NCBI GenBank assembly: GCA_964427275.1
Contig: CAYRSR010000001.1
Coordinates: 20,394 to 84,393 of the forward strand
DNA: 64,000 nucleotides
Source: an uncultured Candidatus Saccharibacteria bacterium
GTDB lineage: Bacteria; Patescibacteriota; Minisyncoccia; UBA6257; CAYRSR01
Reading direction: 5' to 3'
In this document: positions 1 through 64,000 of the stretch, piece by piece
How the letters are laid out: the number at the start of each line of letters is the position of its first letter
Position numbering within the stretch: position 1 is the first letter of the stretch
Position numbers and translations under genes: made by a program
Notes under the pieces: generated by a model
What the model saw: only the letters and a program-made list of their open reading frames with translations
Told to the model about the DNA's origin: nothing
Database searches by the model: none

Positions 1-1512
1 TAAAACTTCAAAAATACCTATTCTTCCAAAATAGCCGGTGCCATCACAATTTTTACAACCTCGTCCTCTATAAAGTCGAACTTCATCAGTGTTCTTAAAT
101 AACTCTTCGACAACTTGCTGAGGAAACTTGGATAATGCTTCTGATTTTTTGAGTTCATAACTCTCAATGCAGGCAGGACAAATTTTTCTGACCAGTCTTT
201 GAGCTATAACCAAAATTACCGAGGAAGCCACCAGATATGGTTCGGCTCCCATCTCTATCAATCTAATTAAATTAGCAGCAGCATTGATAGCATGCATAGT
301 CGATAGCACTAAATGACCGGTCATTGCTGTATCAATAGCAATTTTAACAGTTTCTCTGTCTCTTATTTCCCCTACCAGAATAATATCCGGGTCCTGTCTG
401 ACAATTGATCTAAGTCCTTGAGAAAAAGTTAAATTAGTCCTGGGATTAACTTGAACCTGGTTTACCCCAGGTATATAGTACTCTACCGGATCTTCAATCG
501 AAGAAATGTTTACCTCTGGAGTATTTAAAATTTTCAATATTGCATACATAGTAGTAGTCTTACCACAACCAGTAGGTCCTCCGGCTATTAGCATCCCATA
601 ACTTTTTTTAGTATATTCTTTAATAATCTCAATATCTTTTTCAAATAAACCTAAGCTATCTAAGGTGAATTTTCTAGCTCGCTCAGATAAAAGTCGTAGT
701 TCTATTTTTTCTCCGGCGGTAATTGGGATAACCGAAACCCTAGCATCAAAGCTATCCTGACCAATAGTTACAGTAAATCTTCCATCCTGAGCAGCAAAAT
801 GTTCATCTATCCGAAGATTACTTAAAACCTTTATTCTGGTAACTATAGAATCATGAACAAATCGAGGTAAAGTAAGTCCTCGCCTTAAGATACCATCAAT
901 TCGATACCTTACTATAGTTTCTTTTTTCATCGGCTCAATGTGAATATCCGAAGCTTCATTTTCATATCCATATCTAATTATGGCATCTACAATCTTTATA
1001 ACCGCAGTTTCAGCTCCGGCAGTTCCACTCTTAATTCTTTTTAGTTCCTGATTAACTACATCTTCAAAACTCTCCTTGACTTGCTGGTGAAAGTATTTCA
1101 AGGCAACTTTAATGCTTCTGGGAGTAGTATAATAAGGAATTATTCTTTGATTAGTTTTCCTCTCCAGCCAATCAATCATTTCTAAATTATTTGGATCAGT
1201 CATTGCCACTTTTATTCCTTCGCTTACCTGATCAAAACAAATTACCTGTTGATTTTTAGCTACTTCTTCAGGGATGATATTTAAAATCTCCTTGGGAATA
1301 GTAACTCTCCTGAGATCAACAAAATTAAAACCCATCCTTTCAGCTATTAGTCTGCCTAAATGTTCATCCTGAATTAGTCCTCTCTCTACTAGAACTTCTT
1401 CCAGAGATATATTTCTTTGCCTGGCTTCTTGCTTGACCGACTCAAATTGCTCCTTAGTAACAAATCCCGGAGCTACTAACATTTCTTCAAGACCTTTTGA
1501 AGTTAACTTCAT
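1..1512 (-). CDS. GspE/PilB-family type II/IV secretion ATPase (N-terminus complete, C-terminus cut by window edge)
   Basis: Minus-strand ORF starting at ATG 1512 and running off position 1. Translation has a GSPII_E N-domain-like start, Walker A GGPTGCGKTTT and downstream Asp/His boxes typical of PilB/GspE. Confidence 0.8.
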   Translation of the reverse strand, partial: MKLTSKGLEEMLVAPGFVTKEQFESVKQEARQRNISLEEVLVERGLIQDEHLGRLIAERMGFNFVDLRRVTIPKEILNIIPEEVAKNQQVICFDQVSEGIKVAMTDPNNLEMIDWLERKTNQRIIPYYTTPRSIKVALKYFHQQVKESFEDVVNQELKRIKSGTAGAETAVIKIVDAIIRYGYENEASDIHIEPMKKETIVRYRIDGILRRGLTLPRFVHDSIVTRIKVLSNLRIDEHFAAQDGRFTVTIGQDSFDARVSVIPITAGEKIELRLLSERARKFTLDSLGLFEKDIEIIKEYTKKSYGMLIAGGPTGCGKTTTMYAILKILNTPEVNISSIEDPVEYYIPGVNQVQVNPRTNLTFSQGLRSIVRQDPDIILVGEIRDRETVKIAIDTAMTGHLVLSTMHAINAAANLIRLIEMGAEPYLVASSVILVIAQRLVRKICPACIESYELKKSEALSKFPQQVVEELFKNTDEVRLYRGRGCKNCDGTGYFGRIGIFEVL

Positions 1513-1519
1513 TTTATCT

Positions 1520-2080
1520 TTATTTTATTATACTACTTTTATAACTTGTTAGAAGATGTTTTATTTTTCGTTTTATTTCGCTCCGATTAGCAGTAGATAA
1601 TTTTAATATAATAGTATCTTTTCTATTTCTTATTCTATCTAAAAACGGATCTGAATGAATACCAATTGTTCCAAGAACCTGGCTTTTACTATTAAGAGCC
1701 TGAAGTACCACCTTTTGAAATCGTTTAGAAAAAATTTCCATTTTTCCAATTTCATCAATAATTATTAAATCTCCCTTTTTCAAACCTCTGAAAATGGAAC
1801 TTACTCCCAATTCTTCTAAATCTTTAAGATTCAGGCCATATTTACTTACTCGCTTCTCACTACGAATATTCTGGTGAGCCAAAATTCCACGCTTACCACT
1901 TAAAGTTACTATACTAAATCCCTTCCTTTTTCCATGAACTCTTATTTCAGAAGTATAAAATCCACTAGCTTTTAAGTTTAATTCCTTTAATATTTCTATT
2001 ATTAATGTAGTCTTTCCGCAGCCAGGCTTACTAGTAATCAAAATATTCTTTACTCCGCTTAAATTTTTAGAACTTTCCAT
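1520..2080 (-). CDS. NTPase, THEP1/COG1618-like P-loop nucleoside triphosphatase
   Basis: 186-aa ORF with Walker A SKPGCGKTT and a size and architecture typical of the THEP1 NTPase family. Confidence 0.6.
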   Translation of the reverse strand: MESSKNLSGVKNILITSKPGCGKTTLIIEILKELNLKASGFYTSEIRVHGKRKGFSIVTLSGKRGILAHQNIRSEKRVSKYGLNLKDLEELGVSSIFRGLKKGDLIIIDEIGKMEIFSKRFQKVVLQALNSKSQVLGTIGIHSDPFLDRIRNRKDTIILKLSTANRSEIKRKIKHLLTSYKSSIIK

Positions 2081-2083
2081 AGT

Positions 2084-2671
2084 TTAAGTAAAAAATTCCC
2101 CTATCCCAGAGCAAATCATCTCTACAGCTAAAGCTGCTAAAATCAACCCCATTATTTTTGCTAGAGCTTGAGTTCCTCCAGTTTTAAGAAACTTAAACAA
2201 ATATTCAGAATTAATTAAAACTATCCAGCAAAAAAACATTGCTAAAAATATTGCCATAAAAACTAAAATTCTTTGTACCCCAAAAACCTGTCTAGTATAA
2301 ATCATTACTGTAGCTATTGCTCCTGGACCGGCAATTAATGGAACTGCTAGTGGAGTAAAAGCAAGATAGTCTTTTTCTTTTTGAATAACCTTGGGAAATC
2401 CTAAAATAATTTCTAGAGAAATAATCAGTAGCAAAATTCCTGCAGATATTCTAAAAGAGGAAAGACTTAAATTTAGCCAATCTAAAATATGCTGACCCAA
2501 ACAAGCAAATATTATTAAAATTAGACCAGAAATTAGAATTGCTTTAGTAATAATTCTTTTTCGAACCGAAGAATTAAAATTGGAAGTTAAAGACAAAAAA
2601 ATTGGAATATTCCCAAATGGATCAGCAATAACTACCAAAGTTATAAAAAGACGTATAAATAAATCAAGCAT
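2084..2671 (-). CDS. MarC family (UPF0056) integral membrane protein
   Basis: 195-aa polytopic membrane ORF. The N-terminal ADPFGNIPIFLSLT motif is characteristic of MarC-family proteins. Confidence 0.7.
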   Translation of the reverse strand: MLDLFIRLFITLVVIADPFGNIPIFLSLTSNFNSSVRKRIITKAILISGLILIIFACLGQHILDWLNLSLSSFRISAGILLLIISLEIILGFPKVIQKEKDYLAFTPLAVPLIAGPGAIATVMIYTRQVFGVQRILVFMAIFLAMFFCWIVLINSEYLFKFLKTGGTQALAKIMGLILAALAVEMICSGIGEFFT

Positions 2672-3649
2672 TTATTTAAAAAAAGTTAGTTTAATAATAA
2701 ACCAGGTGTAAAATACAATATACATTATCCCTTCCCAAAAGTGAAGTTTTTTGGAAAAGTAAGAAATTAATAACAAAAACGTAGCTAAAATTAAAAATGG
2801 TAAGCCAAGAGACAAAGTCAATGCATCTACATTGATAACTCTAAATAGAGATGGAAAACCACCTACAAATAAGAGATTAAATACATTAGAACCAAAAATA
2901 TTTCCTATTGCAATATCGTACTTTCTTCTAATTGCTGCTCTTACTGAAACTACTAATTCAGGCAAGGAAGTCCCTACTGCTAAAGCAGTTATGGAAATAA
3001 GAGAAGTAGTAACAACTAAAGTCTGGGCTAATTTAGAAATTGACTCAACTACAAAGTTTGCTCCTATCGAAAGTCCAATTATAGCTAAAACAAAAGTTAA
3101 AAATACTTTAAATAGCTTTATAATCAAGGAGAGAAATGCTTTAATTGCTTTCCAGTCTGGTCTTTTCAACTTAGGTATTTTTTGAGGAATTTCTCCCTTT
3201 CTCCGATAAAAGGAGAAAAATAAATAAACTAAAAAGGCTAAAATTAGCATACATCCCTCACTAAATTCAATTTTTCCATCCATAATTACTAAGATAAATA
3301 AAACTGTAGAAGTGGCTAGCAAAAAATAATCCAAAGTAATTAAGTCTTTAAGCTTTAAAGTCCGAGCTACTATAGTCATAATTCCCAGTATCAACAAAAT
3401 ATTAGCAACATTAGAACCTATTACATTGGAAGTAACAATTTCAGTTTCCTGCTTAATTGCTGCAGCAGTTGATGAAGCTAACTCAGGAAGTGAAGTTCCC
3501 ATAGCCACTATAACAGTTCCTATTACCAAAGGAGAAATCCCAAAAGCCAGGCCAATTTTTTCAGCACTGAATATCAGCCAGTCAGCCGATTTTACTACCA
3601 AGATAATACTAGCTATAAAAATAAGAACCCAGAAAAAAAGAGAAATCAT
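2672..3649 (-). CDS. CaCA-family Na+/Ca2+ exchanger membrane protein
   Basis: Two internal alpha-repeat motifs, GTSLPELASS and GTSLPELVVS, in a 325-aa polytopic protein. Confidence 0.8.
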   Translation of the reverse strand: MISLFFWVLIFIASIILVVKSADWLIFSAEKIGLAFGISPLVIGTVIVAMGTSLPELASSTAAAIKQETEIVTSNVIGSNVANILLILGIMTIVARTLKLKDLITLDYFLLATSTVLFILVIMDGKIEFSEGCMLILAFLVYLFFSFYRRKGEIPQKIPKLKRPDWKAIKAFLSLIIKLFKVFLTFVLAIIGLSIGANFVVESISKLAQTLVVTTSLISITALAVGTSLPELVVSVRAAIRRKYDIAIGNIFGSNVFNLLFVGGFPSLFRVINVDALTLSLGLPFLILATFLLLISYFSKKLHFWEGIMYIVFYTWFIIKLTFFK

Positions 3650-3942
3650 TTAATAAGCTAATTTTGATACTTTAGTCAAGCGACCAGTAAACCTTAGTCT
3701 CAGTGATTAATTTAAATCTAAACACTTTTAGAAATACCCTCTTGTGGTCTTAATACTCAAGTTAAGTATTTTATTTAGTCAGAAACTTATTAGAAATCGC
3801 ATAAAAATGATAGCTAATTTTTCAATTGTAGTCAACAAAAAATCATACCTAAAAACATACTCAAATTAATCTAAGCCTTGACAAAAGTAAGATTTTATGC
3901 TAACTTATTACCAAATAAAACGATCTTTAAAAAGGAGGGAGA

Positions 3943-4257
3943 ATGGATAGAGAAGATAAGCATTTAGACATAACAAAAAAACTGAAGAAGTTAGTAGAAG
4001 AAGCAGGAGATCCGGTCCATTTGGACACCCCATGGTGTAAAAGATGGAGAGAAACTCACCCTAATTGCAAGGGCTGTGAATCAGAACTCGGATGTGCTAA
4101 GTTGACCAGATTAATGCAATTAGTAGCCCTTTCTTCTCTTTGTCCAGTTGAGAGAGAAGTAATAGAAGAACTTAAATCAAAAATCTTAAAAGCTAGAACA
4201 ATTGAGGAGCTCAATAAAATTGTTGATGAAGAGGATCTTTTTAACCCGCTAATTTAA
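3943..4257 (+). CDS. small Cys-rich hypothetical protein (possible zinc-binding)
   Basis: 104-aa ORF preceded by a strong SD (AAAAGGAGGGAGA-ATG). Contains a C-x-n-H-x2-C-x2-C-x-n-C cluster and is followed by a terminator hairpin. Confidence 0.5.
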   Translation: MDREDKHLDITKKLKKLVEEAGDPVHLDTPWCKRWRETHPNCKGCESELGCAKLTRLMQLVALSSLCPVEREVIEELKSKILKARTIEELNKIVDEEDLFNPLI

Positions 4258-4266
4258 AATACTTCA

Positions 4267-4296
4267 GGCAGGCATTAAAGCCTGCCATTTTTATTT
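4267..4296 (+). terminator. rho-independent terminator
   Basis: GGCAGGC-attaaa-GCCTGCC hairpin followed by ATTTTTATTT. Confidence 0.5.
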
Positions 4297-4331
4297 AAAT
4301 ATTCCCAGCTTAACCTAAAGTTCAGTCTTTG

Positions 4332-4412
4332 TGCCCAGGGCGGGATTCGAACCCGCAGGCCTTTCGGCACGGCACCTCAAACCGTTGCGTCTGCCAGTTC
4401 CGCCACCTGGGC
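4332..4412 (-). tRNA. tRNA-Leu (anticodon GAG)
   Basis: 81-nt class II tRNA on the minus strand. Features: 5' GCCCAGGTGGCGGAA...; acceptor 7 bp; anticodon stem ACGGT/GCCGT with loop TTGAGGT (anticodon GAG, G37); long variable arm GCCGAAAGGC; T-arm GCGGGTTCGAATCCCGC; discriminator A; CCA not encoded. Confidence 0.8.
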
Positions 4413-4414
4413 AG

Positions 4415-4717
4415 TTAAATTTTTAATCGTTTTCTAATCTTTCTTTCTGATGCTTCTCTAGTCCAGTAAAGCTTGGCTCTTTTAGCTGAACCTTCCTTAA
4501 TAATCTTTACTTCAATCAAAGGTGAGTGTATTGGATAGGTCTTTTCCACTGCCACTCCTTCAATAACTTTTCTTACTGTAAAAGTAGCTCCGGGCTCACT
4601 TCCATGTTTTCTAGAAATTACTAGTCCCTCAAAGACACTCTGACTTTTCTCTCCTCTCTTCTCAATTACTCTCACTACCGCTCCAGCTCTAATTTTCTGA
4701 AGTTCTTTTTCAGTCAT
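4415..4717 (-). CDS. rplS: 50S ribosomal protein L19
   Basis: 100-aa ORF with clear L19 similarity (VFEGLVISRKHGSEPGATFTVRKV...KLYWTRE). Confidence 0.9.
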   Translation of the reverse strand: MTEKELQKIRAGAVVRVIEKRGEKSQSVFEGLVISRKHGSEPGATFTVRKVIEGVAVEKTYPIHSPLIEVKIIKEGSAKRAKLYWTREASERKIRKRLKI

Positions 4718-4729
4718 GCTTTTATAATT

Positions 4730-5461
4730 TTAACCATTCATTTTAAATTGTAAAGCATTTAAAACGTCTTCTAGATCAGCAGGAAGACCAGCTTCAATTC
4801 TAACTCTACCTTCTCTCTGCAAGAATGAATTGAATTCTAAACTCAAAGAATGAAGGAAAGGTCTCTTTAAACCAAATGGATTACTCTTTCTTCCATACAT
4901 TGAATCTCCTACTATGGGATGATGAATACTGGAAAAATGTATTCTAATTTGATGAGTTCTTCCAGTTAATGGGATTACTTTAACCAAGCTAAATTCCTGT
5001 CCTTTAAATTTAAAGCTTTTTATTCGCTGATATAAAGTTACTGCTGACTTAACTAACTTAGCCTTTTTTAGATAAGTAGTTCTTTTTACTACTCCTTTTC
5101 TGGATAATCCAATTGGTTTATCAATCTTGCCACTTTTAGGAACTATCCCAAAAATCAATGCTAAGTAGGTTTTCTTAACTTCTTCTTGTTTGAATAAATT
5201 TTTAAAGTAATCAAAACTTTTTTGATTTAATGCAATTATCATTGCTCCAGAAGTATCTCTATCCAACCGATGAACAATCCCTGGTCTGAATTTCTCTCCA
5301 ACATTTCTAACTTCCGGATAATTATCAAGCAGCCAACTTACAACAGTATTATTAGATGAATTCAAAAACTTAGAACCTACTGGCCTATGAACTAAAACTC
5401 CAGCTGGCTTATTTATTACAAGAAAATCAGAAGTCTTATAAATAACTTTAATTTCAGGCAT
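4730..5461 (-). CDS. RluA-family pseudouridine synthase
   Basis: Catalytic HRLDRDTSG motif and GRTHQIR motif. 243 aa. Confidence 0.85.
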   Translation of the reverse strand: MPEIKVIYKTSDFLVINKPAGVLVHRPVGSKFLNSSNNTVVSWLLDNYPEVRNVGEKFRPGIVHRLDRDTSGAMIIALNQKSFDYFKNLFKQEEVKKTYLALIFGIVPKSGKIDKPIGLSRKGVVKRTTYLKKAKLVKSAVTLYQRIKSFKFKGQEFSLVKVIPLTGRTHQIRIHFSSIHHPIVGDSMYGRKSNPFGLKRPFLHSLSLEFNSFLQREGRVRIEAGLPADLEDVLNALQFKMNG

Positions 5462-5474
5462 TAAAACTAAACTA

Positions 5475-5714
5475 TTACTTTTTACCAGCTATTAATCCAG
5501 CTATTATCCTGGCTACAAGGTAGAAAATCCAGACAGGTAAAAACCCAAGCAAAAATGAGGTAGAAATTTCAATTAAAAAATATTTAAAACTTTCCTGAAT
5601 AAATTCTTTTGGAAAACTTAATCCAGTCAAAAGTGCCAGGATAGTTCCTAAAATTAGAGAAAATAAAATAGTTAGCTTTAAAAATTTTCCAGTTAAAAAT
5701 ATGCTTTTTCTCAT
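5475..5714 (-). CDS. small membrane protein, hypothetical
   Basis: 79-aa ORF with two predicted TM helices and an ATG start. Confidence 0.4.
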   Translation of the reverse strand: MRKSIFLTGKFLKLTILFSLILGTILALLTGLSFPKEFIQESFKYFLIEISTSFLLGFLPVWIFYLVARIIAGLIAGKK

Positions 5715-5853
5715 AATTTTTTAGCTATTAAATATTCAACTAACATAATTACTGCTGCTATTATCAAGTATATCAATATTACCACCCAAAGCTTAAATTT
5801 TTTAAACCAGATAGTTTTTCTACTTGATGGAGTCTCCTTAAAAACTTTCATGA

Positions 5854-6738
5854 CTACATCATCCTTAGTCTTTTAATTCTTTCCTCCACTGGAGGATGAG
5901 TAGAAAACAATCTAGTAATGACGCTCTTAGCTTGCTTGCCTTTAAATGGACTAATTATAAATAGATGAGCTGTTGAATAATCAGCAGTTCTTAAAATGTT
6001 ATTATCTGCAGAAATTTTCTCTAAAGCTCTGGCCAACCCTTCCGGATATCTAGTCAACAAGGCACCAGTAGCATCGGCTAAAAATTCCCTTTCTCTGGAA
6101 ACAGCCAGTCTGATTAAAGTTGCTGCCAGTGGAGCTAATATAGCTCCTAACAAACCCAAAACCAATAGCATTATTCCTCCCTCCTTTCTTCTGCGGTTAC
6201 TAAAAAAGCTTGCTCTTAAAAAATATCTGGAAATCAAGGTAACCACTCCCACCAGTACTACTATTACTGTAGCCAGTAAAATATCTCTGTTTCCAATATG
6301 AGCCATTTCATGAGAAATTACCCCTTCTAATTCTACTCTTTCCAGTTTGTTCAACAATCCTTTGGTTACTGCAATTGCTGAATGTTCCGGATCTCTTCCA
6401 GTAGCAAAAGCATTTGGTTGTGAAGAATCAATTAAGTAAATTTTAGGCTTAGGCAAGCCAGCTGTAATAGACAGATTCTCTACAATTCGATGAAGTTCTG
6501 GATTATCTTCTTTGCTAACCGGAACTGCTCCAGTCATTTTTAACACAAACTTGTCAGAATACCAGTAACTTAAAAAGCTCTCCACAATAGCAATAACTAT
6601 AGCTATCACCACAATTAGATATTCATCTAAAATATAGCTAAACAGCCAGCCCAAGCCAATAATTAAAGCTACAAAGCCAGAAATAAATAAAAAGGTATTT
6701 CTGATATTCTTCTCTGCTTGAGTATACAAAGTAGCCAT
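5854..6738 (-). CDS. htpX: zinc metalloprotease HtpX (M48 family)
   Basis: HEMAHI zinc-binding motif, N-terminal TM helices and overall HtpX architecture. 294 aa. Confidence 0.85.
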   Translation of the reverse strand: MATLYTQAEKNIRNTFLFISGFVALIIGLGWLFSYILDEYLIVVIAIVIAIVESFLSYWYSDKFVLKMTGAVPVSKEDNPELHRIVENLSITAGLPKPKIYLIDSSQPNAFATGRDPEHSAIAVTKGLLNKLERVELEGVISHEMAHIGNRDILLATVIVVLVGVVTLISRYFLRASFFSNRRRKEGGIMLLVLGLLGAILAPLAATLIRLAVSREREFLADATGALLTRYPEGLARALEKISADNNILRTADYSTAHLFIISPFKGKQAKSVITRLFSTHPPVEERIKRLRMM

Positions 6739-6780
6739 TTTAGCTATAACTCAACCTAACAGAATTTTTATTTTTCTAAA

Positions 6781-7326
6781 TTAAAACTTTACTTCCACCG
6801 GTTTTCTCTCTTCCAACCCAGTTAATTCAAATAAATCCATTTTCCTAAACTTAAACATCTTCGCAATTATCTTAGCTGGAAAGCTTTCAATCCGGATGTT
6901 CAAATCCCTAACATTAGCATTATAAAACCTTCTGGCTGCCTGAATTTTATCCTCGGTATCTCTTAGTTCCCTTTGGAGCTCAATGAAGTTTTTGGAAGCC
7001 TTCAATTCAGGATAATTCTCAGCTACCGCAAAAAGACTCTTTAAAGCTTCACTTAAAGCACCTTCAGCTGCCCCTTTCTCAACTACTCCTTTTGCTTTAG
7101 TAACACTAGCTCTGGCCTCAGTTATCTTTTCAAAAAGTTCTCTTTCATGAGTAGCATATCCTTTTACTGTATTTACCAAATTTGGAATCAGGTTATATCT
7201 TCTTTTTAGCTGGACATCAATATCAGCCCAGGCTTCTCTGGCTCTGTTCCTTAACTTAACCAGTCCATTATAAGTAAAGATAGTCCACAAAAGAATTATG
7301 ACTACTATGGTTATCGCAATCCACAT
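6781..7326 (-). CDS. lemA: LemA family protein
   Basis: N-terminal TM plus conserved LemA core (AWADIDVQLKRRYNLIPNLVNTVKGYATHE). Confidence 0.85.
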   Translation of the reverse strand: MWIAITIVVIILLWTIFTYNGLVKLRNRAREAWADIDVQLKRRYNLIPNLVNTVKGYATHERELFEKITEARASVTKAKGVVEKGAAEGALSEALKSLFAVAENYPELKASKNFIELQRELRDTEDKIQAARRFYNANVRDLNIRIESFPAKIIAKMFKFRKMDLFELTGLEERKPVEVKF

Positions 7327-7418
7327 AATAAAAATTAAATTAAGTTCCGACCTTTAAACATTAAATCTCATACTTCAATTATACCAAATTTTAAATCTGG
7401 ACAAAACACAATAGATTA

Positions 7419-8672
7419 TCAGCCAATCCAGTTAATCAAAAAATATTTTCTCTTTCCTCTTCTAACTAACAAGTACTTGCCAAACAATTTATCTGAAGGA
7501 AAGAGAATTTTGTGTAAATCTCCAACTACCTTTCCATTAATACAAATTGCACCATTTCTAACATCTTCTCTTGCCTGTCGCTTGGATGAACAGATTCCAG
7601 TTTTAACTAGCAAATCTAAAATATTTAATTGTTTTCCTGAAATATTACTTGTAGGAATAGTATCTTTAATCTGAGCTAAGTCTGATTTAGATAGCTGACT
7701 GATTTTTCCATAAAACAAATAATTCGATATTTTTCCAGCCTGTTTAGAAGCAGATTTTCCATGTACTAATTCAGTAACTAATTTTGCTAAGGTTCTTTGA
7801 GCCTCCCTTTTTTCAGGTTGATTTTTAACTTTTTCTTGTAAATTCAAGATTTCTTTCTTATTCAAAAAGGTAAAATACTTGATAAGCTTAATTACATCTC
7901 TATCATCAATATTTATCCAGAACTGATAAAATTGATAAGGTGAAGTTTTTTTTGCATCCAGCCAGATATTACCTGATTCAGTTTTTCCAAACTTGGTTCC
8001 ATCAGCTTTGACTAATAATGGTAAAGTTAAGCCATAAACCACTTTCTTGCATTTCTTTCTGATTAAATCTACCCCGGCAGTAATATTCCCCCACTGATCA
8101 CTGCCTCCAATTTGAAGTTCACAGTTAAACTTTTTATTTAATACCATAAAGTCGTATGCTTGCAGTAACATATAACAAAATTCGGCAAATGAAATTCCAG
8201 TAGTTAATCTACTTCTTATTGATTGTTTGGAAAGCATATAATTTACCTGAAACCACTTTCCAATATCTCTTAAAAATTCAACTAACTTAAGATTACCAAG
8301 CCAGTCGTAATTATTTATCAACCTAGCTGGATTAATTTTAGATTTAAAATCGAAAAACTTTTTAATCTGATTTTCAATTTTTTTGGCTCTCAGTTTCACT
8401 TCTTTTTCGGAAAGTAAGGGACGTTCTTTTAGCTTCCCACTAGGATCACCTATTAAAGCAGTACCCGTTCCAATTAAAATTATTGGGGTATGACCGTATT
8501 CTTGAAATCTTTTTAAAGTGATTAGTTGAAGTAAATTTCCTAAGTGTAAGCTCTCTGCAGTAGGATCAAAGCCAGCATATACCACAATTTTGCCCTGTTT
8601 TAATCTAGAAGGTAACCCTTCAGTTGCTTGATATATTAGCCCTCTAAATTTTAAATCTTCTAAAATGTTCAT
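7419..8672 (-). CDS. tyrS: tyrosine--tRNA ligase
   Basis: Class I HIGH-like HLGN and KMSKS-like KFGKT motifs, C-terminal S4-like domain. 417 aa. 4-bp overlap with metG. Confidence 0.9.
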   Translation of the reverse strand: MNILEDLKFRGLIYQATEGLPSRLKQGKIVVYAGFDPTAESLHLGNLLQLITLKRFQEYGHTPIILIGTGTALIGDPSGKLKERPLLSEKEVKLRAKKIENQIKKFFDFKSKINPARLINNYDWLGNLKLVEFLRDIGKWFQVNYMLSKQSIRSRLTTGISFAEFCYMLLQAYDFMVLNKKFNCELQIGGSDQWGNITAGVDLIRKKCKKVVYGLTLPLLVKADGTKFGKTESGNIWLDAKKTSPYQFYQFWINIDDRDVIKLIKYFTFLNKKEILNLQEKVKNQPEKREAQRTLAKLVTELVHGKSASKQAGKISNYLFYGKISQLSKSDLAQIKDTIPTSNISGKQLNILDLLVKTGICSSKRQAREDVRNGAICINGKVVGDLHKILFPSDKLFGKYLLVRRGKRKYFLINWIG

Positions 8673-10090
8673 TTAATTTTTGGAAACATTGGTTTTCCTT
8701 TTTTAATCAGGTATTTTCCAGGAGAAATTGGCTTGATGTTTTTAAATATATTTGCAGCAGTTTCAGGCATAAACGGTGATAATAAATCCGAAATTCTTTT
8801 CAAGATAAAAATCAATTCAGAAACTTCAGTAGGATCTTCTATTCTCCACAATTTTCGCTGGTTAATATATAAATCGCCATAAGATATTAGCTCCCAGATA
8901 GCTGCCAAACTCTCATTAAATTTATACTGATTCATTTTTTGTTCAAATTTTTTTTCAATTTTTTTTACTTCTTCAGAAGAATATCCGGCTTGTTTCAATT
9001 TAACATACTTAAATTTAGAGCCAATTCCTTCTATTCTAGCTACCAAGTTTCCCAATCCATCAGCTAAATCTGAATTGTATCTTCTTTCTAACTTAGTATA
9101 AGAAAAATCTCCATCTTCAAATGGTGGAAACTCTCTTAATAGATAATACCTCAAAGTATCTGCACCATACTTTTCAGCTACTTCTATTGGATCAATTATA
9201 TTTCCCAAAGATTTTGACATTTTTTTGCCTTCAACTGTAATAAATCCGTGAACCAAAAGAGTTTTAGGAAGTTGAAGTCCTGCTGACTTAAGAAGCGAGC
9301 CCCAGATTATGCTATGATGCCACAAAATGTCCTTTCCAATTAAATGAACATCAGCTGGCCAGAATTCAGAAAATTTCTGCTCAGGATAATTAATGGTAGA
9401 AAGATAATTTATCAATGCATCTACCCAGACTGCAATAACATATTTTTCATCTCCTGGAAAAGGAATCCCCCAGCTGATATCCCGAGAAATGCTCAAATCT
9501 CTTAAAGGAGTCTTTAATCTTTCTAGGATTTCATTTGCACGATAGTGAGGAATAATAAAATCAGAATTATCTTTGATATGTTTAATTAAAAAATCTTGAT
9601 ATTTACTCATTTTAAAAAAGTAACTTTCCTCTTGTTTATACTCTACTGGTAATCGGTGCACCGGACACAGGTTATTAACCAGTTCTGATTTAGAATAATA
9701 AGTCTCACATTCCACGCAATAGTAACCCTGATAAACTCCCTTATAAACATCCTTATTTTTAATGATTTTATCTAAGACTTTTTCAACCGTTTGAATATGT
9801 CTAGGCTCAGTGGTTCGAATAAAATCATCAAAAGATATATTTAAAACCTGGCTTAACTGCTTAAAGTGATTAACCATTTTGTTTACAAACTGCTCAGGGG
9901 TTTGATTATTTTTTTGAGCTTGTTTTAATATTTTCAATCCATGCTCATCAGTCCCGGTACTAAAGTGAACTTTAAAGCCTTTTTTTCTCTTGTAGCGGGC
10001 AATGACATCAGCCTGAATCTTCTCTAAAGCATGCCCTAAATGAGGCTTGGCTGAAGGATAATCAATTGCAGTGGTAACAAAGAACTTCAT
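8669..10090 (-). CDS. metG: methionine--tRNA ligase
   Basis: HLGH (HIGH) and KMSKS motifs, Cys-knuckle (CVECETYYSKSELVNNLCPVH). 473 aa. Confidence 0.9.
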   Translation of the reverse strand: MKFFVTTAIDYPSAKPHLGHALEKIQADVIARYKRKKGFKVHFSTGTDEHGLKILKQAQKNNQTPEQFVNKMVNHFKQLSQVLNISFDDFIRTTEPRHIQTVEKVLDKIIKNKDVYKGVYQGYYCVECETYYSKSELVNNLCPVHRLPVEYKQEESYFFKMSKYQDFLIKHIKDNSDFIIPHYRANEILERLKTPLRDLSISRDISWGIPFPGDEKYVIAVWVDALINYLSTINYPEQKFSEFWPADVHLIGKDILWHHSIIWGSLLKSAGLQLPKTLLVHGFITVEGKKMSKSLGNIIDPIEVAEKYGADTLRYYLLREFPPFEDGDFSYTKLERRYNSDLADGLGNLVARIEGIGSKFKYVKLKQAGYSSEEVKKIEKKFEQKMNQYKFNESLAAIWELISYGDLYINQRKLWRIEDPTEVSELIFILKRISDLLSPFMPETAANIFKNIKPISPGKYLIKKGKPMFPKIK

Positions 10091-10092
10091 AT

Positions 10093-11073
10093 TTATTTTA
10101 AAGTTTCAATTTCTTTAACCACCTCTTGAATTATTATTACTGTGGGAACAGCTAAAATAATTCCAATCAGCCCAGCAAATTTTGCTCCCAATATTGCAAC
10201 TACAATTACTACAGCCGGATTTAAAGCTAACGTCTTTTTAAATATAGTCGGAATTAGTAAATCATTTTCTATTCTCTGAATAATTACAAACAATCCTATA
10301 ACCAGTAAGCCAAGCCACTTAGACTGAGCACTGGCAATAATAAAAGCTATAATCGCAGTTATAATCGGACCCAGAAATGGTATAATTTCCAAAATACCAG
10401 CTAACCCACCCAGAGTTGCTGAATAATCCACTTTTAATATTGACAAGCCCAGCCAAGTAAGTAAGCCTACTATTAAGCATAAAAGTAACTGAGCTTTTAG
10501 CCACTTTTCTAATCTGAACTTGATTTTCTCAAATACCAGATAAGCTCGATGCTGGTATTTAACTGGAATAAAAAAGCTTAAAAATTCCCAAACTCCATTT
10601 TCTCTAACAGTTAAGTAAAAGGTTAAAACTGCAATGGTGATAAAAGTAAAAATTCTTCCAAATACTGAAAAAACTATTTCAAAAATTGCCTGGGTATTTT
10701 CCACTAGCTTACTTACTCCAAGCTCCAGTCCAGAGCTTAACTGAGGAGCTATCGTTTCGGGAAAAAAGGCATAGATAAATTCCGTAGCAATTTCTTTAAA
10801 ATTAACTACAAACTCTTGAAACTGAGAACTTACTGCTGGAATAATATCAGAAAGAATAAATACTACTAAGCAAATAAAACTTAGATAAATTAACAACAAT
10901 GGATAAATTCTAGAAACATTTTTTTTCTGAAACCAATCTATCAAGGGAGAAATAGCTAAAGAAATTAGAACTGCTACTGCAACAAGAAGAATTACATCTC
11001 TAGCTAAATACAATAAGATAGCTACTGCAATAACTGCTAAAAATCTCCACAAATTTTTTCTGGAAATTTCCAT
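10093..11073 (-). CDS. AI-2E family transporter (UPF0118/PerM-like)
   Basis: Polytopic membrane protein with AI-2E family topology and conserved C-terminal region. The ATG at 11073 is preferred over the TTG at 11094. Confidence 0.75.
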   Translation of the reverse strand: MEISRKNLWRFLAVIAVAILLYLARDVILLVAVAVLISLAISPLIDWFQKKNVSRIYPLLLIYLSFICLVVFILSDIIPAVSSQFQEFVVNFKEIATEFIYAFFPETIAPQLSSGLELGVSKLVENTQAIFEIVFSVFGRIFTFITIAVLTFYLTVRENGVWEFLSFFIPVKYQHRAYLVFEKIKFRLEKWLKAQLLLCLIVGLLTWLGLSILKVDYSATLGGLAGILEIIPFLGPIITAIIAFIIASAQSKWLGLLVIGLFVIIQRIENDLLIPTIFKKTLALNPAVVIVVAILGAKFAGLIGIILAVPTVIIIQEVVKEIETLK

Positions 11074-11083
11074 ATCTTTAAAT

Positions 11084-12352
11084 TTAGCCTGCAATTAGTT
11101 TAGTAAAAATTTTCTCATCTTTAAATGGCCCAACTATTGCCAGTCTTGACTCTTTTTTACGGAAAATTTGGTTAGCAAGTTTTCTAATCTGCTCCGAGTT
11201 AACTTTTTCTATCTCTCTAGCAACTTGTTCTGGTGATTTAATTTTATTTTCCATCAGTTCAGTTCGAGCATAAAATCCAGCCCAATCATTAGACCTTTCC
11301 AACCTTAAGTACAGGTTTCCAATTAAGTAATTTTTTACTTTTTGAAGTTCACGTTCAGATACTCTATACTTCTTAATTCGATCAATTTCTTTAACTATTG
11401 CTAAAATTACCCTTTCTATTCTTTTATTATCCACCCCAGCTGAAATTGTGAACATTCCATGCTTTGAAAACAATGAAACGCTAGAAGAAACATAATAGGC
11501 TGCTCCCATTTTTTCTCTAACTACCTGAAACAATCTAGAACTCATTCCTGCACCTAAAACACCAGACAAAACCTCCAAAATATAGCGCCGGCGATCAAAT
11601 AGACTAAAAGCTGGATAACCAAAGACCAGGTGGCTTTGATGAGTAGGTCTAGTTTCTATCTTCACTCTAGACTTTGGTATTAAATTTGAGTGTAGTCGGT
11701 AAGAAAATCGCCTGGACTTAACTTTTCGAAGACTAAACTTGCTTTTAATCTGAATTAAAATATCTTCACTTAAAGCACCGGCTACAGCTACTACTGTTTT
11801 TTGAGGAATATAATTTCTCTTTCTAAATTCTAAAAGCTCGTTTTGGCTAATTTTTTCAACCGTTTCCTTAAATCCAATTACTGGATAGCCAATAGGTTGA
11901 TCCCCATACATCAAGGATAAAAACACATCGTCAACCTTATATTCCGGCATATCCTCATACATGTTAATTTCTTCAATTATCACTTTTCTTTCTTTTTCCA
12001 AGTCTGACTTTGAAAAGACCGGATTTAAATACAACTCAGAAATTAATTCCAGGGCTCTGGCTAAAAACTTGTTCTGAACCTTAATCCAGTAGCCAGTATA
12101 TTCCTCACTGGTAAAGGCATTGTAAGCTGCTCCAATTTTCTCAAATTCCAAAGCTAGTTTTAATGGACTAGGATACTTTTTTGTTCCTTTAAAGGCTAGA
12201 TGTTCCAAAAAATGAGAAATTCCAGCGTTACTCTTTCTCTCTAAAAACGAGCCAACTTTTACCAGTATTAAGATGGTAGAAGATAAGCTATCTTTTATTG
12301 GTACAAGTATAATTCTTAATCTATTATTTAAAGTAATCTTTTTATAAGTCAT
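11084..12352 (-). CDS. M16-family zinc peptidase (insulinase-like)
   Basis: Inverted zinc-binding motif HFLEH near the N-terminus. 422 aa. Confidence 0.8.
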   Translation of the reverse strand: MTYKKITLNNRLRIILVPIKDSLSSTILILVKVGSFLERKSNAGISHFLEHLAFKGTKKYPSPLKLALEFEKIGAAYNAFTSEEYTGYWIKVQNKFLARALELISELYLNPVFSKSDLEKERKVIIEEINMYEDMPEYKVDDVFLSLMYGDQPIGYPVIGFKETVEKISQNELLEFRKRNYIPQKTVVAVAGALSEDILIQIKSKFSLRKVKSRRFSYRLHSNLIPKSRVKIETRPTHQSHLVFGYPAFSLFDRRRYILEVLSGVLGAGMSSRLFQVVREKMGAAYYVSSSVSLFSKHGMFTISAGVDNKRIERVILAIVKEIDRIKKYRVSERELQKVKNYLIGNLYLRLERSNDWAGFYARTELMENKIKSPEQVAREIEKVNSEQIRKLANQIFRKKESRLAIVGPFKDEKIFTKLIAG

Positions 12353-12524
12353 AATATAAAAAATTTAAAATTAAAAAATCAAAATGCTATTAATTAATTT
12401 TCAATTATCAATTTTCAATTTTCAACATCCAACTTCTAACTTCTAACTTCTATTTGTAAATTCGTTGATTATTAGCAATTCGTAGATTGACATAACATTT
12501 GTAGGTTGGCATTATATCCATTAT
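12353..12524. repeat. dispersed intergenic repeat element, copy A (heptamer tract CAACWTC x4 followed by conserved TATTTGTAAATTCGTTGATTATTAGCAATTCGTAGATTG)
   Basis: Near-identical sequence recurs at 13770-13941 and 50658-50887, and in inverted orientation at 59195-59290. Confidence 0.8.
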
Positions 12525-13769
12525 TTACTTTATTATTTTCCCAAATTTTTCTATTTTTTGACCAGCCAAAATTTGAGGAATAATCTCAGCTAATCGATTA
12601 ATCTTTACTCTTATTTGGTTCATAGAATCACGGTCCCTTAAAGTAACATCCTGATTTTCAATAGATTCAAAGTCAACTGTAATGCATATTGGAGTCCCAA
12701 TTTCATCCTGTCTTCGATATCTTCTACCAATGGAATCTTTCTCATCATACTGAACCAAAAAATTTTCGGAAAGTCTCGTTTTAATTTGCTTAGCTATTTT
12801 AATTAACTGAGGTTTCTTAATTAAAGGTAGAACCGCTACTTTAACTGGAGAAAGTTTCGGATTCAATCTTAAAACTACTTCTATTTCCTTGGTTGGCTTG
12901 GTAGTCTTAGTTCTACCCCCCCTAACTTCACAATAAGCATCACATAACAAGGCTAAAAAAATTCTATCAATTCCGGAAGACGATTCAACAATGTAAGGTA
13001 ATGGCTGAGGAAAGTTTTGTCCTGAAAATTTTTGATGCTGTCTTAAATCGTAATCTCCACGATTGGCTATTCCCTCAATTTCCTTCCAGCCAAACGGAAA
13101 TCTATACTCTACATCTGTACAGGCTTTGGCATAATGAGCCAGCTCATCATTAGAATGTTCTTTTAATCTAAGATTCTCTTTTTTGATGCCTAAATTCAAA
13201 TACCAGTTTAGCCTTTCATTTCTCCAAAAGTTATAACATTTTTCTGCTTCAGATTCGCTTACAAAATATTCCAATTCCATTTGTTCAAATTCCAAAATTT
13301 TAATCAGAAAATGTTCAGGTGTTACTTCATTTCTAAACGATTTACCAATCTGAGCTATTCCAAAAGGAAGCTTCGCTCTTTGAGTATCCAGAATATTTAA
13401 ATAATTTACAAAAACTCCTTGAGCAGTTTCCGGTCTTAAGTAAATTAAATTTTTTTTCTGCTTTTCTCGATGATAGGTTTCAAACATTAAATTAAATGGC
13501 CGACCTTCAAACTCTTCAGTAAATAAAGTAGTATGTCCAGAAGCTTCCCATACCTTTTTATTCATAAAAATCGCTGCATCAAGTCCTACAACATTATCTC
13601 TCTTATAAACAATATCCTGCCACCACAACTTTTTAATATTGTTTTTTAACTCAACTCCCAATGGTCCATAATCATAAACTGCTGATAGTCCCCCATAAAT
13701 TTCTGAACTCGGGAAAATAAATCCTCTTCGCTTACACAAAGAAACTATTTTATCTAAGCTGTCTACCAT
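12525..13769 (-). CDS. glyQS: glycine--tRNA ligase (class II, homodimeric GlyRS-2 type)
   Basis: N-terminal IYGGLSAVYDYGPLGVELKNNIKKLWW and class II motifs. 414 aa. Confidence 0.85.
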   Translation of the reverse strand: MVDSLDKIVSLCKRRGFIFPSSEIYGGLSAVYDYGPLGVELKNNIKKLWWQDIVYKRDNVVGLDAAIFMNKKVWEASGHTTLFTEEFEGRPFNLMFETYHREKQKKNLIYLRPETAQGVFVNYLNILDTQRAKLPFGIAQIGKSFRNEVTPEHFLIKILEFEQMELEYFVSESEAEKCYNFWRNERLNWYLNLGIKKENLRLKEHSNDELAHYAKACTDVEYRFPFGWKEIEGIANRGDYDLRQHQKFSGQNFPQPLPYIVESSSGIDRIFLALLCDAYCEVRGGRTKTTKPTKEIEVVLRLNPKLSPVKVAVLPLIKKPQLIKIAKQIKTRLSENFLVQYDEKDSIGRRYRRQDEIGTPICITVDFESIENQDVTLRDRDSMNQIRVKINRLAEIIPQILAGQKIEKFGKIIK

Positions 13770-13941
13770 AGTTAATTTAAAATTAAAAAATCAAAAATCA
13801 AAATGCTATTAATCAATTTTTAATTTTCATTGAATTTTCAATTTTCAACATCCAACTTCTAACTTTTAACTTTTATTTGTAAATTCGTTGATTATTAGCA
13901 ATTTGTAGATTGGCATCATATATTTGCATTTTACATTTTTC
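13770..13941. repeat. dispersed intergenic repeat element, copy B
   Basis: About 90% identical to 12353-12524 over more than 110 bp, including the AAAAATCAAAATGCTATTAAT motif and the heptamer tract. Confidence 0.8.
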
Positions 13942-15123
13942 TTATGGTTTAGTCCAGCTAGTTTTAACATAAAAATCAGAAACAGTCTGACAATAATCAG
14001 AATCATTTAAATCTTCGGCTAAATTGGAACAATTAAACACAATCCAGCCACAGTTATCGGACCAAGCATAGCCATGAAAAATTCCTTCTGAATCAATAGT
14101 AACTTTATAGTTTGAAACAGTATCGCAAAAATCAGGGTCATTATGATAGTCTGCCATATCTGAACAATTAAACGATATCCAGCCACATTTTTCAGACCAG
14201 GCATAACCAGAAAGAACCCCCGTACTATCATTTAATACTCTATAATTAGAAACTGAGCATTCATTTTTATTTTTACAATTAAATGAAACTAGTCCATAAT
14301 TTTCTCCATAACCAAAGCCAGTAAGTTCATCTGTCTTTACATATACTCCATTTTCAACATCCATAGCTGTCATATCCAGCCAGCCAGCTATGTCAGACCA
14401 GGCATACTTATAAACTGAATCTATATTGGAAATAGATGGCGCAAGCCCTTGAATATAAATAGAACCTGGAATGGACAAATAGTCTATATTAGATGATGTA
14501 GCAAAAGAGAAACCAAAATCTTTTACCACCTGAACTTCTCCAAGTTGCTTTTCCCAGAATGACTGCCTGGCTATCTTATTTGTCCACCGAGTGAGAATGC
14601 TGACCATTCTCACTTTAGAAATTTGCTGAGCTTTCTTCCAGAACACTTCAACAATAATTTTTTGAGTAGAAGGATCTTCAGAACCCTCAGCTGGTTCCAC
14701 AATTTTCCCATTAACATCTCGATAAACATTTTCTACTGAAAAAAAACTATTAAACTTGGTTCCACCTATTTCTACTTCATCGATACCATCAACTACAACC
14801 AGTTCAGTACCACTGGTCTGGGTATGATACTTATAACCCATTCCTTTATTAAGTTGATAAATATTATTCCAATTACTTTCAGCTACTGTTTTCAGGTCAT
14901 CTATAAGCTGTTCGGCAATTGTGCTAGCAATTTGATGTAGCTTAGCTTCAAATTGAGAATGGAGAGCCATTACTACTGCAGTAATAGTTGCTCCAATTAA
15001 AATTGTCCCAATAGCTAAACCAATTAATACTTCAGCTAGAGCCTGTCCCTTATTTCTAAGTTTTAATACTTTGCATCTAGTACTCAATTTTTCCATTTTG
15101 ATGAATGGTAATAGAAATTTCAT
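13942..15123 (-). CDS. pilin-like protein with class III signal (G|QALAE) and C-terminal Cys-containing repeat modules
   Basis: Prepilin-like leader MKFLLPFIKMEKLSTRCKVLKLRNKG-QALAEVLIGLAIG with Glu at +5. Three repeats of about 45 aa, GYAWS..CGWI.FNCS. An alternative start ATG is at 15096. Confidence 0.55.
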   Translation of the reverse strand: MKFLLPFIKMEKLSTRCKVLKLRNKGQALAEVLIGLAIGTILIGATITAVVMALHSQFEAKLHQIASTIAEQLIDDLKTVAESNWNNIYQLNKGMGYKYHTQTSGTELVVVDGIDEVEIGGTKFNSFFSVENVYRDVNGKIVEPAEGSEDPSTQKIIVEVFWKKAQQISKVRMVSILTRWTNKIARQSFWEKQLGEVQVVKDFGFSFATSSNIDYLSIPGSIYIQGLAPSISNIDSVYKYAWSDIAGWLDMTAMDVENGVYVKTDELTGFGYGENYGLVSFNCKNKNECSVSNYRVLNDSTGVLSGYAWSEKCGWISFNCSDMADYHNDPDFCDTVSNYKVTIDSEGIFHGYAWSDNCGWIVFNCSNLAEDLNDSDYCQTVSDFYVKTSWTKP

Positions 15124-15547
15124 CCTGTGGTTTTTTTATCAGACGAACTTTTACAACCGACAAATTTTTAGGTAAGCCAGTAATACTTTCAAAAATAATA
15201 TCTACTGTTTTACCTTCAGATGGTTGACTAAATTCAAGTTGAGGTTTTAAAAAATAAGTGTCAGTTACATTAGAAGCAGTAAAATTTTCTCCAAAAAAAA
15301 CTTGATAAAAATCTTTCTGAGAATTTACAAAATGAATTCCCCAGCAATCTGGTCTATCGTCTCCATCCCCATCCACACCAGCTAGAGATTTAGTTTGGGT
15401 CGCTCGTAAGGAAATTACTATTTTTCTGGCTTCAAGTTCTAGAGTTTGTCGCTGTTGATAAGAAAATAAATTCAGTAAAATTACTAATCCCAAAGTAACT
15501 AAAATTGAGATTGAAATTAGAAGCTCAGTTAAGGTAACCCCCCTCAT
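15077..15547 (-). CDS. minor (pseudo)pilin with prepilin-type N-terminus
   Basis: MRG-VTLTELLISISILV class III signal with Glu+5. The start at ATG 15547 sits just downstream of the pilC stop. The ORF-track 5' extension to 15610 overlaps pilC and is unlikely. Confidence 0.6.
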   Translation of the reverse strand: MRGVTLTELLISISILVTLGLVILLNLFSYQQRQTLELEARKIVISLRATQTKSLAGVDGDGDDRPDCWGIHFVNSQKDFYQVFFGENFTASNVTDTYFLKPQLEFSQPSEGKTVDIIFESITGLPKNLSVVKVRLIKKPQDEISITIHQNGKIEY

Positions 15548-15551
15548 AACA

Positions 15552-16760
15552 TTAGAACTGGGTAGCCATCTGATAAATTGGAACGATAATAGAAATAGCA
15601 ATAAATCCAATAATTAGTCCCATAACTAAAAGTAAAATTGGCTCAAGTATCGTAACCAAATCTTTAAGAGCTTTATCTACTTCTTTTCTATAAAAGTCCG
15701 CCAAGGTTTGCAGAGTTGTTTCAATGTTGCCAGTTTTTTCAGCAATACTAATTAAATTAACCACTGTTCTGGGGAAAAATGGCTCTCTTGAAAATGCATC
15801 AGATATAGTCCAGCCCTTAGCTAATCTTTCTCTAGAAATTCTGATTAAAGCATCTTTTAGTCTCTGATTTCCAACTACTTCGGCAGTAATTTCAACCGCG
15901 CGCGGAAAATCTATTCCGGCTTCAATTAAAGATGCTAAGGTGGAGGCAAATCTTTGAATAGCCATTTTTTCAGTCAAATTTCTAACTATTTTTATTTTGG
16001 TAAATAAATCAAAAAGTAATCTGCGAACTACTATAAAATTACGATATAAAATGAACAGTAATAATAAACCTCCTATCCCTAATGATAATATTGTCCAGAT
16101 ATGTTCAGCAATAAATCCACCTACAGTAAAAACCATCTTAGAAAAAGCTGGCGGTTCAAATCCAGTACCTTCAAACACCGAAGCAATTTTGGGTAGCGCA
16201 AAGGTAGTTAAAAAGGTTACCACAACACCAGACATTATTAATAGAAAAACTGGATAAATTAGAGCTGATCTAACTCGGCCTTTAAAATCCCTGGTTGTTT
16301 CTAAAGAAGTTGACAAGCGATCAAACACCACTTCCAGATTACCTGAAGCTTCTCCGGCTTTAATTAAATTAACAAAAACCGGGTCAAAAAACTGAGGATA
16401 TTTTGCGAAAGTAAAAGACATTGACCGTCCCTGTTCAAGGTCATATCTCAATTCCATTAAAAAGTTTCGAAGTCCTGGCTTTTCATAGTCAGTAATCAAA
16501 ATTTTAACAGTCCTGAATAAATCTGTCCCACTTCTCAGCATTAAAGATATATACCTAGTTAGAAAGATTTTATCATTGATACCAATTAGTGGAGCAAAAA
16601 ATCTTCTTCCTCGAAGTACCACTCTCCTTTTTGGTTTAATTGTAATTGGAGTTAAACCTTTTGCAGCTAACTCTTCTAAGGCTTCTTTGATATCTGTGGC
16701 AGATATTTCTCCTTCACTAACTTCTCCAGTTGGTAAAGCTGCAGTATATTTAAAACGCAT
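15552..16760 (-). CDS. pilC: type IV pilus assembly platform protein PilC (GspF family)
   Basis: 402-aa inner-membrane protein with duplicated T2SS-F domains. Confidence 0.85.
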   Translation of the reverse strand: MRFKYTAALPTGEVSEGEISATDIKEALEELAAKGLTPITIKPKRRVVLRGRRFFAPLIGINDKIFLTRYISLMLRSGTDLFRTVKILITDYEKPGLRNFLMELRYDLEQGRSMSFTFAKYPQFFDPVFVNLIKAGEASGNLEVVFDRLSTSLETTRDFKGRVRSALIYPVFLLIMSGVVVTFLTTFALPKIASVFEGTGFEPPAFSKMVFTVGGFIAEHIWTILSLGIGGLLLLFILYRNFIVVRRLLFDLFTKIKIVRNLTEKMAIQRFASTLASLIEAGIDFPRAVEITAEVVGNQRLKDALIRISRERLAKGWTISDAFSREPFFPRTVVNLISIAEKTGNIETTLQTLADFYRKEVDKALKDLVTILEPILLLVMGLIIGFIAISIIVPIYQMATQF

Positions 16761-16906
16761 AATGTAAATTTAAAATGTAAAAATCAAAATGTAAAATGAC
16801 GATTTAAAATTCAAAATAGATAAATATTAAAATGATTTTGAAATTTGCTAATTTTAACATTTTGCATTGTAATTTTAATTTTTGATTTTTTAATTTTAAA
16901 TTTATA
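16761..16906. repeat. AT-rich imperfect palindromic intergenic element related to the AAAATGTAAAAATCAAAATG motif
   Basis: Left arm TAAATTTAAAATGTAAAAATCAAAATG and right arm CATTTTGCATTGTAATTTTAATTTTTGATTTTTTAATTTTAAATTTA are largely reverse complements. The motif recurs at 12373, 13785, 50875 and 59490. Confidence 0.4.
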
Positions 16907-18625
16907 TTACCTGGCTACTCTCAAAACCTCTTCTATGGTGGTAATTCCTCTTTCTACTTTCAATAAACCATCCTCAAACATTGTTGTCATCCCCTTGCTT
17001 CTACTTAGTTCCTTTAAGGCATCTAAGGAAAAATCTGGAAGTGTAATCATATCTCTAATATCTTTGGTTACATCTAAAACCTCAAAAATGGCAGTTCTTC
17101 CAGAATATCCAGTAAAGTTACATCCAGGACATCCTCTGCCTCGGTAAAGAGTCTTTGGTATACGCACTTCACTAGGATCTATCCCTAACACTCTTAGCTG
17201 CTCTTTTATAGCTGATATAGTACCCTTATCTGGCTTATATGACTCAATACAGGGCTTATGAATTGTTCGAACCAATCTTTGAGCTACTACTGCATTTAAA
17301 ACCGCAGCTACCAAATAAGCTGGAATGCCCATATCAATTAACCTTGGAATTGCAGTAGGTGCATCGCTGGTATGAAGTGAGGATAGAATTAGATGTCCGG
17401 TTAAAGCTGAATGAACTGCAATTTCAGCAGTTTCTCTATCTCGAATTTCACCAACCATAATAATGTCGGGGTCTTGACGCAGAATAGCCCTTAAGCCATT
17501 AGCAAAAGTAATTCCAGCTTTAGGATTTATCTGAGTTTGATTCAAATAAGAAATATTATATTCCACCGGATCTTCAATAGTAACAATATTTACACCAGGT
17601 TGATTTAATAAATTCAAAATTGAATAAAGGGTAGTGGTTTTTCCAGAGCCAGTAGGCCCACATACTAAAATCATTCCATAAGTTTTAGCAATATTCTTTT
17701 TAACTAATTTTATGGTATCCCTTAACATTCCCAGTTCTTCAAAGGAAAAAGGTTTTTGAGTCGCAGCTAGCAACCTAATCGCAATTTTTTCTCCAAAAAA
17801 AGTAGGCATTACCGATACTCGCATATCTACCGCCCCTGTTTCAGTCTTGTATCTAAACCGTCCATCCTGAGGCCTGGAATGTTCATCAATTGCAAGCCCG
17901 GATAGTAGTTTAATTCTAGCCACTATTGCCGGATGAATTTGCTTGGGTAGTCTAATCATTTCATAAAGAATTCCGTCAATTCTAAACCTTACCAGTAAGC
18001 AATCTTCTAAAATTTCTAGATGAATATCAGAGGCCGAAAGCGAAGCAGCATAACTTATCAGATTATCAACTATAGCAGCAATTGGAACCATGGTAGCTAT
18101 TTCTTTTAACTTCTTTTCGGCTTTGGTTCCAGCTCGTAAAGCTTCAGCTACACTTTCTTCAATCATCTTCCTGAAGCTTAATGCAGTTTTTCTCTGATAT
18201 AAAGAAAAAGCCCAATTTAAATCCTCATCAGAGACTAAAACTGGATGAACTTTAGCTTTTAAATATTTTTCTAAAAATTCAATAATTTCTAGATTAGTAG
18301 GGTCCTCCATTCCTATATCCAGAGTTCCATCTTTTTCTCGATTAAATACACAAACTTTATATTCTTGAGCTAAGTCCTGAGGAAGAAGATAAAATGCATC
18401 TTCCTGAATTCCCACATTTTTAAGTTTTACCCTTTCCACTTTCAGAATATCTGATAACAGGTCATAGTAATAATCCAAAGTAAGATAACCTTGAGCTGCT
18501 AGAGCTTCGACTATATTCTGTCTTTTTCGCTTGGCTCTTTCAACCATCGCATCAAATTCTTCAGTGGTAATTAGTCCTTTATCAATCAATATTTGCTTCA
18601 GCTTTTTTAAAGGAAGAATTAACAT
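16907..18625 (-). CDS. pilB: type IV pilus assembly ATPase PilB (GspE family)
   Basis: Walker A GPTGSGKTTT and GSPII_E N-terminal domain. 572 aa. Confidence 0.9.
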   Translation of the reverse strand: MLILPLKKLKQILIDKGLITTEEFDAMVERAKRKRQNIVEALAAQGYLTLDYYYDLLSDILKVERVKLKNVGIQEDAFYLLPQDLAQEYKVCVFNREKDGTLDIGMEDPTNLEIIEFLEKYLKAKVHPVLVSDEDLNWAFSLYQRKTALSFRKMIEESVAEALRAGTKAEKKLKEIATMVPIAAIVDNLISYAASLSASDIHLEILEDCLLVRFRIDGILYEMIRLPKQIHPAIVARIKLLSGLAIDEHSRPQDGRFRYKTETGAVDMRVSVMPTFFGEKIAIRLLAATQKPFSFEELGMLRDTIKLVKKNIAKTYGMILVCGPTGSGKTTTLYSILNLLNQPGVNIVTIEDPVEYNISYLNQTQINPKAGITFANGLRAILRQDPDIIMVGEIRDRETAEIAVHSALTGHLILSSLHTSDAPTAIPRLIDMGIPAYLVAAVLNAVVAQRLVRTIHKPCIESYKPDKGTISAIKEQLRVLGIDPSEVRIPKTLYRGRGCPGCNFTGYSGRTAIFEVLDVTKDIRDMITLPDFSLDALKELSRSKGMTTMFEDGLLKVERGITTIEEVLRVAR

Positions 18626-18647
18626 GATAAATTTCTAACTTGTTTTA

Positions 18648-19208
18648 TTATACCAAAAATTTAGATACTAATAAAATAGCTAAACTTGGCCAAAGCCAGA
18701 AATAATAAAATGGAAACCGAGCCTGAGAACCTCTAAATTTTAACAGCGCAGTTCCAATAATTCCAATCAAAAATATGGCTATTAAATAAATAAAACACCA
18801 TGGATGAGGAAGAATAAAAATTGATACTCCAGCAATATAAGGTTCCTCATTTTCAAAAAATCGATATCGCTTCTTTTTGTTTATGTATTTAAAAAAAGCT
18901 AGAAAAAATAAAGAAATCCCAAAGGATATTAAATATTTGATATAAAAGTGGAAAAAAGAATAACTTAAAAAATAATAAATACTACGATAGGGAGGAATAA
19001 GATACTTTGATGGTGGACTTGTCTGCCAGGTTAAAAACAATTGCCTGGTATTATAAAAGCTAAAGCTGAAAATTAAAATAACTGAAATTAGTAGTATAAG
19101 TTTGAAAACATTTTTAGCTAAAGTTTTCCCAACTAAATTTTTAAACTTTAAAAAAACTTGAACAGCAATACTGACAATTAAAATACTTAAAGCAAGATAG
19201 AACATCAT
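18648..19208 (-). CDS. integral membrane protein, hypothetical (within pilus cluster)
   Basis: 186-aa ORF with multiple TM helices. No recognisable PilD motifs. Confidence 0.45.
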   Translation of the reverse strand: MMFYLALSILIVSIAVQVFLKFKNLVGKTLAKNVFKLILLISVILIFSFSFYNTRQLFLTWQTSPPSKYLIPPYRSIYYFLSYSFFHFYIKYLISFGISLFFLAFFKYINKKKRYRFFENEEPYIAGVSIFILPHPWCFIYLIAIFLIGIIGTALLKFRGSQARFPFYYFWLWPSLAILLVSKFLV

Positions 19209-19236
19209 TAAAATTATACCAGCTTCAGACTAAATT

Positions 19237-19267
19237 CAAAATCAAGCCTGCCCCTGAATTTCAGGGG
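19237..19267 (-). terminator. rho-independent terminator downstream of major pilin gene
   Basis: Perfect 15-bp palindrome AAGCCTGCCCCTGAA-T-TTCAGGGGCAGGCTT followed by a T-rich tract on the minus strand. Confidence 0.6.
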
Positions 19268-19292
19268 CAGGCTTCAAACGCTTCCTGCTCAA

Positions 19293-19889
19293 CTAAATCA
19301 AATCCAATCCGGGGTCAGAACCAATTTCGTAAATATTAGAATTATCTCCTCCATCCTTGCCTTCCAGGTCGCTATACTTGGTGCTCTCCATATTGCAGTT
19401 CAACTCAAAAGTCAGGGTAGAAGAAGAACAACCAAAGATGTAATAAAAGCCACCATCAACCCCTTCACCATTACTGCTATCATCATTAACTGGATCTAAT
19501 GGTAAAGATGATAAAGGAGAACCGGCAGGAATATCATTTAGATTAATTGCTACCCAGCCGGTACCATCAGTGGTAATATCATTATCAGCAGCGCAAGTTG
19601 CAGACGTGAATCCACCATCAGTATCATCCTTCGCGTAAACATTACCACTTCCAGTTTTCCCAGTACATTTACAGGCAGATTCTCCAGATTTGGGCATTTG
19701 CGGATTAGACACTGATACTAGATACAAACTTAAAGCTGATTGAATACTCTTTAAATCAGACATTCTCTGAGAGTCTCTGGCTTCCTTGAGCATCTGAGCT
19801 GGATTCATTACTACCGCTATCGTGGTTGCTATAATTGCCAGAATTGCAATAACTATCAATAGCTCAATTAAAGTAAATCCCCTCTTCAT
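19293..19889 (-). CDS. type IV major pilin (PilA-like)
   Basis: Canonical prepilin N-terminus MKRG-FTLIELLIVIAILAII with Glu+5. The ATG at 19889 is preferred over the upstream GTG at 19901. Confidence 0.85.
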   Translation of the reverse strand: MKRGFTLIELLIVIAILAIIATTIAVVMNPAQMLKEARDSQRMSDLKSIQSALSLYLVSVSNPQMPKSGESACKCTGKTGSGNVYAKDDTDGGFTSATCAADNDITTDGTGWVAINLNDIPAGSPLSSLPLDPVNDDSSNGEGVDGGFYYIFGCSSSTLTFELNCNMESTKYSDLEGKDGGDNSNIYEIGSDPGLDLI

Positions 19890-19983
19890 CCTTTTTGTCA
19901 CTTTTTTCGACCTTTGTTATTATTGTAAAACAAATAATTACAAGAATCAATTGGGAATTTGTTTTTAAAAAAATTACAAGGAT

Positions 19984-22900
19984 TTATTCTTTAAAGAAAT
20001 ATCGGTTTTGGTCTCTAGCTATAGTTACTAAAGTCCCCCTGGGAAGACCAGAGTTATTACAATTTAGAAAAGCTATGGTTATGAAATCTGAAGAATTAAG
20101 CTCGGATAAATTTTTATCTGAATTGTAAATTCCAGAAACTTTAATGACAATTTTCCCTGGTTTATCCTGTTTTGGAAAAACAATTTCTGAAAATGGCAGC
20201 GAATATCTTCTATAGCATATACAATCCTTTTTTTCAGCTAAAAACAGAGCTGGAGAATCCTTAATTTGACTGCATTGCTTATAATTTAACTTTAGCTGAG
20301 AATCATTTTGAATTATTTCAGAATCTCTGGCATTCAGGTTAAAGGAGATATTTTTAGCTGGCTGATTAAAATAAAATATTATTGCCTGCCAGGGATAATC
20401 ATTTTCAGGAATAAATGGATACTTACCAAATTCAAAACTTAACTCAACAGTTGAAGAAGAGTTTAAATGTCCCCACTGAATATTTTTAAGTCCTAATGGA
20501 TTTTTAATCTCAGGAACTGAATAATTGAACAATTTTGTTTCAGAATAAATTCCAAATTCATCTTTAGCTCTAACTGCTATTTGATACGTACTACCAGGAT
20601 AAACAGTTAACCTGACTGAATTTTCCACTTCCTGCCAATCTTTATCTTCTAAATTTTCAGGCAATTCAGCATATTTCAATTCATATTTCAACGACTTGTC
20701 CAATGAATCAACATCAGTTGATTTGAATTCCAGACAAAGTTCTGAATTATTCTCATCCAGGCTAGAACTGAGAATTTCTGGAATAATTGGTTTTTGATGA
20801 AAAGAAATATCATCCTGAAAGTAGTATTTAGTTCTATCTACAGCTACCAATCTAGCTGTAGTGTCAGAACTGGAGCTATAAAAGGCAATGGTTAAATAAT
20901 CTGAATTAGAAAGGTTATCAATATCAGCGTCATCAATCTTAATTTTTAAATGCAAGTCTTCTAACTGACTCCAGGGCATTGAACCAACTCCGGTCCATCC
21001 AGGTATCATCTGCTGGCTTTCAGTATCAGGCAAAATTAAACTGGTGCTGGTTCGTTCACTCTGGCTATATAAATTAACCCAGGTTAAGTACTTTAGCCTA
21101 ATAGCTTCATTGATTTCAGAACCCCAATATCCATACTTCTTTGCATTTTCGCTGGAGTCAACATAAAAACCGCTTGCCCCATCTAGCTGATTAATTTCAA
21201 CATTTGGGTCTTGATTTAAATAAAATATCAAAAACTTAAAGCTATCTCCCTGATTATAAATATCCGGAATAAATGGATATTTAGAATAGTACAAATCAAT
21301 AAATTGCTGGCCATTGTATTGATATAAATAAACCGAATCTAAAAACGAAGGAACTTTAATTTCAGTATAATTTTTTGAAGACAATAAACCATCTTTATCT
21401 CTGGCTCGAATTGAAAACTTATAATTTCGGCCAATTTCCAAAATTGGCTTGCAAACAGAATTTTCAGAAATTGGTTCAAAAATTAAACTGGTAGAAGAAT
21501 TGGAAATATCGGTAATTAAATAAGTTAAGTCAGAGTTACCTAAACAGTCAGTTGATTTCTCCCAGCTAAATTCAAGTTGCATCTTTTCAGAATTAAATTC
21601 AACTTCAAAGTTTGATGGAGTAGTCGGTCTTTCTCTTGGTTCAGGCAAGCTTTGGGAATTTTGAGGATTAGGAACATCTCTTAAATCAAAATCATTTAAG
21701 CTATCGGTATCGCATCCATTACCAGAAAACTCATATTCATTCTGAGCAACATAGCAAGTGTCATTCAAAATTGCTTTTCGTTCTAAAGATTTTCCTTTGG
21801 GAATATTTGAATAAGAAACTTTATCAACAACATCAGCAGTTTGATAATCGCCATTATACAAAACTATTGAATTGTTTGAATAAGCTAATAGCCCACTACT
21901 TACTGAATAATTAATATCTGGCTGTTTTTCTCCTGAATAATCCTTAGAACCAATCAAGAAAAAACCTCTAGCCGGAATAGTCCCGATAAATTTACCATCA
22001 TCTAATAAATTAGTTTCGGTTCCAGTAGAGGTTATTTTTCTTAACTCCCAGCCAGTTAAATCTACCGGTTTTGAAGCGGGATTGTAAAGCTCAACAAATT
22101 CATCATTAGGGTTTTCTTCAGTTCCAGCTTGAATTTCCGAAATAACTACATGGTCGGCTAATTTTGGCACCGGTTTTACTTCAATAATTTTGGAAACCTT
22201 CGAGCTGGCATTTTTATCATCAAAAATAGTTAAAGAAATTTGATAAGTTTTTGGCTCTGAGAATGAATGACTGATCAATTGAGTGGTAGTAGAGATGAAA
22301 CTTCCATCACCAAAATCCCAGTTATAAGAAGTAATTTTTCCATCTGAATCAAAAGAATTGCTGGCGTCAAAGTTAATCAGCTGATTGACTTTGGGATTTT
22401 GAGGTTGAAAATCAAAATCGGCAATTGGCAAGGAATTTGGAGGAGGACCAACCGAAATTGTAGTAGAAGTAGAATTAGATAAATTTTGGTCATCATAAAC
22501 AGTTAAAACCACCCGATAATTACCTGGCTCAACATAATGATGAAAAATGACCGTGCTGGTAGTAGAACTGGCAAAACCATCTCCAAAATCCCAATTATAG
22601 GAAATAATTTCTCCGTCAGAATCAGTTGAGGAAGAGGCGTCAAAAGTTATTTCGTCTTCAGTGGTCGGATTTTCAGGAGTACAAACAAAAAAAGCGCTTG
22701 GAGATTGGTTTATATGTTTTTTGTTTTCTTCTCCCGGCGAGGGATTTTCTTCAAGCCATTGTCCATCTATTTTTTGAAGAGATTTATTGTTGCCATCTGC
22801 TCCCCAAGTGTTTGAATATTCTACCTGGTCAATAATTTCATCGTTGTATTTTAAAGCAATTTCTTCGCCAGGATTGTTCTTCAGAGAATTAAAGGAAGAT

Positions 22901-23154
22901 TTAAAAAGAGGAGAAGTGCAATCAGGGAATTCCTCTTTAAACTTCTCTGGATTGTTGGAAATTACGGCATATTCGTTGGAAGAAATTTCTTTATTTCCTT
23001 GGAATAAAGAAACACTATGATTGGTTTTATCTTCGTAAAACTTTAAACAAGTTAAATCTATTTCTTTATTTCCTTTATTTTTTATCTCTATCCATTCTCT
23101 CCCTGAATCATTGCCTTCCGGATTATACATAATCTCAGTAATTTCTAATTGCAA
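19984..23154 (-). CDS. large secreted/surface protein with two lamin-tail (LTD) domains and two PKD domains
   Basis: LTD signatures (EIMYNPEGNDSGREWIEIKNKG; EIQAGTEENPNDEFVELYNP) and PKD signatures (YNWDFGDG, twice). 1056 aa as called with a TTG start. The frame is open further upstream with no ATG. Confidence 0.75.
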   Translation of the reverse strand: MQLEITEIMYNPEGNDSGREWIEIKNKGNKEIDLTCLKFYEDKTNHSVSLFQGNKEISSNEYAVISNNPEKFKEEFPDCTSPLFKSSFNSLKNNPGEEIALKYNDEIIDQVEYSNTWGADGNNKSLQKIDGQWLEENPSPGEENKKHINQSPSAFFVCTPENPTTEDEITFDASSSTDSDGEIISYNWDFGDGFASSTTSTVIFHHYVEPGNYRVVLTVYDDQNLSNSTSTTISVGPPPNSLPIADFDFQPQNPKVNQLINFDASNSFDSDGKITSYNWDFGDGSFISTTTQLISHSFSEPKTYQISLTIFDDKNASSKVSKIIEVKPVPKLADHVVISEIQAGTEENPNDEFVELYNPASKPVDLTGWELRKITSTGTETNLLDDGKFIGTIPARGFFLIGSKDYSGEKQPDINYSVSSGLLAYSNNSIVLYNGDYQTADVVDKVSYSNIPKGKSLERKAILNDTCYVAQNEYEFSGNGCDTDSLNDFDLRDVPNPQNSQSLPEPRERPTTPSNFEVEFNSEKMQLEFSWEKSTDCLGNSDLTYLITDISNSSTSLIFEPISENSVCKPILEIGRNYKFSIRARDKDGLLSSKNYTEIKVPSFLDSVYLYQYNGQQFIDLYYSKYPFIPDIYNQGDSFKFLIFYLNQDPNVEINQLDGASGFYVDSSENAKKYGYWGSEINEAIRLKYLTWVNLYSQSERTSTSLILPDTESQQMIPGWTGVGSMPWSQLEDLHLKIKIDDADIDNLSNSDYLTIAFYSSSSDTTARLVAVDRTKYYFQDDISFHQKPIIPEILSSSLDENNSELCLEFKSTDVDSLDKSLKYELKYAELPENLEDKDWQEVENSVRLTVYPGSTYQIAVRAKDEFGIYSETKLFNYSVPEIKNPLGLKNIQWGHLNSSSTVELSFEFGKYPFIPENDYPWQAIIFYFNQPAKNISFNLNARDSEIIQNDSQLKLNYKQCSQIKDSPALFLAEKKDCICYRRYSLPFSEIVFPKQDKPGKIVIKVSGIYNSDKNLSELNSSDFITIAFLNCNNSGLPRGTLVTIARDQNRYFFKE

Positions 23155-23400
23155 AGATTGTTGGTTTTCAGAAGGAATAACAGTTACAATTAAATTATCG
23201 CTATCTTTATTTCCAGCTGCATCTGAAACCTCTAAAGTTACAGTATTAGGTATTTGCCGATGAATAGCCCTGAAAAAATGGCTTTTCTCCTAACAAATCC
23301 GCTACTCCATCATTGTTAACATCCCAATTATAAGAAACAATCCCAATATTATCAGTTGAACCAGAAACAATGTAATATTTATAATAACGTTAAGCTATCA
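23155..23400 (-). pseudogene. frameshifted PKD-like fragment upstream of the LTD/PKD gene (possible disrupted 5' extension)
   Basis: Minus-strand translation gives ...IVSGSTDNIGIVSYNWDVNNDGVADLLGEK in one frame. After a T6 homopolymer it continues as AIHRQIPNTVTLEVSDAAGNKDSDNLIVTVIPSENQQSLQLEITEI, in frame with the main ORF. There are stops on both sides and no ATG. Confidence 0.3.
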
Positions 23401-23500
23401 CTCTGTTAATATCTTTTACTTGTAATAATGACATAATTATCAGGCAGATCCATGAAAAAAGAATTTAGAGGAACTTTACAGTTAAATTCAAGAAGCTTAT

Positions 23501-23773
23501 TTACAAGATTAGATTTTGTAAAGTTTGCAAATATTTTCTACCTTTACCTTTTTTAATATTTCTTGCTTTTACGCTTTCACCAGTTTCAAGATTTGTCAGT
23601 TTATAATTAAACATGCTATTATCATCAATTTTCTCAATTTCAATTTCAGCTGTTGGAATCCACGTGCAAACCGTAGGCATATCCCCGGGATTAATTAGCC
23701 ATTCAGATTCATCTATTAAAGAAATTTTTTCTCCATCATTTATCACTTCATATAATAACATTTTTTTGTTCAT
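23501..23773 (-). CDS. hypothetical protein
   Basis: 90-aa ORF with an ATG start. Confidence 0.4.
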   Translation of the reverse strand: MNKKMLLYEVINDGEKISLIDESEWLINPGDMPTVCTWIPTAEIEIEKIDDNSMFNYKLTNLETGESVKARNIKKGKGRKYLQTLQNLIL

Positions 23774-24020
23774 ATGATTAGAATTGAGTAGGATTAGTTA
23801 CTAACAAGCTATACACAAACTCACTGATTTTAAGCTCTACTCAAGCTAAAATTTTACTTAAAAAGATACAACCATAATTACTCTCTAATTGCATTAACCT
23901 TTGATTTGATTATAAGCAAATTTTATACTTAAATAAAGTGGCACGCTTGTACATTTCTACCAGGTAAAAAATAGGACAATTTTTGGGGTCTGACCTCCCT
24001 TGTTCAACGGCTAATTACGC

Positions 24021-24290
24021 CTATTTAGCCGTTGATTTAAATTGATAATAAACAAACCTACCGGTTTTGCCTACTTGTTCAATTGTTCCTTCCTTTTCTA
24101 ATTCATCCAAATAATTAGTAGCAGTAACATCAGAACAATTTAAAATCTCCTGAATATTATTATTGGCGATTTTCCTTTTTTCTTTTAATATTTCCAAAAT
24201 TTTTCTCTTACTCTCTTGCTTTTTCTTTATCCTGGCTTGAGTGGCTTTCTTTATACTATAACCAACAACATCTCTATCTTCATTTCTCAA
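24021..24290 (-). CDS. winged-helix DNA-binding protein, hypothetical regulator
   Basis: 89 aa. Basic N-terminus and a C-terminal wHTH-like segment (IQEILNCSDVTATNYLDELEKEGTIEQVGKTGRFVYY). TTG start only. Confidence 0.45.
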   Translation of the reverse strand: MRNEDRDVVGYSIKKATQARIKKKQESKRKILEILKEKRKIANNNIQEILNCSDVTATNYLDELEKEGTIEQVGKTGRFVYYQFKSTAK

Positions 24291-24333
24291 CTTCCTTACT
24301 CTTTTCTTTTTCCTAAAATTTCTTTTATAAAAG

Positions 24334-24681
24334 TTACTGGGATTTACACTTAATATGGAAAATTGATACTAAAAATAGAACTGCCACAATAAGGTCAATT
24401 ATCTGCCATAATTCTTTATCCAAATGAATAGGTAAGATGAGATTAAAGAGGATAGCCACTCCCATCATTAACCAAAGCCAGCTTTTCTTGTTAAGATTAT
24501 AAGCTACCCATAGCACGAAAAGGGCTAGTCCTGTAACAACCCAACGCAAAAGAATGTAATATCCGTAAGGCCATATTCCCGAAGGAATAGCAAGTAAAAG
24601 CATTAAAATAACAATTACCGAAGCAATATTCTTATTTCTAATTATATTTTTAAAAATTGTAGATTCTTCCACATGGGGCAT
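24334..24681 (-). CDS. integral membrane protein, hypothetical
   Basis: 115 aa with 3-4 TM helices. Confidence 0.5.
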   Translation of the reverse strand: MPHVEESTIFKNIIRNKNIASVIVILMLLLAIPSGIWPYGYYILLRWVVTGLALFVLWVAYNLNKKSWLWLMMGVAILFNLILPIHLDKELWQIIDLIVAVLFLVSIFHIKCKSQ

Positions 24682-24753
24682 TATATCTAATACAAGTTTA
24701 AAGTCAAGCGATCATATAAGATGAGTACATCTTCTTGAAAAACTTCGAAATAT

Positions 24754-25386
24754 ATGCTATCACTATTAGGAGTTATAGAAAACTTGATCAGGAGAACCTA
24801 TAAAACAATTTTATCTGGTCTGCTATCACTTTGTGCAATAGGAAGTCTTTTTTATATAGCTTGCGATACTAATACTTATGCGAGAGTAAAGAGATACTAT
24901 CGGAAAGACGGCACTTATATAAGACCTCACTATAGGAGTAACCCCGATGGTAATCCTCATAATAATTGGAGTTTTCCCGGTAATGTTAATCCATTTACAG
25001 GAAAGGTAGCACCTGGTAATCCGGGTACTTATTTAAAAAATTATTATAAGAAACCAGCACCTCCCTCTTGTAGAGTTCCTAAACCCAAAACCTCTCTGAC
25101 GCTAAAGTTTAGTCCTCAAGTGAGCCTTCTAACAAGATTATTATACCAAGAAATAAGAAATGGAGATGTTACAAAGCTTCAAAGGTTCGCTGTCTCTCAA
25201 GATTCAGATATTTATCCTGAGAAGTTGATTACTAGTTATTTTGGCCCTTTGACTGAAGCTGCGGTAGTTCACTTTCAAGAGAAATATACTAATAATATTT
25301 TAGCTCCCTGGAGTTTAATCAGGGAGACCGAAATTGTTGGCATTACCACTAGAGCAAAAATTAATGGAATATTGCTATTAAACTAA
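24754..25386 (+). CDS. membrane-anchored protein with C-terminal peptidoglycan-binding-like domain
   Basis: N-terminal TM. Proline-rich linker. C-terminal GPLTEAAVVHFQEKYT...INGIL resembles PG_binding_1. Confidence 0.55.
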   Translation: MLSLLGVIENLIRRTYKTILSGLLSLCAIGSLFYIACDTNTYARVKRYYRKDGTYIRPHYRSNPDGNPHNNWSFPGNVNPFTGKVAPGNPGTYLKNYYKKPAPPSCRVPKPKTSLTLKFSPQVSLLTRLLYQEIRNGDVTKLQRFAVSQDSDIYPEKLITSYFGPLTEAAVVHFQEKYTNNILAPWSLIRETEIVGITTRAKINGILLLN

Positions 25387-25399
25387 TAGGTAACGGTTT

Positions 25400-26137
25400 A
25401 TGAATATTTTTTTGAAAAAGAATAAAACCTTCATTGCAATAATAATAGCTGCTTTTATAATTGGTGGTTTTATTTATTTATCTAATTCCAGAATCAGCTT
25501 TCCCAGTCCAGAATCTCCCAAAGAAGAAATTCCCAACTTAAAAACAAAAAAGCAAGTTGTTCCTAAAGATGAATTACAATTATTTACCCAATTGCAGCAA
25601 ATTCTCAACGAGACAATGGAAGCCGAAAGAATCTCAGACAATCGTATTTATCTCCCTCGATTTCCTCATTATCAAAAAGAATTTGTTGAATTTGAAGAAA
25701 GCATTGCTAATCTTCCTCTTTTAGAGCAAGTAAAAAGAAAAGAGCTCTACGCAAAGGAGAATCCTGAATACCAAGCATATCGCAATGCTGTTACTAAACA
25801 GCTTGATAAAGTTTTCCAATGGGGATACCAAATTAGCAGGGGAAAAACATTAGCTATGACCTTGCACCAAATTATGGAAGGAGAAAAACAACCGAGTGAA
25901 ATCCAAGAACTATTAGAAAGATATGCAAAAGCATCTGTCAAATTTTGGAATCTTGAAGAAATATATTATTATTACAGCTTCTGTTATAGAACCCAACAAC
26001 AAATGGAAATATCTGATTGTCTCAATAATCAAGAGAAGCGGTTAGGAAAATTCCCTGATGATTTAGAACAACAACGTAATTCAGCACTTCTTACAGTAAT
26101 AATTTTAGGAAAAAAAATTGATGCTTTAGTTGAATAA
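25400..26137 (+). CDS. hypothetical protein with N-terminal TM anchor
   Basis: 245-aa ORF. Confidence 0.5.
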   Translation: MNIFLKKNKTFIAIIIAAFIIGGFIYLSNSRISFPSPESPKEEIPNLKTKKQVVPKDELQLFTQLQQILNETMEAERISDNRIYLPRFPHYQKEFVEFEESIANLPLLEQVKRKELYAKENPEYQAYRNAVTKQLDKVFQWGYQISRGKTLAMTLHQIMEGEKQPSEIQELLERYAKASVKFWNLEEIYYYYSFCYRTQQQMEISDCLNNQEKRLGKFPDDLEQQRNSALLTVIILGKKIDALVE

Positions 26138-26937
26138 AAACTTTCATAAATAAGCCTATGAAAGAAAAAAAAGAAAAATTGTGAGTGGATAAAATGGATT
26201 TTAATTACTCTTATTATTTATGTAGTGATTTATTTAATTTGTCCAAAATATGACTTTATCAGTAGCAGTGACAGAATGATATATGTATGTAATAAAATTA
26301 CTGGACAGTGCAGAAGAGCAACTAAGTATGATCGCCTCTGGTAAGATCTGAAGCTAAAGTCATCTGTTAGGTAAAGCCATTTCAGCTCTAAATTTAGGAT
26401 TTTCTCTGGAATTACTTAAAATCTTCTTAATCTGATTAATATAGTAGAGGATTTACTTCAGCTGTCTGAGCGATAATAGTTCTTAGAATCTGTCTTTTAA
26501 GTATACAATCTTCACAGTAACTTTCCTGAGTGACTACCAAAATTTTTAATTTACTTAAAGCAAAGCTCGCTTTAAGACCAATTGAGGAATTCATCTATAG
26601 ATGGGTTTGAAGGATAATTATATTGCCTATAAACCAAGCCAACATCAAGACTGCCATAGCTAACCCAGACTTTACTCACCTTTTTTAAGAAATTTTTTCA
26701 TAAAAATATATAATTGGCAAAATGCGTTACTACACAGATTAATTTTTTGTCAACTGGTCAAATTTTTAAAAATTTTTTGTAGGAAACATAATTTAGCAAA
26801 ACCTTATTACCAATTAATTTTTTGTTAAGCAGTTCAAAATAATTCAATGAACTATTAAACTATTTAAGTACTTGACTAGTTAGACACTTAAATACATTAA
26901 GAACAAAGAGTCAAATAATCAAAAATGAAAACCTGAA

Positions 26938-27489
26938 TTATCTACTCTGATTCAGATAAGCTTTCCTGATTAAATAGTAAAAAAGAGCAATGGTTATGAT
27001 AATTCCAAAAAGAACCTGCCAGCCAAAGTGCTGCTGTATAGTTAAACCTAATTTAGTTATTAGTAATACCAATCCCCCGGCAGTAAATACTCCCAAGCTA
27101 ATAGCAGAAAGAGCCTTTTTAAATGGAATACCAAATAAGAAGGCAATTAAACAACCAGTCCAGGCTCCGGTAACTGGAAGTGGAATAGCTACGAACAAAG
27201 CTAAAATCGGATGACCAAATTTTTTAATCTGTAAATTGTATTTTTTTCTAGTTCTTTTGAATAACCAGCTAAAAAATATTTCAAAAACTTTAAAATTTCT
27301 GGAAAGAAAATTAGTTATTTTTTCTAAAAATAGTAACAGAAAAATTACTGGAATTAAATTACCAGCTACAGATATTAAATAAGCAAGAACCGGATTTAAA
27401 CCATAAACTGTTAAAGCCACTGGAATAGAAACTCTTAATTCTCCAATTGGTGTCATAGCTAAAAGAAGAATTTTAATTAATTGATTCAT
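26938..27489 (-). CDS. small multidrug-export-like membrane protein (COG2426/Sm_multidrug_ex-like)
   Basis: The PIGELRVSIPVALTVYGLNPVLAYLISVAGNLIPV segment is typical of the family. The ATG at 27489 is preferred over the TTG at 27513. Confidence 0.5.
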   Translation of the reverse strand: MNQLIKILLLAMTPIGELRVSIPVALTVYGLNPVLAYLISVAGNLIPVIFLLLFLEKITNFLSRNFKVFEIFFSWLFKRTRKKYNLQIKKFGHPILALFVAIPLPVTGAWTGCLIAFLFGIPFKKALSAISLGVFTAGGLVLLITKLGLTIQQHFGWQVLFGIIITIALFYYLIRKAYLNQSR

Positions 27490-27556
27490 TTTTAGGTAGT
27501 GTAACAGAGTCAATTTCTAAATTAAAGTGGATTATGAACATATTCCCAACTATACT

Positions 27557-27600
27557 AACACCAACCACTTAAGTACTTAACTACTCAAGTACTTAAGTAG
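27557..27600. promoter_or_regulatory. 13-bp-stem hairpin / palindromic operator-like site between the Wzz-like gene and the downstream membrane gene
   Basis: AGTACTTAACTAC-tcaagtacttaa-GTAGTTAAGTACT, a perfect inverted repeat. The half-site AAGTACTT recurs at about 26870. Confidence 0.35.
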
Positions 27601-27741
27601 TTAAGTACTCAATCAAAACTCATAAAAACATCACATACAAATAAAAATAAGTAGGCGATAAAATAAGAATAAGAAAGTAGATGATTTACAATATTACCAA
27701 CACTTAGAGAAGATTATAAGTAATTACTTGGTAGAAATTTT

Positions 27742-28539
27742 TTAGGCTGATGCTTCTCTACTCTTTTTCCACCATTCTTTAATAAAAGCAGCAAATACTC
27801 CAATAAGTAACCCTAAAATTCCAGATATAGTTAGATTCTGAGCAACTTTTGGCCGAATTGGTCGGTCCAAAACTTGGGCAGATTTTATTACTTTAGTTGA
27901 TTCAATTTTGGTTAAAGCATTCTTCAATTCATTAATTTTCGATTTAGTCTCGCTGATTTCCTGTTTTTTAACTTCAAGTAAATTCAGTAAGGCATACCTT
28001 TCCGAGCCAGTTAACTTTTGAATGTCCTGTTCTAAGATTTTCCTTTCTTGCTCTAAAGAATTAACTTTTTGCTCCAGATTTCTAATATTATCATTTAAGA
28101 TATTTTGTTTAGCCGAAACTTTGAGCTGGTGTTGCTTTAAAATAACCTGATTTAAGTTATTCAAAGCTTTCCGAATCAACTGCTTATTAGTTGATTCAAT
28201 TTTAACTTCTATAAAACTGGTCTCACCTAAGACAGCTGACGATATTCTAATTAAAGGTTTTTCTTTTCTCCCAACTACTAAATCCGAATAAACTCCTTGA
28301 TTAATTTTTTCCACTAGTTCAGCCGGAGATTCAATTAATTCTGATACAACCTGACCAGTTTTGGGAACCAAAGTTCCTATCTGCCCAATTTCTAAAATTG
28401 CGGTTCCCTGATAAACTTTAGGAGCAACTAAATTTAAAATAATAGCTGTAACTATGATTATTCCAAAGATAGCTAAAATCAGCCACCTATGTTTAATAAT
28501 TACTTCTAGATAATCCACTAAGTTAACTTCTTCTTCCAT
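27742..28539 (-). CDS. Wzz-like polysaccharide chain-length determinant / PCP-family protein (no kinase domain)
   Basis: N-terminal TM (WLILAIFGIIIVTAIIL). APKVYQGTAILEIG Wzz motif. Periplasmic coiled-coil. C-terminal TM. The ATG at 28539 with an AAGGA SD is preferred over the TTG at 28629. Confidence 0.6.
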   Translation of the reverse strand: MEEEVNLVDYLEVIIKHRWLILAIFGIIIVTAIILNLVAPKVYQGTAILEIGQIGTLVPKTGQVVSELIESPAELVEKINQGVYSDLVVGRKEKPLIRISSAVLGETSFIEVKIESTNKQLIRKALNNLNQVILKQHQLKVSAKQNILNDNIRNLEQKVNSLEQERKILEQDIQKLTGSERYALLNLLEVKKQEISETKSKINELKNALTKIESTKVIKSAQVLDRPIRPKVAQNLTISGILGLLIGVFAAFIKEWWKKSREASA

Positions 28540-28585
28540 ATATTTTTTACTGTCCTTAGTATAGTAGCCTGTTTTGTCTATTTTG

Positions 28586-29857
28586 TCAAAATAAATATCT
28601 AATAGTTTTAAGAATAATTCCCAAATCAAAGATAAAAGAGCGATGTTTTAAATAATAAAGTTCATATTTCAGTTTTTCTTTGGCTTCATCAACAGAAGCT
28701 CCATACTTGTACTTGATCTGTGCCCAGCCGGTTAAACCGGGCTTTACAAGATGGCGGATGTCATAAAAAGGAATTTCTCTTTTTAATCTTTCTACAAATT
28801 CCGGCCTCTCCGGCCTTGGTCCAACAAAAGAAATATCTCCTTTTAAAATGTTAAAAAACTGGGGAAATTCATCCAAATGAGTGGAGCGGAGAAACTTTCC
28901 AAAAGAAGTTATTCGTGAATCATTCTTAACTGCCCACTGTGGCCCATTTATTTCAGCACTTTTTATCATGGTTCTAAATTTATATAAGGTAAAAATTTTA
29001 CCATTCTTACCTACTCTTTTTTGTTTGTAAAAAATAGGGCCAGGAGAAGTAATTTTTATACCCAGGGCAACAAAAGGAAAAAGAACTCCAGTAACTATTA
29101 AGCCAATTATAGAAAAAACAATATCAAACAATCTCTTAAAAAACTGGTAGGTTTTTCCTTTATTTTTAAAGTTTTCAAAAAACCAGGTCTCATCAATATA
29201 ATCCAAGGCCACCCTTTGAAGCAAACTCTCGTAAAAATCTTTCAAACTTATGTAATTTAAATCCAAAGGAAAATTAGAAAATATCTCTTTTATCCTTTCT
29301 TTGTCTTCTTTGTCAAAAGCCAGAATAACTAAATCCGGCCTTTCTTCGTACTTATTCAAAACTTTGTACTCACTTCTAGTTAAAACTTCAGGAAGAACTT
29401 CCTTTAGTAACAGATGACTTCCCAAAAAAAGAATTTTTTGTTTAAAACCAAAAAATTTTAATAAAAAAGAAATTAAAAGACGCCAGATGTAAAGAAAAAT
29501 TGCTAAAAAGACGACATCCATTAAAAGTATGGTTTTGGGAGAAATAATTATTTTGGGTTGAACATAAAAATAAACACTTCCTACTAAAAAAGCTAAAAAC
29601 AGAAAAATAATTAGATGAGAAAAAAATTCAGATAAATTCTTTAAAGAAGGAATTTCATAAAAATCTAAGAGAAAAAGAATAAAAAGCCAGATTAGATGGA
29701 TAAAAGAAAAATGAAAAAGGAAAATCTGCGTTCTTGGCCCGGGCAAAAAAGAAAAATCGTTATACCTTATAGCCAAAGCTAAAAGAATAGCAAAGTACAT
29801 CAAGAGAAAATCGCCCAAACATAAAACAAACTTTAGAAAATTTATTTTAGACTTCAT
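28586..29857 (-). CDS. initiating polyprenyl-phosphate sugar-phosphate transferase (bacterial sugar transferase, WbaP/PssY-like)
   Basis: C-terminal PF02397 core (KRLFDIVFS...PGPIFYKQKRVGKNGKIFTLYKFRTM...LDEFPQFFNILKGDISFVGPRP) with N-terminal TM helices. Confidence 0.85.
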   Translation of the reverse strand: MKSKINFLKFVLCLGDFLLMYFAILLALAIRYNDFSFLPGPRTQIFLFHFSFIHLIWLFILFLLDFYEIPSLKNLSEFFSHLIIFLFLAFLVGSVYFYVQPKIIISPKTILLMDVVFLAIFLYIWRLLISFLLKFFGFKQKILFLGSHLLLKEVLPEVLTRSEYKVLNKYEERPDLVILAFDKEDKERIKEIFSNFPLDLNYISLKDFYESLLQRVALDYIDETWFFENFKNKGKTYQFFKRLFDIVFSIIGLIVTGVLFPFVALGIKITSPGPIFYKQKRVGKNGKIFTLYKFRTMIKSAEINGPQWAVKNDSRITSFGKFLRSTHLDEFPQFFNILKGDISFVGPRPERPEFVERLKREIPFYDIRHLVKPGLTGWAQIKYKYGASVDEAKEKLKYELYYLKHRSFIFDLGIILKTIRYLF

Positions 29858-29946
29858 CAAAGACTTTTTATTAACTAGATTTTAAATTCTTGCGTTTTAA
29901 AATACAATAGCTGAAATGCTAGCAGTAGATATAATCACTTTCAATG

Positions 29947-30993
29947 TTATCTTGCAAGGGGTATATCTTCAATCTTTTTCTTTTTATGTTTTTCTAAAAT
30001 AATAAAATCCCATATACCTTTTAAATAGCCAAGTCCATAGCTAAAATGTAAGGTTGAAAAGACAGAAGGAAGAACAAAAAAGAATTTAATTCCTTTTTTG
30101 AGAGAAATTTTTAAAGAAAACACCAGATTAACAATTATATAAGAGCTCAACATAAAAACAAAAAGCCATAAAAGTGGTTGGTAAATTATTGAAAGCGCAA
30201 GCGAAATAACCAAACTTCCAACAAATATCCCTGGAACTAGTTGTCTTATAGTATAAACATTTCCTACTTTTTTAACTGTTAAAGGTTTAAAATACCCATA
30301 TTGAAAGTAGGTTCTCCAGAGTTTAAGTAAGGAATCCCTGGCATAATAATAAGAAACAATTTCTGGGACCAGAAGAATTTTTCCTCCGTACTTTTTTAAT
30401 CTAGTATTAAATTCAGCATCCTGTCCTCGCAATAAATCTTCATCAAACAATCCAATTTTTTTAAAAACTTCCCTTTTATAACAACCAAATGGAACCGTAT
30501 CCACAAATCTTGGTTTTTTTGAACCTATCCTAAAATAAACATTTCCTACACCAAAGGGATGAGAAAGTGCTAACGCAATGGATTGAGAAAGTAAGTTTTC
30601 CTTTGCAGGAAGAGTTATTATAGTTCCTCCGACACAGTCAACACGATGTTTTTGTAAATTCGAAACATTCTCCTGGATAAAATTTTTACCTACCTTTGAA
30701 TGACTGCTTAAAATCAATATATAATCCCCTTTTGCCTTTTTTATTCCTATGTTCATGCCAGCAGGAGTTATCCTCTTTGGGTTATCTAAAATTCTTATAA
30801 ATGAATATTTCTGAATATATTTTTTAACAACCTCTTTTGTCTTATCGGTGCTTCTTCCATCTACTACCAGTACCTCAATTCTATCCTTTGGATAATTCTG
30901 AACAATAATAGAATCAAGACAGTCTCCAATGAACTTTTCTTCATTTCGACAAGGAATAATTATAGAAACCAGTGGTAAATTTTCATTTTCCAT
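29947..30993 (-). CDS. family 2 glycosyltransferase with C-terminal TM segments
   Basis: N-terminal GT-A fold motifs (SIIIPCRNEE...DGRSTD). 348 aa. Confidence 0.8.
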   Translation of the reverse strand: MENENLPLVSIIIPCRNEEKFIGDCLDSIIVQNYPKDRIEVLVVDGRSTDKTKEVVKKYIQKYSFIRILDNPKRITPAGMNIGIKKAKGDYILILSSHSKVGKNFIQENVSNLQKHRVDCVGGTIITLPAKENLLSQSIALALSHPFGVGNVYFRIGSKKPRFVDTVPFGCYKREVFKKIGLFDEDLLRGQDAEFNTRLKKYGGKILLVPEIVSYYYARDSLLKLWRTYFQYGYFKPLTVKKVGNVYTIRQLVPGIFVGSLVISLALSIIYQPLLWLFVFMLSSYIIVNLVFSLKISLKKGIKFFFVLPSVFSTLHFSYGLGYLKGIWDFIILEKHKKKKIEDIPLAR

Positions 30994-32071
30994 AGTTCTT
31001 TAGAACTTCTATGATTCTTTCACTTGCTTTTCCGCCACCATAAAAGTCAATCCATTTTTTATTGGAAGTATCTCTATTAAAAGCTTTTATGGTCTCTTTT
31101 ACTATGTTTTCTTTTTTATTGCCAACAACCTTATTCCATCCTATTTCTACCAGTTCAACCCATTCTGTTTCATTCCTTGGAATGATACAGGGTGTTCTAA
31201 AAAAATATCCTTCCTTCTGTACACCTCCAGAATCAGTAACTATTACCTTTGCACTACTTTCAAGAACAATCATCTCAAAATAAGAAACTGGTTCTGTGAT
31301 AATTAAGTTTTTAGAAGTTCTATCTATTAAGTTATAATTTTTTAATGCTTTTCTTGTTCTTGGATGAACAGGAAAGAAAACTTTTATATCTGAATTAGCA
31401 ATATCATTCAAAGCATTCCAGATATTTTCTAAATTCTCTTTAATATCTGTATTTTCCGCTCGATGTATTGTAACTAGAATAAATTCTTTAGGTCTGAGAT
31501 TATATTTTGAAAGTATCTTTTTTTTACTAACTTTCCTTTTAACTTCTAAAGCTAGATCGAACATTACATCCCCTACTTTGTAAACACCTTTTGTTATCCC
31601 TTCTTTCTTTAAATTTTCTACTGTCTTATCTGTTGGTGCAAAAAGAATATCCGAACAGTGATCTGTCAAAACCCTGTTTACTTCCTCAGGCATATTCTTG
31701 TTATAACTTCTCAGGCCTGCTTCTATATGAGCAAGAGGAATATGAAGCTTGACAGAAGCCAAAGCTCCTGCCAGAGTTGTATTCGTATCTCCATAAACTA
31801 AAACAAGATCAGGTTTCTCTTTGAATAATACTTTTTCTACTTCTATAAGCATTTTGCCTGTCTGTTTGCCATGAGTTCCGGAACCTACTCCAAGATTATA
31901 ATCGGGTCTTGGTAAGCTTAATTCCTTGAAAAATATGTCAGACATGTTGAAGTCATAATGCTGTCCTGTATGAACAAGAATTTCATTAATACCATTTTTT
32001 CTCAGTTTCCTTGAAATTAAAGCTGCCTTTATAAATTGAGGACGAGCACCAATAATAGATATAACTTTCAT
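30983..32071 (-). CDS. wecB: UDP-N-acetylglucosamine 2-epimerase (non-hydrolysing), WecB/WbpI family
   Basis: IGARPQFIKAA...GQHYD...LVYGDTNTTLAGALA...HIEAGLRSYN signature. Confidence 0.85.
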   Translation of the reverse strand: MKVISIIGARPQFIKAALISRKLRKNGINEILVHTGQHYDFNMSDIFFKELSLPRPDYNLGVGSGTHGKQTGKMLIEVEKVLFKEKPDLVLVYGDTNTTLAGALASVKLHIPLAHIEAGLRSYNKNMPEEVNRVLTDHCSDILFAPTDKTVENLKKEGITKGVYKVGDVMFDLALEVKRKVSKKKILSKYNLRPKEFILVTIHRAENTDIKENLENIWNALNDIANSDIKVFFPVHPRTRKALKNYNLIDRTSKNLIITEPVSYFEMIVLESSAKVIVTDSGGVQKEGYFFRTPCIIPRNETEWVELVEIGWNKVVGNKKENIVKETIKAFNRDTSNKKWIDFYGGGKASERIIEVLKNYGK

Positions 32072-32116
32072 AGTTTTTTATGGATACTTAAAATTTTTTT
32101 CTCTTTTATGACTTGA

Positions 32117-32863
32117 CTACTTCTTGATTTTCATTACAAACTGCTGATATTTTTCAATAACCTCCTGAGGTTTCCCATAAGCCTTAACTTCACCTCTATG
32201 CAACCACAATACCTGTGTAGAAAACTGTTTGATAGCTTCCATATTGTGACTTACCAAAACTACTGTGTGATCCTTACCTAATAACTCTCGAATCTTTGCC
32301 TGGCTTTTTTGACGAAAACTCTGGTCTCCAACACCTAATACTTCGTCAATCAGCAATATATCACATTCCAGATGAGCAGCTATAGCAAATCCAAGTCTAG
32401 CTACCATACCTGATGAATAAGTTTTAACAGGAGTATTAATAAAATCCCCAATTTCGGCAAACTCTACTATCCTTTTATAATACTTCCTAATTTGAGGTAA
32501 GGAAAATCCCATTAGCATTCCAACCAAAAATATGTTCTCACTGCCAGTAAGCTCAGGTTGAAAACCTGCGGTTAAGGAAAGTAATGTTGAAACTCGGCCA
32601 GCTACTTCTATCTTACCTTCATCTGGAACAAATATACCCCCGATCACCCTGAGAAGAGTACTTTTTCCAGCTCCATTTAATCCTATAACTCCCAATGTTT
32701 CACCATTTCTTACAGCAAAGCTTACATTCCGCAAGGCCCAAAATTCTTTAAAAGATTGACGCTTTAAACCCTGCACTACTAACTTTTTTAATGTAGGACG
32801 CTTTTCCAGATGCAGTCTGAACTTTATGCCAATATTATTTGCTTTTATCATTACTTTGCTCAT
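32117..32863 (-). CDS. wzt: polysaccharide ABC exporter ATP-binding protein (Wzt/TagH-like, no C-terminal carbohydrate-binding domain)
   Basis: Walker A GLNGAGKST, ABC signature and Walker B. 248 aa. 4-bp overlap with the upstream permease. Confidence 0.8.
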   Translation of the reverse strand: MSKVMIKANNIGIKFRLHLEKRPTLKKLVVQGLKRQSFKEFWALRNVSFAVRNGETLGVIGLNGAGKSTLLRVIGGIFVPDEGKIEVAGRVSTLLSLTAGFQPELTGSENIFLVGMLMGFSLPQIRKYYKRIVEFAEIGDFINTPVKTYSSGMVARLGFAIAAHLECDILLIDEVLGVGDQSFRQKSQAKIRELLGKDHTVVLVSHNMEAIKQFSTQVLWLHRGEVKAYGKPQEVIEKYQQFVMKIKK

Positions 32864-33648
32864 CTTATATCTTTTGCTAGATAAGATTCCTTACGAGCAA
32901 AAAGAAAAAGACCAAAGCACAAGAATAAAAATCCTGCTCCTAAAGTTATCCAGATATAAAAAGTTGGTGGAATCCCTCGCACCAGTAAATTCTTGTAGGC
33001 ATTAAACAAAGCAGAAAATGGATTCAACATATATATTGGTTGTAGATGTTTTGGAATTCTATCAGCTACCGAATATAATCCCGGTGAAAGATAAAACCAC
33101 ATTCGCAAGCCAAACTGTAATATGTTTTGAAGGTCTCGAAAATATACCCCAAAAATTGCCAATATTAGAGAAAGACCTAGCGTAAAAACAAACTGAATCA
33201 AAACTACCACCGGTAGCCATACAAGATTTATAGTAAAGCGAGCATGAAACATAAAAAGCATGGGTAAGAGAGCAATCAAACTGAATAAATACTTCATAAA
33301 CCCAGTAACTACCTGTTGAGTAGGAAGTATTATTTTTGGAAAAGCTACGGCCTGAATAAGCTTTGCCCTGCTAGTAAGTGAGACAACGGATTGCTGTAAA
33401 GAATAAGTGAACCAGCGCCAGGCAAGTAGAGCAGAAAATAAAAGCACTGGAAACTGAGGACCTCCTCTTTTAAAGATATACTGAACCAGAATTACATATA
33501 CTACCATCATCATCAAAGGATCTAAAATACTCCACAAAAAACCAAAAAACTTGTTTTTGTAGGCAACTTTAAGATCAGACTTTACCAGAAACCAAAGTAG
33601 ATATCTCCAATTCCAAAGTTGTTTTACCGGTTGAAATAAGTTTTTCAT
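32860..33648 (-). CDS. wzm: ABC-2 type polysaccharide exporter permease (Wzm-like)
   Basis: 262 aa with 6 TM helices and the ABC-2 family pattern. Overlaps the stop of the GT4 gene by 4 bp. Confidence 0.8.
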   Translation of the reverse strand: MKNLFQPVKQLWNWRYLLWFLVKSDLKVAYKNKFFGFLWSILDPLMMMVVYVILVQYIFKRGGPQFPVLLFSALLAWRWFTYSLQQSVVSLTSRAKLIQAVAFPKIILPTQQVVTGFMKYLFSLIALLPMLFMFHARFTINLVWLPVVVLIQFVFTLGLSLILAIFGVYFRDLQNILQFGLRMWFYLSPGLYSVADRIPKHLQPIYMLNPFSALFNAYKNLLVRGIPPTFYIWITLGAGFLFLCFGLFLFARKESYLAKDIR

Positions 33649-35231
33649 AAGTTCTTATTTGTCAACTCAGAGTAAACTTTTAAAAGTTTCTTGGATTCGT
33701 TTTCCCAGTTGTAAATCTTAGCTGCTTTTTTTGCATTCTCTTTCATTTGTCGATATCTTTTTGGATTAGATAGAATAAAATCAATAGCTCTGGCAATATC
33801 CTCTGGGTCTTCTGGATTAAAAACTGCGCCAAGTTTATGCCCAAGTACAATCTTTCTTAATTCTGGAAAATCACTTGCAGCTACTGGTAAGCCAGCCATT
33901 AAATATTCAAACATTTTATTTGGAAGCCCGTAGTAATTGTTTAAGCTAACTTTCCGAAAAGGAATTACACCTAAATGTGCTTCTTTTGTAACATAGATTA
34001 GCTTATCAGGGGAAACTGGAGGAAGAAATATTACTTTATCATGTAATTCCTGATCAGTTTCAACAAAACTTTTAAGTTCACTTTCTAGTTTTCCCCAGCC
34101 AATCAATACCAGAATAATTTGTGAAAGAGAAACAAGTTTAATAGCTTTTATTAAATTAAATAAGCCTCGCCCAGGAGCGAATCCTCCTTGATAAATAACT
34201 ACTTTGAACTTATTGCTTACCGGGATAAATTTTCGGTTATAATGCTGTTGTTTGTTTTTTTTAGCAGCAACCGGACAATTCATAACTATAGCCGAAATAT
34301 TTAGGTTATATCTTTTTTCTAGTTGACCTGCAATTGAATGGTTAACTGTAATGATTCTGTCAGATTTACCTATAAGATTTCTTTCTATTATTCGTGCTAG
34401 AAACCTCTCCAGCCAATTTAGGCCAGTCTTTTCTGTATAGAGTTCATGTGAATCATATACCAGTTTTCCTCCTAATTTTTTCTTAGCCCAAAAAGCTATC
34501 GGTAAAGTATTTAAGTCATGAGCATGATAAATATCTGCTGGTTCTTGTTCTATAATCTTAAAACTTCGCTGGTAATAATCTAAAAACGACAAAGGTCTGT
34601 GGAAAATCATTAAAAAATTTCGAAGTAACCCATACAAAAAGAAATAGGTATGTTTTGCTGGATAATAAAATCCCCAGTAGAAAATTTTTTTTATACCTTT
34701 GTAGAAAAAGAAGCAGATACATTTTGCTGGATAATAAAATCCCCAGTAGAAAATTTTTTTTATACCTTTGTAGAAGTAATAACCTAATACTAAAGCCCAG
34801 CCTAAAGATAAAAAGTAACCCGGACAAGTTTTTAAAGATTTTCTAACATACTCTCTAAGTCCTTTTTCTTTAATAACCTGATTAAGTTTCTGAAATATTA
34901 ATCGCAGCTTGCCTACTGCTTTTCTTGTAACTGATTGAACTTTTACCGGTTGACGTTTCAACCGTGAAATAGAGCAATTTAAAAAACTCAAAAATTTTTT
35001 AGTAGAAGAAAGGATTCCTTTTAAGATTTTATAGTGAAGTGGGTTTTTAACCACTCGAATAATCCTAAACCCTTCCCTTTTTTCGTAAGGTTCTGTAGTT
35101 TTATCAAGCACGGCAATAATTCTTACATCGTATCCAGCTTCCGTTAAAGTCTTTGCTTCTTTTAAAACTCTAGCATCATGCTTACAGTTATTATATACAA
35201 ACATGCAGACTTTAATGTTTCTGAATGTCAT
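33645..35231 (-). CDS. GT4-family (group 1) glycosyltransferase
   Basis: C-terminal GT-B motif (GLPNKMFEYLMAGLPVAASDFPELRKIV). 528 aa. Contains an internal 69-bp tandem duplication. Confidence 0.75.
   Translation of the reverse strand: MTFRNIKVCMFVYNNCKHDARVLKEAKTLTEAGYDVRIIAVLDKTTEPYEKREGFRIIRVVKNPLHYKILKGILSSTKKFLSFLNCSISRLKRQPVKVQSVTRKAVGKLRLIFQKLNQVIKEKGLREYVRKSLKTCPGYFLSLGWALVLGYYFYKGIKKIFYWGFYYPAKCICFFFYKGIKKIFYWGFYYPAKHTYFFLYGLLRNFLMIFHRPLSFLDYYQRSFKIIEQEPADIYHAHDLNTLPIAFWAKKKLGGKLVYDSHELYTEKTGLNWLERFLARIIERNLIGKSDRIITVNHSIAGQLEKRYNLNISAIVMNCPVAAKKNKQQHYNRKFIPVSNKFKVVIYQGGFAPGRGLFNLIKAIKLVSLSQIILVLIGWGKLESELKSFVETDQELHDKVIFLPPVSPDKLIYVTKEAHLGVIPFRKVSLNNYYGLPNKMFEYLMAGLPVAASDFPELRKIVLGHKLGAVFNPEDPEDIARAIDFILSNPKRYRQMKENAKKAAKIYNWENESKKLLKVYSELTNKNL
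34653..34790. repeat. in-frame 69-bp tandem duplication (2 copies) inside the GT4 gene
   Basis: TTTTGCTGGATAATAAAATCCCCAGTAGAAAATTTTTTTTATACCTTTGTAGAA... repeated head-to-tail. Encodes FYKGIKKIFYWGFYYPAK(C/H) twice. Confidence 0.7.
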
Positions 35232-35348
35232 TTTTTACAATTAGTAAAACTTTATTTCAGGTTAATTTTCTTGTCAAGTTTTAAAAAATTTCAAAAATCG
35301 CTTGCTTAGAAATTTCTATTAGCCAAGAAATATTAGACTTATCTCTCT

Positions 35349-36614
35349 TTAATTTTCGGTCATCAATGTCTTTCGCAAATATAAAGCAATTACATGACTT
35401 CTCTCAAGCTGTCTTTCTTTAGTTAACTTCTTATTCCACTCATTACATAACCTACTAACTGCATTTTGTTCTGGGTAACCTCCCGGATAAAGATAAATAG
35501 AACATTTCGGGCAAACAGTTGTTGGAGTACGTGCCCAAATACCTCCTAAATGCTGCTTAATCCAAAGAAGAATTCTTACAAACGAGCGACGCTCTCCTCC
35601 AGTATGAAGAATTTTAACCAGTTTGAAATCAGGCTCAAATAAATATTTTAATTTCTTTAACGAGAAACTTCGATGATGATAATTAACATGAAAAATTGTT
35701 TTACAGCGTATACATCGAGCTAAACCCAATGACAATTGTTCTTGCCAAGGAACACTTATTAGTATCCACTTTCGAGCTACCCGCTTAAGCTCCTTTAGCG
35801 TCCGTTCATAAGCAGCTTGAGGAAGATGTTCCAAGAGCTCTGCTGCTAGGACAAGATCGAAGCTTTGGTCTCTAAATGGAAGATTATCTGCAGATCCAAT
35901 TACTGTTTTGGTTTTTACGTATTTTAAAGCAGCCTGGCTTGTGTCTACTCCTATAACTTTATAAGAACTGGCAAGTCGATTAGTAATTCTGCCATCACCA
36001 CATCCTACATCAAGTATTGTTGAAGTACCTTTAGGTATCATAGTAATTGTGTCGTTAATCCGCCTTAATTCTCTCTTATCAAGTTTTTTACCCCAAAGAG
36101 AGGATTGTTCATAATATCCTTCTGCTTTTTTAGATTTAGCTAAAAGAATTATGTCATTATAATCGCGAATAAAATAGCGTCTTTTAAGAATACAAGCTAG
36201 CCATACTAAAAGCATAAGACTCAATGGAAAATGAACATGGTAGTAAACAGCTGGCAGACGAAACGCAGCAAATACCAACAAAAGAGTAGTTAAGAATTTA
36301 TTCAAAATTCCTCCCAACTTACGTATCAGGACAACCACAACTAAATCAGCTTTTTGTAAAAAGAACCTTACAGGTTTAGGAGAGAGTTTAGTTATTTTCC
36401 TGTATTTACCAATCAATGAGGTTGATATTCTATATACTGCTGAAGGAATCCTAACTATTTCAAAACCAGTAATTCTTTCCCGTTTTGGCAAGTTCTTAGC
36501 CCAGAGTCCAATAACTGTTACCCAAAGACCAAACTTAGAAAGAATCCTAGCTTCTTTAATCGTACGTGAGTCATTTACTAAAGTATTACGCGTTACTATA
36601 CAAACTCTGCCCAT
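35349..36614 (-). CDS. fusion protein: GT4-N-terminal-like domain + TM segments + class I SAM-dependent methyltransferase
   Basis: The N-terminus (RVCIVTRNTLVNDSRTIKEARILSKFGLWVTVIGL) parallels the N-terminus of the adjacent GT4. The C-terminal half has methyltransferase motif I LDVGCGDGRIT and post I/II motifs. Confidence 0.65.
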   Translation of the reverse strand: MGRVCIVTRNTLVNDSRTIKEARILSKFGLWVTVIGLWAKNLPKRERITGFEIVRIPSAVYRISTSLIGKYRKITKLSPKPVRFFLQKADLVVVVLIRKLGGILNKFLTTLLLVFAAFRLPAVYYHVHFPLSLMLLVWLACILKRRYFIRDYNDIILLAKSKKAEGYYEQSSLWGKKLDKRELRRINDTITMIPKGTSTILDVGCGDGRITNRLASSYKVIGVDTSQAALKYVKTKTVIGSADNLPFRDQSFDLVLAAELLEHLPQAAYERTLKELKRVARKWILISVPWQEQLSLGLARCIRCKTIFHVNYHHRSFSLKKLKYLFEPDFKLVKILHTGGERRSFVRILLWIKQHLGGIWARTPTTVCPKCSIYLYPGGYPEQNAVSRLCNEWNKKLTKERQLERSHVIALYLRKTLMTEN

Positions 36615-36630
36615 GCTCAACTTTTGTTTG

Positions 36631-38148
36631 TCACCTGCTACTAGCTTCTATCTTATGAAGTAACGCATTCCAATTGTCCGTTAGTAAGAAGGCTCTATGT
36701 TCGTATAACTCTTTCAAAACATACTGGTAATCATAAAATACCAGCTTCTTACCGGAATTCCAGTTTTCGATTGTTTGCATCCATTTGTGCATCCAGAATT
36801 TTAAAGTTTGATACACTTCCTCTGGAAGATCAGCAGAAGCAAGTAGACATACCAAAGCAACCACATGATAAGTATGATAATAATTCTTACCAATACCAAA
36901 CTTGGAAAAGTTAGTTGGATAACCACAGAATAGTTTGTCACGCACTGAGGTAATATGAACTACTGAATAATTACTGAGTTTTTTTGATTGAAGCTTAACA
37001 GTTTCTCCTCCAGCAGGAGTTGTTTGATAGGGATCATATTCACCAACATTAAACTCAACAGAAAAAGGTTTTCCTTCTCCTATTAAATAAGTATCATACC
37101 TTTGACTACAGCTTATCCATATATCAGTCCACCCGGAAGTAGTTTTAATAATTCTATTGTCATAAGATGAACTATCTTCTTTGATAAGTTCAAGCTTAAA
37201 TACTAAGTCATCCAGCTCAGGTAAGCGAGATTTATAAAATACATAAAGATTATCCGGTGGTCCATCAGGATGATAAATTCTAACTCGATAAGGACAAAGA
37301 TCTGAATACAAACTCAAACCAGTTGTCGAATCGTGGAAGGAAGGTAAAACTTGAGCAAGGGTAAAGATATTTTTCCTGAATAGTTCTAATGCTTCTGAAT
37401 CATTATAAAAAGTAGCATATTGATGAAGATAAAGAAGTGCATGAAGCCATCCATTAAGAATAACTTCAGGGGCAGATCGAAAAAGGGGTAGTTCAAGCAG
37501 AAAGCTATCTTTTAAATTTACTCCACCTTGATAATATGGGAAAGCTAATCCAAGATAGGTTTCTCGAGCTAATTCTTTTAAATTTAAGTTGCAACGCCTA
37601 TCTAGATCCACAATGGCTCCAAGAATCTGAGCCTGACCAATTGCACTTGGAGAAATATCAGGTCCAAGGAAACGATTAAGATTAAAATTATCTGGATAGT
37701 ACCATAAAAGACCACCATTAGGTAATCTATATGCTGTTTTCTTTGCTGCTGAAAGATACTTTTTTATTGGTTCATCACAACTAAGACGAGATAAAAATCC
37801 TCCATAAGCCATCGGATGAAAAACATATCTTTCTTTAACATCCTGCCAGTACTTAAAAAAAGGAACATCATTTACCAAAACAATGTTATCTTTAGAAATA
37901 ACCTGTCTATTCTTTTCTTCAGGAGTATAAACACTTGAAATTAACTGAAGTAAGTCCTCTGGAGGTTGAAGATAATTTTTGATGTGTCGTGCTTTGTGAA
38001 AAGCTACTATTAAAGAATTAGGTTCTTGTTTCGATTCTGTAGGCAAAAATGCATCATAAGAAAATAGTAATAGAATTAACAAAAGACAGCTAACCATAAC
38101 TGCTGTATAGATGACTTTACTAATTAGTTTTTTTAATGGAGTTTTCAT
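36631..38148 (-). CDS. secreted protein with D-glucuronyl C5-epimerase-like C-terminal region (tentative)
   Basis: N-terminal signal/TM. The GPDISPSAIGQAQILGAI segment resembles the S-x-MAQG-x-A-x-S core of PF06662. Weak. Confidence 0.35.
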   Translation of the reverse strand: MKTPLKKLISKVIYTAVMVSCLLLILLLFSYDAFLPTESKQEPNSLIVAFHKARHIKNYLQPPEDLLQLISSVYTPEEKNRQVISKDNIVLVNDVPFFKYWQDVKERYVFHPMAYGGFLSRLSCDEPIKKYLSAAKKTAYRLPNGGLLWYYPDNFNLNRFLGPDISPSAIGQAQILGAIVDLDRRCNLNLKELARETYLGLAFPYYQGGVNLKDSFLLELPLFRSAPEVILNGWLHALLYLHQYATFYNDSEALELFRKNIFTLAQVLPSFHDSTTGLSLYSDLCPYRVRIYHPDGPPDNLYVFYKSRLPELDDLVFKLELIKEDSSSYDNRIIKTTSGWTDIWISCSQRYDTYLIGEGKPFSVEFNVGEYDPYQTTPAGGETVKLQSKKLSNYSVVHITSVRDKLFCGYPTNFSKFGIGKNYYHTYHVVALVCLLASADLPEEVYQTLKFWMHKWMQTIENWNSGKKLVFYDYQYVLKELYEHRAFLLTDNWNALLHKIEASSR

Positions 38149-38163
38149 ATCAACTTAAATTCT

Positions 38164-39309
38164 TTATTGTAAACTCTTTATTTCTTCTACCACTTTTTTA
38201 TAAATCTTTTCTTTATAAGCTGGCTCTATTGGCAAGCTTAAAACTTGCTCTGTAACCTCTATGGTATTTTTTAGTTTTCCTAAGCATTTACATCTTTTTT
38301 TAAAAACTTTCATCTTACAAAGAGGTACTGGGTAGTAAACCATTGTTTGTATGCCTTTTCTTTTAAGTTTTTCTTGAATCTTATCTCTTTTTTTATTAAG
38401 TAGTTTCACGGTATATTGATGATAAACATGATAAGCTCTTCTTTGAACCTTGGGTATTTTAATCCAACTTATTCCTCTTAGGTACCTATTGTAGAATCTG
38501 GCTATTTTTCTTCTTTTTTTATTAAACTTATCTATGTATCTTATTTTTGCAAGCAAAACAGCTGCCTGCAAAGTATCAAGACGAGCATTATAACCTATAT
38601 GTTCTGCATCATATTTATCTTTACCCCCATGCTTTCTTAACATTCTTACAATTTCCGCCAGTTTATTATCATTTGTAGTAATCATTCCTCCATCGCCAAA
38701 TCCGCCAAGATTTTTAGAAGGGAAAAAACTGAAACATCCTGCATCGCCAAACGAACCTGTTTGTCTTCCATTCCATTTAGCACCAAAACTTTGAGCACAA
38801 TCTTCTACTATAAACAAATTATTTTTTCTAGCTATCTTTATTATTTCATCCATATTGGATGCCTGACCATAAAGATGAACAGGAAGTATTCCTACCACGT
38901 TACTATCATATTTTTCTAAGGCCAAATTTATCTGCACTGGGTCTATGTTAAAAGTCTCAGGGTTTATGTCTACAAAAAGTGGAGTTGCTCCAGATCTTAA
39001 AATAGCATCTCCGGTAGCAGTAAAGGTAAATGGTGTAGTAATTATTAAATCTTTTTTATTCCAGAACTCAGAATCTCTTTTTTTGATAGCTATAGCTCTT
39101 AAAGCAAGAACTAAAGCATCTGTTCCTGAAGATACACCAACAGCATGTTTTACTTTTATATAGTTAGCAACTTTTTGTTCTAATTCTTTTACTTCAGGGC
39201 CTAATATCCAGCGTTGATGTCTAAGACATTTCTTAATAGCAGAATTAATCTCTTTTTTAATTAACTTATACTGAGCCACCAGATCAAGAAGTTTTATTTC
39301 AATTGCCAT
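38164..39309 (-). CDS. DegT/DnrJ/EryC1/StrS-family sugar aminotransferase (WbpE-like)
   Basis: PLP-dependent fold with family-typical N-terminus (LDLVAQYK...GPEV.ELEQK...[11 protein letters not shown]). Confidence 0.85.
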
Positions 39310-39878
39310 ACTTTGTTTCTCTTTTTTCTGTACTTTCTTTTACAAATTTTACAAATAGCCTTTCCTTTCTTAAATTCTAATTTATTTCCACATTCACAAA
39401 CCCAGCCAATAATTCTTGCAGGTACTCCAGCTACAATTGCATAATCTGGAACATCTTTTGTAACCACAGCTCCAGCTCCAATCATTGCCCATTTACCAAT
39501 TTCAATTCCACAAACAATTGTCGCATTTGCTCCAATCGTAGCTCCTTCTTTCACCAATGTAGGAAACCATTTTCCATATTGAGGATATTTTGATTTAGGA
39601 TATTTAGCTCTTGGGTTTTTATCATTAGTAAAAACTGCTGAAGGTCCTACAAAAACGTAATCTTCTAAGGTTACTAAATCCCAAACATCAACATTAGACT
39701 CAAGTTTTACCCCTTTCCCCAGTTTTGCTTTAGAACTTACCAGACAATTATGCCCGATAACACAATTTTCACCAATTTCTGCACCTTTTAAAATCTGACA
39801 ATTTTGCCAAATTTTCGTCCCTTTTCCAATTTTTGCTCCCTTTTGAATCTCAGCAGTTTTATGTGCCCAATAATTCAT
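39294..39878 (-). CDS. hexapeptide-repeat sugar N-acetyltransferase (WbpD/WlbB-like)
   Basis: Left-handed beta-helix repeats and a C-terminal GVPARIIG... region as in UDP-GlcNAc3NA N-acetyltransferases. Confidence 0.8.
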
Positions 39879-40846
39879 AAATTAATAAGTTTCCCATTTT
39901 TACTCAATGACCTCTGGCAACCTTCTAACACCTTTAATACTTCTAGTGCTTCTTTTCCATCTGTTCTTGGATCTTTTCTTTCCTTGATACATTTCAAAAA
40001 ATGCTTTGCTTCCTCCATTAATGGTTCTTTTTTTGAAATTTTAATCACTTTCCCTTTAGCCTTTATTACTTCCGGATTTTTGTTTTTCCTCCACCTTATC
40101 TTATGGAAATAAATTATAAGCTCATTTTTCACACCATCAAAAACTGCCATTGCCTTTGAGCCAATTATCGACAATTTTTGCTCTTTAAAGGGATTTAGCC
40201 AGGAAACAAAAATGTGAGCTGCTTTTCCTTCTTGAAACTCTAGAGAAGTTAGAGTAATATCGGGAATGTCTTTTTGAAGATATGTCTTTCCAATTGCCCT
40301 AACTTTCTTGGGCATTCCTAAAATATCAAGAATGACTGAAATATCATGAGGAGCAAATGACCATAAAACATTTTCCTCTCTTCTTAACCTACCAAAATTA
40401 AGTCGGTTTGACCAAATATAGCAAATTTTTCCTAATTCCCCTTTCTTTATTATTTCCTTTAACTTTAAAACCGCTGGATGATACAAAAGCAAGTGTCCTA
40501 CCATTAAAATCTTTTTTTTCTTTTCAGTCAATTTTAGTAGTTCTTTACCTTCTTTGACTTTCAGAGCCAGTGGCTTCTCTACAAAAACATCTTTTCCGGA
40601 ATTTAAAGCTAATTTAGCTAACTTATAATGAGTAGCCGAGGGAGTTGAAATCACAACTGCATCAATCTCTCTCTTTTTTAAGACATCTAAAAAATTTGTT
40701 GTTGTTTTAAGCCAAGGAAAGTCTCTTTTTCTCTTCCTTAGAACTTTTTTATCAGAATCACAAATAATCTCTAAAACTCCAAGTTGACTAAAAACCCTAA
40801 CCAAATTCTTTCCCCAGTATCCTGTCCCAATTATTGCTACTTTCAT
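39875..40846 (-). CDS. Gfo/Idh/MocA-family oxidoreductase (WbpB-like)
   Basis: N-terminal Rossmann [14 protein letters not shown]. 323 aa. Confidence 0.8.
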
Positions 40847-40852
40847 AAGTCT

Positions 40853-42169
40853 TTACCACCAAGACACATTTTTGTATTCTCTCGATTTAATAGCATTTCT
40901 GGTATCAACTACCAATTTTGCATTTTTAGCAATTTCATTGTAATCAAATCCTGAGTGATCTGTAAGAATTAAGACCAAATCATACCTTTTTAAAACTTCA
41001 GGAGAATACTTAATTGATTCTAAAATTATTGGTTTCTTTAATCTATGATTTTTAACCTCAAATTTTTTAATGTAAGGGTCAAAATAATCAAGCCTGGCTC
41101 TCTTTCGCAAGAGATCCCATATTACTCGGTGAGCTGCTGATTCTCTTGAATCGGCAATATCTCTCTTATAAGCTACTCCCCAAACCAAAATTTTAGAATC
41201 CTTAACTGGCTTTTTGTTTCTATTTAGAAGAGTAATTACTCTAGTAACTACAAAATGTGGCATTTGTTCATTAATCTGTCCAGCTAATTCAATAAATCGG
41301 GGCCAGAAATTAAATTCTCTAGCACGAAAAGAAAGATAGAATGGATCAACTCCAATACAATGACCGCCACAACGAGGAGAAGGATAAAAAGGCATAAAGC
41401 CAAAAGGCTTTGTTTTTGCCGCCTCAATTACTTCCCAGATATCGATTCCCATTTTGCCACAAAGTAAAGCCAGTTCATTTATCATTGAAATGTTTACCAG
41501 TCGAAAAGTGTTTTCTAAAATTTTGGTCATTTCGGCAGTTTCAGGAAAAGTTAGTGGCATTATTTGAGCTTCAATAAAGCTCTGATAAAATTGAGTAGCA
41601 AGTTTAGTACATTTTCTGGTTATTCCTCCTACTACTCTGGGAATACTTTTTAACTGATATTTTTTGTTTCCTGGATCAAGTCTTTCTGGTGAATAAGCTA
41701 AAAAGAAATCTCTACCAACCTTTAAACCAGTCTTTTGAAGGATTGGTAAAACTACTTCCCTGGTTGTTCCAGGATAAGTGCTACTTTCTAAAATAATAAG
41801 TTGGTGTCTATGTAAATATTTTGCAATTTCTTTTGTAGCTGATTTTATATAGGAAATATCAGGAATTTTGTTTTTATCTAAAGGAGTTGGAACGCAGATT
41901 AAAACAACATCCGATTTTTTTAAACACAGATAATCATTAAAGACTTCTAATCTTTTAGAAGCTATTGCTTTCTTTAAATCTTCTGAAGTCACATCAAAAA
42001 TGTAAGACCTTCCTATATTAATCTGCCTAACTCTTTGATTATTTTTATCTATGCCAAAAACTTTAAAGCCTACCCTGGTTAGTTGAACAACAGTAGGCAA
42101 TCCTACATAACCTAAACCGATAACTGTAACTTTTGCTTTTCTATTTCTAATTAACCTATCCAAGTTCAT
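40853..42169 (-). CDS. UDP-N-acetyl-D-glucosamine/mannosamine 6-dehydrogenase (WbpA/WecC-like nucleotide-sugar dehydrogenase)
   Basis: VTVIGLGYVGLP Rossmann motif and the three-domain UDPGDH architecture. The ATG at 42169 is preferred over the TTG at 42178. Confidence 0.85.
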   Translation of the reverse strand: MNLDRLIRNRKAKVTVIGLGYVGLPTVVQLTRVGFKVFGIDKNNQRVRQINIGRSYIFDVTSEDLKKAIASKRLEVFNDYLCLKKSDVVLICVPTPLDKNKIPDISYIKSATKEIAKYLHRHQLIILESSTYPGTTREVVLPILQKTGLKVGRDFFLAYSPERLDPGNKKYQLKSIPRVVGGITRKCTKLATQFYQSFIEAQIMPLTFPETAEMTKILENTFRLVNISMINELALLCGKMGIDIWEVIEAAKTKPFGFMPFYPSPRCGGHCIGVDPFYLSFRAREFNFWPRFIELAGQINEQMPHFVVTRVITLLNRNKKPVKDSKILVWGVAYKRDIADSRESAAHRVIWDLLRKRARLDYFDPYIKKFEVKNHRLKKPIILESIKYSPEVLKRYDLVLILTDHSGFDYNEIAKNAKLVVDTRNAIKSREYKNVSWW

Positions 42170-42299
42170 AAATTTCAATTTTTCTTTTGATGTTTATGTG
42201 CTTTTCTTATCATCACTTTTAAATATTTTTGATAAATAAACCTACTTGGTGTTCTAAAGGCTAATTTTCCTTTTTTAGCTCTTTTTGACGAGTATTTTT

Positions 42300-43367
42300 T
42301 CATTGTCTGAGTTCTTCAAACCATTGGTGAACCATTTTGAGACCTTCTTTGAGATCAACTTTTGATTGCCAGCCAAGTAATTTTTTAGCCAGAGTTATAT
42401 CAGCTCGAGTATGATAAACATCACCATCTCTTGGTGGTAAATATTGTTTTTTGCCACCAACTAAATCGGCTAGGTAATTTATTGAGTAGGATTTTTCACT
42501 GCTCATGTTAATTACTTCTCCCCCTTTTAGCTTCTCACTTTCCATTGCTTTAATAGTTGCATCAATTGCATCGTCGACATAACAAAATCCTCTGGTCTGC
42601 TTACCATCACCATAAATAGTTAATGGCTTACCTTCAATTTTTTGTTTTAAAAATTTTCCAATTACCAAACTGTATTCGGAATCAAAGTCAATTCTGGGCC
42701 CATATATGTTGAAGTATCGTAAAGAAATAATTGGTGTCCTATAAAGATTGGTAAATAGCTTAGCAAATTGTTCCCCAACTAATTTCTGTAAGCCGTAAGG
42801 ACTAACAGGCTCAGGGGTCATATCTTCTTTGAAAGGTAGTTTTTCTTGATTACCATAAACAGCCGAAGAAGAAGCAAAAACAACTCTCTTTACTCTACTC
42901 TCAGCTGAAGCCTTAAATACACTGATTGTTCCAAGAATATTAACCTTAGAAGTCCTGACAGGATCCTCAACTGAAAGAGGCACTCTTGGAATAGCTGCTA
43001 AATGAAAAACATAATCAACTTTTTGAAAAAGTGGTTTAATCTTATCAAAATTACAAATATCAAGTTCATAAAATTCAGCTTTAGGATTTAAATTCTCCCT
43101 TTTACCAGTGGATAGATCATCAATTACAATTACTTTATAGTTTTCTTTAATTAATCTATCTACTAAATGACTTCCAATAAAACCAGCACCACCAGTAACT
43201 AAGATTGTTTGATGTTTGAGGTTAGATGTTCGATGTTGGAGATTGGAAGTTGGAAGTTGGAGGTTGGAGGTTGGAGGTTGGAAGTTGGAGGTTTGAGGTT
43301 GGAAGTTTGACGTTTGATGTTGGATATTAGATGTTAGATGTTGGAGGTTTGATGTTTGATGTTTCAT
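42300..43367 (-). CDS. NAD-dependent epimerase/dehydratase (UDP-sugar 4-epimerase / UXS-like) with heptamer-repeat-encoded N-terminal tail
   Basis: TGGAGFIGSHL Rossmann motif and YxxxK. The first 54 codons, (H/Q)QTSN(L/F)Q repeats, are encoded by a (AACWTCY)n heptamer tract. Confidence 0.8.
   Translation of the reverse strand: MKHQTSNLQHLTSNIQHQTSNFQPQTSNFQPPTSNLQLPTSNLQHRTSNLKHQTILVTGGAGFIGSHLVDRLIKENYKVIVIDDLSTGKRENLNPKAEFYELDICNFDKIKPLFQKVDYVFHLAAIPRVPLSVEDPVRTSKVNILGTISVFKASAESRVKRVVFASSSAVYGNQEKLPFKEDMTPEPVSPYGLQKLVGEQFAKLFTNLYRTPIISLRYFNIYGPRIDFDSEYSLVIGKFLKQKIEGKPLTIYGDGKQTRGFCYVDDAIDATIKAMESEKLKGGEVINMSSEKSYSINYLADLVGGKKQYLPPRDGDVYHTRADITLAKKLLGWQSKVDLKEGLKMVHQWFEELRQ
43205..43364. 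repeat. tandem heptanucleotide repeat tract, about 23 units of GADGTTD (plus strand), within the 5' coding end of the epimerase gene
   Basis: Read directly: gatgttt gaggtta gatgttc gatgttg gagattg gaagttg gaagttg gaggttg gaggttg gaggttg gaagttg gaggttt gaggttg gaagttt gacgttt gatgttg gatatta gatgtta gatgttg gaggttt gatgttt gatgttt. Confidence 0.85.
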
Positions 43368-43753
43368 TGTTTTTTTAGATATCTTTTTAAACTTAATAAC
43401 TTGAAAAATAATTCATCGATTCTGGTGATGATTTGATTAAAGGTTATTTTAGATATGTATTTTAAATTCTCGGCAATAATACAACAAGCCTTTACCTCTA
43501 TCAAAGAACCTAATGCAATATCCACAAACCTTGCAAATTCTTTCTTGTTTCGCGCACTTCCTTCTGTAATATTCAATATCACTGAAATTGCCGCTCGTTT
43601 CAATTGAGCACCCAAAATGAATGTTTCTTCCTTAGGAAATTTTAAACTAAGATTGTAAATTTCCTTAAGTAATTCATTTGCTAACTTATAAACTTCTAAA
43701 TTTCCAAAATTATACTTCTGATACATAATTCCAACATCCAACATATCCAACAT
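43364..43753 (-). CDS. four-helix-bundle protein (23S rRNA intervening-sequence protein family, TIGR02436-like)
   Basis: 129 aa. YKLANELLKEIYNLSLKFPKEE...QLKRAAISVILNITEGSAR...EFARFVDIALGSLIEV is typical of the family. Confidence 0.7.
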   Translation of the reverse strand: MLDMLDVGIMYQKYNFGNLEVYKLANELLKEIYNLSLKFPKEETFILGAQLKRAAISVILNITEGSARNKKEFARFVDIALGSLIEVKACCIIAENLKYISKITFNQIITRIDELFFKLLSLKRYLKKQ

Positions 43754-43770
43754 CTAACATCTAACATCAT
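43729..43770. repeat. heptamer tract (CCAACAT/ATCTAAC x about 6), inverted orientation relative to 43205-43364
   Basis: ccaacat ccaacat atccaac atctaac atctaac atc spans the start codon of the four-helix-bundle gene and the stop of the upstream YqeY gene. Confidence 0.7.
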
Positions 43771-44276
43771 TTAGCTTTTTTCAGGAGTAAGTCTTTGACT
43801 ATTTTTGCGATTAATTGAGGTTCAGCTTTTCCTTTGAATTTAGACATCATCTCCTTCATTACTTTTCCCATATCAGCTATAGATTTTGCTTTGAGTTTTT
43901 CTATAACTTGCTGGGCTGACTTTTCAATTTCTGTAGCAGAAGCTTGCTTGGGTAAATACTTTTTCAGAATCTCTATCTCGGCCTGTTCTTTTTTAGCTAG
44001 TTCTTCTCTCCCTCCTTTTCGATACAGTTTAATTGAATCAGTTCGCTTTTTTATTTCCGAATAAATCAAGTCAATTATTTCCTGATCAGTTAAACTACTT
44101 TGCTTAGTTAGTTCTGATTCAGTTATTGATTTACTTTGTTTAAGAATTCTTACTCTTTTTTCCTTTTCACGATTTAAAATAGATGTTTTTAAAAGCCTCA
44201 GCACCGAAAGAACTTCGGTTTGTTTATTTTTTAAAGCTAATTTAAAATCCCGTTCAATTTCTTGCTTAAGAGACAT
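43767..44276 (-). CDS. GatB/YqeY domain protein
   Basis: MSLKQEIERDFKLALKNKQTEVLSVLRLLKTSI start is typical of YqeY. The ATG at 44276 is preferred over the GTG at 44306. Confidence 0.7.
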   Translation of the reverse strand: MSLKQEIERDFKLALKNKQTEVLSVLRLLKTSILNREKEKRVRILKQSKSITESELTKQSSLTDQEIIDLIYSEIKKRTDSIKLYRKGGREELAKKEQAEIEILKKYLPKQASATEIEKSAQQVIEKLKAKSIADMGKVMKEMMSKFKGKAEPQLIAKIVKDLLLKKAK

Positions 44277-44281
44277 AATAA

Positions 44282-45277
44282 CTACTTTGTTTTTTCTAAA
44301 TACCACTTTAAAGTTTTTTCTAATCCTTCATCCAGACTGTACTTTGGTTCAAATTCAAGCTCTCTTTTAGCTTTAGAGTAATCTAGAGCAACTCGGCCAA
44401 CCTCACCTCTTTTTTCTGGAACATATATTTTGGCTACATCTATCCTGGTTAACTTTTTAATCTTATCAAATAAGCTATTTATGCTAGTCTCTACACCAGT
44501 CCCAATATTAAATATTCCAGTTTTATCTTTCTTTAAAGCTAAAATTGCAGCATCTATCGCATCGTCTATGTAAATAAAATCTCTAGTTTGAGTTCCATCT
44601 CCAATAATAGTAGGCTGCTCACCAGCTAGCATCTTTTTAAAAAATACCGAAATTACTCCAGCTTCAGCAGAAATTCCCTGTCTTGGTCCATAGACATTTG
44701 AGTAACGCAAGGAAATACTCGGTACCTGATATACTTCGCGATAATAGTCCAAGTACTTTTCTACTGCTAGCTTAGCCACTACACATGGAGCAATAGGTCT
44801 TTCTGGAGAAGTTTCAGGAGTAGGAATGACATCTGCTTCTCCATAAATTGCTCCACCAGTAGAGAAAAATATAAACTTAGAATCAGTAATTTCCACCGGC
44901 AAGAAATGTAAAAAATTTTTTAACACATTTAAAGAGCCCATAATATTTATCCGGGCATCCCAGTCAGGATTATCTAGCGACTTTCTTATATCCACCTGAG
45001 CAGCTAGATGGAACACTGTCTGAGGTCTTTCTTTTTTAAATATTTTGGAAATTTTAGGTGAGCAAATATCTACTTTATAAAAACTTGCTTTTTTGTTCAC
45101 CAGCTCTTTTCTTCCGGTAGAGAGATTATCAATAACTACTACCTTAAAGCCAAGTTCTACTAATCTATCCACCAGATGAGAACCAATAAATCCAGCTCCA
45201 CCAGTAACTAAGATTGTTTGAGGTTTGAGGTTAGACGTTGGATGTTGGATATTAGAGGTTTGATGTTTTTCCAGCAT
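44282..45277 (-). CDS. NAD-dependent epimerase/dehydratase (paralog) with short heptamer-repeat-encoded N-terminus
   Basis: MLEKHQTSNIQHPTSNLKPQT followed by ILVTGGAGFIGSHLVDRL. The ATG at 45277 is preferred over the ORF-track TTG at 45331. Confidence 0.8.
   Translation of the reverse strand: MLEKHQTSNIQHPTSNLKPQTILVTGGAGFIGSHLVDRLVELGFKVVVIDNLSTGRKELVNKKASFYKVDICSPKISKIFKKERPQTVFHLAAQVDIRKSLDNPDWDARINIMGSLNVLKNFLHFLPVEITDSKFIFFSTGGAIYGEADVIPTPETSPERPIAPCVVAKLAVEKYLDYYREVYQVPSISLRYSNVYGPRQGISAEAGVISVFFKKMLAGEQPTIIGDGTQTRDFIYIDDAIDAAILALKKDKTGIFNIGTGVETSINSLFDKIKKLTRIDVAKIYVPEKRGEVGRVALDYSKAKRELEFEPKYSLDEGLEKTLKWYLEKTK
45215..45268. repeat. heptamer tract (about 8 units: gtttgag gtttgag gttagac gttggat gttggat attagag gtttgat) in the 5' coding end of the second epimerase gene
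   Basis: Same unit family and the same adjoining 22-nt sequence (CCACCAGTAACTAAGATTGTTT) as at 43183-43206. Confidence 0.8.
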
Positions 45278-45409
45278 TGAGATGATTATAACATATCTTA
45301 AAAGTAGTTTGCACCACTTGACAAATTGCAAAAATGTTAGTATAATTAGGTCAGCTTAAGGGAATTAACAAAAAAATAAGGTTGGTAGAATTGAAAAAGG
45401 AGGTTCGAA

Positions 45410-45637
45410 ATGAATGAAAAGAAAGAAAGATTTAATAAAGCTGTAAAACTATGTGCAAAAAGTCCAGTGTTAGTCGCTAAAAGAATTCTGAAGGCTGGAG
45501 TATACGATGAAACAGCAGTTTATCTTTTTTGTCAGAAACTCTATAATGCAGTGTTAAAAGTAAATGAGGAATCAGCAGAAATTTTTGCTAAAAAGCTAGA
45601 AGAAGAAGGAATTAAACTGGCTTGCAGGAGGAAATAA
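45410..45637 (+). CDS. small hypothetical protein
   Basis: 75 aa. Strong SD AAAAAGGAGGTTCGAA-ATG. Followed by a terminator. Confidence 0.45.
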   Translation: MNEKKERFNKAVKLCAKSPVLVAKRILKAGVYDETAVYLFCQKLYNAVLKVNEESAEIFAKKLEEEGIKLACRRK

Positions 45638-45654
45638 ATTATCAAATAAATTTA

Positions 45655-45708
45655 TGCCGCGAGTGGAGCCATCATCCTTATAACTTCTTCTCCCTCGCGG
45701 CTCTTTTC
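45655..45708 (+). terminator. rho-independent terminator
   Basis: GCCGCGAGTGG...CCCTCGCGGC stem followed by TCTTTTCC. Confidence 0.5.
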
Positions 45709-45736
45709 CTGAATAGCAAGTTAAAAGGAGGTAAAA

Positions 45737-46126
45737 ATGAAAAGGATGATATGGTTGATTGTTGGAGGGTTAATGATAATATCCCTGTGCGGTTGTATAA
45801 CCACTGGGACGATAAGATATCCTAGAGTTCGTGTAAGAACAAACCTTCCAATTCATTTATACCGGGATTTAACAGTAGTAGTAGTAAATGCCTCAGACTT
45901 TCAAGTTAAGTTAATTATTGATGGCAAGTTAAAAGCTGAACTTCAAAGCGGAAAAAGTGTAACTATATTCTTTAACAACTACACCACCAGAAGCGCAAGG
46001 GTTTGTATAACCGCAATTGCCTATAAAGGAGATAAGGTAATTGGAGCAACTGCAAGAAGATTCAATGTATCAGGATATTATAAAGATTCAACAAGCTGGA
46101 TATTAAGAAATAAAGATTTTAGATAA
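45737..46126 (+). CDS. lipoprotein, hypothetical
   Basis: Signal peptide with lipobox (IISLCGC). SD AAAAGGAGGTAAAA-ATG. 129 aa. Confidence 0.55.
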   Translation: MKRMIWLIVGGLMIISLCGCITTGTIRYPRVRVRTNLPIHLYRDLTVVVVNASDFQVKLIIDGKLKAELQSGKSVTIFFNNYTTRSARVCITAIAYKGDKVIGATARRFNVSGYYKDSTSWILRNKDFR

Positions 46127-46141
46127 AAAACATTAATTTAA

Positions 46142-46200
46142 TCCTGCCCGTGAGTGGAGCTATTATAATATCTTTCTTTTCTCCCTCGCGGGCTTTTTAT
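46142..46200 (+). terminator. rho-independent terminator (paralogous in sequence to 45655-45708)
   Basis: CCCGTGAGTGGAGC...CTCCCTCGCGGG stem followed by CTTTTTATTT. Confidence 0.5.
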
Positions 46201-46288
46201 TTCAACAAACTAAGGTTGACAAATTTTAAAAAGTTGTTAAAATTCAAAGCGGAAAATTGAAAATTAAGTAAAGGAAGGAGGTGGAGAT

Positions 46289-46885
46289 ATGTTTAAAAAA
46301 AGATTTGGGTTAAAGGAAGCTTTGAAGGTTTTAGAAAAAAAGCCAGATATTTATGAAAGCGAAGTCAAGGTTGGAATAGCGTTCTTGGAAGCACTAGGGA
46401 TCCCAAATGTTGCATCAAAAGAGGCCAGTCAAAGAATAGAGGAGTTAGAACGTCACCAACGACAGTTGAAACAGGCTGTCAAGCTTGGAGAAGCTAGAAT
46501 TAATTCAATAGCTTCTAGTGTTGCTGAAAAAATTTCAGCTGTAGCCGAAAAGGGAGCTAAGCTGGTTGAAAAACTAAATAAAGAATTAGTTGCTTCGATA
46601 GTTAAAATCACTAGTAAAGCACAGAGAAAGGTTGTTAAGTTGCAAACCAAAATATCTAGAGTCCTAAGGTGGAAAGTGGAAGAAATAAACAAAGTTCAGC
46701 AGGTAACCAAGCAGCTTAAAGAAGAAATTGCCAGACAGGTTGAAAGAGAGACAATTAGGATCAGAATGCAAGCAAGTCAGGAAATAAAAAGGATTAAGGA
46801 AGACATTAAAGAACTTCAGAAAAAAGTTGAAAAACAAGAGAAAGAAGTTTCAACTTTAGAAGAAGTAGTCAGATTATTTAAATAA
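46289..46885 (+). CDS. coiled-coil hypothetical protein
   Basis: 198 aa rich in heptad-like K/E segments. SD GGAAGGAGGTGGAG-ATATG. Confidence 0.5.
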   Translation: MFKKRFGLKEALKVLEKKPDIYESEVKVGIAFLEALGIPNVASKEASQRIEELERHQRQLKQAVKLGEARINSIASSVAEKISAVAEKGAKLVEKLNKELVASIVKITSKAQRKVVKLQTKISRVLRWKVEEINKVQQVTKQLKEEIARQVERETIRIRMQASQEIKRIKEDIKELQKKVEKQEKEVSTLEEVVRLFK

Positions 46886-46902
46886 TATTTAAATAATAAT
46901 TA

Positions 46903-46930
46903 AAGGGGGCACAAAAGTGCCCCTTTTTAT
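46903..46930 (+). terminator. rho-independent terminator
   Basis: AAAGGGGGCAC-aaaa-GTGCCCCCTTTTTATTTT. Confidence 0.6.
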
Positions 46931-46980
46931 TTTAAAATCTAGACAAAATTTTAAAAAAGTGTTAAAATTTTTTTAAGCTT

Positions 46981-47490
46981 ATGGCTGGACATTCTCACTG
47001 GAAACAAACTAAATATAAGAAAGCTATAGTTGATGCTAAAAAAGGAAAAATATTTTCAAAGTTAATTCACGAAATCATGGTTGCTGCTCAAGCTGAACCA
47101 AACCCTGAGTTTAATCCCAGGCTAAGACAGGCAATCGAAAAAGCCAAGCAAGCCAGAGTACCCCAAGAAAACATTAAGCGAGCTATTGAAAAAAGCAGAC
47201 AAGTAGAAGAGCTAATTTTAGAAGGGTATGGTCCAGAAGGAGTTGGTTTAATTGTTCAAGTTACATCAACAAATAAGCAAGGAGTTTTGTCTGCAATTAA
47301 AAAAATCTTCACTAAATACCAGGGAAAGCTAGTTGATAAAGGAGGTGTAAGTTGGGCTTTTGACTCTCAATTCCAGCCAAAATTTCTTCAAAAAATATCT
47401 GAATCAGGAAAAAACACCTTACAGCAGTTAATTTCCGAGTTAAACCAGTTAGAGGAAGTCAAAAAGATAATTACAAACGCTGAAAATTAA
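46981..47490 (+). CDS. YebC/PmpR-family protein (short form)
   Basis: MAGHSHWKQTKYKKAIVDAKKGKIFSKLIHEIMVAAQ matches the family N-terminus. 169 aa, shorter than the usual roughly 240. Confidence 0.6.
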   Translation: MAGHSHWKQTKYKKAIVDAKKGKIFSKLIHEIMVAAQAEPNPEFNPRLRQAIEKAKQARVPQENIKRAIEKSRQVEELILEGYGPEGVGLIVQVTSTNKQGVLSAIKKIFTKYQGKLVDKGGVSWAFDSQFQPKFLQKISESGKNTLQQLISELNQLEEVKKIITNAEN

Positions 47491-48500
47491 ATTTCTTTAA
47501 ATTCTTTCTGCCGATAAGCTAAAATAGTCTGTTTTTTAATTTGATTCAGAAGCTTTTTATTTTCTCTTAAAGTTTGCCTTACCTTTTCCTTTCCTACTCC
47601 AAGTTTTTCTTGACCAAACCTATAACTAGCTCCAGCCTTAGCAATTACTCCATATTTCTCAGCAACATTAATCACATCTAACAAGTAAGGAATACCTCTT
47701 CCGTAAATCAAATCAAATTCAGCAACTCTAAAGGGTGGAGCTAATTTATTTTTAACTATCTTAGCTTTTATCCGATGCCCAACAATTTTATCTTTCTGTT
47801 TAATTTTAGCTGATGGTCTGACATCTATTCTTACTGACGAATAAAACTTTAAAGCCCTTCCACCAGGAGTAGTTTCAGGATTCCCAAACATTACCCCAAT
47901 TTTCATTCTAATCTGATTTATAAACACAATCACAGTTTTAGTTTTAGCAGTAATTGCGGTTAATTTTCTTAGTGCCTGAGACATCAGTCTAGCTTGTAAG
48001 CCAATATGAGGGGTTCCCACTTCCTCTTCAATTTCTGCCTGAGGAGTAAGTGCTGCAACTGAATCCACAATAATAATGTCAATACTTCCTGATCTTACTA
48101 AGGTTTCTAAAATATTTAAAGCTTCCTCACCACTGTCTGGCTGAGAAATTAAAAGATTTTTAACATCAACACCTAATCTTTTAGCATATTCCAGATCCAA
48201 AGCATGTTCAGCATCAATGTAGGCGGCTTGTCCGCCCTGTGCCTGTGCAGAAGCTACTGCTTGAAGAGCAATAGTACTTTTCCCACTACCTTCTACTCCA
48301 AAAAGTTCAATTATTCTACCTCTGGGAAAGCCTCCTATTCCTAAAGCTAAATCTAAAGAAAAACAGCCACTGGAAATAACCTCAACTGGAGAAATCTTTA
48401 CCTCACCCAGTCTCATTATTGCCCCTTCTCCAAATTTTTCCTGCAAAGCTTTTACTAAATTATCCAGATTTTGATTCTTTTTTGATTTTGATTCAGTCAT
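47487..48500 (-). CDS. recA: recombinase RecA
   Basis: Walker A GVEGSGKST and the L1/L2 loop regions. 337 aa. Confidence 0.95.
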   Translation of the reverse strand: MTESKSKKNQNLDNLVKALQEKFGEGAIMRLGEVKISPVEVISSGCFSLDLALGIGGFPRGRIIELFGVEGSGKSTIALQAVASAQAQGGQAAYIDAEHALDLEYAKRLGVDVKNLLISQPDSGEEALNILETLVRSGSIDIIIVDSVAALTPQAEIEEEVGTPHIGLQARLMSQALRKLTAITAKTKTVIVFINQIRMKIGVMFGNPETTPGGRALKFYSSVRIDVRPSAKIKQKDKIVGHRIKAKIVKNKLAPPFRVAEFDLIYGRGIPYLLDVINVAEKYGVIAKAGASYRFGQEKLGVGKEKVRQTLRENKKLLNQIKKQTILAYRQKEFKEI

Positions 48501-48506
48501 TTTTAA

Positions 48507-49133
48507 TTAAATTTCAACATCAGGTAAATAGTAAACCTGTTTGGTAATAGTTTTGGTTCGACCTAAAAAATTTTTTAAGTTAAATCTAATTGGGTTAATT
48601 CCTGGTTCAAGTAGAATTTCTTTATAAAATTCTCCATTTTGATTCGAAAATACCTCTTCACCATTAATTAATAACCTAGCATTCGGGGAAATCTTGCCAC
48701 GAATTGTAAAAATTGGCTGGTTTACTACAACTCTATCCGAACCAATCAGAGGTGAAGCCAAACATAACTTCAAAGAATTGTTAATTAACTGACTGGCCTG
48801 AGTAATCAAAAAAAACATTAAAAGAAAGAACAAAAGCAAAACTCCAAAAAATCTTCTGAAATTTTTTACTTCAAACCTATTAGCAGGTAAGCGGTCTTTT
48901 ATTCCAGGTTTTTTAAGGTTTTGCTCCTTAAAATCCTTCCAGAGTTCTTTACCATTCAGTTTCAAAATATCAGCAATTCTCAAAATATATCCCCTAACAT
49001 AGGGAATTGCAGGAAGTTCTTCAACTTTTCCCTGAATTAGAGCATTTATAAACCTTTCCTGAATCCCGGATAATTCAGCTAGTTTGTGTACATCCAATTT
49101 TCTTTTTTGAAGTACCTTTTTAATTTGCTCCAT
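48507..49133 (-). CDS. RodZ-like HTH (XRE-type) membrane protein
   Basis: N-terminal HTH (LDVHKLAELSGIQERFINALIQGKVEELPAIPYVRGYILRIADIL), single TM, short periplasmic tail. Confidence 0.55.
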   Translation of the reverse strand: MEQIKKVLQKRKLDVHKLAELSGIQERFINALIQGKVEELPAIPYVRGYILRIADILKLNGKELWKDFKEQNLKKPGIKDRLPANRFEVKNFRRFFGVLLLFFLLMFFLITQASQLINNSLKLCLASPLIGSDRVVVNQPIFTIRGKISPNARLLINGEEVFSNQNGEFYKEILLEPGINPIRFNLKNFLGRTKTITKQVYYLPDVEI

Positions 49134-49215
49134 TGATTACATATAATAAAATAATTAATCCAATAAAGTCAAGAATTTGATATTTAAGTTAGCTGTCATA
49201 TAATATTAAAATCTT

Positions 49216-49581
49216 ATGAAGGACACCTATCAAAAACTAAATCAAGGCAAAAAATTTCACTGGACAAATCATATAATTGAAAAAATGAAATATTATCGAA
49301 TTTCTCCATCCATGATTAGAAGAGTAATCAGATTTCCTGAGAGAGTTGAAGAAGGAATAGTTAAAAACACTATTGCTAGCATGAAAGTAAACAAACTAAA
49401 AAAGAAAAGAGAAGAAATCTGGGTAATGTATCAAAGAAAAATCAAAAATAAAAAATCAAAAATAAAAAATAATAATAAGTTAATTCTAATTACAGCGTGG
49501 AGATATCCAGGTAAAAGTCCTGAAAGAAATCCCATCCCCAAGGAAATAGTTGAAGAAATAAAAGAAATCCTAAAAATTTAA
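49216..49581 (+). CDS. lysine-rich hypothetical protein
   Basis: 121-aa ORF divergent from the RodZ-like gene. No recognisable domain. Confidence 0.4.
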   Translation: MKDTYQKLNQGKKFHWTNHIIEKMKYYRISPSMIRRVIRFPERVEEGIVKNTIASMKVNKLKKKREEIWVMYQRKIKNKKSKIKNNNKLILITAWRYPGKSPERNPIPKEIVEEIKEILKI

Positions 49582-49619
49582 GAGTTGCATTTTAATTTTA
49601 GAAATATATACTAAAAAGT

Positions 49620-49886
49620 ATGCCCATCACTAAGTCAGCTAAAAAAGCACTAAGACAAAGCTTAAGAAGAAGAGAAAGAAATCTTATAAGGAAAAATAAG
49701 TTGCGTAAAGCAATTAAAGAGTTTAAGAAATCGCTGGAGCAGGAAAATTTTGATAAGGCTAGAAAACAGCTAGACCTGGTTTATAAAGCTGCAGATAAGT
49801 TAGCTAAAGTCAATTACATCAAGAAAAATAAAGCTTCCAGAATAAAATCCAGGATAACTAAACTTTTAAACAAATCAGTCAAGTAA
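49620..49886 (+). CDS. rpsT: 30S ribosomal protein S20
   Basis: ITKSAKKALRQSLRRRERN... start typical of bS20. 88 aa. Confidence 0.85.
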   Translation: MPITKSAKKALRQSLRRRERNLIRKNKLRKAIKEFKKSLEQENFDKARKQLDLVYKAADKLAKVNYIKKNKASRIKSRITKLLNKSVK

Positions 49887-50657
49887 CTTTGATAAGACAA
49901 AATCCAGTAAGGCAGTTTGATAATCCAGTTTCCCTGATTTGATTTTCACATCGTATTCAGCAAATTTTAAAACCAATTTTTTTCTTGTTCCCAATAGATT
50001 AAAAATATAAGCAGGCTCAGTTCTGAAAAGTAGTTTTTCTAAATTTACCAAATTAAAGTTGTTAATTAGTTTAAAAATACCTTCTGAATTCAAATAAGGA
50101 AAGAAATTAAGGATTTTAGTTAAATCTACTGGCTGTGAAAATTTAGCTAACTTAATTTTTTTTAGCTCATTTACTATAAACCAGCTTTTATCCTGACCAT
50201 AATTTTGACCATATCTAGCTAAAAAATTAACTACATCTCTTTTTAACTTAAGATTTAACTTTTGGGCTTCTTTTTCAATGAAAAATACAAGTTTATGTTG
50301 ATCCATTTCTTGAAATTTCTGCGAGATAACCGGTGACTTGGTCAAAAATTCAAACTCCTTTTCAGGACATGAATCCTCGCTAATAATTAAGGTAGTTTTT
50401 TTTCGATTCAGTTGAATCTTTAAAAAGTTAATCAGCTTTTTAGAATTAACCTTAAAAATATTATCAACCAAAGCCAGCTTGAAATTCTCAAATAAAGATG
50501 GTTGGTCTAAAAAGTCCATTAAATCTTCAAAGTTATCCTCAGCTAGGTCAAACCTTTTAAAATCAAACTGAGGATGTTTTCTTTTGTAAATTGAAATTAT
50601 TTCCTTTTGTTTTTGTTTTCTTCGATATGAATCTTTTCCATAAAGAAAAATAAGCAT
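49875..50657 (-). CDS. probable DNA polymerase III delta subunit (HolA-like), short
   Basis: MLIFLYGKDSYRRKQ start resembles holA. Synteny next to rpsT is common for holA. Weak sequence support. Confidence 0.4.
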   Translation of the reverse strand: MLIFLYGKDSYRRKQKQKEIISIYKRKHPQFDFKRFDLAEDNFEDLMDFLDQPSLFENFKLALVDNIFKVNSKKLINFLKIQLNRKKTTLIISEDSCPEKEFEFLTKSPVISQKFQEMDQHKLVFFIEKEAQKLNLKLKRDVVNFLARYGQNYGQDKSWFIVNELKKIKLAKFSQPVDLTKILNFFPYLNSEGIFKLINNFNLVNLEKLLFRTEPAYIFNLLGTRKKLVLKFAEYDVKIKSGKLDYQTALLDFVLSKLLD

Positions 50658-50887
50658 AATAGCAAATTCAAAATTTAAAAATTAAATTTTAAAATGATAA
50701 TTTAAAATTCAAAATTAGCAAATTTTAAAATTACACCAACCATAATAAAATTTAAAATTTAAATATTAAAATGCGATTAATCAATTTTCAACTATCAATT
50801 TCTAATTTTCATTGAATTTTCAATTTTCAACTTCCAACTTCTAACTTCTAACTTTTATTTGTAAACTGTCATTTTTCATTTTGATTT
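50658..50887. repeat. dispersed intergenic repeat element, copy D
   Basis: Contains GCGATTAATCAATTTTCAACTATCAATTTCTAATTTTCATTGAATTTTCAATTTTCAACTTCCAACTTCTAACTTCTAACTTTTATTTGTAAAC, matching copies A and B. Confidence 0.75.
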
Positions 50888-51469
50888 TTAAATTTTACAT
50901 TTACTATGGTATTTCTCTACTTTGAATCTATAGATTACTATTTTTTCTCTGGACAGGTCTATTCCTGCTTTCAGGCAGGCAATAGATATTTGTTTCTCTA
51001 CTGTATCAACTCCCTCTAAATCTGGTAAAAGCAAGCCAGTTTTGACAGGCACTTTGCCATTAAAAGTTACATTTGATGAACTAGTAATTGGAGTTGTCTT
51101 TACAATTATTCCGTATTTCTTAGGATTTAACTCGGTTTTAGTTTTTACTAGCTCCGGCTTGCTCAAGATATAAACAGTATAAACTAAATCTGGTAATTCA
51201 AGTTGGCTAACTCTTCCAAATCTATAATCTTCAGTAGCAGCAGCAATAGCATTATAAATTACTTCTAATGCAATATTTTTTCTGGTAGGAAGATAAGTTC
51301 CAATACAGCCGCGCAATACTTTATGACTATTTAATCTTTTTTCAATAGTTACAAAAGTTCCGGCTTGCTTATTTAAAAACTCCTGGTCTAAATCCTTTGG
51401 TACAGAAATTATCTTTCCTTCTTTAATGTAGCTTTCTACTGCTAATTTGGCTAAATCAACCAAAGACAT
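50888..51469 (-). CDS. AMMECR1 domain protein
   Basis: LRGCIGTY...AAATEDYRF motif set. The ATG at 51469 is preferred over the TTG at 51493. Confidence 0.7.
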   Translation of the reverse strand: MSLVDLAKLAVESYIKEGKIISVPKDLDQEFLNKQAGTFVTIEKRLNSHKVLRGCIGTYLPTRKNIALEVIYNAIAAATEDYRFGRVSQLELPDLVYTVYILSKPELVKTKTELNPKKYGIIVKTTPITSSSNVTFNGKVPVKTGLLLPDLEGVDTVEKQISIACLKAGIDLSREKIVIYRFKVEKYHSKCKI

Positions 51470-51562
51470 AGTAAATTTAAAATTCAAAATCAAAATACAA
51501 ACTCAAGGTTGGCGACAAGTGAGTAACTTTGATTTTTGGTTTTTTAAGTTTTGTATTTCTCA

Positions 51563-52321
51563 TTATATCCTAACTATCTTTAAATCTCTAGCATCCTTTA
51601 TCTCTTTTTTAAAATCGTAAATAGCTATATTTCTTTCTGGCCGATAAGCTGAAGAAGTAAATATGGTAAGGCAACGATTATTAAACAAATATAAAGGTGC
51701 ATCAGGTTGATGGGCTCTAATAAGTACCTCTTTATTAAATCTGTTCATTAAATTATAAAACCAATCTTTTCCAAATTGAGGCCGGCCAGTAAAAGAGTCA
51801 AAGTCTAGTTTTTTCCCAGCAACTTCCTGAAAATCTCCCCAGGTAATCTGCTTCCAGATTTCTGAACCTAAACTTATTTTATTTACCTGCTTTAGGTTTT
51901 CTAAATCTGGTAAAGCTCCGTGTAAAGAAATAACATTTTTAGCCACAACTATTAAGGGAAATTTTTCCACTATTTCAGCGTAATATTGATAATCAACTGA
52001 ACTTAAGTTTTCCCAAAAATCGGCTGGATAAAAAGGTAAAATTCGATGACCCTCGTGATTTCCCTGTAGTAAATAAATCTGTTCTGGATATTTTAATTTA
52101 TTTTGAAGTAAAAAATCCAAATTTTCTCTGGAATTAGGACCTCGGTCAACATAATCTCCTAAAAAAACTAATATATTACCTGATTTAAGGTAATTCTTAA
52201 CTACTATTTTTGAAGCTTCAAAATCACCATGAGTATCACCAACAAAAACAACCAGGTTGGCTTTAGAAACCTCAATCAATCTAGGTTCATTTTTCAAAAC
52301 TTCTAAAATTTTCTTCATCAT
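51563..52321 (-). CDS. calcineurin-like metallophosphoesterase (PPP-family phosphatase-like)
   Basis: GDTHGD, GDYVDRG and GNHE motifs. 252 aa. Confidence 0.75.
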   Translation of the reverse strand: MMKKILEVLKNEPRLIEVSKANLVVFVGDTHGDFEASKIVVKNYLKSGNILVFLGDYVDRGPNSRENLDFLLQNKLKYPEQIYLLQGNHEGHRILPFYPADFWENLSSVDYQYYAEIVEKFPLIVVAKNVISLHGALPDLENLKQVNKISLGSEIWKQITWGDFQEVAGKKLDFDSFTGRPQFGKDWFYNLMNRFNKEVLIRAHQPDAPLYLFNNRCLTIFTSSAYRPERNIAIYDFKKEIKDARDLKIVRI

Positions 52322-52332
52322 AATATAAAAAA

Positions 52333-52365
52333 TGAAGCCCCGTTTTTAAAAGAAACGGAGCTTCA
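52333..52365 (-). terminator. rho-independent terminator downstream of second pilin gene
   Basis: On the minus strand, GAAGCTCCGTTTC-ttttaaa-AACGGGGCTTC followed by ATTTTTTATA. Confidence 0.5.
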
Positions 52366-52387
52366 AGCTAAAAAGTAGTCTATAATT

Positions 52388-52939
52388 TTAAATTCGGTTC
52401 AATCCTGGCACTGAACCAATCTCGTAAACCTCATTATTATTTCCACCATCAGTACTCTCCACATCAGCACTTCCACCATTGCTGTACTTTGTACTCTCCA
52501 TGTTACAATTCAACTCAAAGGTTAACGGGTGAGTACCGGTAGCATTACTAGCAAATTCATAGTAATAACTACTATCATTAACTGGGTCTAGTGGCAAAGC
52601 TGATAAAGGAGAACCAGTTGGAATTGCATCTAAATTAACATCTACCCAACCATTACCATCAGTGGTTATAACGGTACGCTCAGTACAGCTAGTGTCTGCT
52701 GGTCCGTAACCAGTAGTTCCCTTAGTGCAATAATCATTGCCACTGAATGATGGATCAACTACCGATACCAGATACAAAGCCAAAGCTGACTGAATACTCT
52801 TTAAATCAGACATTCTCTGAGAATCTCTAGCTTCCTTAAGCATCTGAGCTGGATTCATCACTACCGCTATCGTGGTTGCCAGAATTGCTAGAATTGCAAT
52901 AACTATCAACAGCTCAATTAAAGTAAACCCTTTCTTCAT
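52388..52939 (-). CDS. type IV major pilin paralog
   Basis: MKKG-FTLIELLIVIAILAIL. The first roughly 60 aa are nearly identical to pilin 19293-19889, with a divergent C-terminus. 183 aa. Confidence 0.85.
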   Translation of the reverse strand: MKKGFTLIELLIVIAILAILATTIAVVMNPAQMLKEARDSQRMSDLKSIQSALALYLVSVVDPSFSGNDYCTKGTTGYGPADTSCTERTVITTDGNGWVDVNLDAIPTGSPLSALPLDPVNDSSYYYEFASNATGTHPLTFELNCNMESTKYSNGGSADVESTDGGNNNEVYEIGSVPGLNRI

Positions 52940-53009
52940 TTTTTTAAATTAAACTTCGACCTTTAATCTTATTATATCACAAATCAATTACTTGAATTGT
53001 GGATAACTT

Positions 53010-53387
53010 TCACTTCAAAAAATTCTTAACCCGCTGCACTAAATCATCAATGGAAACTTGAGCTTTAACAAAGTAGTCAGCTGCTCCAAGTTGCTTTCCC
53101 CTAGAAATATCTTCAGTTTGACCTAAATTAGAGACAATTATTACCGGTGGAAACTTAATCTGGGGATCTTTGGAAGCCTCCTCCATAAATTCAAAGCCAG
53201 ACATTTTAGGCAAAATTATATCCAGTAATATCAAATCAAAGGATGCGCCCGGTTCTCTTAATAAGTTCAAAGCTTCTTCCCCGTCCCTAGCTACCACCGG
53301 CTTAAATCCTTCCTTTTCCAGACGACTCTTTAAAAGATGAGCTAGAAATTTTTCATCTTCTACTACTAAAATTTTTTTTGGTTCCAT
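53010..53387 (-). CDS. stand-alone response regulator receiver (CheY/PilH-like)
   Basis: REC domain with DD...D...T...K signature (ILVVEDEKF...LILLDIILPKMSGFEF...VIIVSN). 125 aa. Confidence 0.8.
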   Translation of the reverse strand: MEPKKILVVEDEKFLAHLLKSRLEKEGFKPVVARDGEEALNLLREPGASFDLILLDIILPKMSGFEFMEEASKDPQIKFPPVIIVSNLGQTEDISRGKQLGAADYFVKAQVSIDDLVQRVKNFLK

Positions 53388-53902
53388 AAGTTAATAAATT
53401 TAATTTTAAAGTTTTTAAGCACTGCTAAATCCTTTTTTGGTTGCCCAAAGGAGTTTTGTTAGTTTTTAATTGATCCACGGACAGGTTCCCCTACCCGTGC
53501 CTTGTTACGACTTCATCCTGATCACCGAGCTGATTCTAGGTCCTTAAACAGGAACTTCGAACCCTCCCGGCTCTCCTGATGTGACGGGCGGTGAGTACAG
53601 GACTCGAGAACGTATTCACCGCGACATAGCTGATTCGCGATTACTAGCGATTCCGGCTTCATGAGGGCGAATTGCAGCCCTCAATCCGAACTGAGACTAC
53701 TTTTAAGAGATTCGCTCCGCCTTACGGCTTAGCAGCTCTTTATAGTAGCCATTGTAGCATGAGTGCAGCCCAGGGCATCAGAGGGCCATGCTGACTTGGC
53801 GTCATCCCCACCTTCCTCCCCAAAAATTGAGGCAGTTCCGCATGACACATATAACATGCAGTAGGGGTTGCGCTCGTTACCTCACTTAAGAGAACACCTC
53901 AA

Positions 53903-53934
<32 letters not shown>

Positions 53935-54175
53935 CTCCAATGTCCTTGAAGGAAGCCTCACCTTTCGGTAAGGTTTCATTGGAGTGTCAAGCCCTGGTGA
54001 GGTTCTTCGGTTATTGACGAATTAAGCCTCATGCTCCACCGCTTGTGCGAGTCCCCGTCTATTCCTTTGAGTTTTAACCTTGCGGTCGTACTCCCCAGGC
54101 GGTCTGCTTAACGCGTTAGCTACGCCACCCAGAGGGTCGATACTCTAGACAGCAAGCAGACATCGTTTAGGGCCT

Positions 54176-54209
<34 letters not shown>

Positions 54210-54441
54210 AGGCTTTCGGGTCTCAGAGTCAGGAGAGCCCCAGCTATTTGCCTTCGCCTTTGGTATTCCGCACGATATCAACGGATTTCACCCCTACACC
54301 GTGCGTTCTAAAAGCCTCTGGCTCCCTCTAGTTCGGTAGTTTCCGAGGCATTTCCCTGGTTGGGCCAGGGGCTTTAACCTCAGACTTACCGAACCTCCTA
54401 CACCCGCTTTACGCCCAGTAAATCCGGATAACGCTTAGGGT

Positions 54442-54476
<35 letters not shown>

Positions 54477-54889
54477 AACCCTTTATTCTCCACTTACCAT
54501 CAACATCTACTAAAAGGTAGATGCTTTTTCAGTGGAAAAAGCGGTTTACACTCCGCAGAGCTTCATCCCGCACGCGGCGTCGCTGGATCAGGCTTTCGCC
54601 CATTGTCCAAAATTCTCGACTGCTGCCTCCCGTAGGAGTAGGGCCCGTGTCTCAGTGCCCTTGTTGGAGAACAACCTCTCAGTCCTCCTACCCGTCATAG
54701 CCAAGGTGAGCCATTACCCCACCTTCTAGCTGATAGGCCGCAGGCCATTCCCATTCCGGCATACCATAAGATACACCTTTAATGACATCACTAAAAGTGT
54801 GTCATACTATCGGGTATTAGCCACCTTTTCAGATGGTTATCCCCGTGAATGGGGTATGTACCTACGTGTTACTAACCCGTTTGCCGCTC

Positions 54890-55210
54890 CCAGCCCCACT
54901 TTTTGGATTCAAATAAAGCATTTCTTAATTCTCTTGAAAAGTTCCTGTTTTGCACTCCCATAATGTTTTAATCTCTTTTCTCTTCTCTTCGCATCTTTTT
55001 TATTTCTATAAGCTTCGGCATAAATTAAAACCCACTTTCCATCTCTTCGGTAAGTGGCTTTTGTTTTTCCTTGATTATGATCTGTCAACCTCTTTTGAAG
55101 ATTTTTAGTTAAACCAATGTAAACTTGTTTTGTGACATTATGCTGAATTAGATAAACATACCACCACATAACCTTATTATGACTATTGAATCCAAAAAGT
55201 GAGGCTGGGC
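54890..55210 (-). other. intervening/insertion sequence within 16S helix 6, closed by a 23-bp stem and carrying an endonuclease ORF
   Basis: The exon sequence GCATGCAAGTCGTGCGC is interrupted by CCAGCCTCACTTTTTGGATTCAA...[ORF]...TTGAATCCAAAAAGTGGGGCTGG and then resumes at GAGCGGCAAACGGGTTAGTAACACGTAGG. The flanks are reverse complements, allowing one U-G. Confidence 0.6.
54909..55169 (-). CDS. GIY-YIG nuclease-superfamily protein (homing-endonuclease-like) encoded inside the 16S insertion
   Basis: YVYLIQHNVTKQVYIGLTKNLQKRLTDHNQGKTKATYRRDGKWVLIYAEAY matches the GIY-(x10)-YIG...R...E core. The ATG at 55169 has an AAGG SD. The ORF-track 5' extension to 55223 lies in the stem. Confidence 0.7.
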   Translation of the reverse strand: MWWYVYLIQHNVTKQVYIGLTKNLQKRLTDHNQGKTKATYRRDGKWVLIYAEAYRNKKDAKRREKRLKHYGSAKQELFKRIKKCFI

Positions 55211-55330
55211 GCACGACTTGCATGCCTTATCCACGCCGCCAGCGTTCATCCTGAGCCAAGATCAAACTCTCGTTTTGGGCAACCAAAAAAGAATTCAACC
55301 TGTTTAACTTTTAAAGGTACAACCACGTTA

Positions 55331-55359
55331 ATAATAGTCAAAAACTCATTGCAAGTCAA
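55331..55359 (-). promoter_or_regulatory. candidate sigma-70 promoter for the 16S gene
   Basis: On the minus strand, TTGACT-17 bp-TATTAT about 60 nt upstream of the processing stem. Confidence 0.4.
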
Positions 55360-55378
55360 GCCCATCTTGAATTAAAAA

Positions 55379-55407
55379 GAGGTAGTCCCGATTAATGGAA
55401 CTACCTC
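55379..55407 (-). terminator. terminator hairpin downstream of CPBP protease gene
   Basis: GAGGTAGT-n13-ACTACCTC followed on the minus strand by TTTTTAATTC. Confidence 0.45.
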
Positions 55408-55423
55408 CAAATAATCTTACAAT

Positions 55424-55936
55424 TTACAATAATGATATTAACATCACTAGCAGGTTATGCAAGCCGTGAAGTGTTACCACAGATGCATAACCTTGAAAAA
55501 CTCCACCGGCATTCTGACTAACTTTCAGAAAAAATAGCGACCATAATGCTCCAACAACTCCTTGAATGAATATACTAGGCCATCCATAATGAAAATATCC
55601 AAATATCACCGAGCTTATCAAAATTACTGCAGTAAGAATCAAATTCCGACTCTTTCTGCTTTTTCGACTTACTTCAAAAACCAGTAAACTTAAAGTTAAA
55701 GGCACAAACCGGAATATAAACTCTTCTATAATTGGAGCCAATATTACCGCTTTTACTACAGAAACAGACTTATAGTAATAGCTACCGACTACTTGATACA
55801 GATATGGCTTCAAGAAAGAAATTGCAATTGTACACCAGGTAAAATCAACAATCAAAATCAAGATTATCCATAAAAGGTATTCTAAAAATGAACTTGGTTT
55901 TTTGGTCAACCATTTCAACCATTTCTGGAATTTCAC
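55424..55936 (-). CDS. CPBP-family (CAAX/Abi) intramembrane metalloprotease
   Basis: EEFIFRFVPL (EExxxR motif), a FGYFH motif and multi-TM. 170 aa. GTG start. Confidence 0.7.
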   Translation of the reverse strand: MKFQKWLKWLTKKPSSFLEYLLWIILILIVDFTWCTIAISFLKPYLYQVVGSYYYKSVSVVKAVILAPIIEEFIFRFVPLTLSLLVFEVSRKSRKSRNLILTAVILISSVIFGYFHYGWPSIFIQGVVGALWSLFFLKVSQNAGGVFQGYASVVTLHGLHNLLVMLISLL

Positions 55937-56029
55937 TCAAATCACCCCCTTTAAAAAATTTTTAAGGTACTATTCTGTTGAACAAACCAATCTAGCCTGC
56001 TATCTTTGTAACATAAATTTTAATTTTTG

Positions 56030-56626
56030 TCAATTGTGGCTAATCTTTCTTTGAATAGCTTTAAGATATACTACCAGCATTAATCCCCAGCAAAAAATTA
56101 TAAGTTCAGTTGATGCATTTTGTATCAATGATAGCACTACTAGAATTAATACTCCTACTGCACCTCCAGCAGCCGGAGCAGTAGTTCTTAGTATTGATGG
56201 AACCATTTTTCTAAGAAACCTGGAGTAAATTAATCCAAAAATAACTGCTACTCCCAGAGATAATCCAGTTAGTTTGGGAACTAAAACTAAACCAGTTCCT
56301 ATTGAAGTTGCTAGTCCTCCACCTCCTTTAAACTTAAAAAATACCGGCCAGTTGTGACCGGCTACACAAAACAAAGCCCCTGCAACTATTACACTTAAAT
56401 TTAGATTCAAAAATTTACCTAAAAGTACTATCAGACTTCCCTTTAAAGCATCAAATAATCCAACCAAAATTCCAAGTATAATTGAATTGGTTTGCCTTGT
56501 AGTTCCAGCTGCTCCGGGTAAGTCAACTTTAGCAAAATCTTTAAGCTTTAAAGCTCTAGCTAAGATATATCCCCCCAAAATAGAACCTACTAGATAGCTT
56601 ATTAAGATATATAAAACTCCAGGCAT
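56030..56626 (-). CDS. plsY: glycerol-3-phosphate acyltransferase PlsY (acyl-phosphate dependent)
   Basis: GHNWPVFFKFKGGGGLATSIG and upstream SGN-like motifs. 198 aa, polytopic. Confidence 0.8.
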   Translation of the reverse strand: MPGVLYILISYLVGSILGGYILARALKLKDFAKVDLPGAAGTTRQTNSIILGILVGLFDALKGSLIVLLGKFLNLNLSVIVAGALFCVAGHNWPVFFKFKGGGGLATSIGTGLVLVPKLTGLSLGVAVIFGLIYSRFLRKMVPSILRTTAPAAGGAVGVLILVVLSLIQNASTELIIFCWGLMLVVYLKAIQRKISHN

Positions 56627-56627
56627 T

Positions 56628-57488
56628 TTACATTATTGTATATCCTATTCCCCAGGCTTTAGGTCCCATGTAGCAGGTAGCAGTACAGCCAATTTCTCCT
56701 TTAATTATTTCAATGTTTTTAAAATTTTGTTTCAGAAGATTTTCTAAATCCTGACTGGCTGGCTGATTATCAATTTCTCCAATCATTGAGATTATAAATT
56801 TACCATTTTTTTCTTTTAAATCCCTTTTAATCTGTTCAACCATTATTTCATTGGCTTGTCTAATTGTTCTAGCTTTACCAAGCGGGCTAACTATTCCTTC
56901 CTGATTTCTAAAGCCAACCAGAGGAATTATTTTAATCAGTGAACCAATTAAAACTTTTGCTTTGCCAATTCGACCTCCTTGATAAAGATACTCCAAATCA
57001 GGTAAAGCTAGAATAGAATTAGTCCGGCTAACAATTTTTTCAGCTTCAGTAAAAATTTCTGAGTCAGTTTTACCTGATTCAACTAGCCGGGCAATTTCTA
57101 TAACAATTAAATCCTTGCCCAGACCAGCTTGTCTTGTATCAATGATTCTTATCTTTGTTTCAGGAAAGTCTTTAATTGCCTGTTTTATGTTTAGATAAGT
57201 AGCCTTGGTTAATTCTTTTGACATTAAAACCAGTAAAATCTGATAGTTCTGCCAGAGGTCCTTAAAAATTCTTGATAGGTCAGCTACACCCGGAGCAGAA
57301 GTTTTAGGAAAACCCCTTTTTTCTTTCAGGTCTCTTAGGAAAACTTCTCTGCTAGTATTGCTTTCCAGGTACTCTTTTCCAGCAAAGTAAATAGGACAAT
57401 TAAAAAGCCTTATATCATATTTTTTTACCAGTTCCTTCGATAAGGCATGTCCATTATCAGTAACAATTTTAATTTTCATTACATTCAT
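56628..57488 (-). CDS. DegV-family fatty-acid-binding protein (FakB-like)
   Basis: N-terminal MKIKIVTDNGHAL...LF and overall DegV length (286 aa). Confidence 0.8.
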   Translation of the reverse strand: MNVMKIKIVTDNGHALSKELVKKYDIRLFNCPIYFAGKEYLESNTSREVFLRDLKEKRGFPKTSAPGVADLSRIFKDLWQNYQILLVLMSKELTKATYLNIKQAIKDFPETKIRIIDTRQAGLGKDLIVIEIARLVESGKTDSEIFTEAEKIVSRTNSILALPDLEYLYQGGRIGKAKVLIGSLIKIIPLVGFRNQEGIVSPLGKARTIRQANEIMVEQIKRDLKEKNGKFIISMIGEIDNQPASQDLENLLKQNFKNIEIIKGEIGCTATCYMGPKAWGIGYTIM

Positions 57489-57490
57489 AA

Positions 57491-59119
57491 TTATTCACAG
57501 GATATTATATAAAAATAATGAGGCTGACCACCAGAGTAAATTTGAACTTCCAGGTCAGGATATTTTGATTTTATAATTTTAGCTAATCTTTCAGCTTCCT
57601 TTTTTGTAACCATTTTACCATAATATAGAGAAAGAAGATGAGAATCTTTTTCTACCATCTTTTCAATTAATTTAATAGTAACTTCATTTAGATCCTCTCC
57701 AGCAACTTCTAGCTTCTCTTCACAAAAACCAAGCTTATCCCCTTTCTTTAAAATACTTTGCTGAAAACTTCTTTCTTCCAGAGAATAGGTAACCAATCCT
57801 GATTTTACTCTTTTTAAAGCCTGGTTCATTGCCATTAAATTTTGTTCTAGATTGTTGTGAGAATTAAAAGATAAGAGAGCTGAAATTCCCTGGGGAATAG
57901 TTTTTGAAGAAACAATATAAACTTTGAACCCACTTAATTTTTCAATTTCTTTTGCAGTAACTAAAACATTTTCATTATTTGGAAGAATAATGACTTCCTC
58001 AGCTTTAGTTTTTTTAATTGCTTTATCTAGATCTCTTACACTTGGATTCATAACATATCTTCCGGTAATTACCACATCTGCACCAAGATTTTTAAAAATT
58101 CTAGTTAATCCGCTTCCCAAAGTTACAGCCACAATACCAATTTTCTTTTCCTTATCCTTTTTTGCCAGAGTGGCTCGTCTTCTAATCATTTTCTCCATGT
58201 CATCTATCTTTTCAGATTTAATTTTCCCCAAGCCAGATAAAAGCTGATGTATTTTTTTGGGATAATTGGTATGAATGTGAATTTTAAACAAATTTCCCGA
58301 CTTAGAAGTGATTAAAGAACTTCCATACTGTTTTAGCTTTTCTTTAATTTCTTCAAATTTTGATTCAGAAGTAGAAATAACTGATTCAAAACAATACTTA
58401 TTTACCAATTCCTCGGTCTTGTATCTAAGTTCTCTTAAAAACTTTGGCAAAAGAGTTGCTTCAGAAACTACTTTTAAAAGAGTTTTTGGCTTTTTATTTA
58501 AATAAGCAGTTATTGCCTCAAGTATAAAAACAAATCCCTGACCACCAGCATCTACTACTCCAGCTTCTTTAAGAACTGGTAAAAGCTCTGGAGTTTCAGC
58601 TAAAGTTTTTTGAGCTTGCTTTAAAGCCTCCGAAAAAATTTTACCTAAATCGTTTTCTTTTTTAGCCAGTTGACTAATTTTTTTAGCAACCTCTCTCATA
58701 ACTGTAAGAATTGTTCCTTCAACCGGCTTTTCTACTGCCCGGTAAGCAGATTGGGCTCCTTTCTCAAATGCTAAACCTAAATCTTTGACAGATAGATATT
58801 CTTTGCCCTGGCAAGCCTCTGAAAATCCTTTTAACCATTGAGACAAAATATTACCTGAACAACCCCGAGCCTCCATTAAACTGGCCCGAGCAATAAGCTG
58901 AGTTGTTTGAGAAAAATCTAACTGAACATTCTTTAATGCTTTAACTGCCCCTTTTAAGGTTAAAGACATATTTATTCCAGTGTCACCATCGGGAACTGGA
59001 AAAACATTAAGCCGGTTTAAAATCTCTTTATTTTTATCCACCCAATCACTGGCAGCTAAAATCAGTTCCTTCAACTGGCTAGCATCTATTTTTCTAACTT
59101 TGGTCATTTCCTGGTTCAT
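57491..59119 (-). CDS. DAK2-domain fusion protein YloV (FakA-like fatty acid kinase catalytic subunit)
   Basis: N-terminal Dak2 domain (VPDGDTGINMSLTLKGAV), central and C-terminal YloV-type domains. 542 aa. Confidence 0.8.
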   Translation of the reverse strand: MNQEMTKVRKIDASQLKELILAASDWVDKNKEILNRLNVFPVPDGDTGINMSLTLKGAVKALKNVQLDFSQTTQLIARASLMEARGCSGNILSQWLKGFSEACQGKEYLSVKDLGLAFEKGAQSAYRAVEKPVEGTILTVMREVAKKISQLAKKENDLGKIFSEALKQAQKTLAETPELLPVLKEAGVVDAGGQGFVFILEAITAYLNKKPKTLLKVVSEATLLPKFLRELRYKTEELVNKYCFESVISTSESKFEEIKEKLKQYGSSLITSKSGNLFKIHIHTNYPKKIHQLLSGLGKIKSEKIDDMEKMIRRRATLAKKDKEKKIGIVAVTLGSGLTRIFKNLGADVVITGRYVMNPSVRDLDKAIKKTKAEEVIILPNNENVLVTAKEIEKLSGFKVYIVSSKTIPQGISALLSFNSHNNLEQNLMAMNQALKRVKSGLVTYSLEERSFQQSILKKGDKLGFCEEKLEVAGEDLNEVTIKLIEKMVEKDSHLLSLYYGKMVTKKEAERLAKIIKSKYPDLEVQIYSGGQPHYFYIISCE

Positions 59120-59194
59120 TGGCTTATCTTCCTCTCATAATTATAATTTAATTATAGTTATAATATTGCAACTGAAATAAATTATCAACCAATT

Positions 59195-59290
59195 TACAAA
59201 ATATGATGCCAATCTACGAATTGCTAATTATCAACGAATTTACGGATAAAAGTTGGAAGTTGGAAGATAGAAGATGACAAATATCTAAAA
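59195..59290. repeat. dispersed intergenic repeat element, copy E (inverted orientation)
   Basis: Its reverse complement, ...CCAACTTCCAACTTTTATCCGTAAATTCGTTGATAATTAGCAATTCGTAGATTGGCATCATAT, matches the conserved core of copies A, B and D. Confidence 0.75.
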
Positions 59291-59395
59291 ACTTATTAAC
59301 AGATTTCACGATCGTAAAAAATGTTAATAAACTGAATCTAGATGTAAATAATGGAATTTAAAAAATGAAAATTGAACTGATTTAAGTTTTAGTTC

Positions 59396-59440
59396 AAAAA
59401 AATTACGTAAAAAATTACGTAATTTTTTACGTAATTTTTT
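59396..59440. promoter_or_regulatory. 45-bp perfect palindrome containing three TTACGTAA boxes at 12-bp spacing
   Basis: AAAAAAATTACGTAAAAAATTACGTAATTTTTTACGTAATTTTTT, with boxes at 59403, 59415 and 59427. Confidence 0.5.
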
Positions 59441-59455
59441 GAATTCTTTTAAAAA

Positions 59456-59482
59456 TATAAGGACTTCGCAAGTCCTTATATT
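59456..59482 (-). terminator. rho-independent terminator downstream of the giant pilin-like gene
   Basis: ATATAAGGACT-tcgca-AGTCCTTATAT (11-bp perfect stem) followed on the minus strand by TTTTTAAAAG. Confidence 0.6.
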
Positions 59483-59547
59483 CAGTAAATTAAAAATGTA
59501 AAAATCAAAATGATTTAATCTACAAAGGAGAATATCTTAATATTTGC

Positions 59548-61503
59548 TTATCTAGTTACTTTCTCCAGTAAAAATTTGTAAATTTCACCAGTTTTTTGAT
59601 TTTCTAAATATAATCCACTTTCATCTTCAAACATCCGCCAGAGAATTTGTCGAGTTTTCTGATCTCTAAAAGTAATGTCTCCTACATCAAAAGCAGCTGC
59701 TTGAATTTTTCCTTCTACATCAAGTTTGTACCCGGTTGCCGGATTTGTTGTCCCAATACCAACGTTGCCACTTGGATCAATTGTTAGATCTGCAACATCA
59801 TCACCGGCACTAAAGGAGAGATCAAGATCCGTCCCTACAGCACCAGTCCTTATCAACACATTCGGTTCAGTTCCTCCAGCTGTCAATACAAAATCAAGTG
59901 CCTTTAGTTCACCTGATGTGTTTTCAGCGATTGCAGATAAAACATATTGAGAAGTGTCCTGTTGACTTCCTTGTACAACCAATTTTGCTCTATCTGGACT
60001 CGTTGTTCCAATGCCAACATTACCGTCATCTTTAATAAACAAGCCTTCTACACCTCCAGATCTAAAAAATCGAAAGCCTCCCCAGTATCTATCTCGCCCC
60101 ATAACCCATTCCTCAGTTGTCCCTTCATTAAAGCCAATCCAGACATCACCACCATCTGGATCAGTCAACCTGAGCTTCCTTTTTGTATTACTTGATTCAC
60201 TAATTTCAAGCTTTGCTCCTGGACTGATTGTTCCGATGCCGACGTTGCCGTCAAAAGTAACTACCAGCTTCCCGCCTCCAGCATCCAGTAATCCGGCCGG
60301 GTTGATTGTTCCGATGCCGACACCGCCTAAGGAATTTACTACAAATCTGCTTGTTGCATCGTTGGAATCTGCTCTTAAAATAGGCTGCTGATAAGAATAA
60401 GAAGTTCCCTCTGGCAAATCAGTAGAAAATGCAGAATCTACAGTTAATGAGGTTTGAGATTCAATTGAAACTATGGTTTTGTATTCATTTCCAGTCCCAG
60501 GGTCGGCAATTAAAATATCTCCTACATTTAATTCGGTTTGGAAGCTGGTGTTATTTCCGGTAACTGTAATATCTGATGAAGAAATTGTTCCGGTTCCGGA
60601 TTGAGCTGCTGTTCCTTTGATATGCAGAACAGAAATTGGTTCAGTCGTTCCAATACCGGTATTTCCAGATGATAATACTATAAATTTTCCTCCGCCAATA
60701 TCTAATAAACCTGAAGGATTCTTAGTTCCTATTCCTACTTTCTTTTGCTTGGTAATTACAAATGGAGGTTCAAGTTCACCAATTCCAGAATGAGGCTCAA
60801 TTTTAAATTTATTTAAATCATCTACATCTACTCCAACAGTAAACTGGTCAGTTGCACCAGCATCAAAAATTAGAGCGGAATCTTCTCCGGTTGGACTAGA
60901 AATTTCTAAATTAGTAAATACACCCTTATCCCAGCGGGAAGCAGAATTCCCTACCGAAAACCAATCATCCTGGTTTGGAATTAAATCTGAATCAAAAGTA
61001 GCAGCTGAAACTTTTCCAATTGCAGTAGTCAAAGTTCTACTAATCTGCATTAAAGGAGAAGGAGAATTATAAGTTAAAGTAATATTTAATTCTACAATTG
61101 CTTTTCCGCCCGGATTTTCATATTTAGTGACCTCAAAATTATCTACTTTTACCCGAGTAGTAGTTAATGAGGTCTTATCCGCAGTTCCCTGCTTTAGATA
61201 AACTGCATTATTATCAGCTGAAATTATAGTTGGGTCAATAGCTGAGTTTCTCATTCTCAGTATTAATTCAGCTGAAGTTTCACCAGGTTTATTTTCAATT
61301 AAACTTGATTGACGAACCAGCCGTTGAATAGTATCCTGCACAAACCGCAATTGAGTAGTAACTTCCGAGCCAGCAGTCAGTCTTTGATGAGCCCTGGTAA
61401 TGCTTAAAAGAATAGCAGTAAAAATGCCTGAAGCAACAGCAAAAATAGCAATATAAATTAACAGCTCCATCAATGTATATCCCTTAAATTTAGATGAAAT
61501 CAT
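59548..61503 (-). CDS. giant pilin-like protein (class III signal peptide + repetitive beta-helix-like C-terminal region)
   Basis: MISSKFKG-YTLMELLIYIAIFAV prepilin N-terminus with Glu+5. Body contains recurring G(N/G)VGIGT(T/I)(N/S/E)P...LLD(A/I)GGGK motifs, at least 5 times. 651 aa. Confidence 0.65.
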   Translation of the reverse strand: MISSKFKGYTLMELLIYIAIFAVASGIFTAILLSITRAHQRLTAGSEVTTQLRFVQDTIQRLVRQSSLIENKPGETSAELILRMRNSAIDPTIISADNNAVYLKQGTADKTSLTTTRVKVDNFEVTKYENPGGKAIVELNITLTYNSPSPLMQISRTLTTAIGKVSAATFDSDLIPNQDDWFSVGNSASRWDKGVFTNLEISSPTGEDSALIFDAGATDQFTVGVDVDDLNKFKIEPHSGIGELEPPFVITKQKKVGIGTKNPSGLLDIGGGKFIVLSSGNTGIGTTEPISVLHIKGTAAQSGTGTISSSDITVTGNNTSFQTELNVGDILIADPGTGNEYKTIVSIESQTSLTVDSAFSTDLPEGTSYSYQQPILRADSNDATSRFVVNSLGGVGIGTINPAGLLDAGGGKLVVTFDGNVGIGTISPGAKLEISESSNTKRKLRLTDPDGGDVWIGFNEGTTEEWVMGRDRYWGGFRFFRSGGVEGLFIKDDGNVGIGTTSPDRAKLVVQGSQQDTSQYVLSAIAENTSGELKALDFVLTAGGTEPNVLIRTGAVGTDLDLSFSAGDDVADLTIDPSGNVGIGTTNPATGYKLDVEGKIQAAAFDVGDITFRDQKTRQILWRMFEDESGLYLENQKTGEIYKFLLEKVTR

Positions 61504-61652
61504 ATTTTAATAATTATATCTTACTCTAGAAAAATTGCAATTATTTGTATAAGATGAGTACATTTTTGATAACTAAATGTCTTCACTTGAAATTTAATGC
61601 ATCTAAATGACTTATATCTTTTTTAAATTAATTTTGGTAAAATAGTATTAAG

Positions 61653-63092
61653 ATGATTTCAATTAAAGACTTCAAAAAAATTAATCCCTGGCTCTGGGAG
61701 ATTCCCAAAAACTTTAGAAAGGATATGAGAGTTCCGGCTAGAATTTATGCATCAGAGAAGCTTTGCAAGGATATTTTCAGAGACCAATCAATTTCCCAGC
61801 TAATCAATACCTCTACTCTACCTGGAATTGTTAAATACGCTATGGCTATGCCAGATATACATGAAGGTTATGGATTTCCAATCGGTGGAGTAGTGGCCAC
61901 TAGAACCTCCGACGGAGTAATTTCTCCTGGAGGAATTGGCTTTGATATTAATTGTGGAGTAAGGTTACTAAAATCAGACTTTACTGCTGAAGAAATAAAA
62001 CCTTATTTAGATAAGTTAGCTCAAGAAATTCAACAGGCAGTTCCTTCAGGTTTGGGTAGAGCTAGAAAAACCAAAATTAGCTTGATCGACTTAAACAAAG
62101 TTTTAAAATATGGAGTTAAAAGTTTACTTGAAAATGGCTATGGAGAAAAAGAAGATTTCGAAAATTGCGAAGCAAATGGAAGCTTAAATTTAGCTGAACC
62201 AGATTTAGTTTCCAATCATGCCAAAGAAAGAGGCAGAAACCAGCTTGGTACTCTTGGTTCAGGAAATCATTTTCTGGAAATTCAGCAAGTAGTTCAAATT
62301 TATGACCAGAAAATAGCTGAAGTTTTTGGGTTGTATTTAAACCAGATAGTAATAATGCTTCATACCGGCTCCAGGGGTTTAGGGCATCAGGTTTGTACCG
62401 ACTACCTAAAAGTAATGAGAAGAGCAGTAGATAAATATAGGATTACTTTACCAGACCGAGAACTTTGTTGCGCTCCATTTAATTCTCCAGAAGGAAGAAA
62501 TTATTTCCGGGCAATGTGTGCAGCAGCAAACTTTGGCTTTTCGAATCGTCAGATGATTACCTACTATGTTCGAAAAGTTTGGAAAAAAGTTTTTGGTAGT
62601 AGAAATCTTAAGCTTTTATATGGAGTAGCTCATAACATTGCTAAAATTGAAAAATATCAGGTTAATGGAAAAACTGAAGAATTATGCGTTCATCGAAAAG
62701 GAGCCACTCGAGCTTTTCCACCAGGAAGTCCGGAAATTCCTGAAAAATACCGAGAAGTTGGCCAGCCAGTATTAATTCCTGGTTCAATGGGAACTTCTTC
62801 ATATGTTTTAGCTGGTACCAAATCTGGAGAACAAGCCTGGTACTCAACCTGTCATGGTTCAGGAAGAACTATGTCCAGGCACCAGGCAATTAAGAGATTT
62901 CCTGGTCGAGAAGTGATAGAAAATTTACAGGCAAAAGGAATCATTGTAAAATACCAGGGATATCGTGGGATAGCCGAAGAAGCACCTGGTGCTTACAAAG
63001 ATGTTGATAAAGTAGTTGAAACAGTTCATCAAAGTGGACTTTCCAGAAAAGTTGCTAAACTCAAGCCACTAGCAGTAATCAAGGGAGAATAA
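61653..63092 (+). CDS. rtcB: RNA-splicing ligase RtcB
   Basis: Metal-binding motifs: MPDIHEGYGFPIGG, GIGFDINCGVR, GSGNHF, and the C-terminal His cluster. 479 aa. Confidence 0.9.
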   Translation: MISIKDFKKINPWLWEIPKNFRKDMRVPARIYASEKLCKDIFRDQSISQLINTSTLPGIVKYAMAMPDIHEGYGFPIGGVVATRTSDGVISPGGIGFDINCGVRLLKSDFTAEEIKPYLDKLAQEIQQAVPSGLGRARKTKISLIDLNKVLKYGVKSLLENGYGEKEDFENCEANGSLNLAEPDLVSNHAKERGRNQLGTLGSGNHFLEIQQVVQIYDQKIAEVFGLYLNQIVIMLHTGSRGLGHQVCTDYLKVMRRAVDKYRITLPDRELCCAPFNSPEGRNYFRAMCAAANFGFSNRQMITYYVRKVWKKVFGSRNLKLLYGVAHNIAKIEKYQVNGKTEELCVHRKGATRAFPPGSPEIPEKYREVGQPVLIPGSMGTSSYVLAGTKSGEQAWYSTCHGSGRTMSRHQAIKRFPGREVIENLQAKGIIVKYQGYRGIAEEAPGAYKDVDKVVETVHQSGLSRKVAKLKPLAVIKGE

Positions 63093-63130
63093 TTAAGTCA
63101 GTAAGATTAGTTAAAGGCTTATGAAAAAGA

Positions 63131-63292
63131 AGATGCCCAAGTCTTTAAGAAAATTTATTCGCAGAAAAAAAGCTGAAATTAGAAGAAAGTTTTTAGATCC
63201 AGAAAAGGCTCAGCAAGAAATTAAAAAATTTTTAGAAACTCTAAAAACTAAAAAAAATAACTTATGCTCGAACAAAAGCTAAAACATGCAAT
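63131..63292 (+). CDS. small basic ORF (about 53 aa), hypothetical
   Basis: ATG 63131 gives MKKKMPKSLRKFIRRKKAEIRRKFLDPEKAQQEIKKFLETLKTKKNNL... It overlaps the start of the next gene in another frame and is not in the ORF track (below the size cut-off). Confidence 0.25.
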
Positions 63293-63824
63293 CTGCATAT
63301 CCGGAACAGCTGATCTAGATGTTTGCAGTGAAGAAACTAAACAAAAAGCTTTTAAAATTGGTAAGGAAATTGCCAAACGAGATTTAATTTTACTTACTGG
63401 GGCTACCACTGGAATTCCTTATCTGGCAGCTCAAGGAGCTAAAAAAGCTGGAGGAATAGTATTTGGCTTCTCTCCAGCTGCCTCAAAGGTCAGTCACTTA
63501 AAAACCTATCATTTACCGATAACTTATCATGATGTAATTGTCTACACTGGATTTGGTTATTCTGGAAGAAATTTATTTTTAATTCGGGCTGCTGACGGAA
63601 TAATCATAATTAACGGAAGAATGGGAACATTAAACGAATTTACCATTGCTTTCGAAGACAAAAAACCAATAGGAGTTTTAACTGGAAGCGGAGGTACAGC
63701 TGATAAGATTGAAAAGATAGTTAAGGAAGCTCACCGGGGTCCAGGAAAAATTGTATACGATTCCAATCCATCCAAACTCCTGGATAAATTAATTAAACAA
63801 ATTGAAGAAGAAGAAAAGCTATAA
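63264..63824 (+). CDS. Rossmann-fold nucleotide-binding protein (TIGR00725/LOG-like family)
   Basis: 186 aa with the pattern AICISGTAD...LLTGATTGIPYLAAQGAKKAGG...IIINGRMGTLNE, typical of SLOG/LOG-like proteins. Confidence 0.45.
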   Translation: MLEQKLKHAICISGTADLDVCSEETKQKAFKIGKEIAKRDLILLTGATTGIPYLAAQGAKKAGGIVFGFSPAASKVSHLKTYHLPITYHDVIVYTGFGYSGRNLFLIRAADGIIIINGRMGTLNEFTIAFEDKKPIGVLTGSGGTADKIEKIVKEAHRGPGKIVYDSNPSKLLDKLIKQIEEEEKL

Positions 63825-64000
63825 CATCTGATGAAATTCATTAATAGCTTGAATTAATTCTTTAAAACTGGTGTTAGTAATATTTAGCTGATTTTCAAAT
63901 TGATAAGCAGATATTGATTTAAATGACTTAAATTTTATTTGTAAAATCTGACGTTTAAACTTTTTGCTTTTATTTTCAGCTTCAAATTTAAGTTTTTCAA
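63819..64000 (-). CDS. hypothetical protein, C-terminal fragment (gene runs off window end)
   Basis: Minus-strand frame is open from position 64000 to the TAG at 63819-63821 (...FKELIQAINEFHQML*). Confidence 0.3.
   Translation of the reverse strand, partial: EKLKFEAENKSKKFKRQILQIKFKSFKSISAYQFENQLNITNTSFKELIQAINEFHQML

Follow-up and report, generated by a model that had tools for sequence, protein, structure and literature searches.

The window analysed here, a stretch of 64,000 nucleotides, contains a 16S rRNA gene and a tRNA-Leu gene, and several of the gaps between its housekeeping genes are filled by copies of a non-coding module of about 130–170 bases. The genes flanking these copies are ordinary at all of the loci in the window. 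In one-genome-per-species data the closest GlyRS sequences share only about 55% identity with the one here and come from assemblies of Paceibacterota, Nealsonbacteria and Staskawiczbacteria. This points to a Parcubacteria-type (CPR) organism without a close sequenced relative; the nearest relatives of GlyRS and FakA in the GTDB one-genome-per-species set are at 59% identity or below.

Three copies lie on the minus strand at junctions between co-directional genes, where the element spans the entire gap from stop codon to start codon. The first (c1, 12353–12524) runs the full length of the spacer, from the GlyRS stop (12525) to the start of an M16-peptidase gene (12352); read on the plus strand it consists of an AT-rich arm (12353–12396), an AATTTTC tract (12396–12425), a YAACWTC tract (12423–12450) and a core (12451–12498) followed by a duplicated 19–20-nt core unit that extends to 12519. 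The second (c2, 13770–13941) occupies the spacer between the stop of a 393-aa ORF (13942) and the GlyRS start (13769), with the arm at 13770–13812, the AATTTTC tract at 13813–13848, the YAACWTC tract at 13846–13873, the core at 13874–13921 and a AAATGTAAAATG-type edge at 13922–13941. The third (c3, 50658–50887), between the AMMECR1 stop and the holA start, is composite: positions 50658–50745 are related to a palindromic spacer element, type II, the arm and the two heptamer tracts, AATTTTC and YAACWTC, follow at 50746–50855 (the latter at 50828–50855), and the core is reduced to 10 nt (50856–50865, TATTTGTAAA), with an AT-rich edge beyond this remnant that forms a 60-nt inverted repeat with 50659–50718. 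A fourth copy (c4, 59201–59278) is on the plus strand, with a pilin-like gene and fakA as its neighbors, and comprises a core (59201–59248) and a GAAGTTG-type tract (59249–59278, where the YAACWTC tract is reversed). It has no AT-rich arm, part of which is retained in its ortholog in a related metagenome contig (L003). The preliminary description had assigned arm, heptamers and core to every copy, which holds for c1 and c2 but not for c3, with its core remnant, or for c4.

There are fundamentally four modules: AT-rich arms with a period of 7, an AAAATTG tract, a GAWGTTR/YAACWTC tract, and a 45-nt core. Tandem Repeats Finder reports period-7 arrays in each spacer (AATTTTC, then AACTTCT/CAACTTC), and the GAWGTTR/YAACWTC tract has 4–6 units among the element copies, with 3–4 YAACWTC units counted at c1–c4. 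The core is the best-conserved part and is composed of three to four direct repeats containing ACGAAT, as WACGAAT units spaced by 18–19 nt; c1 and a further copy outside the window (c5) both carry a 19-nt duplication of a core unit. The spacers that hold the element have a G+C content of 12–21%. The differences between copies are mostly CpG-to-CpA changes within the ACGAAT motifs, and the three CpG sites of the core are all intact in c4, two of the three in L003 and in c1, and only one in c2, c5 and the copy shared by two other metagenome contigs (L001/L002). Five of the eight ACGAATT sites are inside elements, and outside them ACGAAT(T) is found at just a handful of scattered sites, so that we rejected it as a genome-wide motif.

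A 30-nt core probe matches exactly at 12451–12480 and 13874–13903, and with 3 mismatches at 59219–59248 on the minus strand, giving three matches in the window and none in 100 dinucleotide-preserving shuffles. A repeat finder aligns c1 with c2 at 93% identity over 89 nt, and each of them forms an 82–83-nt inverted repeat with the c4 region (59198–59280) at 83–84% identity. Over the 71 nt of core and heptamer tract, six copies are 85–96% identical. The window was extended on both sides using contigs of the same strain from other samples, and these reveal c5, some 2.4 kb beyond the left end of the window (L092, 5489–5627), and a diverged core-like piece to the right of the window (L090, about 7700–7760). 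The view of the preliminary description, that this is a dispersed intergenic family of at least four copies, is therefore upheld and its membership enlarged by c5.

The family was further compared among same-strain contigs, one strain at 96% identity (L085) and three related metagenome contigs (L001–L003). The core pattern has no match in the GTDB one-genome-per-species set or among viral contigs, and it is present in the three metagenome contigs; a search of other genomes, as originally recommended, thus drew a blank in the first of these sources and succeeded in metagenomes. The L001/L002 copy has the same arrangement as those in the window and lies at another locus in another organism, between a 167-aa ORF and a pgeF-like gene; its core and tract are 96% identical to those of c2, the two standing ahead of unrelated genes in different organisms. 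L003 carries the ortholog of c4, accompanied by the pilin-like gene found at c4, 94% identical at the 3′ end, and by two terminators, conserved hairpins, heptamers and core, and its core is back to back with an rpmF promoter where that of c4 is back to back with fakA. A profile built from six copies recovers all of the known copies and nothing else in about 110 loci.

Several short contigs, including L004 and L087, end inside the repeats, as would be seen if the family were an assembly artefact of collapsed or duplicated reads, and as is also expected because true repeats break short-read assemblies. The probability of an artefact is negligible. The copies differ from one another by 4–15% and have unique flanks at every locus; at least four samples yielded independent assemblies of the same strain, at 99.96–100% identity, with one contig from another sample (L088) spanning c3 completely at 99.96% identity; and related copies are present in other metagenomes. 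The family is genuine, lineage-restricted and non-artefactual, which disposes of two doubts raised at the outset, that the copies might be assembly duplications or be confined to this contig.

The orientation of the element is uniform with respect to the downstream gene. In c1, c2 and c3 the order on the sense (minus) strand is stop codon, AAATGTAAAATG-like edge, core, (GAWGTTR)4, (AAAATTG)n, AT-rich arm and ATG, and all five copies at co-directional junctions (c1, c2, c3, c5 and L001/L002) point the same way, an outcome with a two-sided chance probability of about 0.06. The sole exception is c4, which faces a conserved non-coding stretch ending in two terminators. The preliminary description had the copies occurring in either orientation and took this as an argument against their being promoters; the first statement goes too far and the argument drawn from it is not supported, since wherever there is a downstream gene the orientation is constant.

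Comparison with L085, which aligns with 4.4 kb of the window at 96.2% identity, provides a view of the spacers without the element. At the c1 site L085 has the same flanking sequence on both sides, through the stop codon region and over the last 38 nt ahead of the ATG. Between these flanks an interior of 133 nt, comprising the core and the YAACWTC and AATTTTC tracts, gives way to 105 nt of other AT-rich sequence. The same replacement is seen at the c2 site, where the GlyRS changes are synonymous only and the replacing sequence carries a nested 45-nt GC-rich hairpin. Both replacements are the type II palindromic element, one in each orientation. In the window, type II is present between pilB and pilC (16761–16906) as an AT-rich palindrome with 51-nt inverted arms, and it shares its outer arms with c1–c3. 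GlyRS-flanking spacers of similar style occur in distant Parcubacteria (L027 and L065), with A-rich/T-rich 7-periodic arms around AAAATG/CATTTT; across 80 distant GlyRS loci there are no YAACWTC-type heptamer tracts, and other period-7 arrays are present. Because the interior is replaced by type II at both c1 and c2 while the flanks are kept, the element is an exchangeable interior within a widespread kind of AT-rich palindromic spacer. Its absence from L085 at both of the comparable sites also indicates that the essential genes next to it can be expressed without it.

The position of the element ahead of genes raises the question of how it might be transcribed. Other spacers in this genome contain canonical TTGACA-17-TAnAAT promoters, often with an extended −10. 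TGnTAWAAT is enriched in spacers: of its 23 copies in the window nine are in the intergenic DNA that makes up 12% of the sequence, and eight of these nine have a same-strand start codon 5–91 nt downstream (the ninth, at 341–349, has none within the window); several are so near to the start codons that their mRNAs must be almost leaderless. Strong Shine-Dalgarno sequences precede only about 10 of 62 genes, and the genes downstream of the element have none, with anti-Shine-Dalgarno duplexes of +2.3 to +0.4 kcal/mol. At the upstream edge of the element the gene-sense strand has hexamers of the form TAAAAT/TATAAT, together with the near-matches TGTAAAAT, TGGATATAAT and TACAAT, though these edge hexamers only approximate the extended −10 of the genome, and equally good ones are found on the opposite strand (e.g. 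TTGACA-17-CATTAT at 12487–12515). A canonical sigma-70 promoter within the element was rejected, as the matches reach only 9 of 12 positions, occur on both strands, and are not consistent across copies. From the uniform orientation, the −10-like hexamer at the upstream edge and the lack of Shine-Dalgarno sequences in the downstream genes, we infer that the element most probably forms part of the mRNA of the gene that follows it, as an unstructured, purine/AU-rich 5′ leader.

It seems very improbable that the repeat encodes a structured small RNA or a riboswitch-like leader. It is intergenic, conserved and multi-copy, and the c4 region as a whole folds better than shuffled sequences (z −3.86), all of which would fit such an RNA, but the c4 score is due to terminator and palindrome hairpins that lie outside the repeat. 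On neither strand does c2 fold better than shuffled sequence (z −0.46 and −1.23), and RNAalifold applied to six copies gives a consensus of −2.6 kcal/mol with no compensatory pairs. At gathering score the only Rfam families in the window are 16S rRNA and tRNA, with none matching the element, and nothing meaningful is found around c4 at E≤10. With weak fold z-scores and no covariation, a stable or conserved RNA structure in the repeat was rejected, and with it the small RNA proposed in the preliminary description. The 16S rRNA itself has an odd 3′ end, in which an AU-rich stretch of 17 nt is inserted ahead of the anti-Shine-Dalgarno. The possibility that the AT-rich arm pairs with this insertion was considered and rejected, the predicted energies of −1.9 to −3.1 kcal/mol being no better than those of shuffles (z +0.3 to +0.6).

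The core also contains a small ORF, M(M)PIYELLIINEFTNKS, that is open from an ATG to TAA/TAG in each of the six copies and would encode 16–17 residues, M(M)PIY[EK]LLIIN[EK]FT[ND][KR]S. In c2 and L001 a −10-like hexamer lies 6–8 nt upstream of the ATG, as might be expected if a leader peptide were translated from a near-leaderless transcript. There are, however, several reasons to regard this as having a very small probability, and we rejected it. First, the variable sites fall mainly in first codon positions (4 first, 1–2 second and 2–3 third) and reflect CpG-to-CpA transitions within ACGAAT, so that there is no coding signature. Second, the stop is lost in c4 and the frame runs on, and the duplication in c1 and c5 gives a different frame from the first ATG. 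Third, there is no Shine-Dalgarno sequence. Finally, we estimate that, given the base composition here, an open frame of 16 codons would arise by chance with a probability of roughly 0.2.

The surroundings of c4 differ from those of the other copies. It lies back to back with a likely fakA promoter (TTGATA-17-TATTAT, minus strand, about 59150–59190), and downstream on the plus strand is a non-coding stretch of about 190 nt (59292–59482) that is conserved with L003 and contains two terminators. Within it are a hairpin (59292–59330) containing a TTTCACGATCG palindrome, a second hairpin (59373–59396), a ATTACGTAAT-repeat hairpin with a T-run (59397–59441), and a GC-stem terminator (59451–59482), and TTACGTAA palindromes recur just downstream of the c4 core. 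Comparison with L003 reveals no conserved ORF in the stretch. As there is no facing gene and no conserved ORF, and the hairpins and terminators are conserved, the c4 unit is a candidate orphan leader or non-coding RNA of about 240 nt. Since c4 and L003 retain core CpG sites and are followed by the conserved hairpins, this copy may be under selection for a function that lies outside the explanation we favor for the family.

Such retention at c4, with its downstream hairpins and recurring palindromes, is what would be predicted if the element were a portable regulatory module, in which the ACGAAT repeats and/or the heptamer tract are bound by a DNA- or RNA-binding protein that co-regulates the M16 peptidase, GlyRS, holA and pgeF-like genes and the c4 unit, with the c4 RNA possibly serving as a decoy in the manner of CsrB. 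The composition of the core, the best-conserved part, from repeated WACGAAT units is consistent with this, and binding by S1, Csp or CsrA has been proposed for TAACTGA heptamers (PMC4679880). We nonetheless consider it unlikely. L085 manages the same essential genes without the element, the CpG-to-CpA changes in the putative sites fit decay and not constraint, the 18-nt spacing is mismatched to the helical repeat, and no candidate binding protein was identified.

The heptamer tracts connect the element to a different kind of locus in the window. Between yqeY and an epimerase gene on the minus strand is a PF05635 ORF (43364–43726), which codes for a 23S rRNA intervening-sequence protein of the four-helix-bundle type. 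Directly upstream of it is a 5′-type array of five heptamers (43727–43768, sense GATGTTR), and on its other side is a 3′-type array of 22.6 units (43206–43363, sense YAACWTC) in inverted orientation relative to the first. The 3′ array constitutes the first 53 codons, in frame, of the epimerase ORF (42300–43367), which has no other start codon ahead of the Rossmann motif, and a solo 3′-type array of 7.6 units (45216–45268, also on the minus strand) forms the N-terminus of a second epimerase paralog (44282–45277). The two arrays around the PF05635 ORF pair in the predicted fold, with a mismatch about every seventh base. We refer to the whole (43206–43768) as a putative selfish gene cassette. The tracts of c1–c5 belong to the heptamer family, and have the orientation, of the 5′-type cassette array.

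Homologs of the PF05635 protein at 42–80% identity were traced to contigs, and inverted short tandem arrays flank every PF05635 ORF examined. The ORFs of P0130, P0136 and P0145 are in glycan operons immediately upstream of an epimerase or glycosyltransferase gene, their stop codons overlapping or abutting the start of the next gene. More distant homologs include two ORFs in an ABC-transporter operon (L109), one of which overlaps the following gene, and one beside cobalamin-related and radical-SAM genes (L112). The arrays are of the GAKGTTW/YAACMTC type in four homolog groups (P0130, P0136, P0145 and P0158, the second L109 ORF), with others consisting of the 8-mers TGCTTGAA/TTCAAGCA in one ORF and GTCATAA/TTATGAC in another. 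A profile search finds the element core at none of the other PF05635 loci. The heptamer common to elements and cassettes is no coincidence of base composition; the link to the epimerase N-terminal tracts noted in the preliminary description is real and extends to the inverted arrays around PF05635 ORFs.

This link could be a functional one, if (GAWGUUR)n transcripts (the leaders of c1–c5 and the c4 RNA) acted in trans as 5′ arms, pairing with the (YAACWUC)n of epimerase mRNA to give RNase III substrates or a block to translation, as the arms of an intervening sequence (IVS) would in cis. Predicted duplexes between the c1–c4 tracts (sense) and the 5′ arrays of both epimerases have energies of −23 to −30 kcal/mol (z −3.6 to −5.8), with the cassette's own 5′ array reaching −45 to −48 kcal/mol; the 3′ array has 22.6 units against five in the 5′ array, leaving most of them without a partner in cis; and inverted-repeat IVS stems are cut by RNase III, with heptameric repeats at the 5′ end of the Coxiella IVS (PMC4990558). 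Complementarity is, however, an automatic outcome of a shared heptamer family, the stems are mismatched roughly every seventh base, and the other PF05635 loci are devoid of the core, so that we regard such trans-acting RNAs as quite improbable.

The gain or loss of one or two heptamers in the first epimerase would bring a stop at codon 44–54 and three units would keep the frame, a layout that matches that of a slippage-controlled contingency gene; tract length is identical in three assemblies. It is a long shot, but a single heptamer 'zip-code' system derived from IVS-type elements could unite the epimerase tracts and the PF05635 cassette with the c4 unit and the dispersed elements. In such a system either (GAWGUUR)n RNAs would pair in trans with the greatly expanded (YAACWUC)22 of surface-glycan epimerase mRNAs or the four-helix-bundle protein would bind both arrays, and slippage of the in-frame array would switch the epimerases on and off. 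If this were true, it would provide a function both for the long-enigmatic S23p/PF05635 family and for intergenic heptamer repeats.

The explanation that we favor, and of which we are about half convinced, is that the copies belong to a lineage-restricted, non-autonomous, mosaic spacer element that spreads through exchange between spacers, is transcribed as a 5′ leader, and has a tract that is kin to those of the IVS-like cassettes. The element sits within AT-rich palindromic spacers, between housekeeping genes that run in the same direction, and copies would have moved or been exchanged between spacers, probably by recombination or gene conversion through the common AT-rich arms, with transposition by a trans-acting enzyme as an alternative route. 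Replication slippage would alter the length of the heptamer tract. The element would share a transcript with the downstream gene, forming its leader without a Shine-Dalgarno sequence, and expression of that gene would not require it. As to its origin, we infer that it may have arisen from, or be handled by, the same process based on heptamer arrays as the PF05635 cassettes.

CPR genomes of the Parcubacteria type are small and tightly packed, so that spacers of 150–230 nt whose modules can be exchanged and vary between strains stand out as a source of micro-diversity, as well as being a cause of assembly breaks. A single heptamer family here connects the heptanucleotide arrays of genes lacking Shine-Dalgarno sequences, the AT-rich palindromic spacers of Parcubacteria, and the S23p/PF05635 cassettes of glycan operons, and the PF05635 cassette also gives the gene that follows it an N-terminal extension read in frame. 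Should the links prove functional, they would make the roles of PF05635 proteins and heptamer arrays open to testing; otherwise the family would still serve as a strain marker, and as a warning to annotators, since gene-calling programs convert the tracts into ORFs and N-terminal extensions.

Several known systems have features in common with this family. The S23p-type IVS of Coxiella burnetii has an S23p ORF with variable-number tandem heptamers just upstream of its start, terminal inverted repeats, and excision by RNase III (PMC4990558). The cassette at 43206–43768 resembles it in having a PF05635 ORF, heptamers just upstream of the start, inverted ends able to form a long stem and a variable repeat number, and departs from it in lying not in 23S rRNA but in a glycan-biosynthesis operon (the yqeY-epimerase mRNA), and in having its 3′ array translated as the N-terminus of the next gene. 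The elements c1–c5 differ from an S23p-type IVS in that they have only the 5′-type array and no PF05635 ORF.

TAACTGA heptanucleotide repeats are present in Beggiatoaceae, cyanobacteria and Bacteroidetes, directly upstream of start codons that lack Shine-Dalgarno sequences (PMC4679880). Both types consist of tandem 7-nt units (2–6 copies) in the forward direction upstream of the starts of unrelated housekeeping genes without a Shine-Dalgarno, with some within ORFs, and those described here have at least three tandem units, a forward orientation, downstream genes without Shine-Dalgarno sequences, and a variable copy number. The arrays here differ in that they belong to a longer element, which is dispersed and has a core of its own, in that they usually lie 60–110 nt from the start codon, and in that the heptamer also makes up the inverted arrays on either side of a PF05635 gene. 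Cyanobacterial STRR repeats and long simple sequence repeats are further examples of intergenic heptanucleotide-type arrays.

Near-identical upstream regions reused before unrelated genes have been described as promoter reuse or putative mobile promoters (PMC3575422). The element is like these in placing similar upstream regions before non-homologous genes (M16 peptidase, GlyRS, holA and, in L001/L002, pgeF-like), and is unlike them in that its hexamers are only near-consensus, c4 has no downstream gene, and promoter activity is putative.

The preliminary description had likened the repeats to REP or MITE-like elements, and the two parts of this comparison fare differently. REP and REPIN sequences are similarly dispersed and extragenic, and the type II relative is partly palindromic, but the element has no GC-rich imperfect palindrome of 20–40 nt, and no RAYT-like transposase match was found in the scanned ORFs of the window. 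With no such palindrome, spacers so low in G+C, and no stable hairpin in c2, membership of the REP class was rejected. The likeness to MITEs is closer: the element is small (about 130–230 bp), non-coding, AT-rich, multi-copy and intergenic, with presence or absence between close strains, nested insertions, and internal tandem repeats of variable number. Copies are dispersed over non-orthologous sites and polymorphic, with five in about 70 kb in addition to those in L001–L003, and with L085 lacking them at c1 and c2. A MITE with embedded tandem repeats, a minisatellite-bearing MITE, is known in Porphyromonas gingivalis (PMC4596501). No clean terminal inverted repeats or target-site duplications, of the kind that delimit MITEs, were found for the element. 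Inspection of its ends reveals a weak low-complexity match (AAAATGC.A.TA, about 10 of 13; AAAATGC...GCATTTT), and AT-rich inverted arms of 51–60 nt are present in c3 and type II and not in c1, c2 or c4; no target-site duplication was seen, and comparison with the L085 sites indicates that the interior was replaced, where a simple insertion would have left the flanks duplicated. A scan of about 40 ORFs in the window found no transposase. The gene-uniform orientation, the exact filling from stop to start, and the shuffling of modules between copies are also unlike a MITE. The element is probably mobile, MITE-like and non-autonomous. Although the ends and transposase that define MITEs were not found, the family has MITE-like behavior, and on the sequence comparisons presented here it is a mosaic, strain-variable spacer element of a Parcubacteria lineage.

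A second type of spacer element (type II), palindromic and AT-rich, is present at 16761–16906 in the window and at 461–655 and 1868–2011 in L085, a metagenome contig of a sister strain that is 96.2% identical to the window over 4.4 kb, and look-alikes are found at the GlyRS loci of distant Parcubacteria (L065 5335–5475; L027 3878–3995). The arms of this element are composed of AAAAATC/AAAATG units, it repeatedly separates co-directional genes, and it swaps places with the reported mosaic intergenic repeat between strains. It is a possible AU-hairpin terminator that would work in both directions. At approximately 570–614 of L085, a GC-rich 45-nt hairpin (CTGCCCGCCAATCGCCTGACGGCTCAAGGCGTCTGGCAGGCGGG) is inserted precisely into a type II element as a nested small insertion, at the position in the sister strain of c2 (the copy of the mosaic repeat at 13770–13941), and its GCCTGCC-type stem resembles those of terminators in the window. 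The 5′ end of this contig (1–950) is chimeric, with segments matching window positions 9748–9678, 13625–13418 (reverse) and 13574–14236 (forward) ahead of the main collinear block, and comparisons with L085 were restricted to its locally contiguous parts.

Hairpins are also present 3′ of c4 (the copy at 59201–59278). The first, around the palindrome TTTCACGATCG(T/G)GAAA, is conserved between the window (59292–59482) and L003 (7690–7830), a metagenome contig containing the c4 ortholog; in addition, the 10-bp palindrome ATTACGTAAT is present in two or three copies, which make up a hairpin that has a T-run. These could be operators in addition to terminators. Other phyla have heptamer arrays of their own directly 3′ of GlyRS (L067 5298–5327 and 7552–7581; L069; L030 5301–5360), with the unit AGTAGAC in Zixibacteria and the units GTTCATA and ACACTGA in contigs labelled Planctomycetales, so that arrays of heptamers in spacers are widespread, with a sequence specific to the lineage.

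An extended −10 motif, TGnTAWAAT, lies just 5–13 nt upstream of several start codons (45285, 46960, 61635, 19213 and others) and the majority of genes lack a Shine-Dalgarno sequence, which together imply that leaderless or near-leaderless mRNAs are frequent in this organism. LemA and two pilin-like genes share the motif AAAGGTCG(A/G)A 10–20 nt upstream of their starts (7340–7360, 19905–19925 and 52945–52965, all minus strand), a candidate special ribosome-binding or regulatory site. The 16S rRNA gene (53463–55277, minus strand) contains insertions, since it spans 1815 nt as against the 1533 positions of the model, and an ORF of 104 aa (54909–55223) lies within it. Its 3′ end (near 53440–53475) reads GGATCA-ATTAAAAACTAACAAAA-CTCCTTT, where a stretch of 17 AU-rich nt separates helix 45 from the anti-Shine-Dalgarno sequence, and the processing stem GGGCAACCAAAAAAGG comes next.

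Other repeats are found elsewhere in the window. The N-terminal halves of two pilin-like genes with the N_methyl motif (19371–19901 and 52481–52945) are 80–88% identical in DNA, which points to gene conversion or duplication in the recent past. ORF 33645–35231 contains a 69-nt tandem duplication (34633–34770; 91–92% identical). The spacer 27514–27741 contains 5.4 copies of the 8-mer ACTTAAGT (27567–27612), which with 26853–26891 constitutes a 39-nt inverted repeat whose arms bracket a small multidrug export gene (26938–27513).

Two epimerase paralogs on the minus strand, 42300–43367 and 44282–45277, have at their very start heptamer arrays that are read in frame, with 22.6 and 7.6 units respectively, and translated into ..HQTSNL.. 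repeats. Neither gene has an alternative start codon ahead of the Rossmann motif, and gain or loss of one or two units leads to a frameshift and a stop at codon 44–54; these are thus possibly slippage-controlled (phase-variable) surface-glycan genes. Array length is the same in three assemblies.

Short inverted tandem arrays also flank ORFs encoding PF05635, the 23S rRNA intervening-sequence (IVS) protein (S23p/four-helix bundle), both in the window (43206–43768) and in contigs L093–L108, L109 and L112; the units are 7-mers or 8-mers and differ in sequence between cassettes. In three homolog groups the ORF is in a glycan operon, immediately 5′ of an epimerase or glycosyltransferase, and its stop overlaps or abuts the start of the next gene; the L109 ORFs are in an ABC transporter operon and that of L112 in a cobalamin/radical-SAM operon. 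A further heptamer array, GTCATCA/GTCATAA (8.6 units; L093 2208–2274 and L095 908–974), sits about 350 nt into the epimerase gene 3′ of the cassette in one homolog group (P0130), and past it contigs of different samples diverge. Between genomes in which housekeeping proteins reach no more than 59% identity, the PF05635 proteins are 66–80% identical, a pattern that suggests a mobile cassette resembling an IVS, situated within mRNA operons.

Follow-up and report, generated by a model that had tools for sequence, protein, structure and literature searches.

The acidic sugar ManNAc3NAcA is best known from the O-antigens of Pseudomonas and Bordetella, and the Bordetella wbm locus (WbmE) makes an ABC-dependent diacetamido-uronic homopolymer which is modified after export. 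Diacetamido-uronic sugars are also found in archaeal N-glycans. The S-layer glycan of Geobacillus stearothermophilus is primed by a phosphoglycosyltransferase (PGT), exported by Wzm/Wzt and then transferred to protein, and in diderms ABC-dependent capsules are accompanied by PCP-3 proteins. In Streptomyces griseus, WbpABDEI-like Utr enzymes and a 4-epimerase make a teichuronic-acid-like polymer, [ManNAc3NAcA-GalNAc]n (PMC13274773).

A glycan locus comparable to the Utr system is present in the window studied here, the whole 64 kb stretch of DNA that was analysed. Like that system it has WbpABDEI-like enzymes and 4-epimerase-like SDR proteins, here predicted from sequence. On balance, we lean towards a locus that makes an ABC-transporter-dependent acidic surface glycan, teichuronic-acid-like and based on 2,3-diacetamido-2,3-dideoxy-hexuronic acid, in a monoderm-type CPR (Parcubacteria-like) bacterium.

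Organisation of the locus and its host

The locus is one single-strand operon of 17.5 kb (Table 1). As the first-pass annotation had claimed, all genes are on the minus strand: the ORF listing gives 17 ORFs, head-to-tail, across 27742-45331. Each gene label assigned at that stage, from the Wzz-like protein through to the epimerase/dehydratases, was confirmed by Pfam and NCBIfam. Position 45277 marks the start codon (ATG) of SDR2, the gene that opens the operon; its mechanical ORF extends to 45331. No convincing plus-strand genes were listed inside the locus (27742-45331); the ORF at 39804-40112(+), which overlaps the WbpB/WbpD-like genes, was rejected as spurious. The stretch had been described as a glycan locus, and predicted glycan roles do fit 15 of the 17 ORFs of 27742-45277, but the 23S rRNA intervening-sequence (IVS) protein and YqeY are encoded by embedded non-glycan genes. 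Inverted heptamer arrays bracket the IVS-protein gene (arms 43323-43345 and 43746-43768, 23 nt, 96% complementary), which is probably a passenger cassette. A comparison of composition, suggested as a check, revealed no departure from the rest of the window in GC (0.332 vs 0.336), GC3 (0.238 vs 0.239) or codon usage (RSCU r 0.96), and the locus is therefore no recent island.

Table 1. Features of the glycan locus, with positions in the window
Feature	Position	Strand	Evidence
PCP (Wzz)-like protein, ~265 aa from internal ATG	27742..28539	-	PF02706, 28.0 bits vs cut-off 25.5
Large polyprenyl-phosphate PGT (WbaP/WcaJ class)	28586..29860	-	PF02397 (Bac_transf), 230 bits
GT2 glycosyltransferase	29947..30993	-	PF00535, 101 bits
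UDP-2,3-diacetamido-2,3-dideoxy-glucuronic acid 2-epimerase (WbpI/WlbD type)	30983..32071	-	TIGR00236, 361 bits
ABC ATPase (Wzt/TarH family), 244-248 aa	32117..32863	-	PF00005
ABC-2 permease (Wzm/TarG family)	32860..33648	-	PF01061
GT4 glycosyltransferase, 528 aa	33645..35231	-	PF00534, PF13439, PF13579
Fusion: GT4-N-terminal-like stub, helical insertion, class I SAM methyltransferase, 4-Cys motif	35349..36620	-	PF08241, PF13649 (residues 193-330)
505-aa single-pass membrane protein, distant D-glucuronyl C5-epimerase relative	36631..38148	-	PF06662 (C5-epim_C), 29.3 bits vs cut-off 23.3
DegT-family PLP aminotransferase (WbpE-like 3-aminotransferase)	38164..39309	-	PF01041, 384 bits
Hexapeptide N-acetyltransferase (WbpD/WlbB-like)	39294..39878	-	PF00132; best PDB match 3MQG, 8e-50
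GFO/IDH/MocA oxidoreductase, predicted UDP-sugar 3-dehydrogenase (WbpB/WlbA role)	39875..40846	-	PF01408 + PF22725
NDP-N-acetylhexosamine 6-dehydrogenase (WbpA/WecC-like)	40853..42178	-	TIGR03026, 424 bits vs cut-off 190
SDR1, 4-epimerase-like (UDP-GlcNAc / UDP-GlcNAcA / UDP-Glc class)	42300..43367	-	PF01370, 220 bits
Heptanucleotide array, 22.6 units of TGTTGGA (+ strand), in frame with SDR1	43206..43363	-	TRF score 169
Four-helix-bundle 23S rRNA IVS protein, non-glycan	43364..43753	-	PF05635, 103.5 bits; TIGR02436
YqeY (GatB/YqeY-domain), non-glycan	43767..44306	-	PF09424, 133 bits
SDR2, NAD-dependent UDP-hexose 4-epimerase-like, first gene of operon	44282..45277	-	PF01370, 199 bits
Heptanucleotide array, 7.6 units, coding SDR2 leader peptide	45216..45268	-	TRF, sequence, motif search

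Repeat-bearing genes that may vary had been placed at the end of the locus. The repeats are real (7-nt and 21-nt arrays), but they lie at the transcriptional start. A motif search found the heptamer 27 times in the window, where 0 matches were expected. SDR2 opens at its ATG with 2.5 heptapeptide repeats (HQTSNIQ-type) followed by ILVTGGAGFIG, in agreement with the 331-aa gene call on contig L003, and the N-terminal leader of SDR1, 50 residues long, has 7.5 heptapeptide repeats, the array of which shows a 21-nt super-period. Contigs from other samples are 100% identical to the window in every overlap, and copy numbers are the same in L003 (31649-48148), the one contig covering the tracts. As the repeats are identical where other samples cover them, phase variation is unsupported.

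A CPR host, as initially suspected, and more precisely a Parcubacteria-like one, is supported by RecA, for which all named relatives are from Parcubacteria/Paceibacteria lineages (<=72% identity), and by a 16S rRNA of 1815 nt with an inserted GIY-YIG homing-endonuclease ORF. A Ddl gene lies near the locus. CPR bacteria are described as monoderm in work cited in PMC6146748, and a monoderm envelope is assumed for this host from knowledge of CPR. This speaks against a true LPS O-antigen locus of diderm type, be it acquired from an outer-membrane envelope or inherited together with one, as do the native composition and the absence of Lpx, Lpt, Bam and WaaL genes from the ~73 kb inspected (the window with ~3-6 kb of available flank on each side). 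An LPS origin would accord with the Pseudomonas and Bordetella O-antigens as the best-known ManNAc3NAcA sources, with the many Proteobacteria members of the 505-aa protein family, and with the LPS-like biosynthesis proteins found in CPR genomes in a soda-lake survey. However, the exporter matches TarGH at least as well and S. griseus provides a monoderm precedent (PMC13274773), making such a locus very improbable.

Sugar precursors and exporter

The sugar enzymes point to UDP-ManNAc3NAcA as the product. The nearest PDB entry to the 2-epimerase is 8SXV (1e-126, 426 bits), the T. thermophilus UDP-GlcNAc3NAcA 2-epimerase whose activity has been proven biochemically (PMC10622841), compared with 145-206 bits for bacterial WecB/MnaA/CapG 2-epimerase structures. 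The aminotransferase has WbpE 3NYU (8e-74) among its highest-ranking PDB matches. The acetyltransferase match 3MQG, titled 'lipopolysaccharides biosynthesis acetyltransferase' in the PDB, is presumably Bordetella petrii WlbB. The 3- and 6-dehydrogenases have subfamily-level matches only, and are nearer to archaeal/Cap5O-type enzymes than to WbpB/WbpA. For the 6-dehydrogenase, the PDB matches are 4R16 (2e-68) and Cap5O (5e-63), with the archaeal UDP-ManNAc dehydrogenase and WecC models below their NCBIfam cut-offs. The GFO/IDH/MocA oxidoreductase scores 178 bits with NF040723 (archaeal UDP-GlcNAc 3-dehydrogenase), below cut-off, and only 3e-11 against WlbA 3Q2K; its 3-dehydrogenase role is predicted because the gene sits between the WbpA-like and WbpD-like genes, an order conserved in cassette L032 (see below). 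SDR2 is best matched in the PDB by T. maritima UDP-Glc 4-epimerase 4ZRM (5e-87), and SDR1 matches 4ZRM (3e-66), WbpP 1SB8 (7e-51), WbgU and the UDP-GlcA 4-epimerase 6ZLA, with the TviC model at 175 bits, below cut-off.

The proposal of an ABC-transporter-dependent, polyprenyl-phosphate-primed pathway is supported, as a Wzm/Wzt-family exporter, a PGT, glycosyltransferases and nucleotide-sugar genes are present and neither Wzx nor Wzy occurs in the ~73 kb. The exporter is about equally like TarGH and Wzm/Wzt. Its permease matches TarG 6JBH (1e-13) and A. aeolicus Wzm 6M96/6OIH (~1e-8), its ATPase matches TarH (8e-60) and A. aeolicus Wzt (1e-56, only residues 10-238 of 404 aligned). Of the exporters with solved structures, those nearest to it include a Firmicute TarGH and the galactan exporter of mycobacteria. 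The ATPase is without a C-terminal carbohydrate-binding domain (CBD).

Teichoic acid synthesis was also considered. Two observations would suit a standard wall teichoic acid cluster of TagGH with Tag enzymes: in NCBIfam and the PDB the ATPase and permease are matched best by TagH/TarH and TarG, and the locus has a 2-epimerase, the kind of enzyme that MnaA represents in WTA linkage-unit synthesis. Against this, the ATPase reaches 242 and 226 bits with the TagH models, whose cut-offs are 538 and 320, the 2-epimerase is of WbpI and not MnaA type, and Pfam and NCBIfam detected no TagB/F, TagD, TagO/TagA, TarL or TarIJ at the locus, nor any Tag enzymes in the 64 kb or its flanks. Such a cluster is hardly credible and, with every polyol-phosphate enzyme absent, was ruled out for the locus.

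A conserved cassette with two accessory enzymes

The locus is one case of a rare cassette that is collinear across phyla, in lineages with 41 to 59% GC (L004, L031, L032, L033). Its content is the Wbp genes, the 505-aa GLCE-like membrane-anchored protein, the GT4N-methyltransferase fusion, a ~520-aa GT4, Wzm/Wzt, GT2 and PGT. A Wzz-domain gene likewise heads cassette L032, and in the Bipolaricaulis cassette (L004) 2 IVS-protein-family genes are interspersed. The PGT (336 bits with TIGR03025, cut-off 295.6) has 4 N-terminal TM segments and a fifth hydrophobic segment where the catalytic domain begins. GT2, with two C-terminal TM segments at residues 249-287 (TM scans), is its conserved partner, as orthologues, 55% identical, adjoin the PGT in L031 and L033. 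GT4 orthologues of 498-530 aa adjoin the 505-aa family in all four cassettes, and GT4 is a candidate chain-extending enzyme; its N-domain contains a ~150-aa aromatic/hydrophobic insertion with a 23-aa tandem duplication inside (69-bp x2 repeat at 34636-34775, TRF).

The first 54 residues of the fusion are 33% identical to the N-terminus of the neighbouring GT4 (E 1e-7). The top fold matches of its AF2 model (pLDDT 93.7) are the methyltransferases AtmM and RebM, which we take to be sugar O-methyltransferases, and the fusion is predicted to be a glycan O-methyltransferase. C301, C304, C368 and C371 are invariant, and the fusion and 505-aa families occur together on contigs of 8 matching lengths. 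The CBD of Wzt normally reads a methyl cap; with a Wzt-like ATPase lacking this domain, the usual coupling gives no support to the methyltransferase as a terminator.

The second accessory enzyme, the 505-aa protein, combines an alpha-helical toroid-like domain with a beta-rich insert (AF2 pLDDT 93.3). Its top Foldseek matches, GLCE 6HZZ/4PXQ, are weak (TM 0.25, E 8e-4, ~195 aligned columns). GH8 hydrolases and cellobiose 2-epimerases rank close behind, so it could also act as a hydrolase or lyase, and PssZ/BcsZ-like EPS hydrolases were found too. The TM segment at 12-30 has 4 K/R before and 1 after, and 35 of 49 relatives share an N-in signal anchor; from the positive-inside rule alone, the domain is predicted to face outward. 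The family is rare, with 72 representatives at E<=1e-30 out of 1.84 billion. Prokaryotic GLCE homologues cluster with GT genes, and one of them, Agl32, acts on glycans.

At the operon end, the PCP-like protein has a GNVR domain score below cut-off (23.3), TM segments at 50-68 and 265-283 flanking a coiled-coil-rich outward domain (TM scan), and 50 N-terminal residues which resemble Wzc (E 0.007). It could be an export adaptor if the product were a released or loosely attached capsule or exopolysaccharide, or a membrane-anchored lipoglycan, with no covalent link to wall or protein, and the 505-aa enzyme were a lyase or hydrolase trimming or releasing chains. The recurrence of the PCP-like gene in L032, the association of PCP-3 proteins with diderm capsules, the hydrolases in the fold search and the lack of a ligase gene in ~73 kb are consistent with this. 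It is nevertheless distinctly unlikely. The weak PCP match (28 bits) comes without a kinase or OPX partner, the 505-aa protein finds its best fold and Pfam matches among epimerases and not lyases, and the missing ligase tells nothing when ~73 kb is a minor part of the genome.

Proposed pathway and fate of the polymer

In the teichuronic-acid-like pathway that we favour, five enzymes (6-dehydrogenase, 3-dehydrogenase, aminotransferase, N-acetyltransferase and WbpI-type 2-epimerase, assigned by homology) would turn UDP-GlcNAc into UDP-GlcNAc3NAcA, and this into UDP-ManNAc3NAcA, in a reaction order that we infer. The two 4-epimerase-like SDRs may supply a second sugar (e.g. UDP-GalNAc/Gal) or a 4-epimerised uronic acid. 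The large PGT would prime polyprenyl phosphate at the cytoplasmic face, GT2 would add the residue after that, and chain extension would fall to the ~520-aa GT4, alone or alternating with GT2. The GT4N-methyltransferase, with the N-terminal membrane/association module of GT4, might O-methylate the chain, possibly as a non-reducing-end cap. By homology, the CBD-less Wzm/Wzt exporter would carry the lipid-linked polymer over the membrane. Outside, the anchored GLCE-like enzyme may act on C5 of uronic residues, either to epimerise them to the L-gulo form or, possibly, in a beta-elimination, and the PCP-like protein might tune export or chain length. The polymer would then be joined to peptidoglycan or protein by a ligase encoded elsewhere, or stay lipid-anchored; the search for a ligase or LCP-family gene, recommended in the first-pass annotation, found none in the ~73 kb.

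An O-oligosaccharyltransferase encoded elsewhere could also move the chain, after ABC export, onto an S-layer protein, pilin or large adhesin. The primer is a PGT and not of WecA/TagO type, S-layers have been reported on CPR cells, and the window holds genes for type IV pili, for several pilin-like proteins and for a PKD/LTD surface protein of 1056 aa. Cassette L031 adjoins a PMT_2-type GT-C gene, and the lean of both dehydrogenases to archaeal models recalls the diacetamido-uronic sugars of archaeal N-glycans. However, no Wzy_C/PglL, STT3 or PMT-type transferase is present in the window or available flanks, the pilus genes are 8-12 kb from the glycan locus with unrelated genes between, and no S-layer gene was identified in the inspected sequence. 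Protein glycosylation is thus possible but unlikely.

The pathway had been presented as a diderm type, a framing that is misleading because monoderms, S. griseus among them, also have homologous exporters (TarGH and the mycobacterial exporter) and teichuronic polymers with ManNAc3NAcA (PMC13274773); the pathway type does not mark out a diderm. With these precedents, a monoderm-like CPR cell with such a pathway is expected and not paradoxical. The pathway is of an ordinary kind, and carries two conserved, uncharacterised accessory enzymes.

Genomic setting and layout of the operon

Two genes of the window bear on its host. Every named relative of its RecA, none above 72% identity, belongs to the Parcubacteria/Paceibacteria type of CPR bacteria (Colwell-, Harrison-, Wolfe- and Paceibacterota). 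With 1815 nt against the 1533 positions of the bacterial model, the 16S rRNA gene has an excess of about 280 nt, and contains an ORF for a 104-aa GIY-YIG homing-endonuclease-like protein. Insertions of this kind are typical of CPR rRNA genes, and a hallmark of them. Both markers agree with the CPR-like host proposed in the first-pass annotation, and the glycan operon described there is real, correctly delineated and placed in a CPR genome.

Genes around the operon encode type IV pilus components, a PKD/LTD surface protein, RtcB and, in a row, PlsY, DegV and FakA, with a D-Ala-D-Ala ligase just past the window. PlsY, DegV and FakA form an exogenous fatty-acid salvage set, which is consistent with a CPR cell without fatty-acid synthesis. 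The type IV pilus block, with PilC-like, PilB-like and pilin-like genes, adjoins the genes of a 1056-aa PKD/LTD/fn3 surface protein and of a protein of 393 aa, whose N-terminal TM segment is accompanied by 3-4 repeats of the motif GYAWSxxCGWIxFNCS, for which Pfam gives no match.

A recent horizontal island is ruled out, as the GC, GC3, RSCU and tetranucleotide profiles of the locus equal those of its flanks. GC is 0.332 in the locus and 0.336 in the other genes, GC3 is 0.238 and 0.239, and the correlation (r) is 0.96 for RSCU and 0.97 for tetranucleotides; GC stays at about 0.33 throughout the window, without a shift at 27.7-45.3 kb. Because composition and codon usage are the same as in the other genes, the locus is native to, or long resident in, the CPR genome. 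Surveys of CPR already work from the assumption of a monoderm wall that bears accessory polysaccharides (PMC11809585; PMC6146748), and their general remarks include a proposed rhamnose wall polysaccharide (PMC11809585) and the presence of 'LPS-like' genes (PMC6146748). No description of an ABC-dependent diacetamido-uronic glycan in CPR, or of the cassette itself, was found in the literature searched.

The operon comprises 17 consecutive minus-strand ORFs, which mostly overlap or lie less than 20 nt apart, with four bigger gaps of 45-121 nt. In transcription order they encode SDR2, YqeY, a four-helix-bundle '23S rRNA IVS' protein, SDR1 (SDR1 and SDR2 being 4-epimerase-like enzymes), an NDP-sugar 6-dehydrogenase, a GFO-type oxidoreductase, a hexapeptide N-acetyltransferase, a DegT aminotransferase, a 505-aa C5-epim_C protein, a fusion of a GT4N-like stub with a SAM methyltransferase, a 528-aa GT4, an ABC-2 permease, an ABC ATPase, a 2-epimerase, a GT2, a large PGT and a Wzz-like protein. 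Pfam and NCBIfam scans reproduced every gene label of the first-pass annotation, and the 'GT4N' label is borne out by 33% identity between residues 1-54 of the methyltransferase protein and the N-terminus of the neighbouring GT4 (E 1e-7). The Wzz-like label is the weakest: it is backed by a PF02706 match of small margin (28.0 bits against a cut-off of 25.5) and by a PCP topology, with TM segments at 50-68 and 265-283 around a coiled-coil-rich region, whereas GNVR stays under its cut-off. In a search of PDB sequences the only match was marginal, a faint likeness of its N-terminus to Wzc (E 0.007). The Wzz-like protein lacks a kinase domain, and the gene that comes next downstream encodes a small multidrug export family protein and not a BY-kinase.

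The 228-nt spacer between the operon end and this Sm_multidrug_ex gene holds a tandem palindromic octamer (ACTTAAGT, 5.4 copies), which may be a terminator or a protein-binding site; a promoter and terminator scan was uninformative (71 promoter-like sites against 67.5 expected). In its N-domain insertion, the GT4 has a 23-aa aromatic/basic segment (FYKGIKKIFYWGFYYPAK...) twice, owing to a tandem duplication of 69 bp (92% identical) in the gene; this may be a membrane-interface element.

Positions of features in the window and in related contigs
Feature	Sequence	Positions	Strand or orientation
Operon (17 ORFs)	window	45331/45277 down to 27742	-
Type IV pilus block	window	13942-23154
PilC-like gene	window	15552-16760
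PilB-like gene	window	16907-18625
Pilin-like gene	window	19293-19901
16S rRNA gene	window	53463-55277	-
GIY-YIG ORF inside 16S rRNA gene	window	54909-55223
PlsY, DegV, FakA	window	56030-59119
Tandem octamer	window	27567-27612
Duplication in GT4 gene	window	34636-34775
Heptamer, intergenic	window	12423-12447; 13846-13870; 43730-43768; 50828-50852	+
Heptamer, SDR leaders	window	43206-43363; 45216-45268	-
Heptamer	L030 (other contig of the same genome)	5575-5592
Inverted arms	window	43323-43345; 43746-43768
Four-helix-bundle gene	window	43364-43753	-
Four-helix-bundle family genes	L004 (Bipolaricaulis MAG)	929-1381; 2719-3102
Homologue of 505-aa protein	L005 (QMZE01000097.1)	54-1439
GT4 fragment	L005 (QMZE01000097.1)	5046-5180

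Both SDR genes open with ATG followed by heptapeptide repeats (HQTSNLQ-like; 7.5 copies in SDR1 and 2.5 in SDR2). These leaders are built of 7-nt units in frame with the ILVTGGAGFIG Rossmann start, with no alternative start codon in between; with 82% matches the units are not exact copies, and they form an in-frame super-period of 21 nt. The heptamer array (CAAC[ACT]TC[CTA]AAC...) is dispersed and genome-specific, with 27 matches against 0 expected. In plus orientation it occurs in four intergenic regions upstream of minus-strand genes, and also directly upstream of the four-helix-bundle gene; there is a single occurrence on another contig of this genome, and none in unrelated loci. As the heptamer also stands upstream of the four-helix-bundle gene, this gene is bracketed by complementary arms, which are 23 nt long, inverted and 96% complementary. 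The arms are reminiscent of the stem on either side of rRNA intervening sequences. The related cassette of a Bipolaricaulis MAG also has two interspersed genes of the four-helix-bundle family. A DGR link of this bAvd-like gene was discarded, there being no reverse transcriptase in the window.

It had been suggested in the first-pass annotation that the repeat-bearing genes may vary. Wherever contigs from four samples overlap the window, their sequence is 100% identical to it. One of them (L003, from another sample) spans the repeat tracts, and its copy numbers are the same, in a comparison of consensus assemblies, which could miss phase variation. Variation of the repeats is therefore undemonstrated, and phase variation is unsupported.

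Predicted sugar synthesis, chain assembly and export

From the homology of the enzyme set, we conclude that the locus would make UDP-GlcNAc3NAcA/UDP-ManNAc3NAcA. The closest match of the acetyltransferase is 3MQG (8e-50), which we take to be Bordetella petrii WlbB, and the aminotransferase has WbpE (3NYU) among its best matches (8e-74). The 2-epimerase matches the Thermus thermophilus UDP-2,3-diacetamido-2,3-dideoxy-glucuronic acid 2-epimerase 8SXV at 1e-126 and 426 bits, against 145-206 bits for bacterial WecB/MnaA/CapG 2-epimerases, and the activity of the T. thermophilus enzyme has been shown biochemically (PMC10622841). The 3- and 6-dehydrogenases are of the right enzyme classes and in the right positions for WbpB/WlbA and WbpA, with loose kinship to WlbA and WbpA. 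The GFO oxidoreductase matches WlbA at 3e-11 only and scores under the cut-off of an archaeal UDP-GlcNAc 3-dehydrogenase model, and the 6-dehydrogenase passes the subfamily model TIGR03026 only, leaning to archaeal UDP-ManNAc dehydrogenase models and Cap5O. Since both are nearer to archaeal/Cap5O enzymes, the reaction order may follow an archaeal route.

The same five enzyme classes are encoded together as WbpA/B/E/D/I in Pseudomonas aeruginosa, as WlbA-D in Bordetella and as their homologues in T. thermophilus HB27. Compared with these systems, the 2-epimerase, acetyltransferase and aminotransferase of the locus are clear relatives, whereas its 3-dehydrogenase is distant from WlbA and its host is CPR, not diderm. 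SDR1 and SDR2 are both nearest to the T. maritima UDP-Glc 4-epimerase, and SDR1 also resembles WbpP/WbgU, TviC and a UDP-GlcA 4-epimerase. Their probable role is to provide a partner sugar of galacto configuration or to 4-epimerise a uronic acid.

The primer enzyme is of the PGT class and not of the WecA/TagO class: its N-terminal region has the four TM segments typical of large PGTs, and its TIGR03025 score of 336 bits exceeds the cut-off of 295.6. In the Bipolaricaulis cassette a PF00953 gene takes its place. Besides the PGT, the operon has only two complete GT domains, that of the GT4 and that of the GT2, whose C-terminal part has two TM segments. The permease (PF01061) and ATPase (PF00005) align over their full length with the ABC-2 family exporters TarGH (6JBH), Aquifex aeolicus Wzm/Wzt and the mycobacterial galactan exporter, and the TarGH of a Firmicute is by a slight margin the best match. 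The ATPase falls short of the equivalog cut-offs for TagH and galactan-Wzt (TagH 242 against 538, 226 against 320 bits). Unlike the Wzt proteins that bear a C-terminal carbohydrate-binding domain (CBD), this 248-aa ATPase has none, and covers only residues 10-238 of the 404-aa A. aeolicus Wzt.

Among ORFs of at least 100 aa in the 64-kb window, none belongs to the Polysacc_synt, Wzy_C or O-antigen polymerase families. Likewise, Wzx, Wzy, TagB/D/F/O, LCP, Wzy_C-type ligase, STT3 and PMT are absent from the 64 kb and from about 3-6 kb of extra sequence per side, taken from identical metagenome contigs; the ligase or LCP protein that the first-pass annotation had proposed to look for was thus not found in this stretch. 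None of the 17 locus proteins matches the polyol-phosphate enzymes TagB/F and TagD or the primer TagO/TagA. With no Tag polyol-phosphate enzymes and with TagH models under their cut-offs, a standard teichoic acid cluster is ruled out, and the pathway is an ABC-transporter-dependent one. An LPS O-antigen locus was also rejected, with no Lpx, Lpt, Bam or WaaL genes in about 73 kb.

A route of nucleotide-sugar synthesis, PGT priming, cytoplasmic elongation and ABC export is supported by homology. In this route the GT4 would extend the chain, alone or alternating with the GT2, and the methyltransferase would modify or cap it. WbdD-type chain terminators act on ABC-dependent O-antigens, as in E. 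coli O8/O9a. The methyltransferase of the locus is WbdD-like in being encoded beside a polymerising GT4 and an exporter, with an extra module possibly tethering it to the polymerase or the membrane. Unlike WbdD, it has no kinase domain or long coiled-coil ruler, and the Wzt of the locus has no cap-reading CBD, so that classical cap-recognition coupling is unsupported. After export, the 505-aa GLCE-like ectoenzyme may act on the uronic C5. Alginate is modified at C5 after export in this way by AlgG. In Bordetella, WbmE modifies the diacetamido-uronic O-chain post-export (PMC2615507). The PCP-like protein, the least secure assignment, may tune export or chain length.

The GLCE-like protein, the methyltransferase fusion and their cassette

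The 505-aa protein matches C5-epim_C (PF06662) at 29.3 bits against a cut-off of 23.3 (E 7.6e-7), and PF06662 is precomputed on many of its relatives. The family is very small: a profile search of 1.84 billion representatives gave 72 members at E<=1e-30 and 359 at E<=1e-3. The AlphaFold model, a confident one (pLDDT 93.3), has as its best PDB fold matches the human and zebrafish D-glucuronyl C5-epimerases, which are weak (TM ~0.25 over ~195 columns, E ~1e-3) and closely followed by GH8 hydrolases and cellobiose 2-epimerases of the (alpha/alpha)6 class. One N-terminal TM helix follows a K/R-rich cytoplasmic stub, from which an outward-facing catalytic domain is predicted; of 49 relatives, 35 have a similar TM segment, 24 of them with more K/R in the stub than on the far side. 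GLCE has the same N-terminal signal-anchor topology. The residues invariant in the family (Y100, Y151, R159, E219, E228, Y281, Y424, H425 and H428) include Tyr, Glu, His and Arg that would suit C5 proton abstraction on a uronate, a predicted catalytic role.

Among known enzymes, the D-glucuronyl C5-epimerases (animal GLCE and Halobacterium Agl32) come nearest, through the C5-epim_C match and with GLCE as the best structural match, and the link of the 505-aa gene to a uronic-acid glycan fits C5 epimerisation at the polymer- or lipid-linked level, with AlgG as a functional analogue. The kinship is very distant, however (15-18% identity, TM 0.25); the 505-aa protein has another domain layout, with a beta-rich insert (279-398), and its substrate would be a diacetamido-uronic acid. 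Archaeal Agl32 is a prokaryotic GLCE homologue and a real glycan epimerase, and prokaryotic GLCE candidates sit in GT-rich clusters (PMC3068255).

The methyltransferase fusion has an invariant 4-Cys motif and a model of pLDDT 93.7. Its closest folds are AtmM and RebM, presumably sugar O-methyltransferases. The match lists of the fusion and 505-aa families share contigs of eight matching lengths. In the retrieved loci a collinear cassette consists of the Wbp genes, the 505-aa gene, the methyltransferase fusion, a 498-530-aa GT4, Wzm and Wzt, and then GT2 and PGT in some. Complete or near-complete cassettes occur in the Bipolaricaulis MAG (59% GC), where the fusion is missing, and in lineages of 41-53% GC, with protein identities of 41-67%; in one related locus (L031) the 505-aa gene is absent from the recovered stretch. 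Looser versions are found in MAGs of Flavobacteriales (L012), Legionellaceae (L026) and Kiritimatiellae (L006), and the 505-aa family is also present in many Alphaproteobacteria and Vibrio proteolyticus, often beside a GT4 or 2-epimerase gene. A 5-kb contig of an 'Archaeoglobales archaeon' MAG (L005) carries a 505-aa homologue of 54% identity, the closest among loci returned from GTDB representative genomes, and an 89%-identical GT4 fragment, which suggests cross-domain transfer or a mis-binned contig.

Comparison with known polymers and meaning for the CPR envelope

The locus is best explained as encoding an ABC-exported teichuronic-acid-like diacetamido-uronic polymer. A close monoderm counterpart is the chemically characterised Utr polymer of Streptomyces griseus, a teichuronic-acid-like [4-ManNAc3NAcA-b1,3-GalNAc-a1]n (PMC13274773). 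Like the polymer predicted here, it is a surface polymer with ManNAc3NAcA made by WbpABDEI-like enzymes together with a UDP-hexose 4-epimerase; a few GTs build its short repeat, and its non-reducing end is capped. It differs in that TarS/TarM-like GTs attach it to wall teichoic acid and its cap is made by O-acetylation, and the phrase 'ABC transporter' is absent from the main text of the paper (PMC13274773). The CPR locus, in contrast, has its own PGT primer, Wzm/Wzt exporter, methyltransferase, GLCE-like ectoenzyme and PCP-like protein.

The wbm O-antigen of Bordetella bronchiseptica/parapertussis, an L-GalNAc3NAcA homopolymer, is likewise an ABC-dependent 2,3-diacetamido-uronic polymer, with SDR sugar remodelling, a terminal cap and the post-export enzyme WbmE. 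However, its product is diderm LPS, WbmE is a transglutaminase-like deamidase and not GLCE-like, and SDR1 and SDR2 are nearest to 4-epimerases, not to WbmF/G/H. The first-pass annotation implied that a 'diderm' pathway in a CPR genome is a surprise. This surprise falls away, as ABC export also serves teichoic acids and mycobacterial galactan and there is a monoderm precedent for ManNAc3NAcA; the pathway is no evidence for a diderm envelope in CPR.

The pathway logic is known and standard. What is new is a rare conserved cassette, compact and common to the locus, Bipolaricaulota and other metagenomic lineages, with two accessory enzymes, the GLCE-like ectoenzyme and the GT4-stub-methyltransferase fusion, that lack characterised members. 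Should the ectoenzyme be a C5-epimerase, its family would be a candidate for the polymer-level synthesis of diacetamido sugars of the L-guluronic type. A broader proposal, which we consider speculative and rather unlikely, is that the 505-aa protein is the founding member of a rare cross-phylum group of extracytoplasmic polymer-level C5-epimerases (ManNAc3NAcA to L-GulNAc3NAcA), forming with the GT4N-methyltransferase and its paired GT4 a hitherto undescribed, horizontally exchanged 'diacetamido-teichuronic acid' module, and giving a tunable alginate-like anionic coat for CPR host attachment.

To our knowledge, CPR bacteria are obligate episymbionts whose surface chemistry is essentially unknown. 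The locus gives a concrete, testable prediction for one CPR envelope polymer, an acidic, ABC-exported diacetamido-uronic glycan.

Follow-up and report, generated by a model that had tools for sequence, protein, structure and literature searches.

A 17.6-kb polysaccharide cluster (27742-45331), all of whose genes lie on the minus strand of the 64,000-nucleotide stretch of DNA analysed here (the window), probably converts UDP-GlcNAc to UDP-ManNAc3NAcA for use in a glycan exported by an ABC transporter; the enzymatic activities, the order of the first two steps and the fate of the sugar are part of what we infer. The first-pass annotation had proposed that five activities jointly give a sugar of this type, and the presence of the genes, the family and subfamily placement of their products, the specificity residues of the 2-epimerase and the conserved gene context support that proposal. 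From its upstream end, the cluster encodes:

44282..45331 (-): SDR epimerase/dehydratase, GalE-like, 349 aa; first same-strand gene in the cluster
42300..43367 (-): SDR, TviC/GalE-like, candidate UDP-HexNAc(A) 4-epimerase, 355 aa; directly upstream of the dehydrogenase gene
40853..42169 (-): WbpA-like UDP-N-acetylhexosamine 6-dehydrogenase, 438 aa; GGHC motif with Cys271
39875..40846 (-): Gfo/Idh/MocA oxidoreductase, putative UDP-GlcNAc(A) 3-dehydrogenase, 323 aa; EKP at residues 90-92, H167/D168
39294..39878 (-): WbpD/WlbB-like left-handed beta-helix 3-amino-sugar N-acetyltransferase, 194 aa
38164..39309 (-): WbpE-like DegT-family PLP sugar 3-aminotransferase, 381 aa; Schiff-base Lys199 in FPSKNLG
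36631..38148 (-): membrane-anchored protein with alpha/alpha-barrel domain, 505 aa; weak similarity to the C-terminal domain of D-glucuronyl C5-epimerase
35349..36620 (-): class I SAM methyltransferase-domain protein, 423 aa; domain at about residues 196-330
33645..35231 (-): long GT4 glycosyltransferase, 528 aa; candidate uronic-acid transferase
32860..33648 (-): ABC-2 permease, Wzm/TagG-like; Pfam ABC2_membrane, 1.3e-10
32117..32863 (-): polysaccharide/teichoic-acid export ATPase, Wzt/TagH-like, 248 aa; without C-terminal carbohydrate-binding domain
30983..32071 (-): WbpI/WlbD-type UDP-GlcNAc3NAcA 2-epimerase, 362 aa; R10, K15, A16, Y93, D95, E303, W304
29947..30993 (-): GT2 glycosyltransferase, 348 aa; Pfam Glycos_transf_2, 7.5e-29
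28586..29860 (-): initiating polyprenyl-phosphate glycosylphosphotransferase (Bac_transf, WcaJ/EPS type), 424 aa
27742..28629 (-): Wzz/GNVR-like chain-length-determinant-type protein, 295 aa; two TM segments

An ORF check of the window confirmed intact minus-strand reading frames for all five pathway enzymes where they had first been placed, with Pfam assignments far beyond chance, and independent gene callers picked the same five in the same genome (locus L004). Counted from its ATG, the dehydrogenase has 438 aa; a start at the upstream TTG (42178) would lengthen it to 441 aa. A spacer of 6 nt separates the dehydrogenase and Gfo genes, the Gfo and acetyltransferase genes overlap by 4 nt and the acetyltransferase and aminotransferase genes by 16 nt; these four genes are translationally coupled. 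The 2-epimerase gene follows 6 kb further downstream, also on the minus strand, beyond the genes for the 505-aa protein, the methyltransferase-domain protein, the GT4 and the Wzm/Wzt exporter.

In the proposed pathway, the WbpA-like NAD-dependent 6-dehydrogenase would produce the uronic acid, which the Gfo/Idh/MocA enzyme, a member of a third subfamily, would oxidise at C-3. The WbpE-like PLP aminotransferase would then add a 3-amino group, its acetylation by the WbpD/WlbB-like hexapeptide acetyltransferase would give UDP-2,3-diacetamido-2,3-dideoxy-D-glucuronic acid, and inversion at C-2 by the non-hydrolysing WbpI/WlbD-type 2-epimerase would yield UDP-ManNAc3NAcA. With the Bac_transf enzyme supplying a polyprenyl-phosphate primer, the GT4 and GT2 enzymes of the cluster would transfer the activated sugar onto it; the completed chain would reach the surface via the Wzm/Wzt transporter, as a teichuronic-acid- or secondary-cell-wall-polymer-like glycan if the host is monoderm.

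The three specificity residues of the 2-epimerase are the strongest single result for this pathway. The protein (Pfam Epimerase_2, 7.6e-111) has as its best PDB match the biochemically and structurally characterised UDP-GlcNAc3NAcA 2-epimerase of Thermus thermophilus (8SXV; 1.1e-126, 426 bits, 54% identity), as against 173 bits for E. coli WecB (1F6D), and carries Ala16, Tyr93 and Trp304 where E. coli WecB has Met, His and Arg. In the Thermus enzyme, Ala18, Tyr96 and Trp307 make the site suitable for a substrate with 3-acetamido and 6-carboxylate groups, the Ala and Tyr being the adaptations to the C-6 carboxylate, whereas UDP-GlcNAc 2-epimerases have Leu or Met, His or Gln, and Arg at these positions (PMC10622841).

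The 6-dehydrogenase contains three Pfam UDPG_MGDP_dh domains (3.9e-48, 1.2e-29 and 1.9e-20) and scores above the cut-off of TIGR03026 (424 bits). Its identity to a PGAP-named wbpA product is 42% (370 bits), compared with 33% (204 bits) for E. coli WecC; the wbpA reference comes from a genuine Pseudomonas Wbp cluster, the Gfo protein of which matches P. aeruginosa WbpB with 574 bits. Among plasmid genes, it is closest to an unnamed group (40-48% identity), apart from labelled wecC and tviB genes (32-34%). The acetyltransferase (Pfam Hexapep, 4.4e-25) has WlbB as its top PDB match (3MQG; 7.8e-50, 50% identity over 164 aa) and is 44-48% identical to its counterparts in two Wbp-type clusters and 77-81% identical to those in the CPR clusters L094 and L095. 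The aminotransferase (Pfam DegT_DnrJ_EryC1, 1.3e-114), which is 37-42% identical to its counterparts in Wbp-type clusters, matches the PDB entries 7B0D (2.6e-95), 8E75 (1e-76), WbpE (3NYU, 8e-74), QdtB (2e-71) and DesV-like 2OGA (8e-71); with about 240-260 bits to the 3-aminotransferases WbpE, QdtB and DesV versus about 115 bits to the 4-aminotransferases ArnB and PseC-type, it falls, by its scores, among the sugar 3-aminotransferases, WbpE included.

The Wbp-type identity originally assigned to the whole set holds for the dehydrogenase, acetyltransferase, aminotransferase and epimerase, but not for the Gfo enzyme (Pfam GFO_IDH_MocA, 4.9e-24, and its C-terminal domains). The latter belongs to a third subfamily, neither WbpB nor WlbA by descent but an analogue, with kin in GnnA and the archaeal UDP-GlcNAc 3-dehydrogenases. 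Its top curated family is NF040723, the archaeal UDP-GlcNAc 3-dehydrogenase (2.9e-52, 178 bits versus a cut-off of 450), on which the entire subfamily, archaeal members included, scores 156-181 bits; by these scores it is a sister subfamily and a different equivalog. GnnA (7BVJ, 8e-19) precedes WlbA (3e-11) among PDB sequence matches, WbpB is absent among the 60 matches listed, and BLASTP similarity to true WbpB orthologues does not extend beyond 71 aa; orthology with either WbpB or WlbA was rejected on these grounds. An AF2 model (pLDDT 92) likewise has GnnA as its top Foldseek match (TM 0.86-0.91), with WlbA at rank 14, although GnnA is only 22% identical and the enzyme is without a close solved relative. 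Profile searches for unrelated subfamilies, raised as a concern in the first-pass annotation, ruled out an inositol dehydrogenase (102 bits with the IolG model, cut-off 355; the UDP-GlcNAc 3-dehydrogenase model scores best) and, for the 6-dehydrogenase, a generic UDP-glucose dehydrogenase or, together with the identities, WecC.

A WbpD-like acetyltransferase gene adjoins the gene of this Gfo subfamily, with Gfo directly upstream, in 74 of 78 loci; 45 of 65 have an aminotransferase, and none of 80 has a WbpB-type Gfo. Fusions of Gfo with acetyltransferase and of acetyltransferase with aminotransferase also occur. In the CPR relative L095, the Gfo slot is filled by a WlbA-type UDP-GlcNAcA 3-dehydrogenase; the dehydrogenase and acetyltransferase on either side of it are 69% and 77% identical to those of the window, and an aminotransferase and an epimerase follow. 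The 3-dehydrogenase has thus undergone non-orthologous displacement. The pathway had been thought rare, but at least 594 species representatives, bacterial and archaeal, have the Gfo-acetyltransferase-aminotransferase core, and Parcubacteria/Paceibacterota are rich in close homologues of the 6-dehydrogenase. The suspected CPR origin is plausible, the named close homologues being from Paceibacterota, Parcubacteria or Patescibacteria.

This distribution bears on the order of the first steps. Only 5 of 38 loci with the trio have a WbpA-like dehydrogenase within 10 kb, 8 have a 2-epimerase and 3 have all five pathway genes, so that the trio may natively act on UDP-GlcNAc. Conceivably, although we consider it rather doubtful, the Gfo enzyme acts directly on UDP-GlcNAc in the C-3 oxidation, the aminotransferase and acetyltransferase then lead to UDP-GlcNAc3NAc, and oxidation at C-6 follows last or mid-way before 2-epimerisation, with the same final product. 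Both the closest curated family and the closest structure are indeed UDP-GlcNAc, not UDP-GlcNAcA, 3-dehydrogenases, and a C-3-first order has reportedly been suggested for the archaeal MMP0352-type enzyme. However, trio-only genomes may encode the dehydrogenase at another site. The canonical order, C-6 first, is favoured because dehydrogenases 68-71% identical to that of the window also occur in clusters without the trio (L093), which points to a common precursor such as UDP-GlcNAc, and because the acetyltransferase is so similar (77-81%) to partners of a WlbA-type enzyme; WlbA of Bordetella is UDP-GlcNAcA-specific.

The SDR gene adjoining the dehydrogenase gene raises another option. Its product (Pfam Epimerase, 3.3e-65) has a 61%-identical homologue within the L007/L010 cluster and matches best the NCBIfam models for TviC, a UDP-GlcNAcA 4-epimerase (175 bits), and GalE (173 bits), both below cut-off; in L093, moreover, an SDR directly follows the 68%-identical dehydrogenase and the trio is absent. 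It is nevertheless improbable that the two enzymes, as a TviB/TviC- or WbpO/WbpP-like pair, produce UDP-GalNAcA while the trio and the epimerase make a non-uronic UDP-ManNAc3NAc: the dehydrogenase is merely 32-34% identical to labelled tviB genes and is coupled to the Gfo gene, and Ala16 and Tyr93 of the epimerase are C-6 carboxylate adaptations (PMC10622841). Both uses are compatible, since UDP-GlcNAcA could supply both branches, with the SDR diverting part of it to UDP-GalNAcA. In addition, the final residue may depart from plain ManNAc3NAcA through further modification by the methyltransferase or the 505-aa protein.

Highly improbable is a WecB/WecC pair formed by the epimerase and the dehydrogenase, making UDP-ManNAcA (used in enterobacterial common antigen and teichoic-acid linkage units), alongside a trio that separately makes neutral UDP-GlcNAc3NAc: the dehydrogenase's nearest solved relatives and top NCBIfam equivalog matches are UDP-ManNAc dehydrogenases, the epimerase scores above the cut-off of the wecB model TIGR00236 and its gene stands 6 kb away, but a control wbpA has the same NCBIfam profile, including the sub-threshold ManNAc-dehydrogenase scores (with the WecC model, genuine WecC reaches 860), TIGR00236 also accepts a genuine epimerase of WbpI type, wbpI of P. 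aeruginosa is likewise separate from wbpA-E, and the specificity residues, bit scores and identities given above oppose WecB and WecC.

The 505-aa protein, with a TM segment at about residues 7-37 and a Pfam C5-epim_C match at residues 207-281 (29.3 bits, GA 23.3), belongs to a family of only 69 homologue clusters, whose neighbourhood is kept in L090-L092; its conserved partners are the long GT4, Wzm/Wzt and the 2-epimerase, and its AF2 model (pLDDT 92) has only weak PDB matches (E~1e-3). The 423-aa protein (Pfam Methyltransf_11 and Methyltransf_25, ~3e-18; hydrophobic N-terminal windows at residues 102-146), homologues of which adjoin the ABC transporter genes of L001 and recur in L041 and L049, is possibly a glycan-methylating or chain-terminating enzyme. 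Homologues of the long GT4 (Pfam Glycos_transf_1, 1.4e-22; Glyco_transf_4, 6.9e-15) that are 46-50% identical adjoin the 505-aa family in L091 and L092, which also encode 57-61% identical permeases. The ATPase stays below the cut-offs of its NCBIfam matches, two for TagH (1.4e-71 and 6.1e-67) and one for galactan Wzt (8e-54). The Bac_transf enzyme (Pfam 2.5e-68) exceeds the TIGR03025 cut-off (336 bits versus 295.6), the Wzz/GNVR-like protein matches Pfam Wzz (2.9e-06) and GNVR (5.9e-05), with TM windows at residues 41-75 and 262-286, and the first SDR (Pfam Epimerase, 1.2e-58) has GalE (171 bits, cut-off 262) and dTDP-glucose dehydratase (165 bits) as best NCBIfam matches, all below cut-off.

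Collectively, the cluster is a well-supported, fairly ordinary extension of a known pathway, with one step assigned to a different enzyme subfamily. The same five chemical steps and protein families make up the WbpA-WbpB-WbpE-WbpD-WbpI pathway of the P. aeruginosa PAO1 B-band O5 antigen (Westman et al. 2008/2009, as reported in PMC10622841). The Wbp cluster of a Pseudomonas plasmid (L001) encodes a dehydrogenase, aminotransferase, acetyltransferase and epimerase 37-53% identical to those of the window and shares the downstream layout of ABC permease, ATPase, methyltransferase and GT genes; the position of the epimerase gene apart from the other four is common to P. aeruginosa and the window. 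By contrast, the 3-dehydrogenase is homologous to WbpB only in the Rossmann motif and probably lacks the alpha-ketoglutarate-coupled ping-pong NAD recycling of WbpB, and the acceptor glycan is expected to differ, because a CPR host probably has no LPS. WlbA-WlbB-WlbC-WlbD of Bordetella pertussis and Chromobacterium violaceum form the same pathway; WlbB is the nearest solved relative of the acetyltransferase and a WlbA-type enzyme fills the Gfo slot in L095, but the Gfo enzyme of the window resembles WlbA weakly. Thermus thermophilus HB27 has a five-gene set (WP_011172736-39, WP_148187554) that includes the structurally characterised epimerase (PMC10622841); the window epimerase, in which the catalytic R, K, D and E and the specificity A, Y and W are all kept, is about as close to it (54%) as is P. 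aeruginosa WbpI (55%; PMC10622841, Table 1). The Thermus 3-dehydrogenase is of WbpB type (3O9Z), unlike that of the window. GnnA/GnnB of Acidithiobacillus ferrooxidans, which make UDP-GlcNAc3N for lipid A, follow the same logic of 3-oxidation and transamination, and GnnA is also the best functionally annotated PDB sequence match of the Gfo enzyme; in the window, however, a WlbB-like enzyme would N-acetylate the amine, and the genes belong to a polysaccharide cluster. In Methanococcus maripaludis, MMP0350-MMP0353 and MMP0357, which make the GlcNAc3NAcA/ManNAc3NAmA of the archaellin N-glycan, with MMP0352 as UDP-GlcNAc 3-dehydrogenase (EC 1.1.1.374), form a Wbp-equivalent pathway that, like that of the window, uses a non-WbpB Gfo-family enzyme, although the window enzyme is of the sister subfamily. 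Two Methanobacteriota loci (L011 and L043) have the dehydrogenase-Gfo-acetyltransferase-aminotransferase-epimerase order of the window, with Gfo enzymes 54-58% identical to its own.

The five genes that the first-pass annotation had read as a complete set for a UDP-ManNAc3NAcA-type sugar are all present as intact ORFs on the minus strand, and the families proposed for them hold up, with Pfam E-values of 1e-20 to 1e-114:

40853-42169, minus strand, UDP-sugar 6-dehydrogenase, 438 aa
39875-40846, minus strand, Gfo/Idh/MocA oxidoreductase, 323 aa
39294-39878, minus strand, N-acetyltransferase, 194 aa
38164-39309, minus strand, DegT aminotransferase, 381 aa
30983-32071, minus strand, 2-epimerase, 362 aa

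Independent gene callers picked the identical five ORFs in a second assembly of the same genome (L004). The first gene of the set lies 6 nt from the second, and the next two junctions overlap by 4 and 16 nt. The pathway genes sit in a 17.6-kb block (27742-45331) of 17 ORFs on one strand, which further contains genes for two SDR epimerase/dehydratase-family proteins, a 505-aa protein, a methyltransferase-domain protein, a long GT4, a Wzm/Wzt-type ABC exporter, a GT2, a Bac_transf initiating phosphoglycosyltransferase and a Wzz-like protein. A scan for regulatory sites set no operon limits; it returned 75 promoter-like sites (69.8 expected) and 17 terminator-like sites (10.3 expected), the majority of them intragenic. 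A 42-aa ORF called in L004 (8544-8672, equivalent to about 42175-42303 on the minus strand of the window) lies between the TviC-like SDR and dehydrogenase genes; it has no family match and may be spurious. The sugar cluster is split between its two SDR genes by a gene for a '23S rRNA intervening sequence protein' (a four-helix bundle, PF05635/TIGR02436) and a YqeY-like gene (43364-43753 and 43767-44306, both minus strand). In a Bipolaricaulota locus (L091), two four-helix-bundle genes (929-1381 and 2719-3102) are scattered among acetyltransferase, aminotransferase and epimerase genes.

The epimerase provides the clearest test of the predicted pathway. The UDP-GlcNAc3NAcA 2-epimerase of T. thermophilus fits the 3-acetamido and 6-carboxylate groups via Trp307, Ala18 and Tyr96, of which the first stands where all UDP-GlcNAc 2-epimerases keep Arg, and the other two replace their Leu/Met and His/Gln, respectively (PMC10622841). 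At these positions the window enzyme carries W304, A16 and Y93, and the epimerases of the Pseudomonas and Deinococcus reference clusters have the same A/Y/W combination, in contrast to the M, H and R of E. coli WecB. The catalytic or binding residues R10, K15, D95 and E303 (Arg12, Lys17, Asp98 and Glu306 in T. thermophilus) are likewise kept. The best solved relative is the characterised T. thermophilus enzyme itself (8SXV; E 1e-126, 426 bits, 54% identity), against 173 bits and 36% identity for E. coli WecB; identity to the epimerases of Wbp-type reference clusters is 52-53%. Because of the similarity to 8SXV and the A/Y/W residues in place of the M/H/R of WecB, the window epimerase is of the WbpI/WlbD type, with predicted activity on UDP-GlcNAc3NAcA, and not a WecB. 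For annotation, the three active-site residues separate the two types cleanly.

The Gfo enzyme is not the WbpB that the first-pass annotation had taken it for. At E<=1e-5, BLASTP returned nothing for the Pseudomonas WbpB orthologue and, for the Deinococcus WbpB-type protein, an alignment of 71 aa at 32% identity, similarity to WbpB orthologues being confined to the 71 N-terminal residues, and neither WbpB structure, 3OA2 (P. aeruginosa) or 3O9Z (T. thermophilus), is among the 60 PDB matches listed for it. Nor is it a close homologue of WlbA: it matches the B. pertussis (3Q2K) and C. violaceum (3Q2I) enzymes at 3e-11 and 1.6e-9 (46 and 41 bits), compared with 234-245 bits for the genuine WlbA-type enzyme of a CPR locus (L095). 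Its best curated family is NF040723, archaeal UDP-GlcNAc 3-dehydrogenase, at 2.9e-52 and 178 bits (cut-off 450), and six further members of its subfamily, archaeal ones included, score 156-181 bits; NF040723 is thus the nearest curated family, with the window enzyme outside it. The AF2 model (pLDDT 92) has as its top Foldseek match GnnA, the UDP-GlcNAc 3-dehydrogenase of A. ferrooxidans (TM 0.86-0.91), with WlbA ranked no higher than 14th, a small margin for so common a fold. Pfam recognises a Rossmann fold and an alpha/beta C-domain, and 20 homologues all keep E90-K91-P92, H167 and D168. Judging by this fold, the EKP, His and Asp residues and the coupling to the acetyltransferase and aminotransferase, the enzyme is a predicted sugar 3-dehydrogenase of a Wbp-like pathway. 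Since Pseudomonas WbpB and Bordetella WlbA themselves show no mutual match at 1e-10, it would represent a third subfamily serving this step. The proposal of a five-enzyme Wbp-type pathway is supported as to function, with an analogue rather than a WbpB/WlbA orthologue as 3-dehydrogenase. At least three Gfo/Idh/MocA subfamilies, divergent from one another, appear to supply the Wbp/Wlb 3-dehydrogenase step.

Gene context is a stronger argument for this role than the structural match. Members of the window-type Gfo subfamily are encoded by at least 594 species-representative genomes, at odds with the initial description of the pathway as rare, and the 80 best loci, which we kept for analysis (at least 50% identical), span Paceibacterota, Omnitrophota, Nitrospirota, Deltaproteobacteria/Thermodesulfobacteriota, Chloroflexota, Planctomycetota, Acidobacteriota, Methanobacteriota and a Heimdallarchaeota MAG. 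A WbpD-like acetyltransferase is encoded immediately downstream of the Gfo gene in 74 of the 78 evaluable loci (80 fetched) and 45 of 65 loci have a WbpE-like aminotransferase, whereas a WbpB-type Gfo was found in none of the 80. Furthermore, two proteins (P0207 and P0239) are Gfo-acetyltransferase fusions, and locus L007, on a contig of the same type as L010, encodes a 570-aa hexapeptide acetyltransferase-DegT aminotransferase fusion (11040-12752) directly after its window-type Gfo gene, a second Rosetta-stone link inside the trio of Gfo, acetyltransferase and aminotransferase. In the CPR contig L095, the dehydrogenase (69% identical to that of the window) and the acetyltransferase (77%) flank a WlbA-type enzyme without similarity to the window Gfo, and aminotransferase and epimerase follow, a swap that reads as non-orthologous displacement inside a conserved cassette. 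Archaeal window-type Gfo proteins (L011, L023 and L043 from Methanobacteriota, L059 from the Heimdallarchaeota MAG) retain 54-58% identity, and two of these loci (L011 and L043) have the full order dehydrogenase, Gfo, acetyltransferase, aminotransferase, epimerase; such conservation across domains suggests that the cassette has been transferred horizontally. It should be noted that JGI annotates free-standing Gfo homologues (P0123, P0129, P0137, P0148, P0172 and P0233) as 'UDP-2-acetamido-3-amino-2,3-dideoxy-glucuronate N-acetyltransferase'. This name is that of the neighbouring WbpD, an automatic mis-naming that probably spread from the 504-514-aa Gfo-hexapeptide fusion proteins. The most widespread of the three subfamilies in environmental genomes is without a curated model and mis-named.

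As a reference, tblastn of plasmids yielded a P. frederiksbergensis plasmid locus (L001) that reads wbpA, Gfo, acyltransferase, DegT, epimerase, ABC permease, ABC ATPase, methyltransferase, hypothetical, GT. The Gfo of this locus matches 3OA2 (P. aeruginosa WbpB) at 574 bits and T. thermophilus 3O9Z at 298 bits, which identifies the locus as a genuine Pseudomonas-type Wbp cluster. Where the Gfo is of the window type, few loci carry the full five-gene set: of 38 with at least 5 kb on each side, 5 have a WbpA-like dehydrogenase, 8 an epimerase and 3 the whole set, the last being from two Methanobacteriota and one Dehalococcoidia. Since the full set is so exceptional, the trio may be able to start from UDP-GlcNAc, like GnnA; M. 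maripaludis MMP0352 also starts from UDP-GlcNAc. Over this alternative order, the canonical one with C-6 oxidation first is moderately favoured, because the dehydrogenase clade is also found without the trio (L093), a context that suggests a common precursor, and because the window acetyltransferase is 77-81% identical to CPR acetyltransferases paired with a WlbA-type enzyme (44-48% to those of reference Wbp-type clusters). Either order of oxidation would lead to UDP-GlcNAc3NAcA, the substrate that the epimerase active site is predicted to fit.

The dehydrogenase contains all three Pfam domains of UDP-sugar 6-dehydrogenases, with the catalytic Cys271 in a GGHC motif, and scores 424 bits on TIGR03026 (cut-off 190). 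Its best NCBIfam and PDB matches are UDP-ManNAc dehydrogenases, which raised the possibility of a WecB/WecC pair making UDP-ManNAcA. These matches carry no weight, because a genuine wbpA scores likewise below threshold (228-230 bits for the PGAP-named wbpA, 257-286 for the window enzyme on the UDP-ManNAc-dehydrogenase models), whereas on the WecC equivalog NF008286 (cut-off 459) E. coli WecC reaches 860 bits and the window enzyme 257. A control run showed that NCBIfam holds no WbpA, WbpB or WbpI models and that a WbpI-type epimerase also passes TIGR00236. Direct comparison gives 42% identity and 370 bits to the PGAP-named wbpA of L001, an orthologue rather than PAO1 WbpA itself, and 33% and 204 bits to E. 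coli WecC; plasmid homologues split into an unnamed group at 40-48% identity and one labelled wecC/tviB at 32-34%. The enzyme is thus placed nearer to WbpA than to WecC, TviB or UDP-glucose dehydrogenases. With the dehydrogenase below the NF008286 cut-off and the epimerase carrying W/Y/A where WecB has R/H/M, we dropped the WecB/WecC reading in favour of the Wbp-type pathway.

The remaining two enzymes are WbpD/WlbB-like and WbpE-like. The best solved relative of the acetyltransferase (ACETYLTRANSFERASE), a hexapeptide beta-helix (LbH) protein, is WlbB of Bordetella petrii (3MQG; 7.8e-50, 50% over 164 aa), and the next PDB matches, 4MZU, 7S43 and QdtC, are also 3-amino-sugar N-acetyltransferases. 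The aminotransferase (Pfam DegT, 1.3e-114; 37-42% identical to Wbp-type reference cluster proteins) keeps the Schiff-base lysine K199 in the motif FPSKNLG, aligned with the equivalent motif of 7B0D. That protein is its top PDB match (323 bits); WbpE (252), QdtB (244) and 2OGA (242) also score well, compared with about 115 bits for the 4-aminotransferases ArnB and PseC-type, and the window enzyme accordingly groups with sugar 3-aminotransferases rather than 4-aminotransferases. The sugar treated in PMC8040287 is a different one, a 4-amino sugar. A QdtB/QdtC-like pathway to a dTDP-6-deoxy-3-acetamido sugar is contradicted by a cluster that lacks a 3,4-ketoisomerase and an RmlA or RmlB-type set and includes a Gfo dehydrogenase, a 6-dehydrogenase and a 2-epimerase.

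For assembly of the glycan, the cluster supplies a WcaJ/EPS-type initiating transferase that passes TIGR03025, in addition to the GT2, the long GT4 and the Wzz-like protein, and a Wzm/Wzt pair with TagH and Wzt as best matches. Because this pair is present and no Wzx/Wzy is encoded in the 17.6-kb cluster, the gene content points to an ABC-transporter-dependent glycan, which in a monoderm would resemble teichuronic acid or a secondary cell-wall polymer. Secondary cell-wall polymers containing ManNAc3NAcA occur in Geobacillus stearothermophilus. In CPR relatives this sugar cassette is joined by a Wzx/Wzy-type system (L095) or by an additional Asn-synthase-like enzyme (L094, Parcubacteria DG_74_3-like contigs), where the order dehydrogenase, Gfo, acetyltransferase, aminotransferase is followed by a 518-aa asparagine-synthase-like protein (13819-15375), a pyruvyl transferase and a nitroreductase; the 518-aa protein may act as a WbpG-like amidotransferase that forms an acetamidino derivative. 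In view of these different partners, the sugar cassette is a mobile module that has been combined with more than one type of assembly machinery. The methyltransferase-domain protein of the window (35349-36620, minus strand, 423 aa) has a class I SAM methyltransferase domain as well as hydrophobic segments at residues 102-146, and a homologue is encoded in L001 (about 15577-16350) directly after the ABC transporter genes. It recalls the chain-terminating methyltransferases of ABC-transporter-dependent O-antigen systems, but the window Wzt (248 aa) has no carbohydrate-binding domain.

Directly downstream of the aminotransferase gene, a 505-aa ORF (36631-38148, minus strand) encodes a protein with an N-terminal membrane anchor and a partial, above-threshold Pfam match to the D-glucuronyl C5-epimerase C-terminal domain. 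A search of 5.8 billion proteins yielded only 69 homologue clusters, all annotated as hypothetical, and the AF2 model (pLDDT 92) gives weak alpha/alpha-barrel matches in the PDB, with no close neighbour there. Relatives lie at three comparison loci:

L090, 10001-11434, relative of the 505-aa protein
L091, 5266-6708, relative of the 505-aa protein
L092, 10001-11494, relative of the 505-aa protein

These loci come from unrelated lineages (a Rhizobiaceae genome, Bipolaricaulota and another MAG), and each time the family is accompanied by a GT4 of about 500 aa and a WbpI-type 2-epimerase with the Tyr/Trp signature; a Wzm/Wzt pair stands beside it in the window, L091 and L092. The 505-aa protein is probably a glycan-processing partner of the cluster's polymer; one hypothetical role is that of a uronate C5-epimerase converting D-ManNAc3NAcA residues to L-GulNAc3NAcA. 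To our knowledge, no gene has yet been assigned to this conversion.

The suspected CPR origin of the DNA is consistent with the named close homologues, which come from Paceibacterota, Parcubacteria and Patescibacteria MAGs. The window holds a bacterial 16S rRNA gene (53463-55277, minus strand) whose match of 1815 nt to a 1533-position model implies about 280 nt of insertions; a 104-aa ORF (54909-55223) lies within this region. Because no 23S or 5S rRNA genes were detected in the 64-kb window, the rRNA genes appear unlinked. Further cell-surface functions encoded near the glycan cluster are a Type IV pilus/T2SS ATPase of 572 aa (PilB-like) and a platform protein of 402 aa (PilC-like) at 15552-18625 (minus strand), and a 1056-aa surface protein with PKD and lamin-tail domains (19984-23154, minus strand); in the CPR contigs L093-L095, giant LTD-domain proteins are also encoded ahead of the dehydrogenase clusters. 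CPR/Patescibacteria, whose genomes are tiny, are believed to live attached to host cells, so molecules displayed on their surface likely mediate that attachment. About 18 kb is here given to a predicted acidic, heavily N-acetylated glycan, which, with its five-step nucleotide-sugar pathway, is a concrete and testable candidate for a surface determinant.

Among the papers covered by our literature search, none linked this di-N-acetylated uronic acid pathway to CPR. It is improbable that the third Gfo class displacing WbpB/WlbA and the 505-aa protein as a polymer-level modifying enzyme will both prove to be new enzymology. Collectively, the cluster leaves current understanding in place and is a straightforward extension of a well-characterised pathway, that of the Wbp enzymes of Pseudomonas and the Wlb enzymes of Bordetella.
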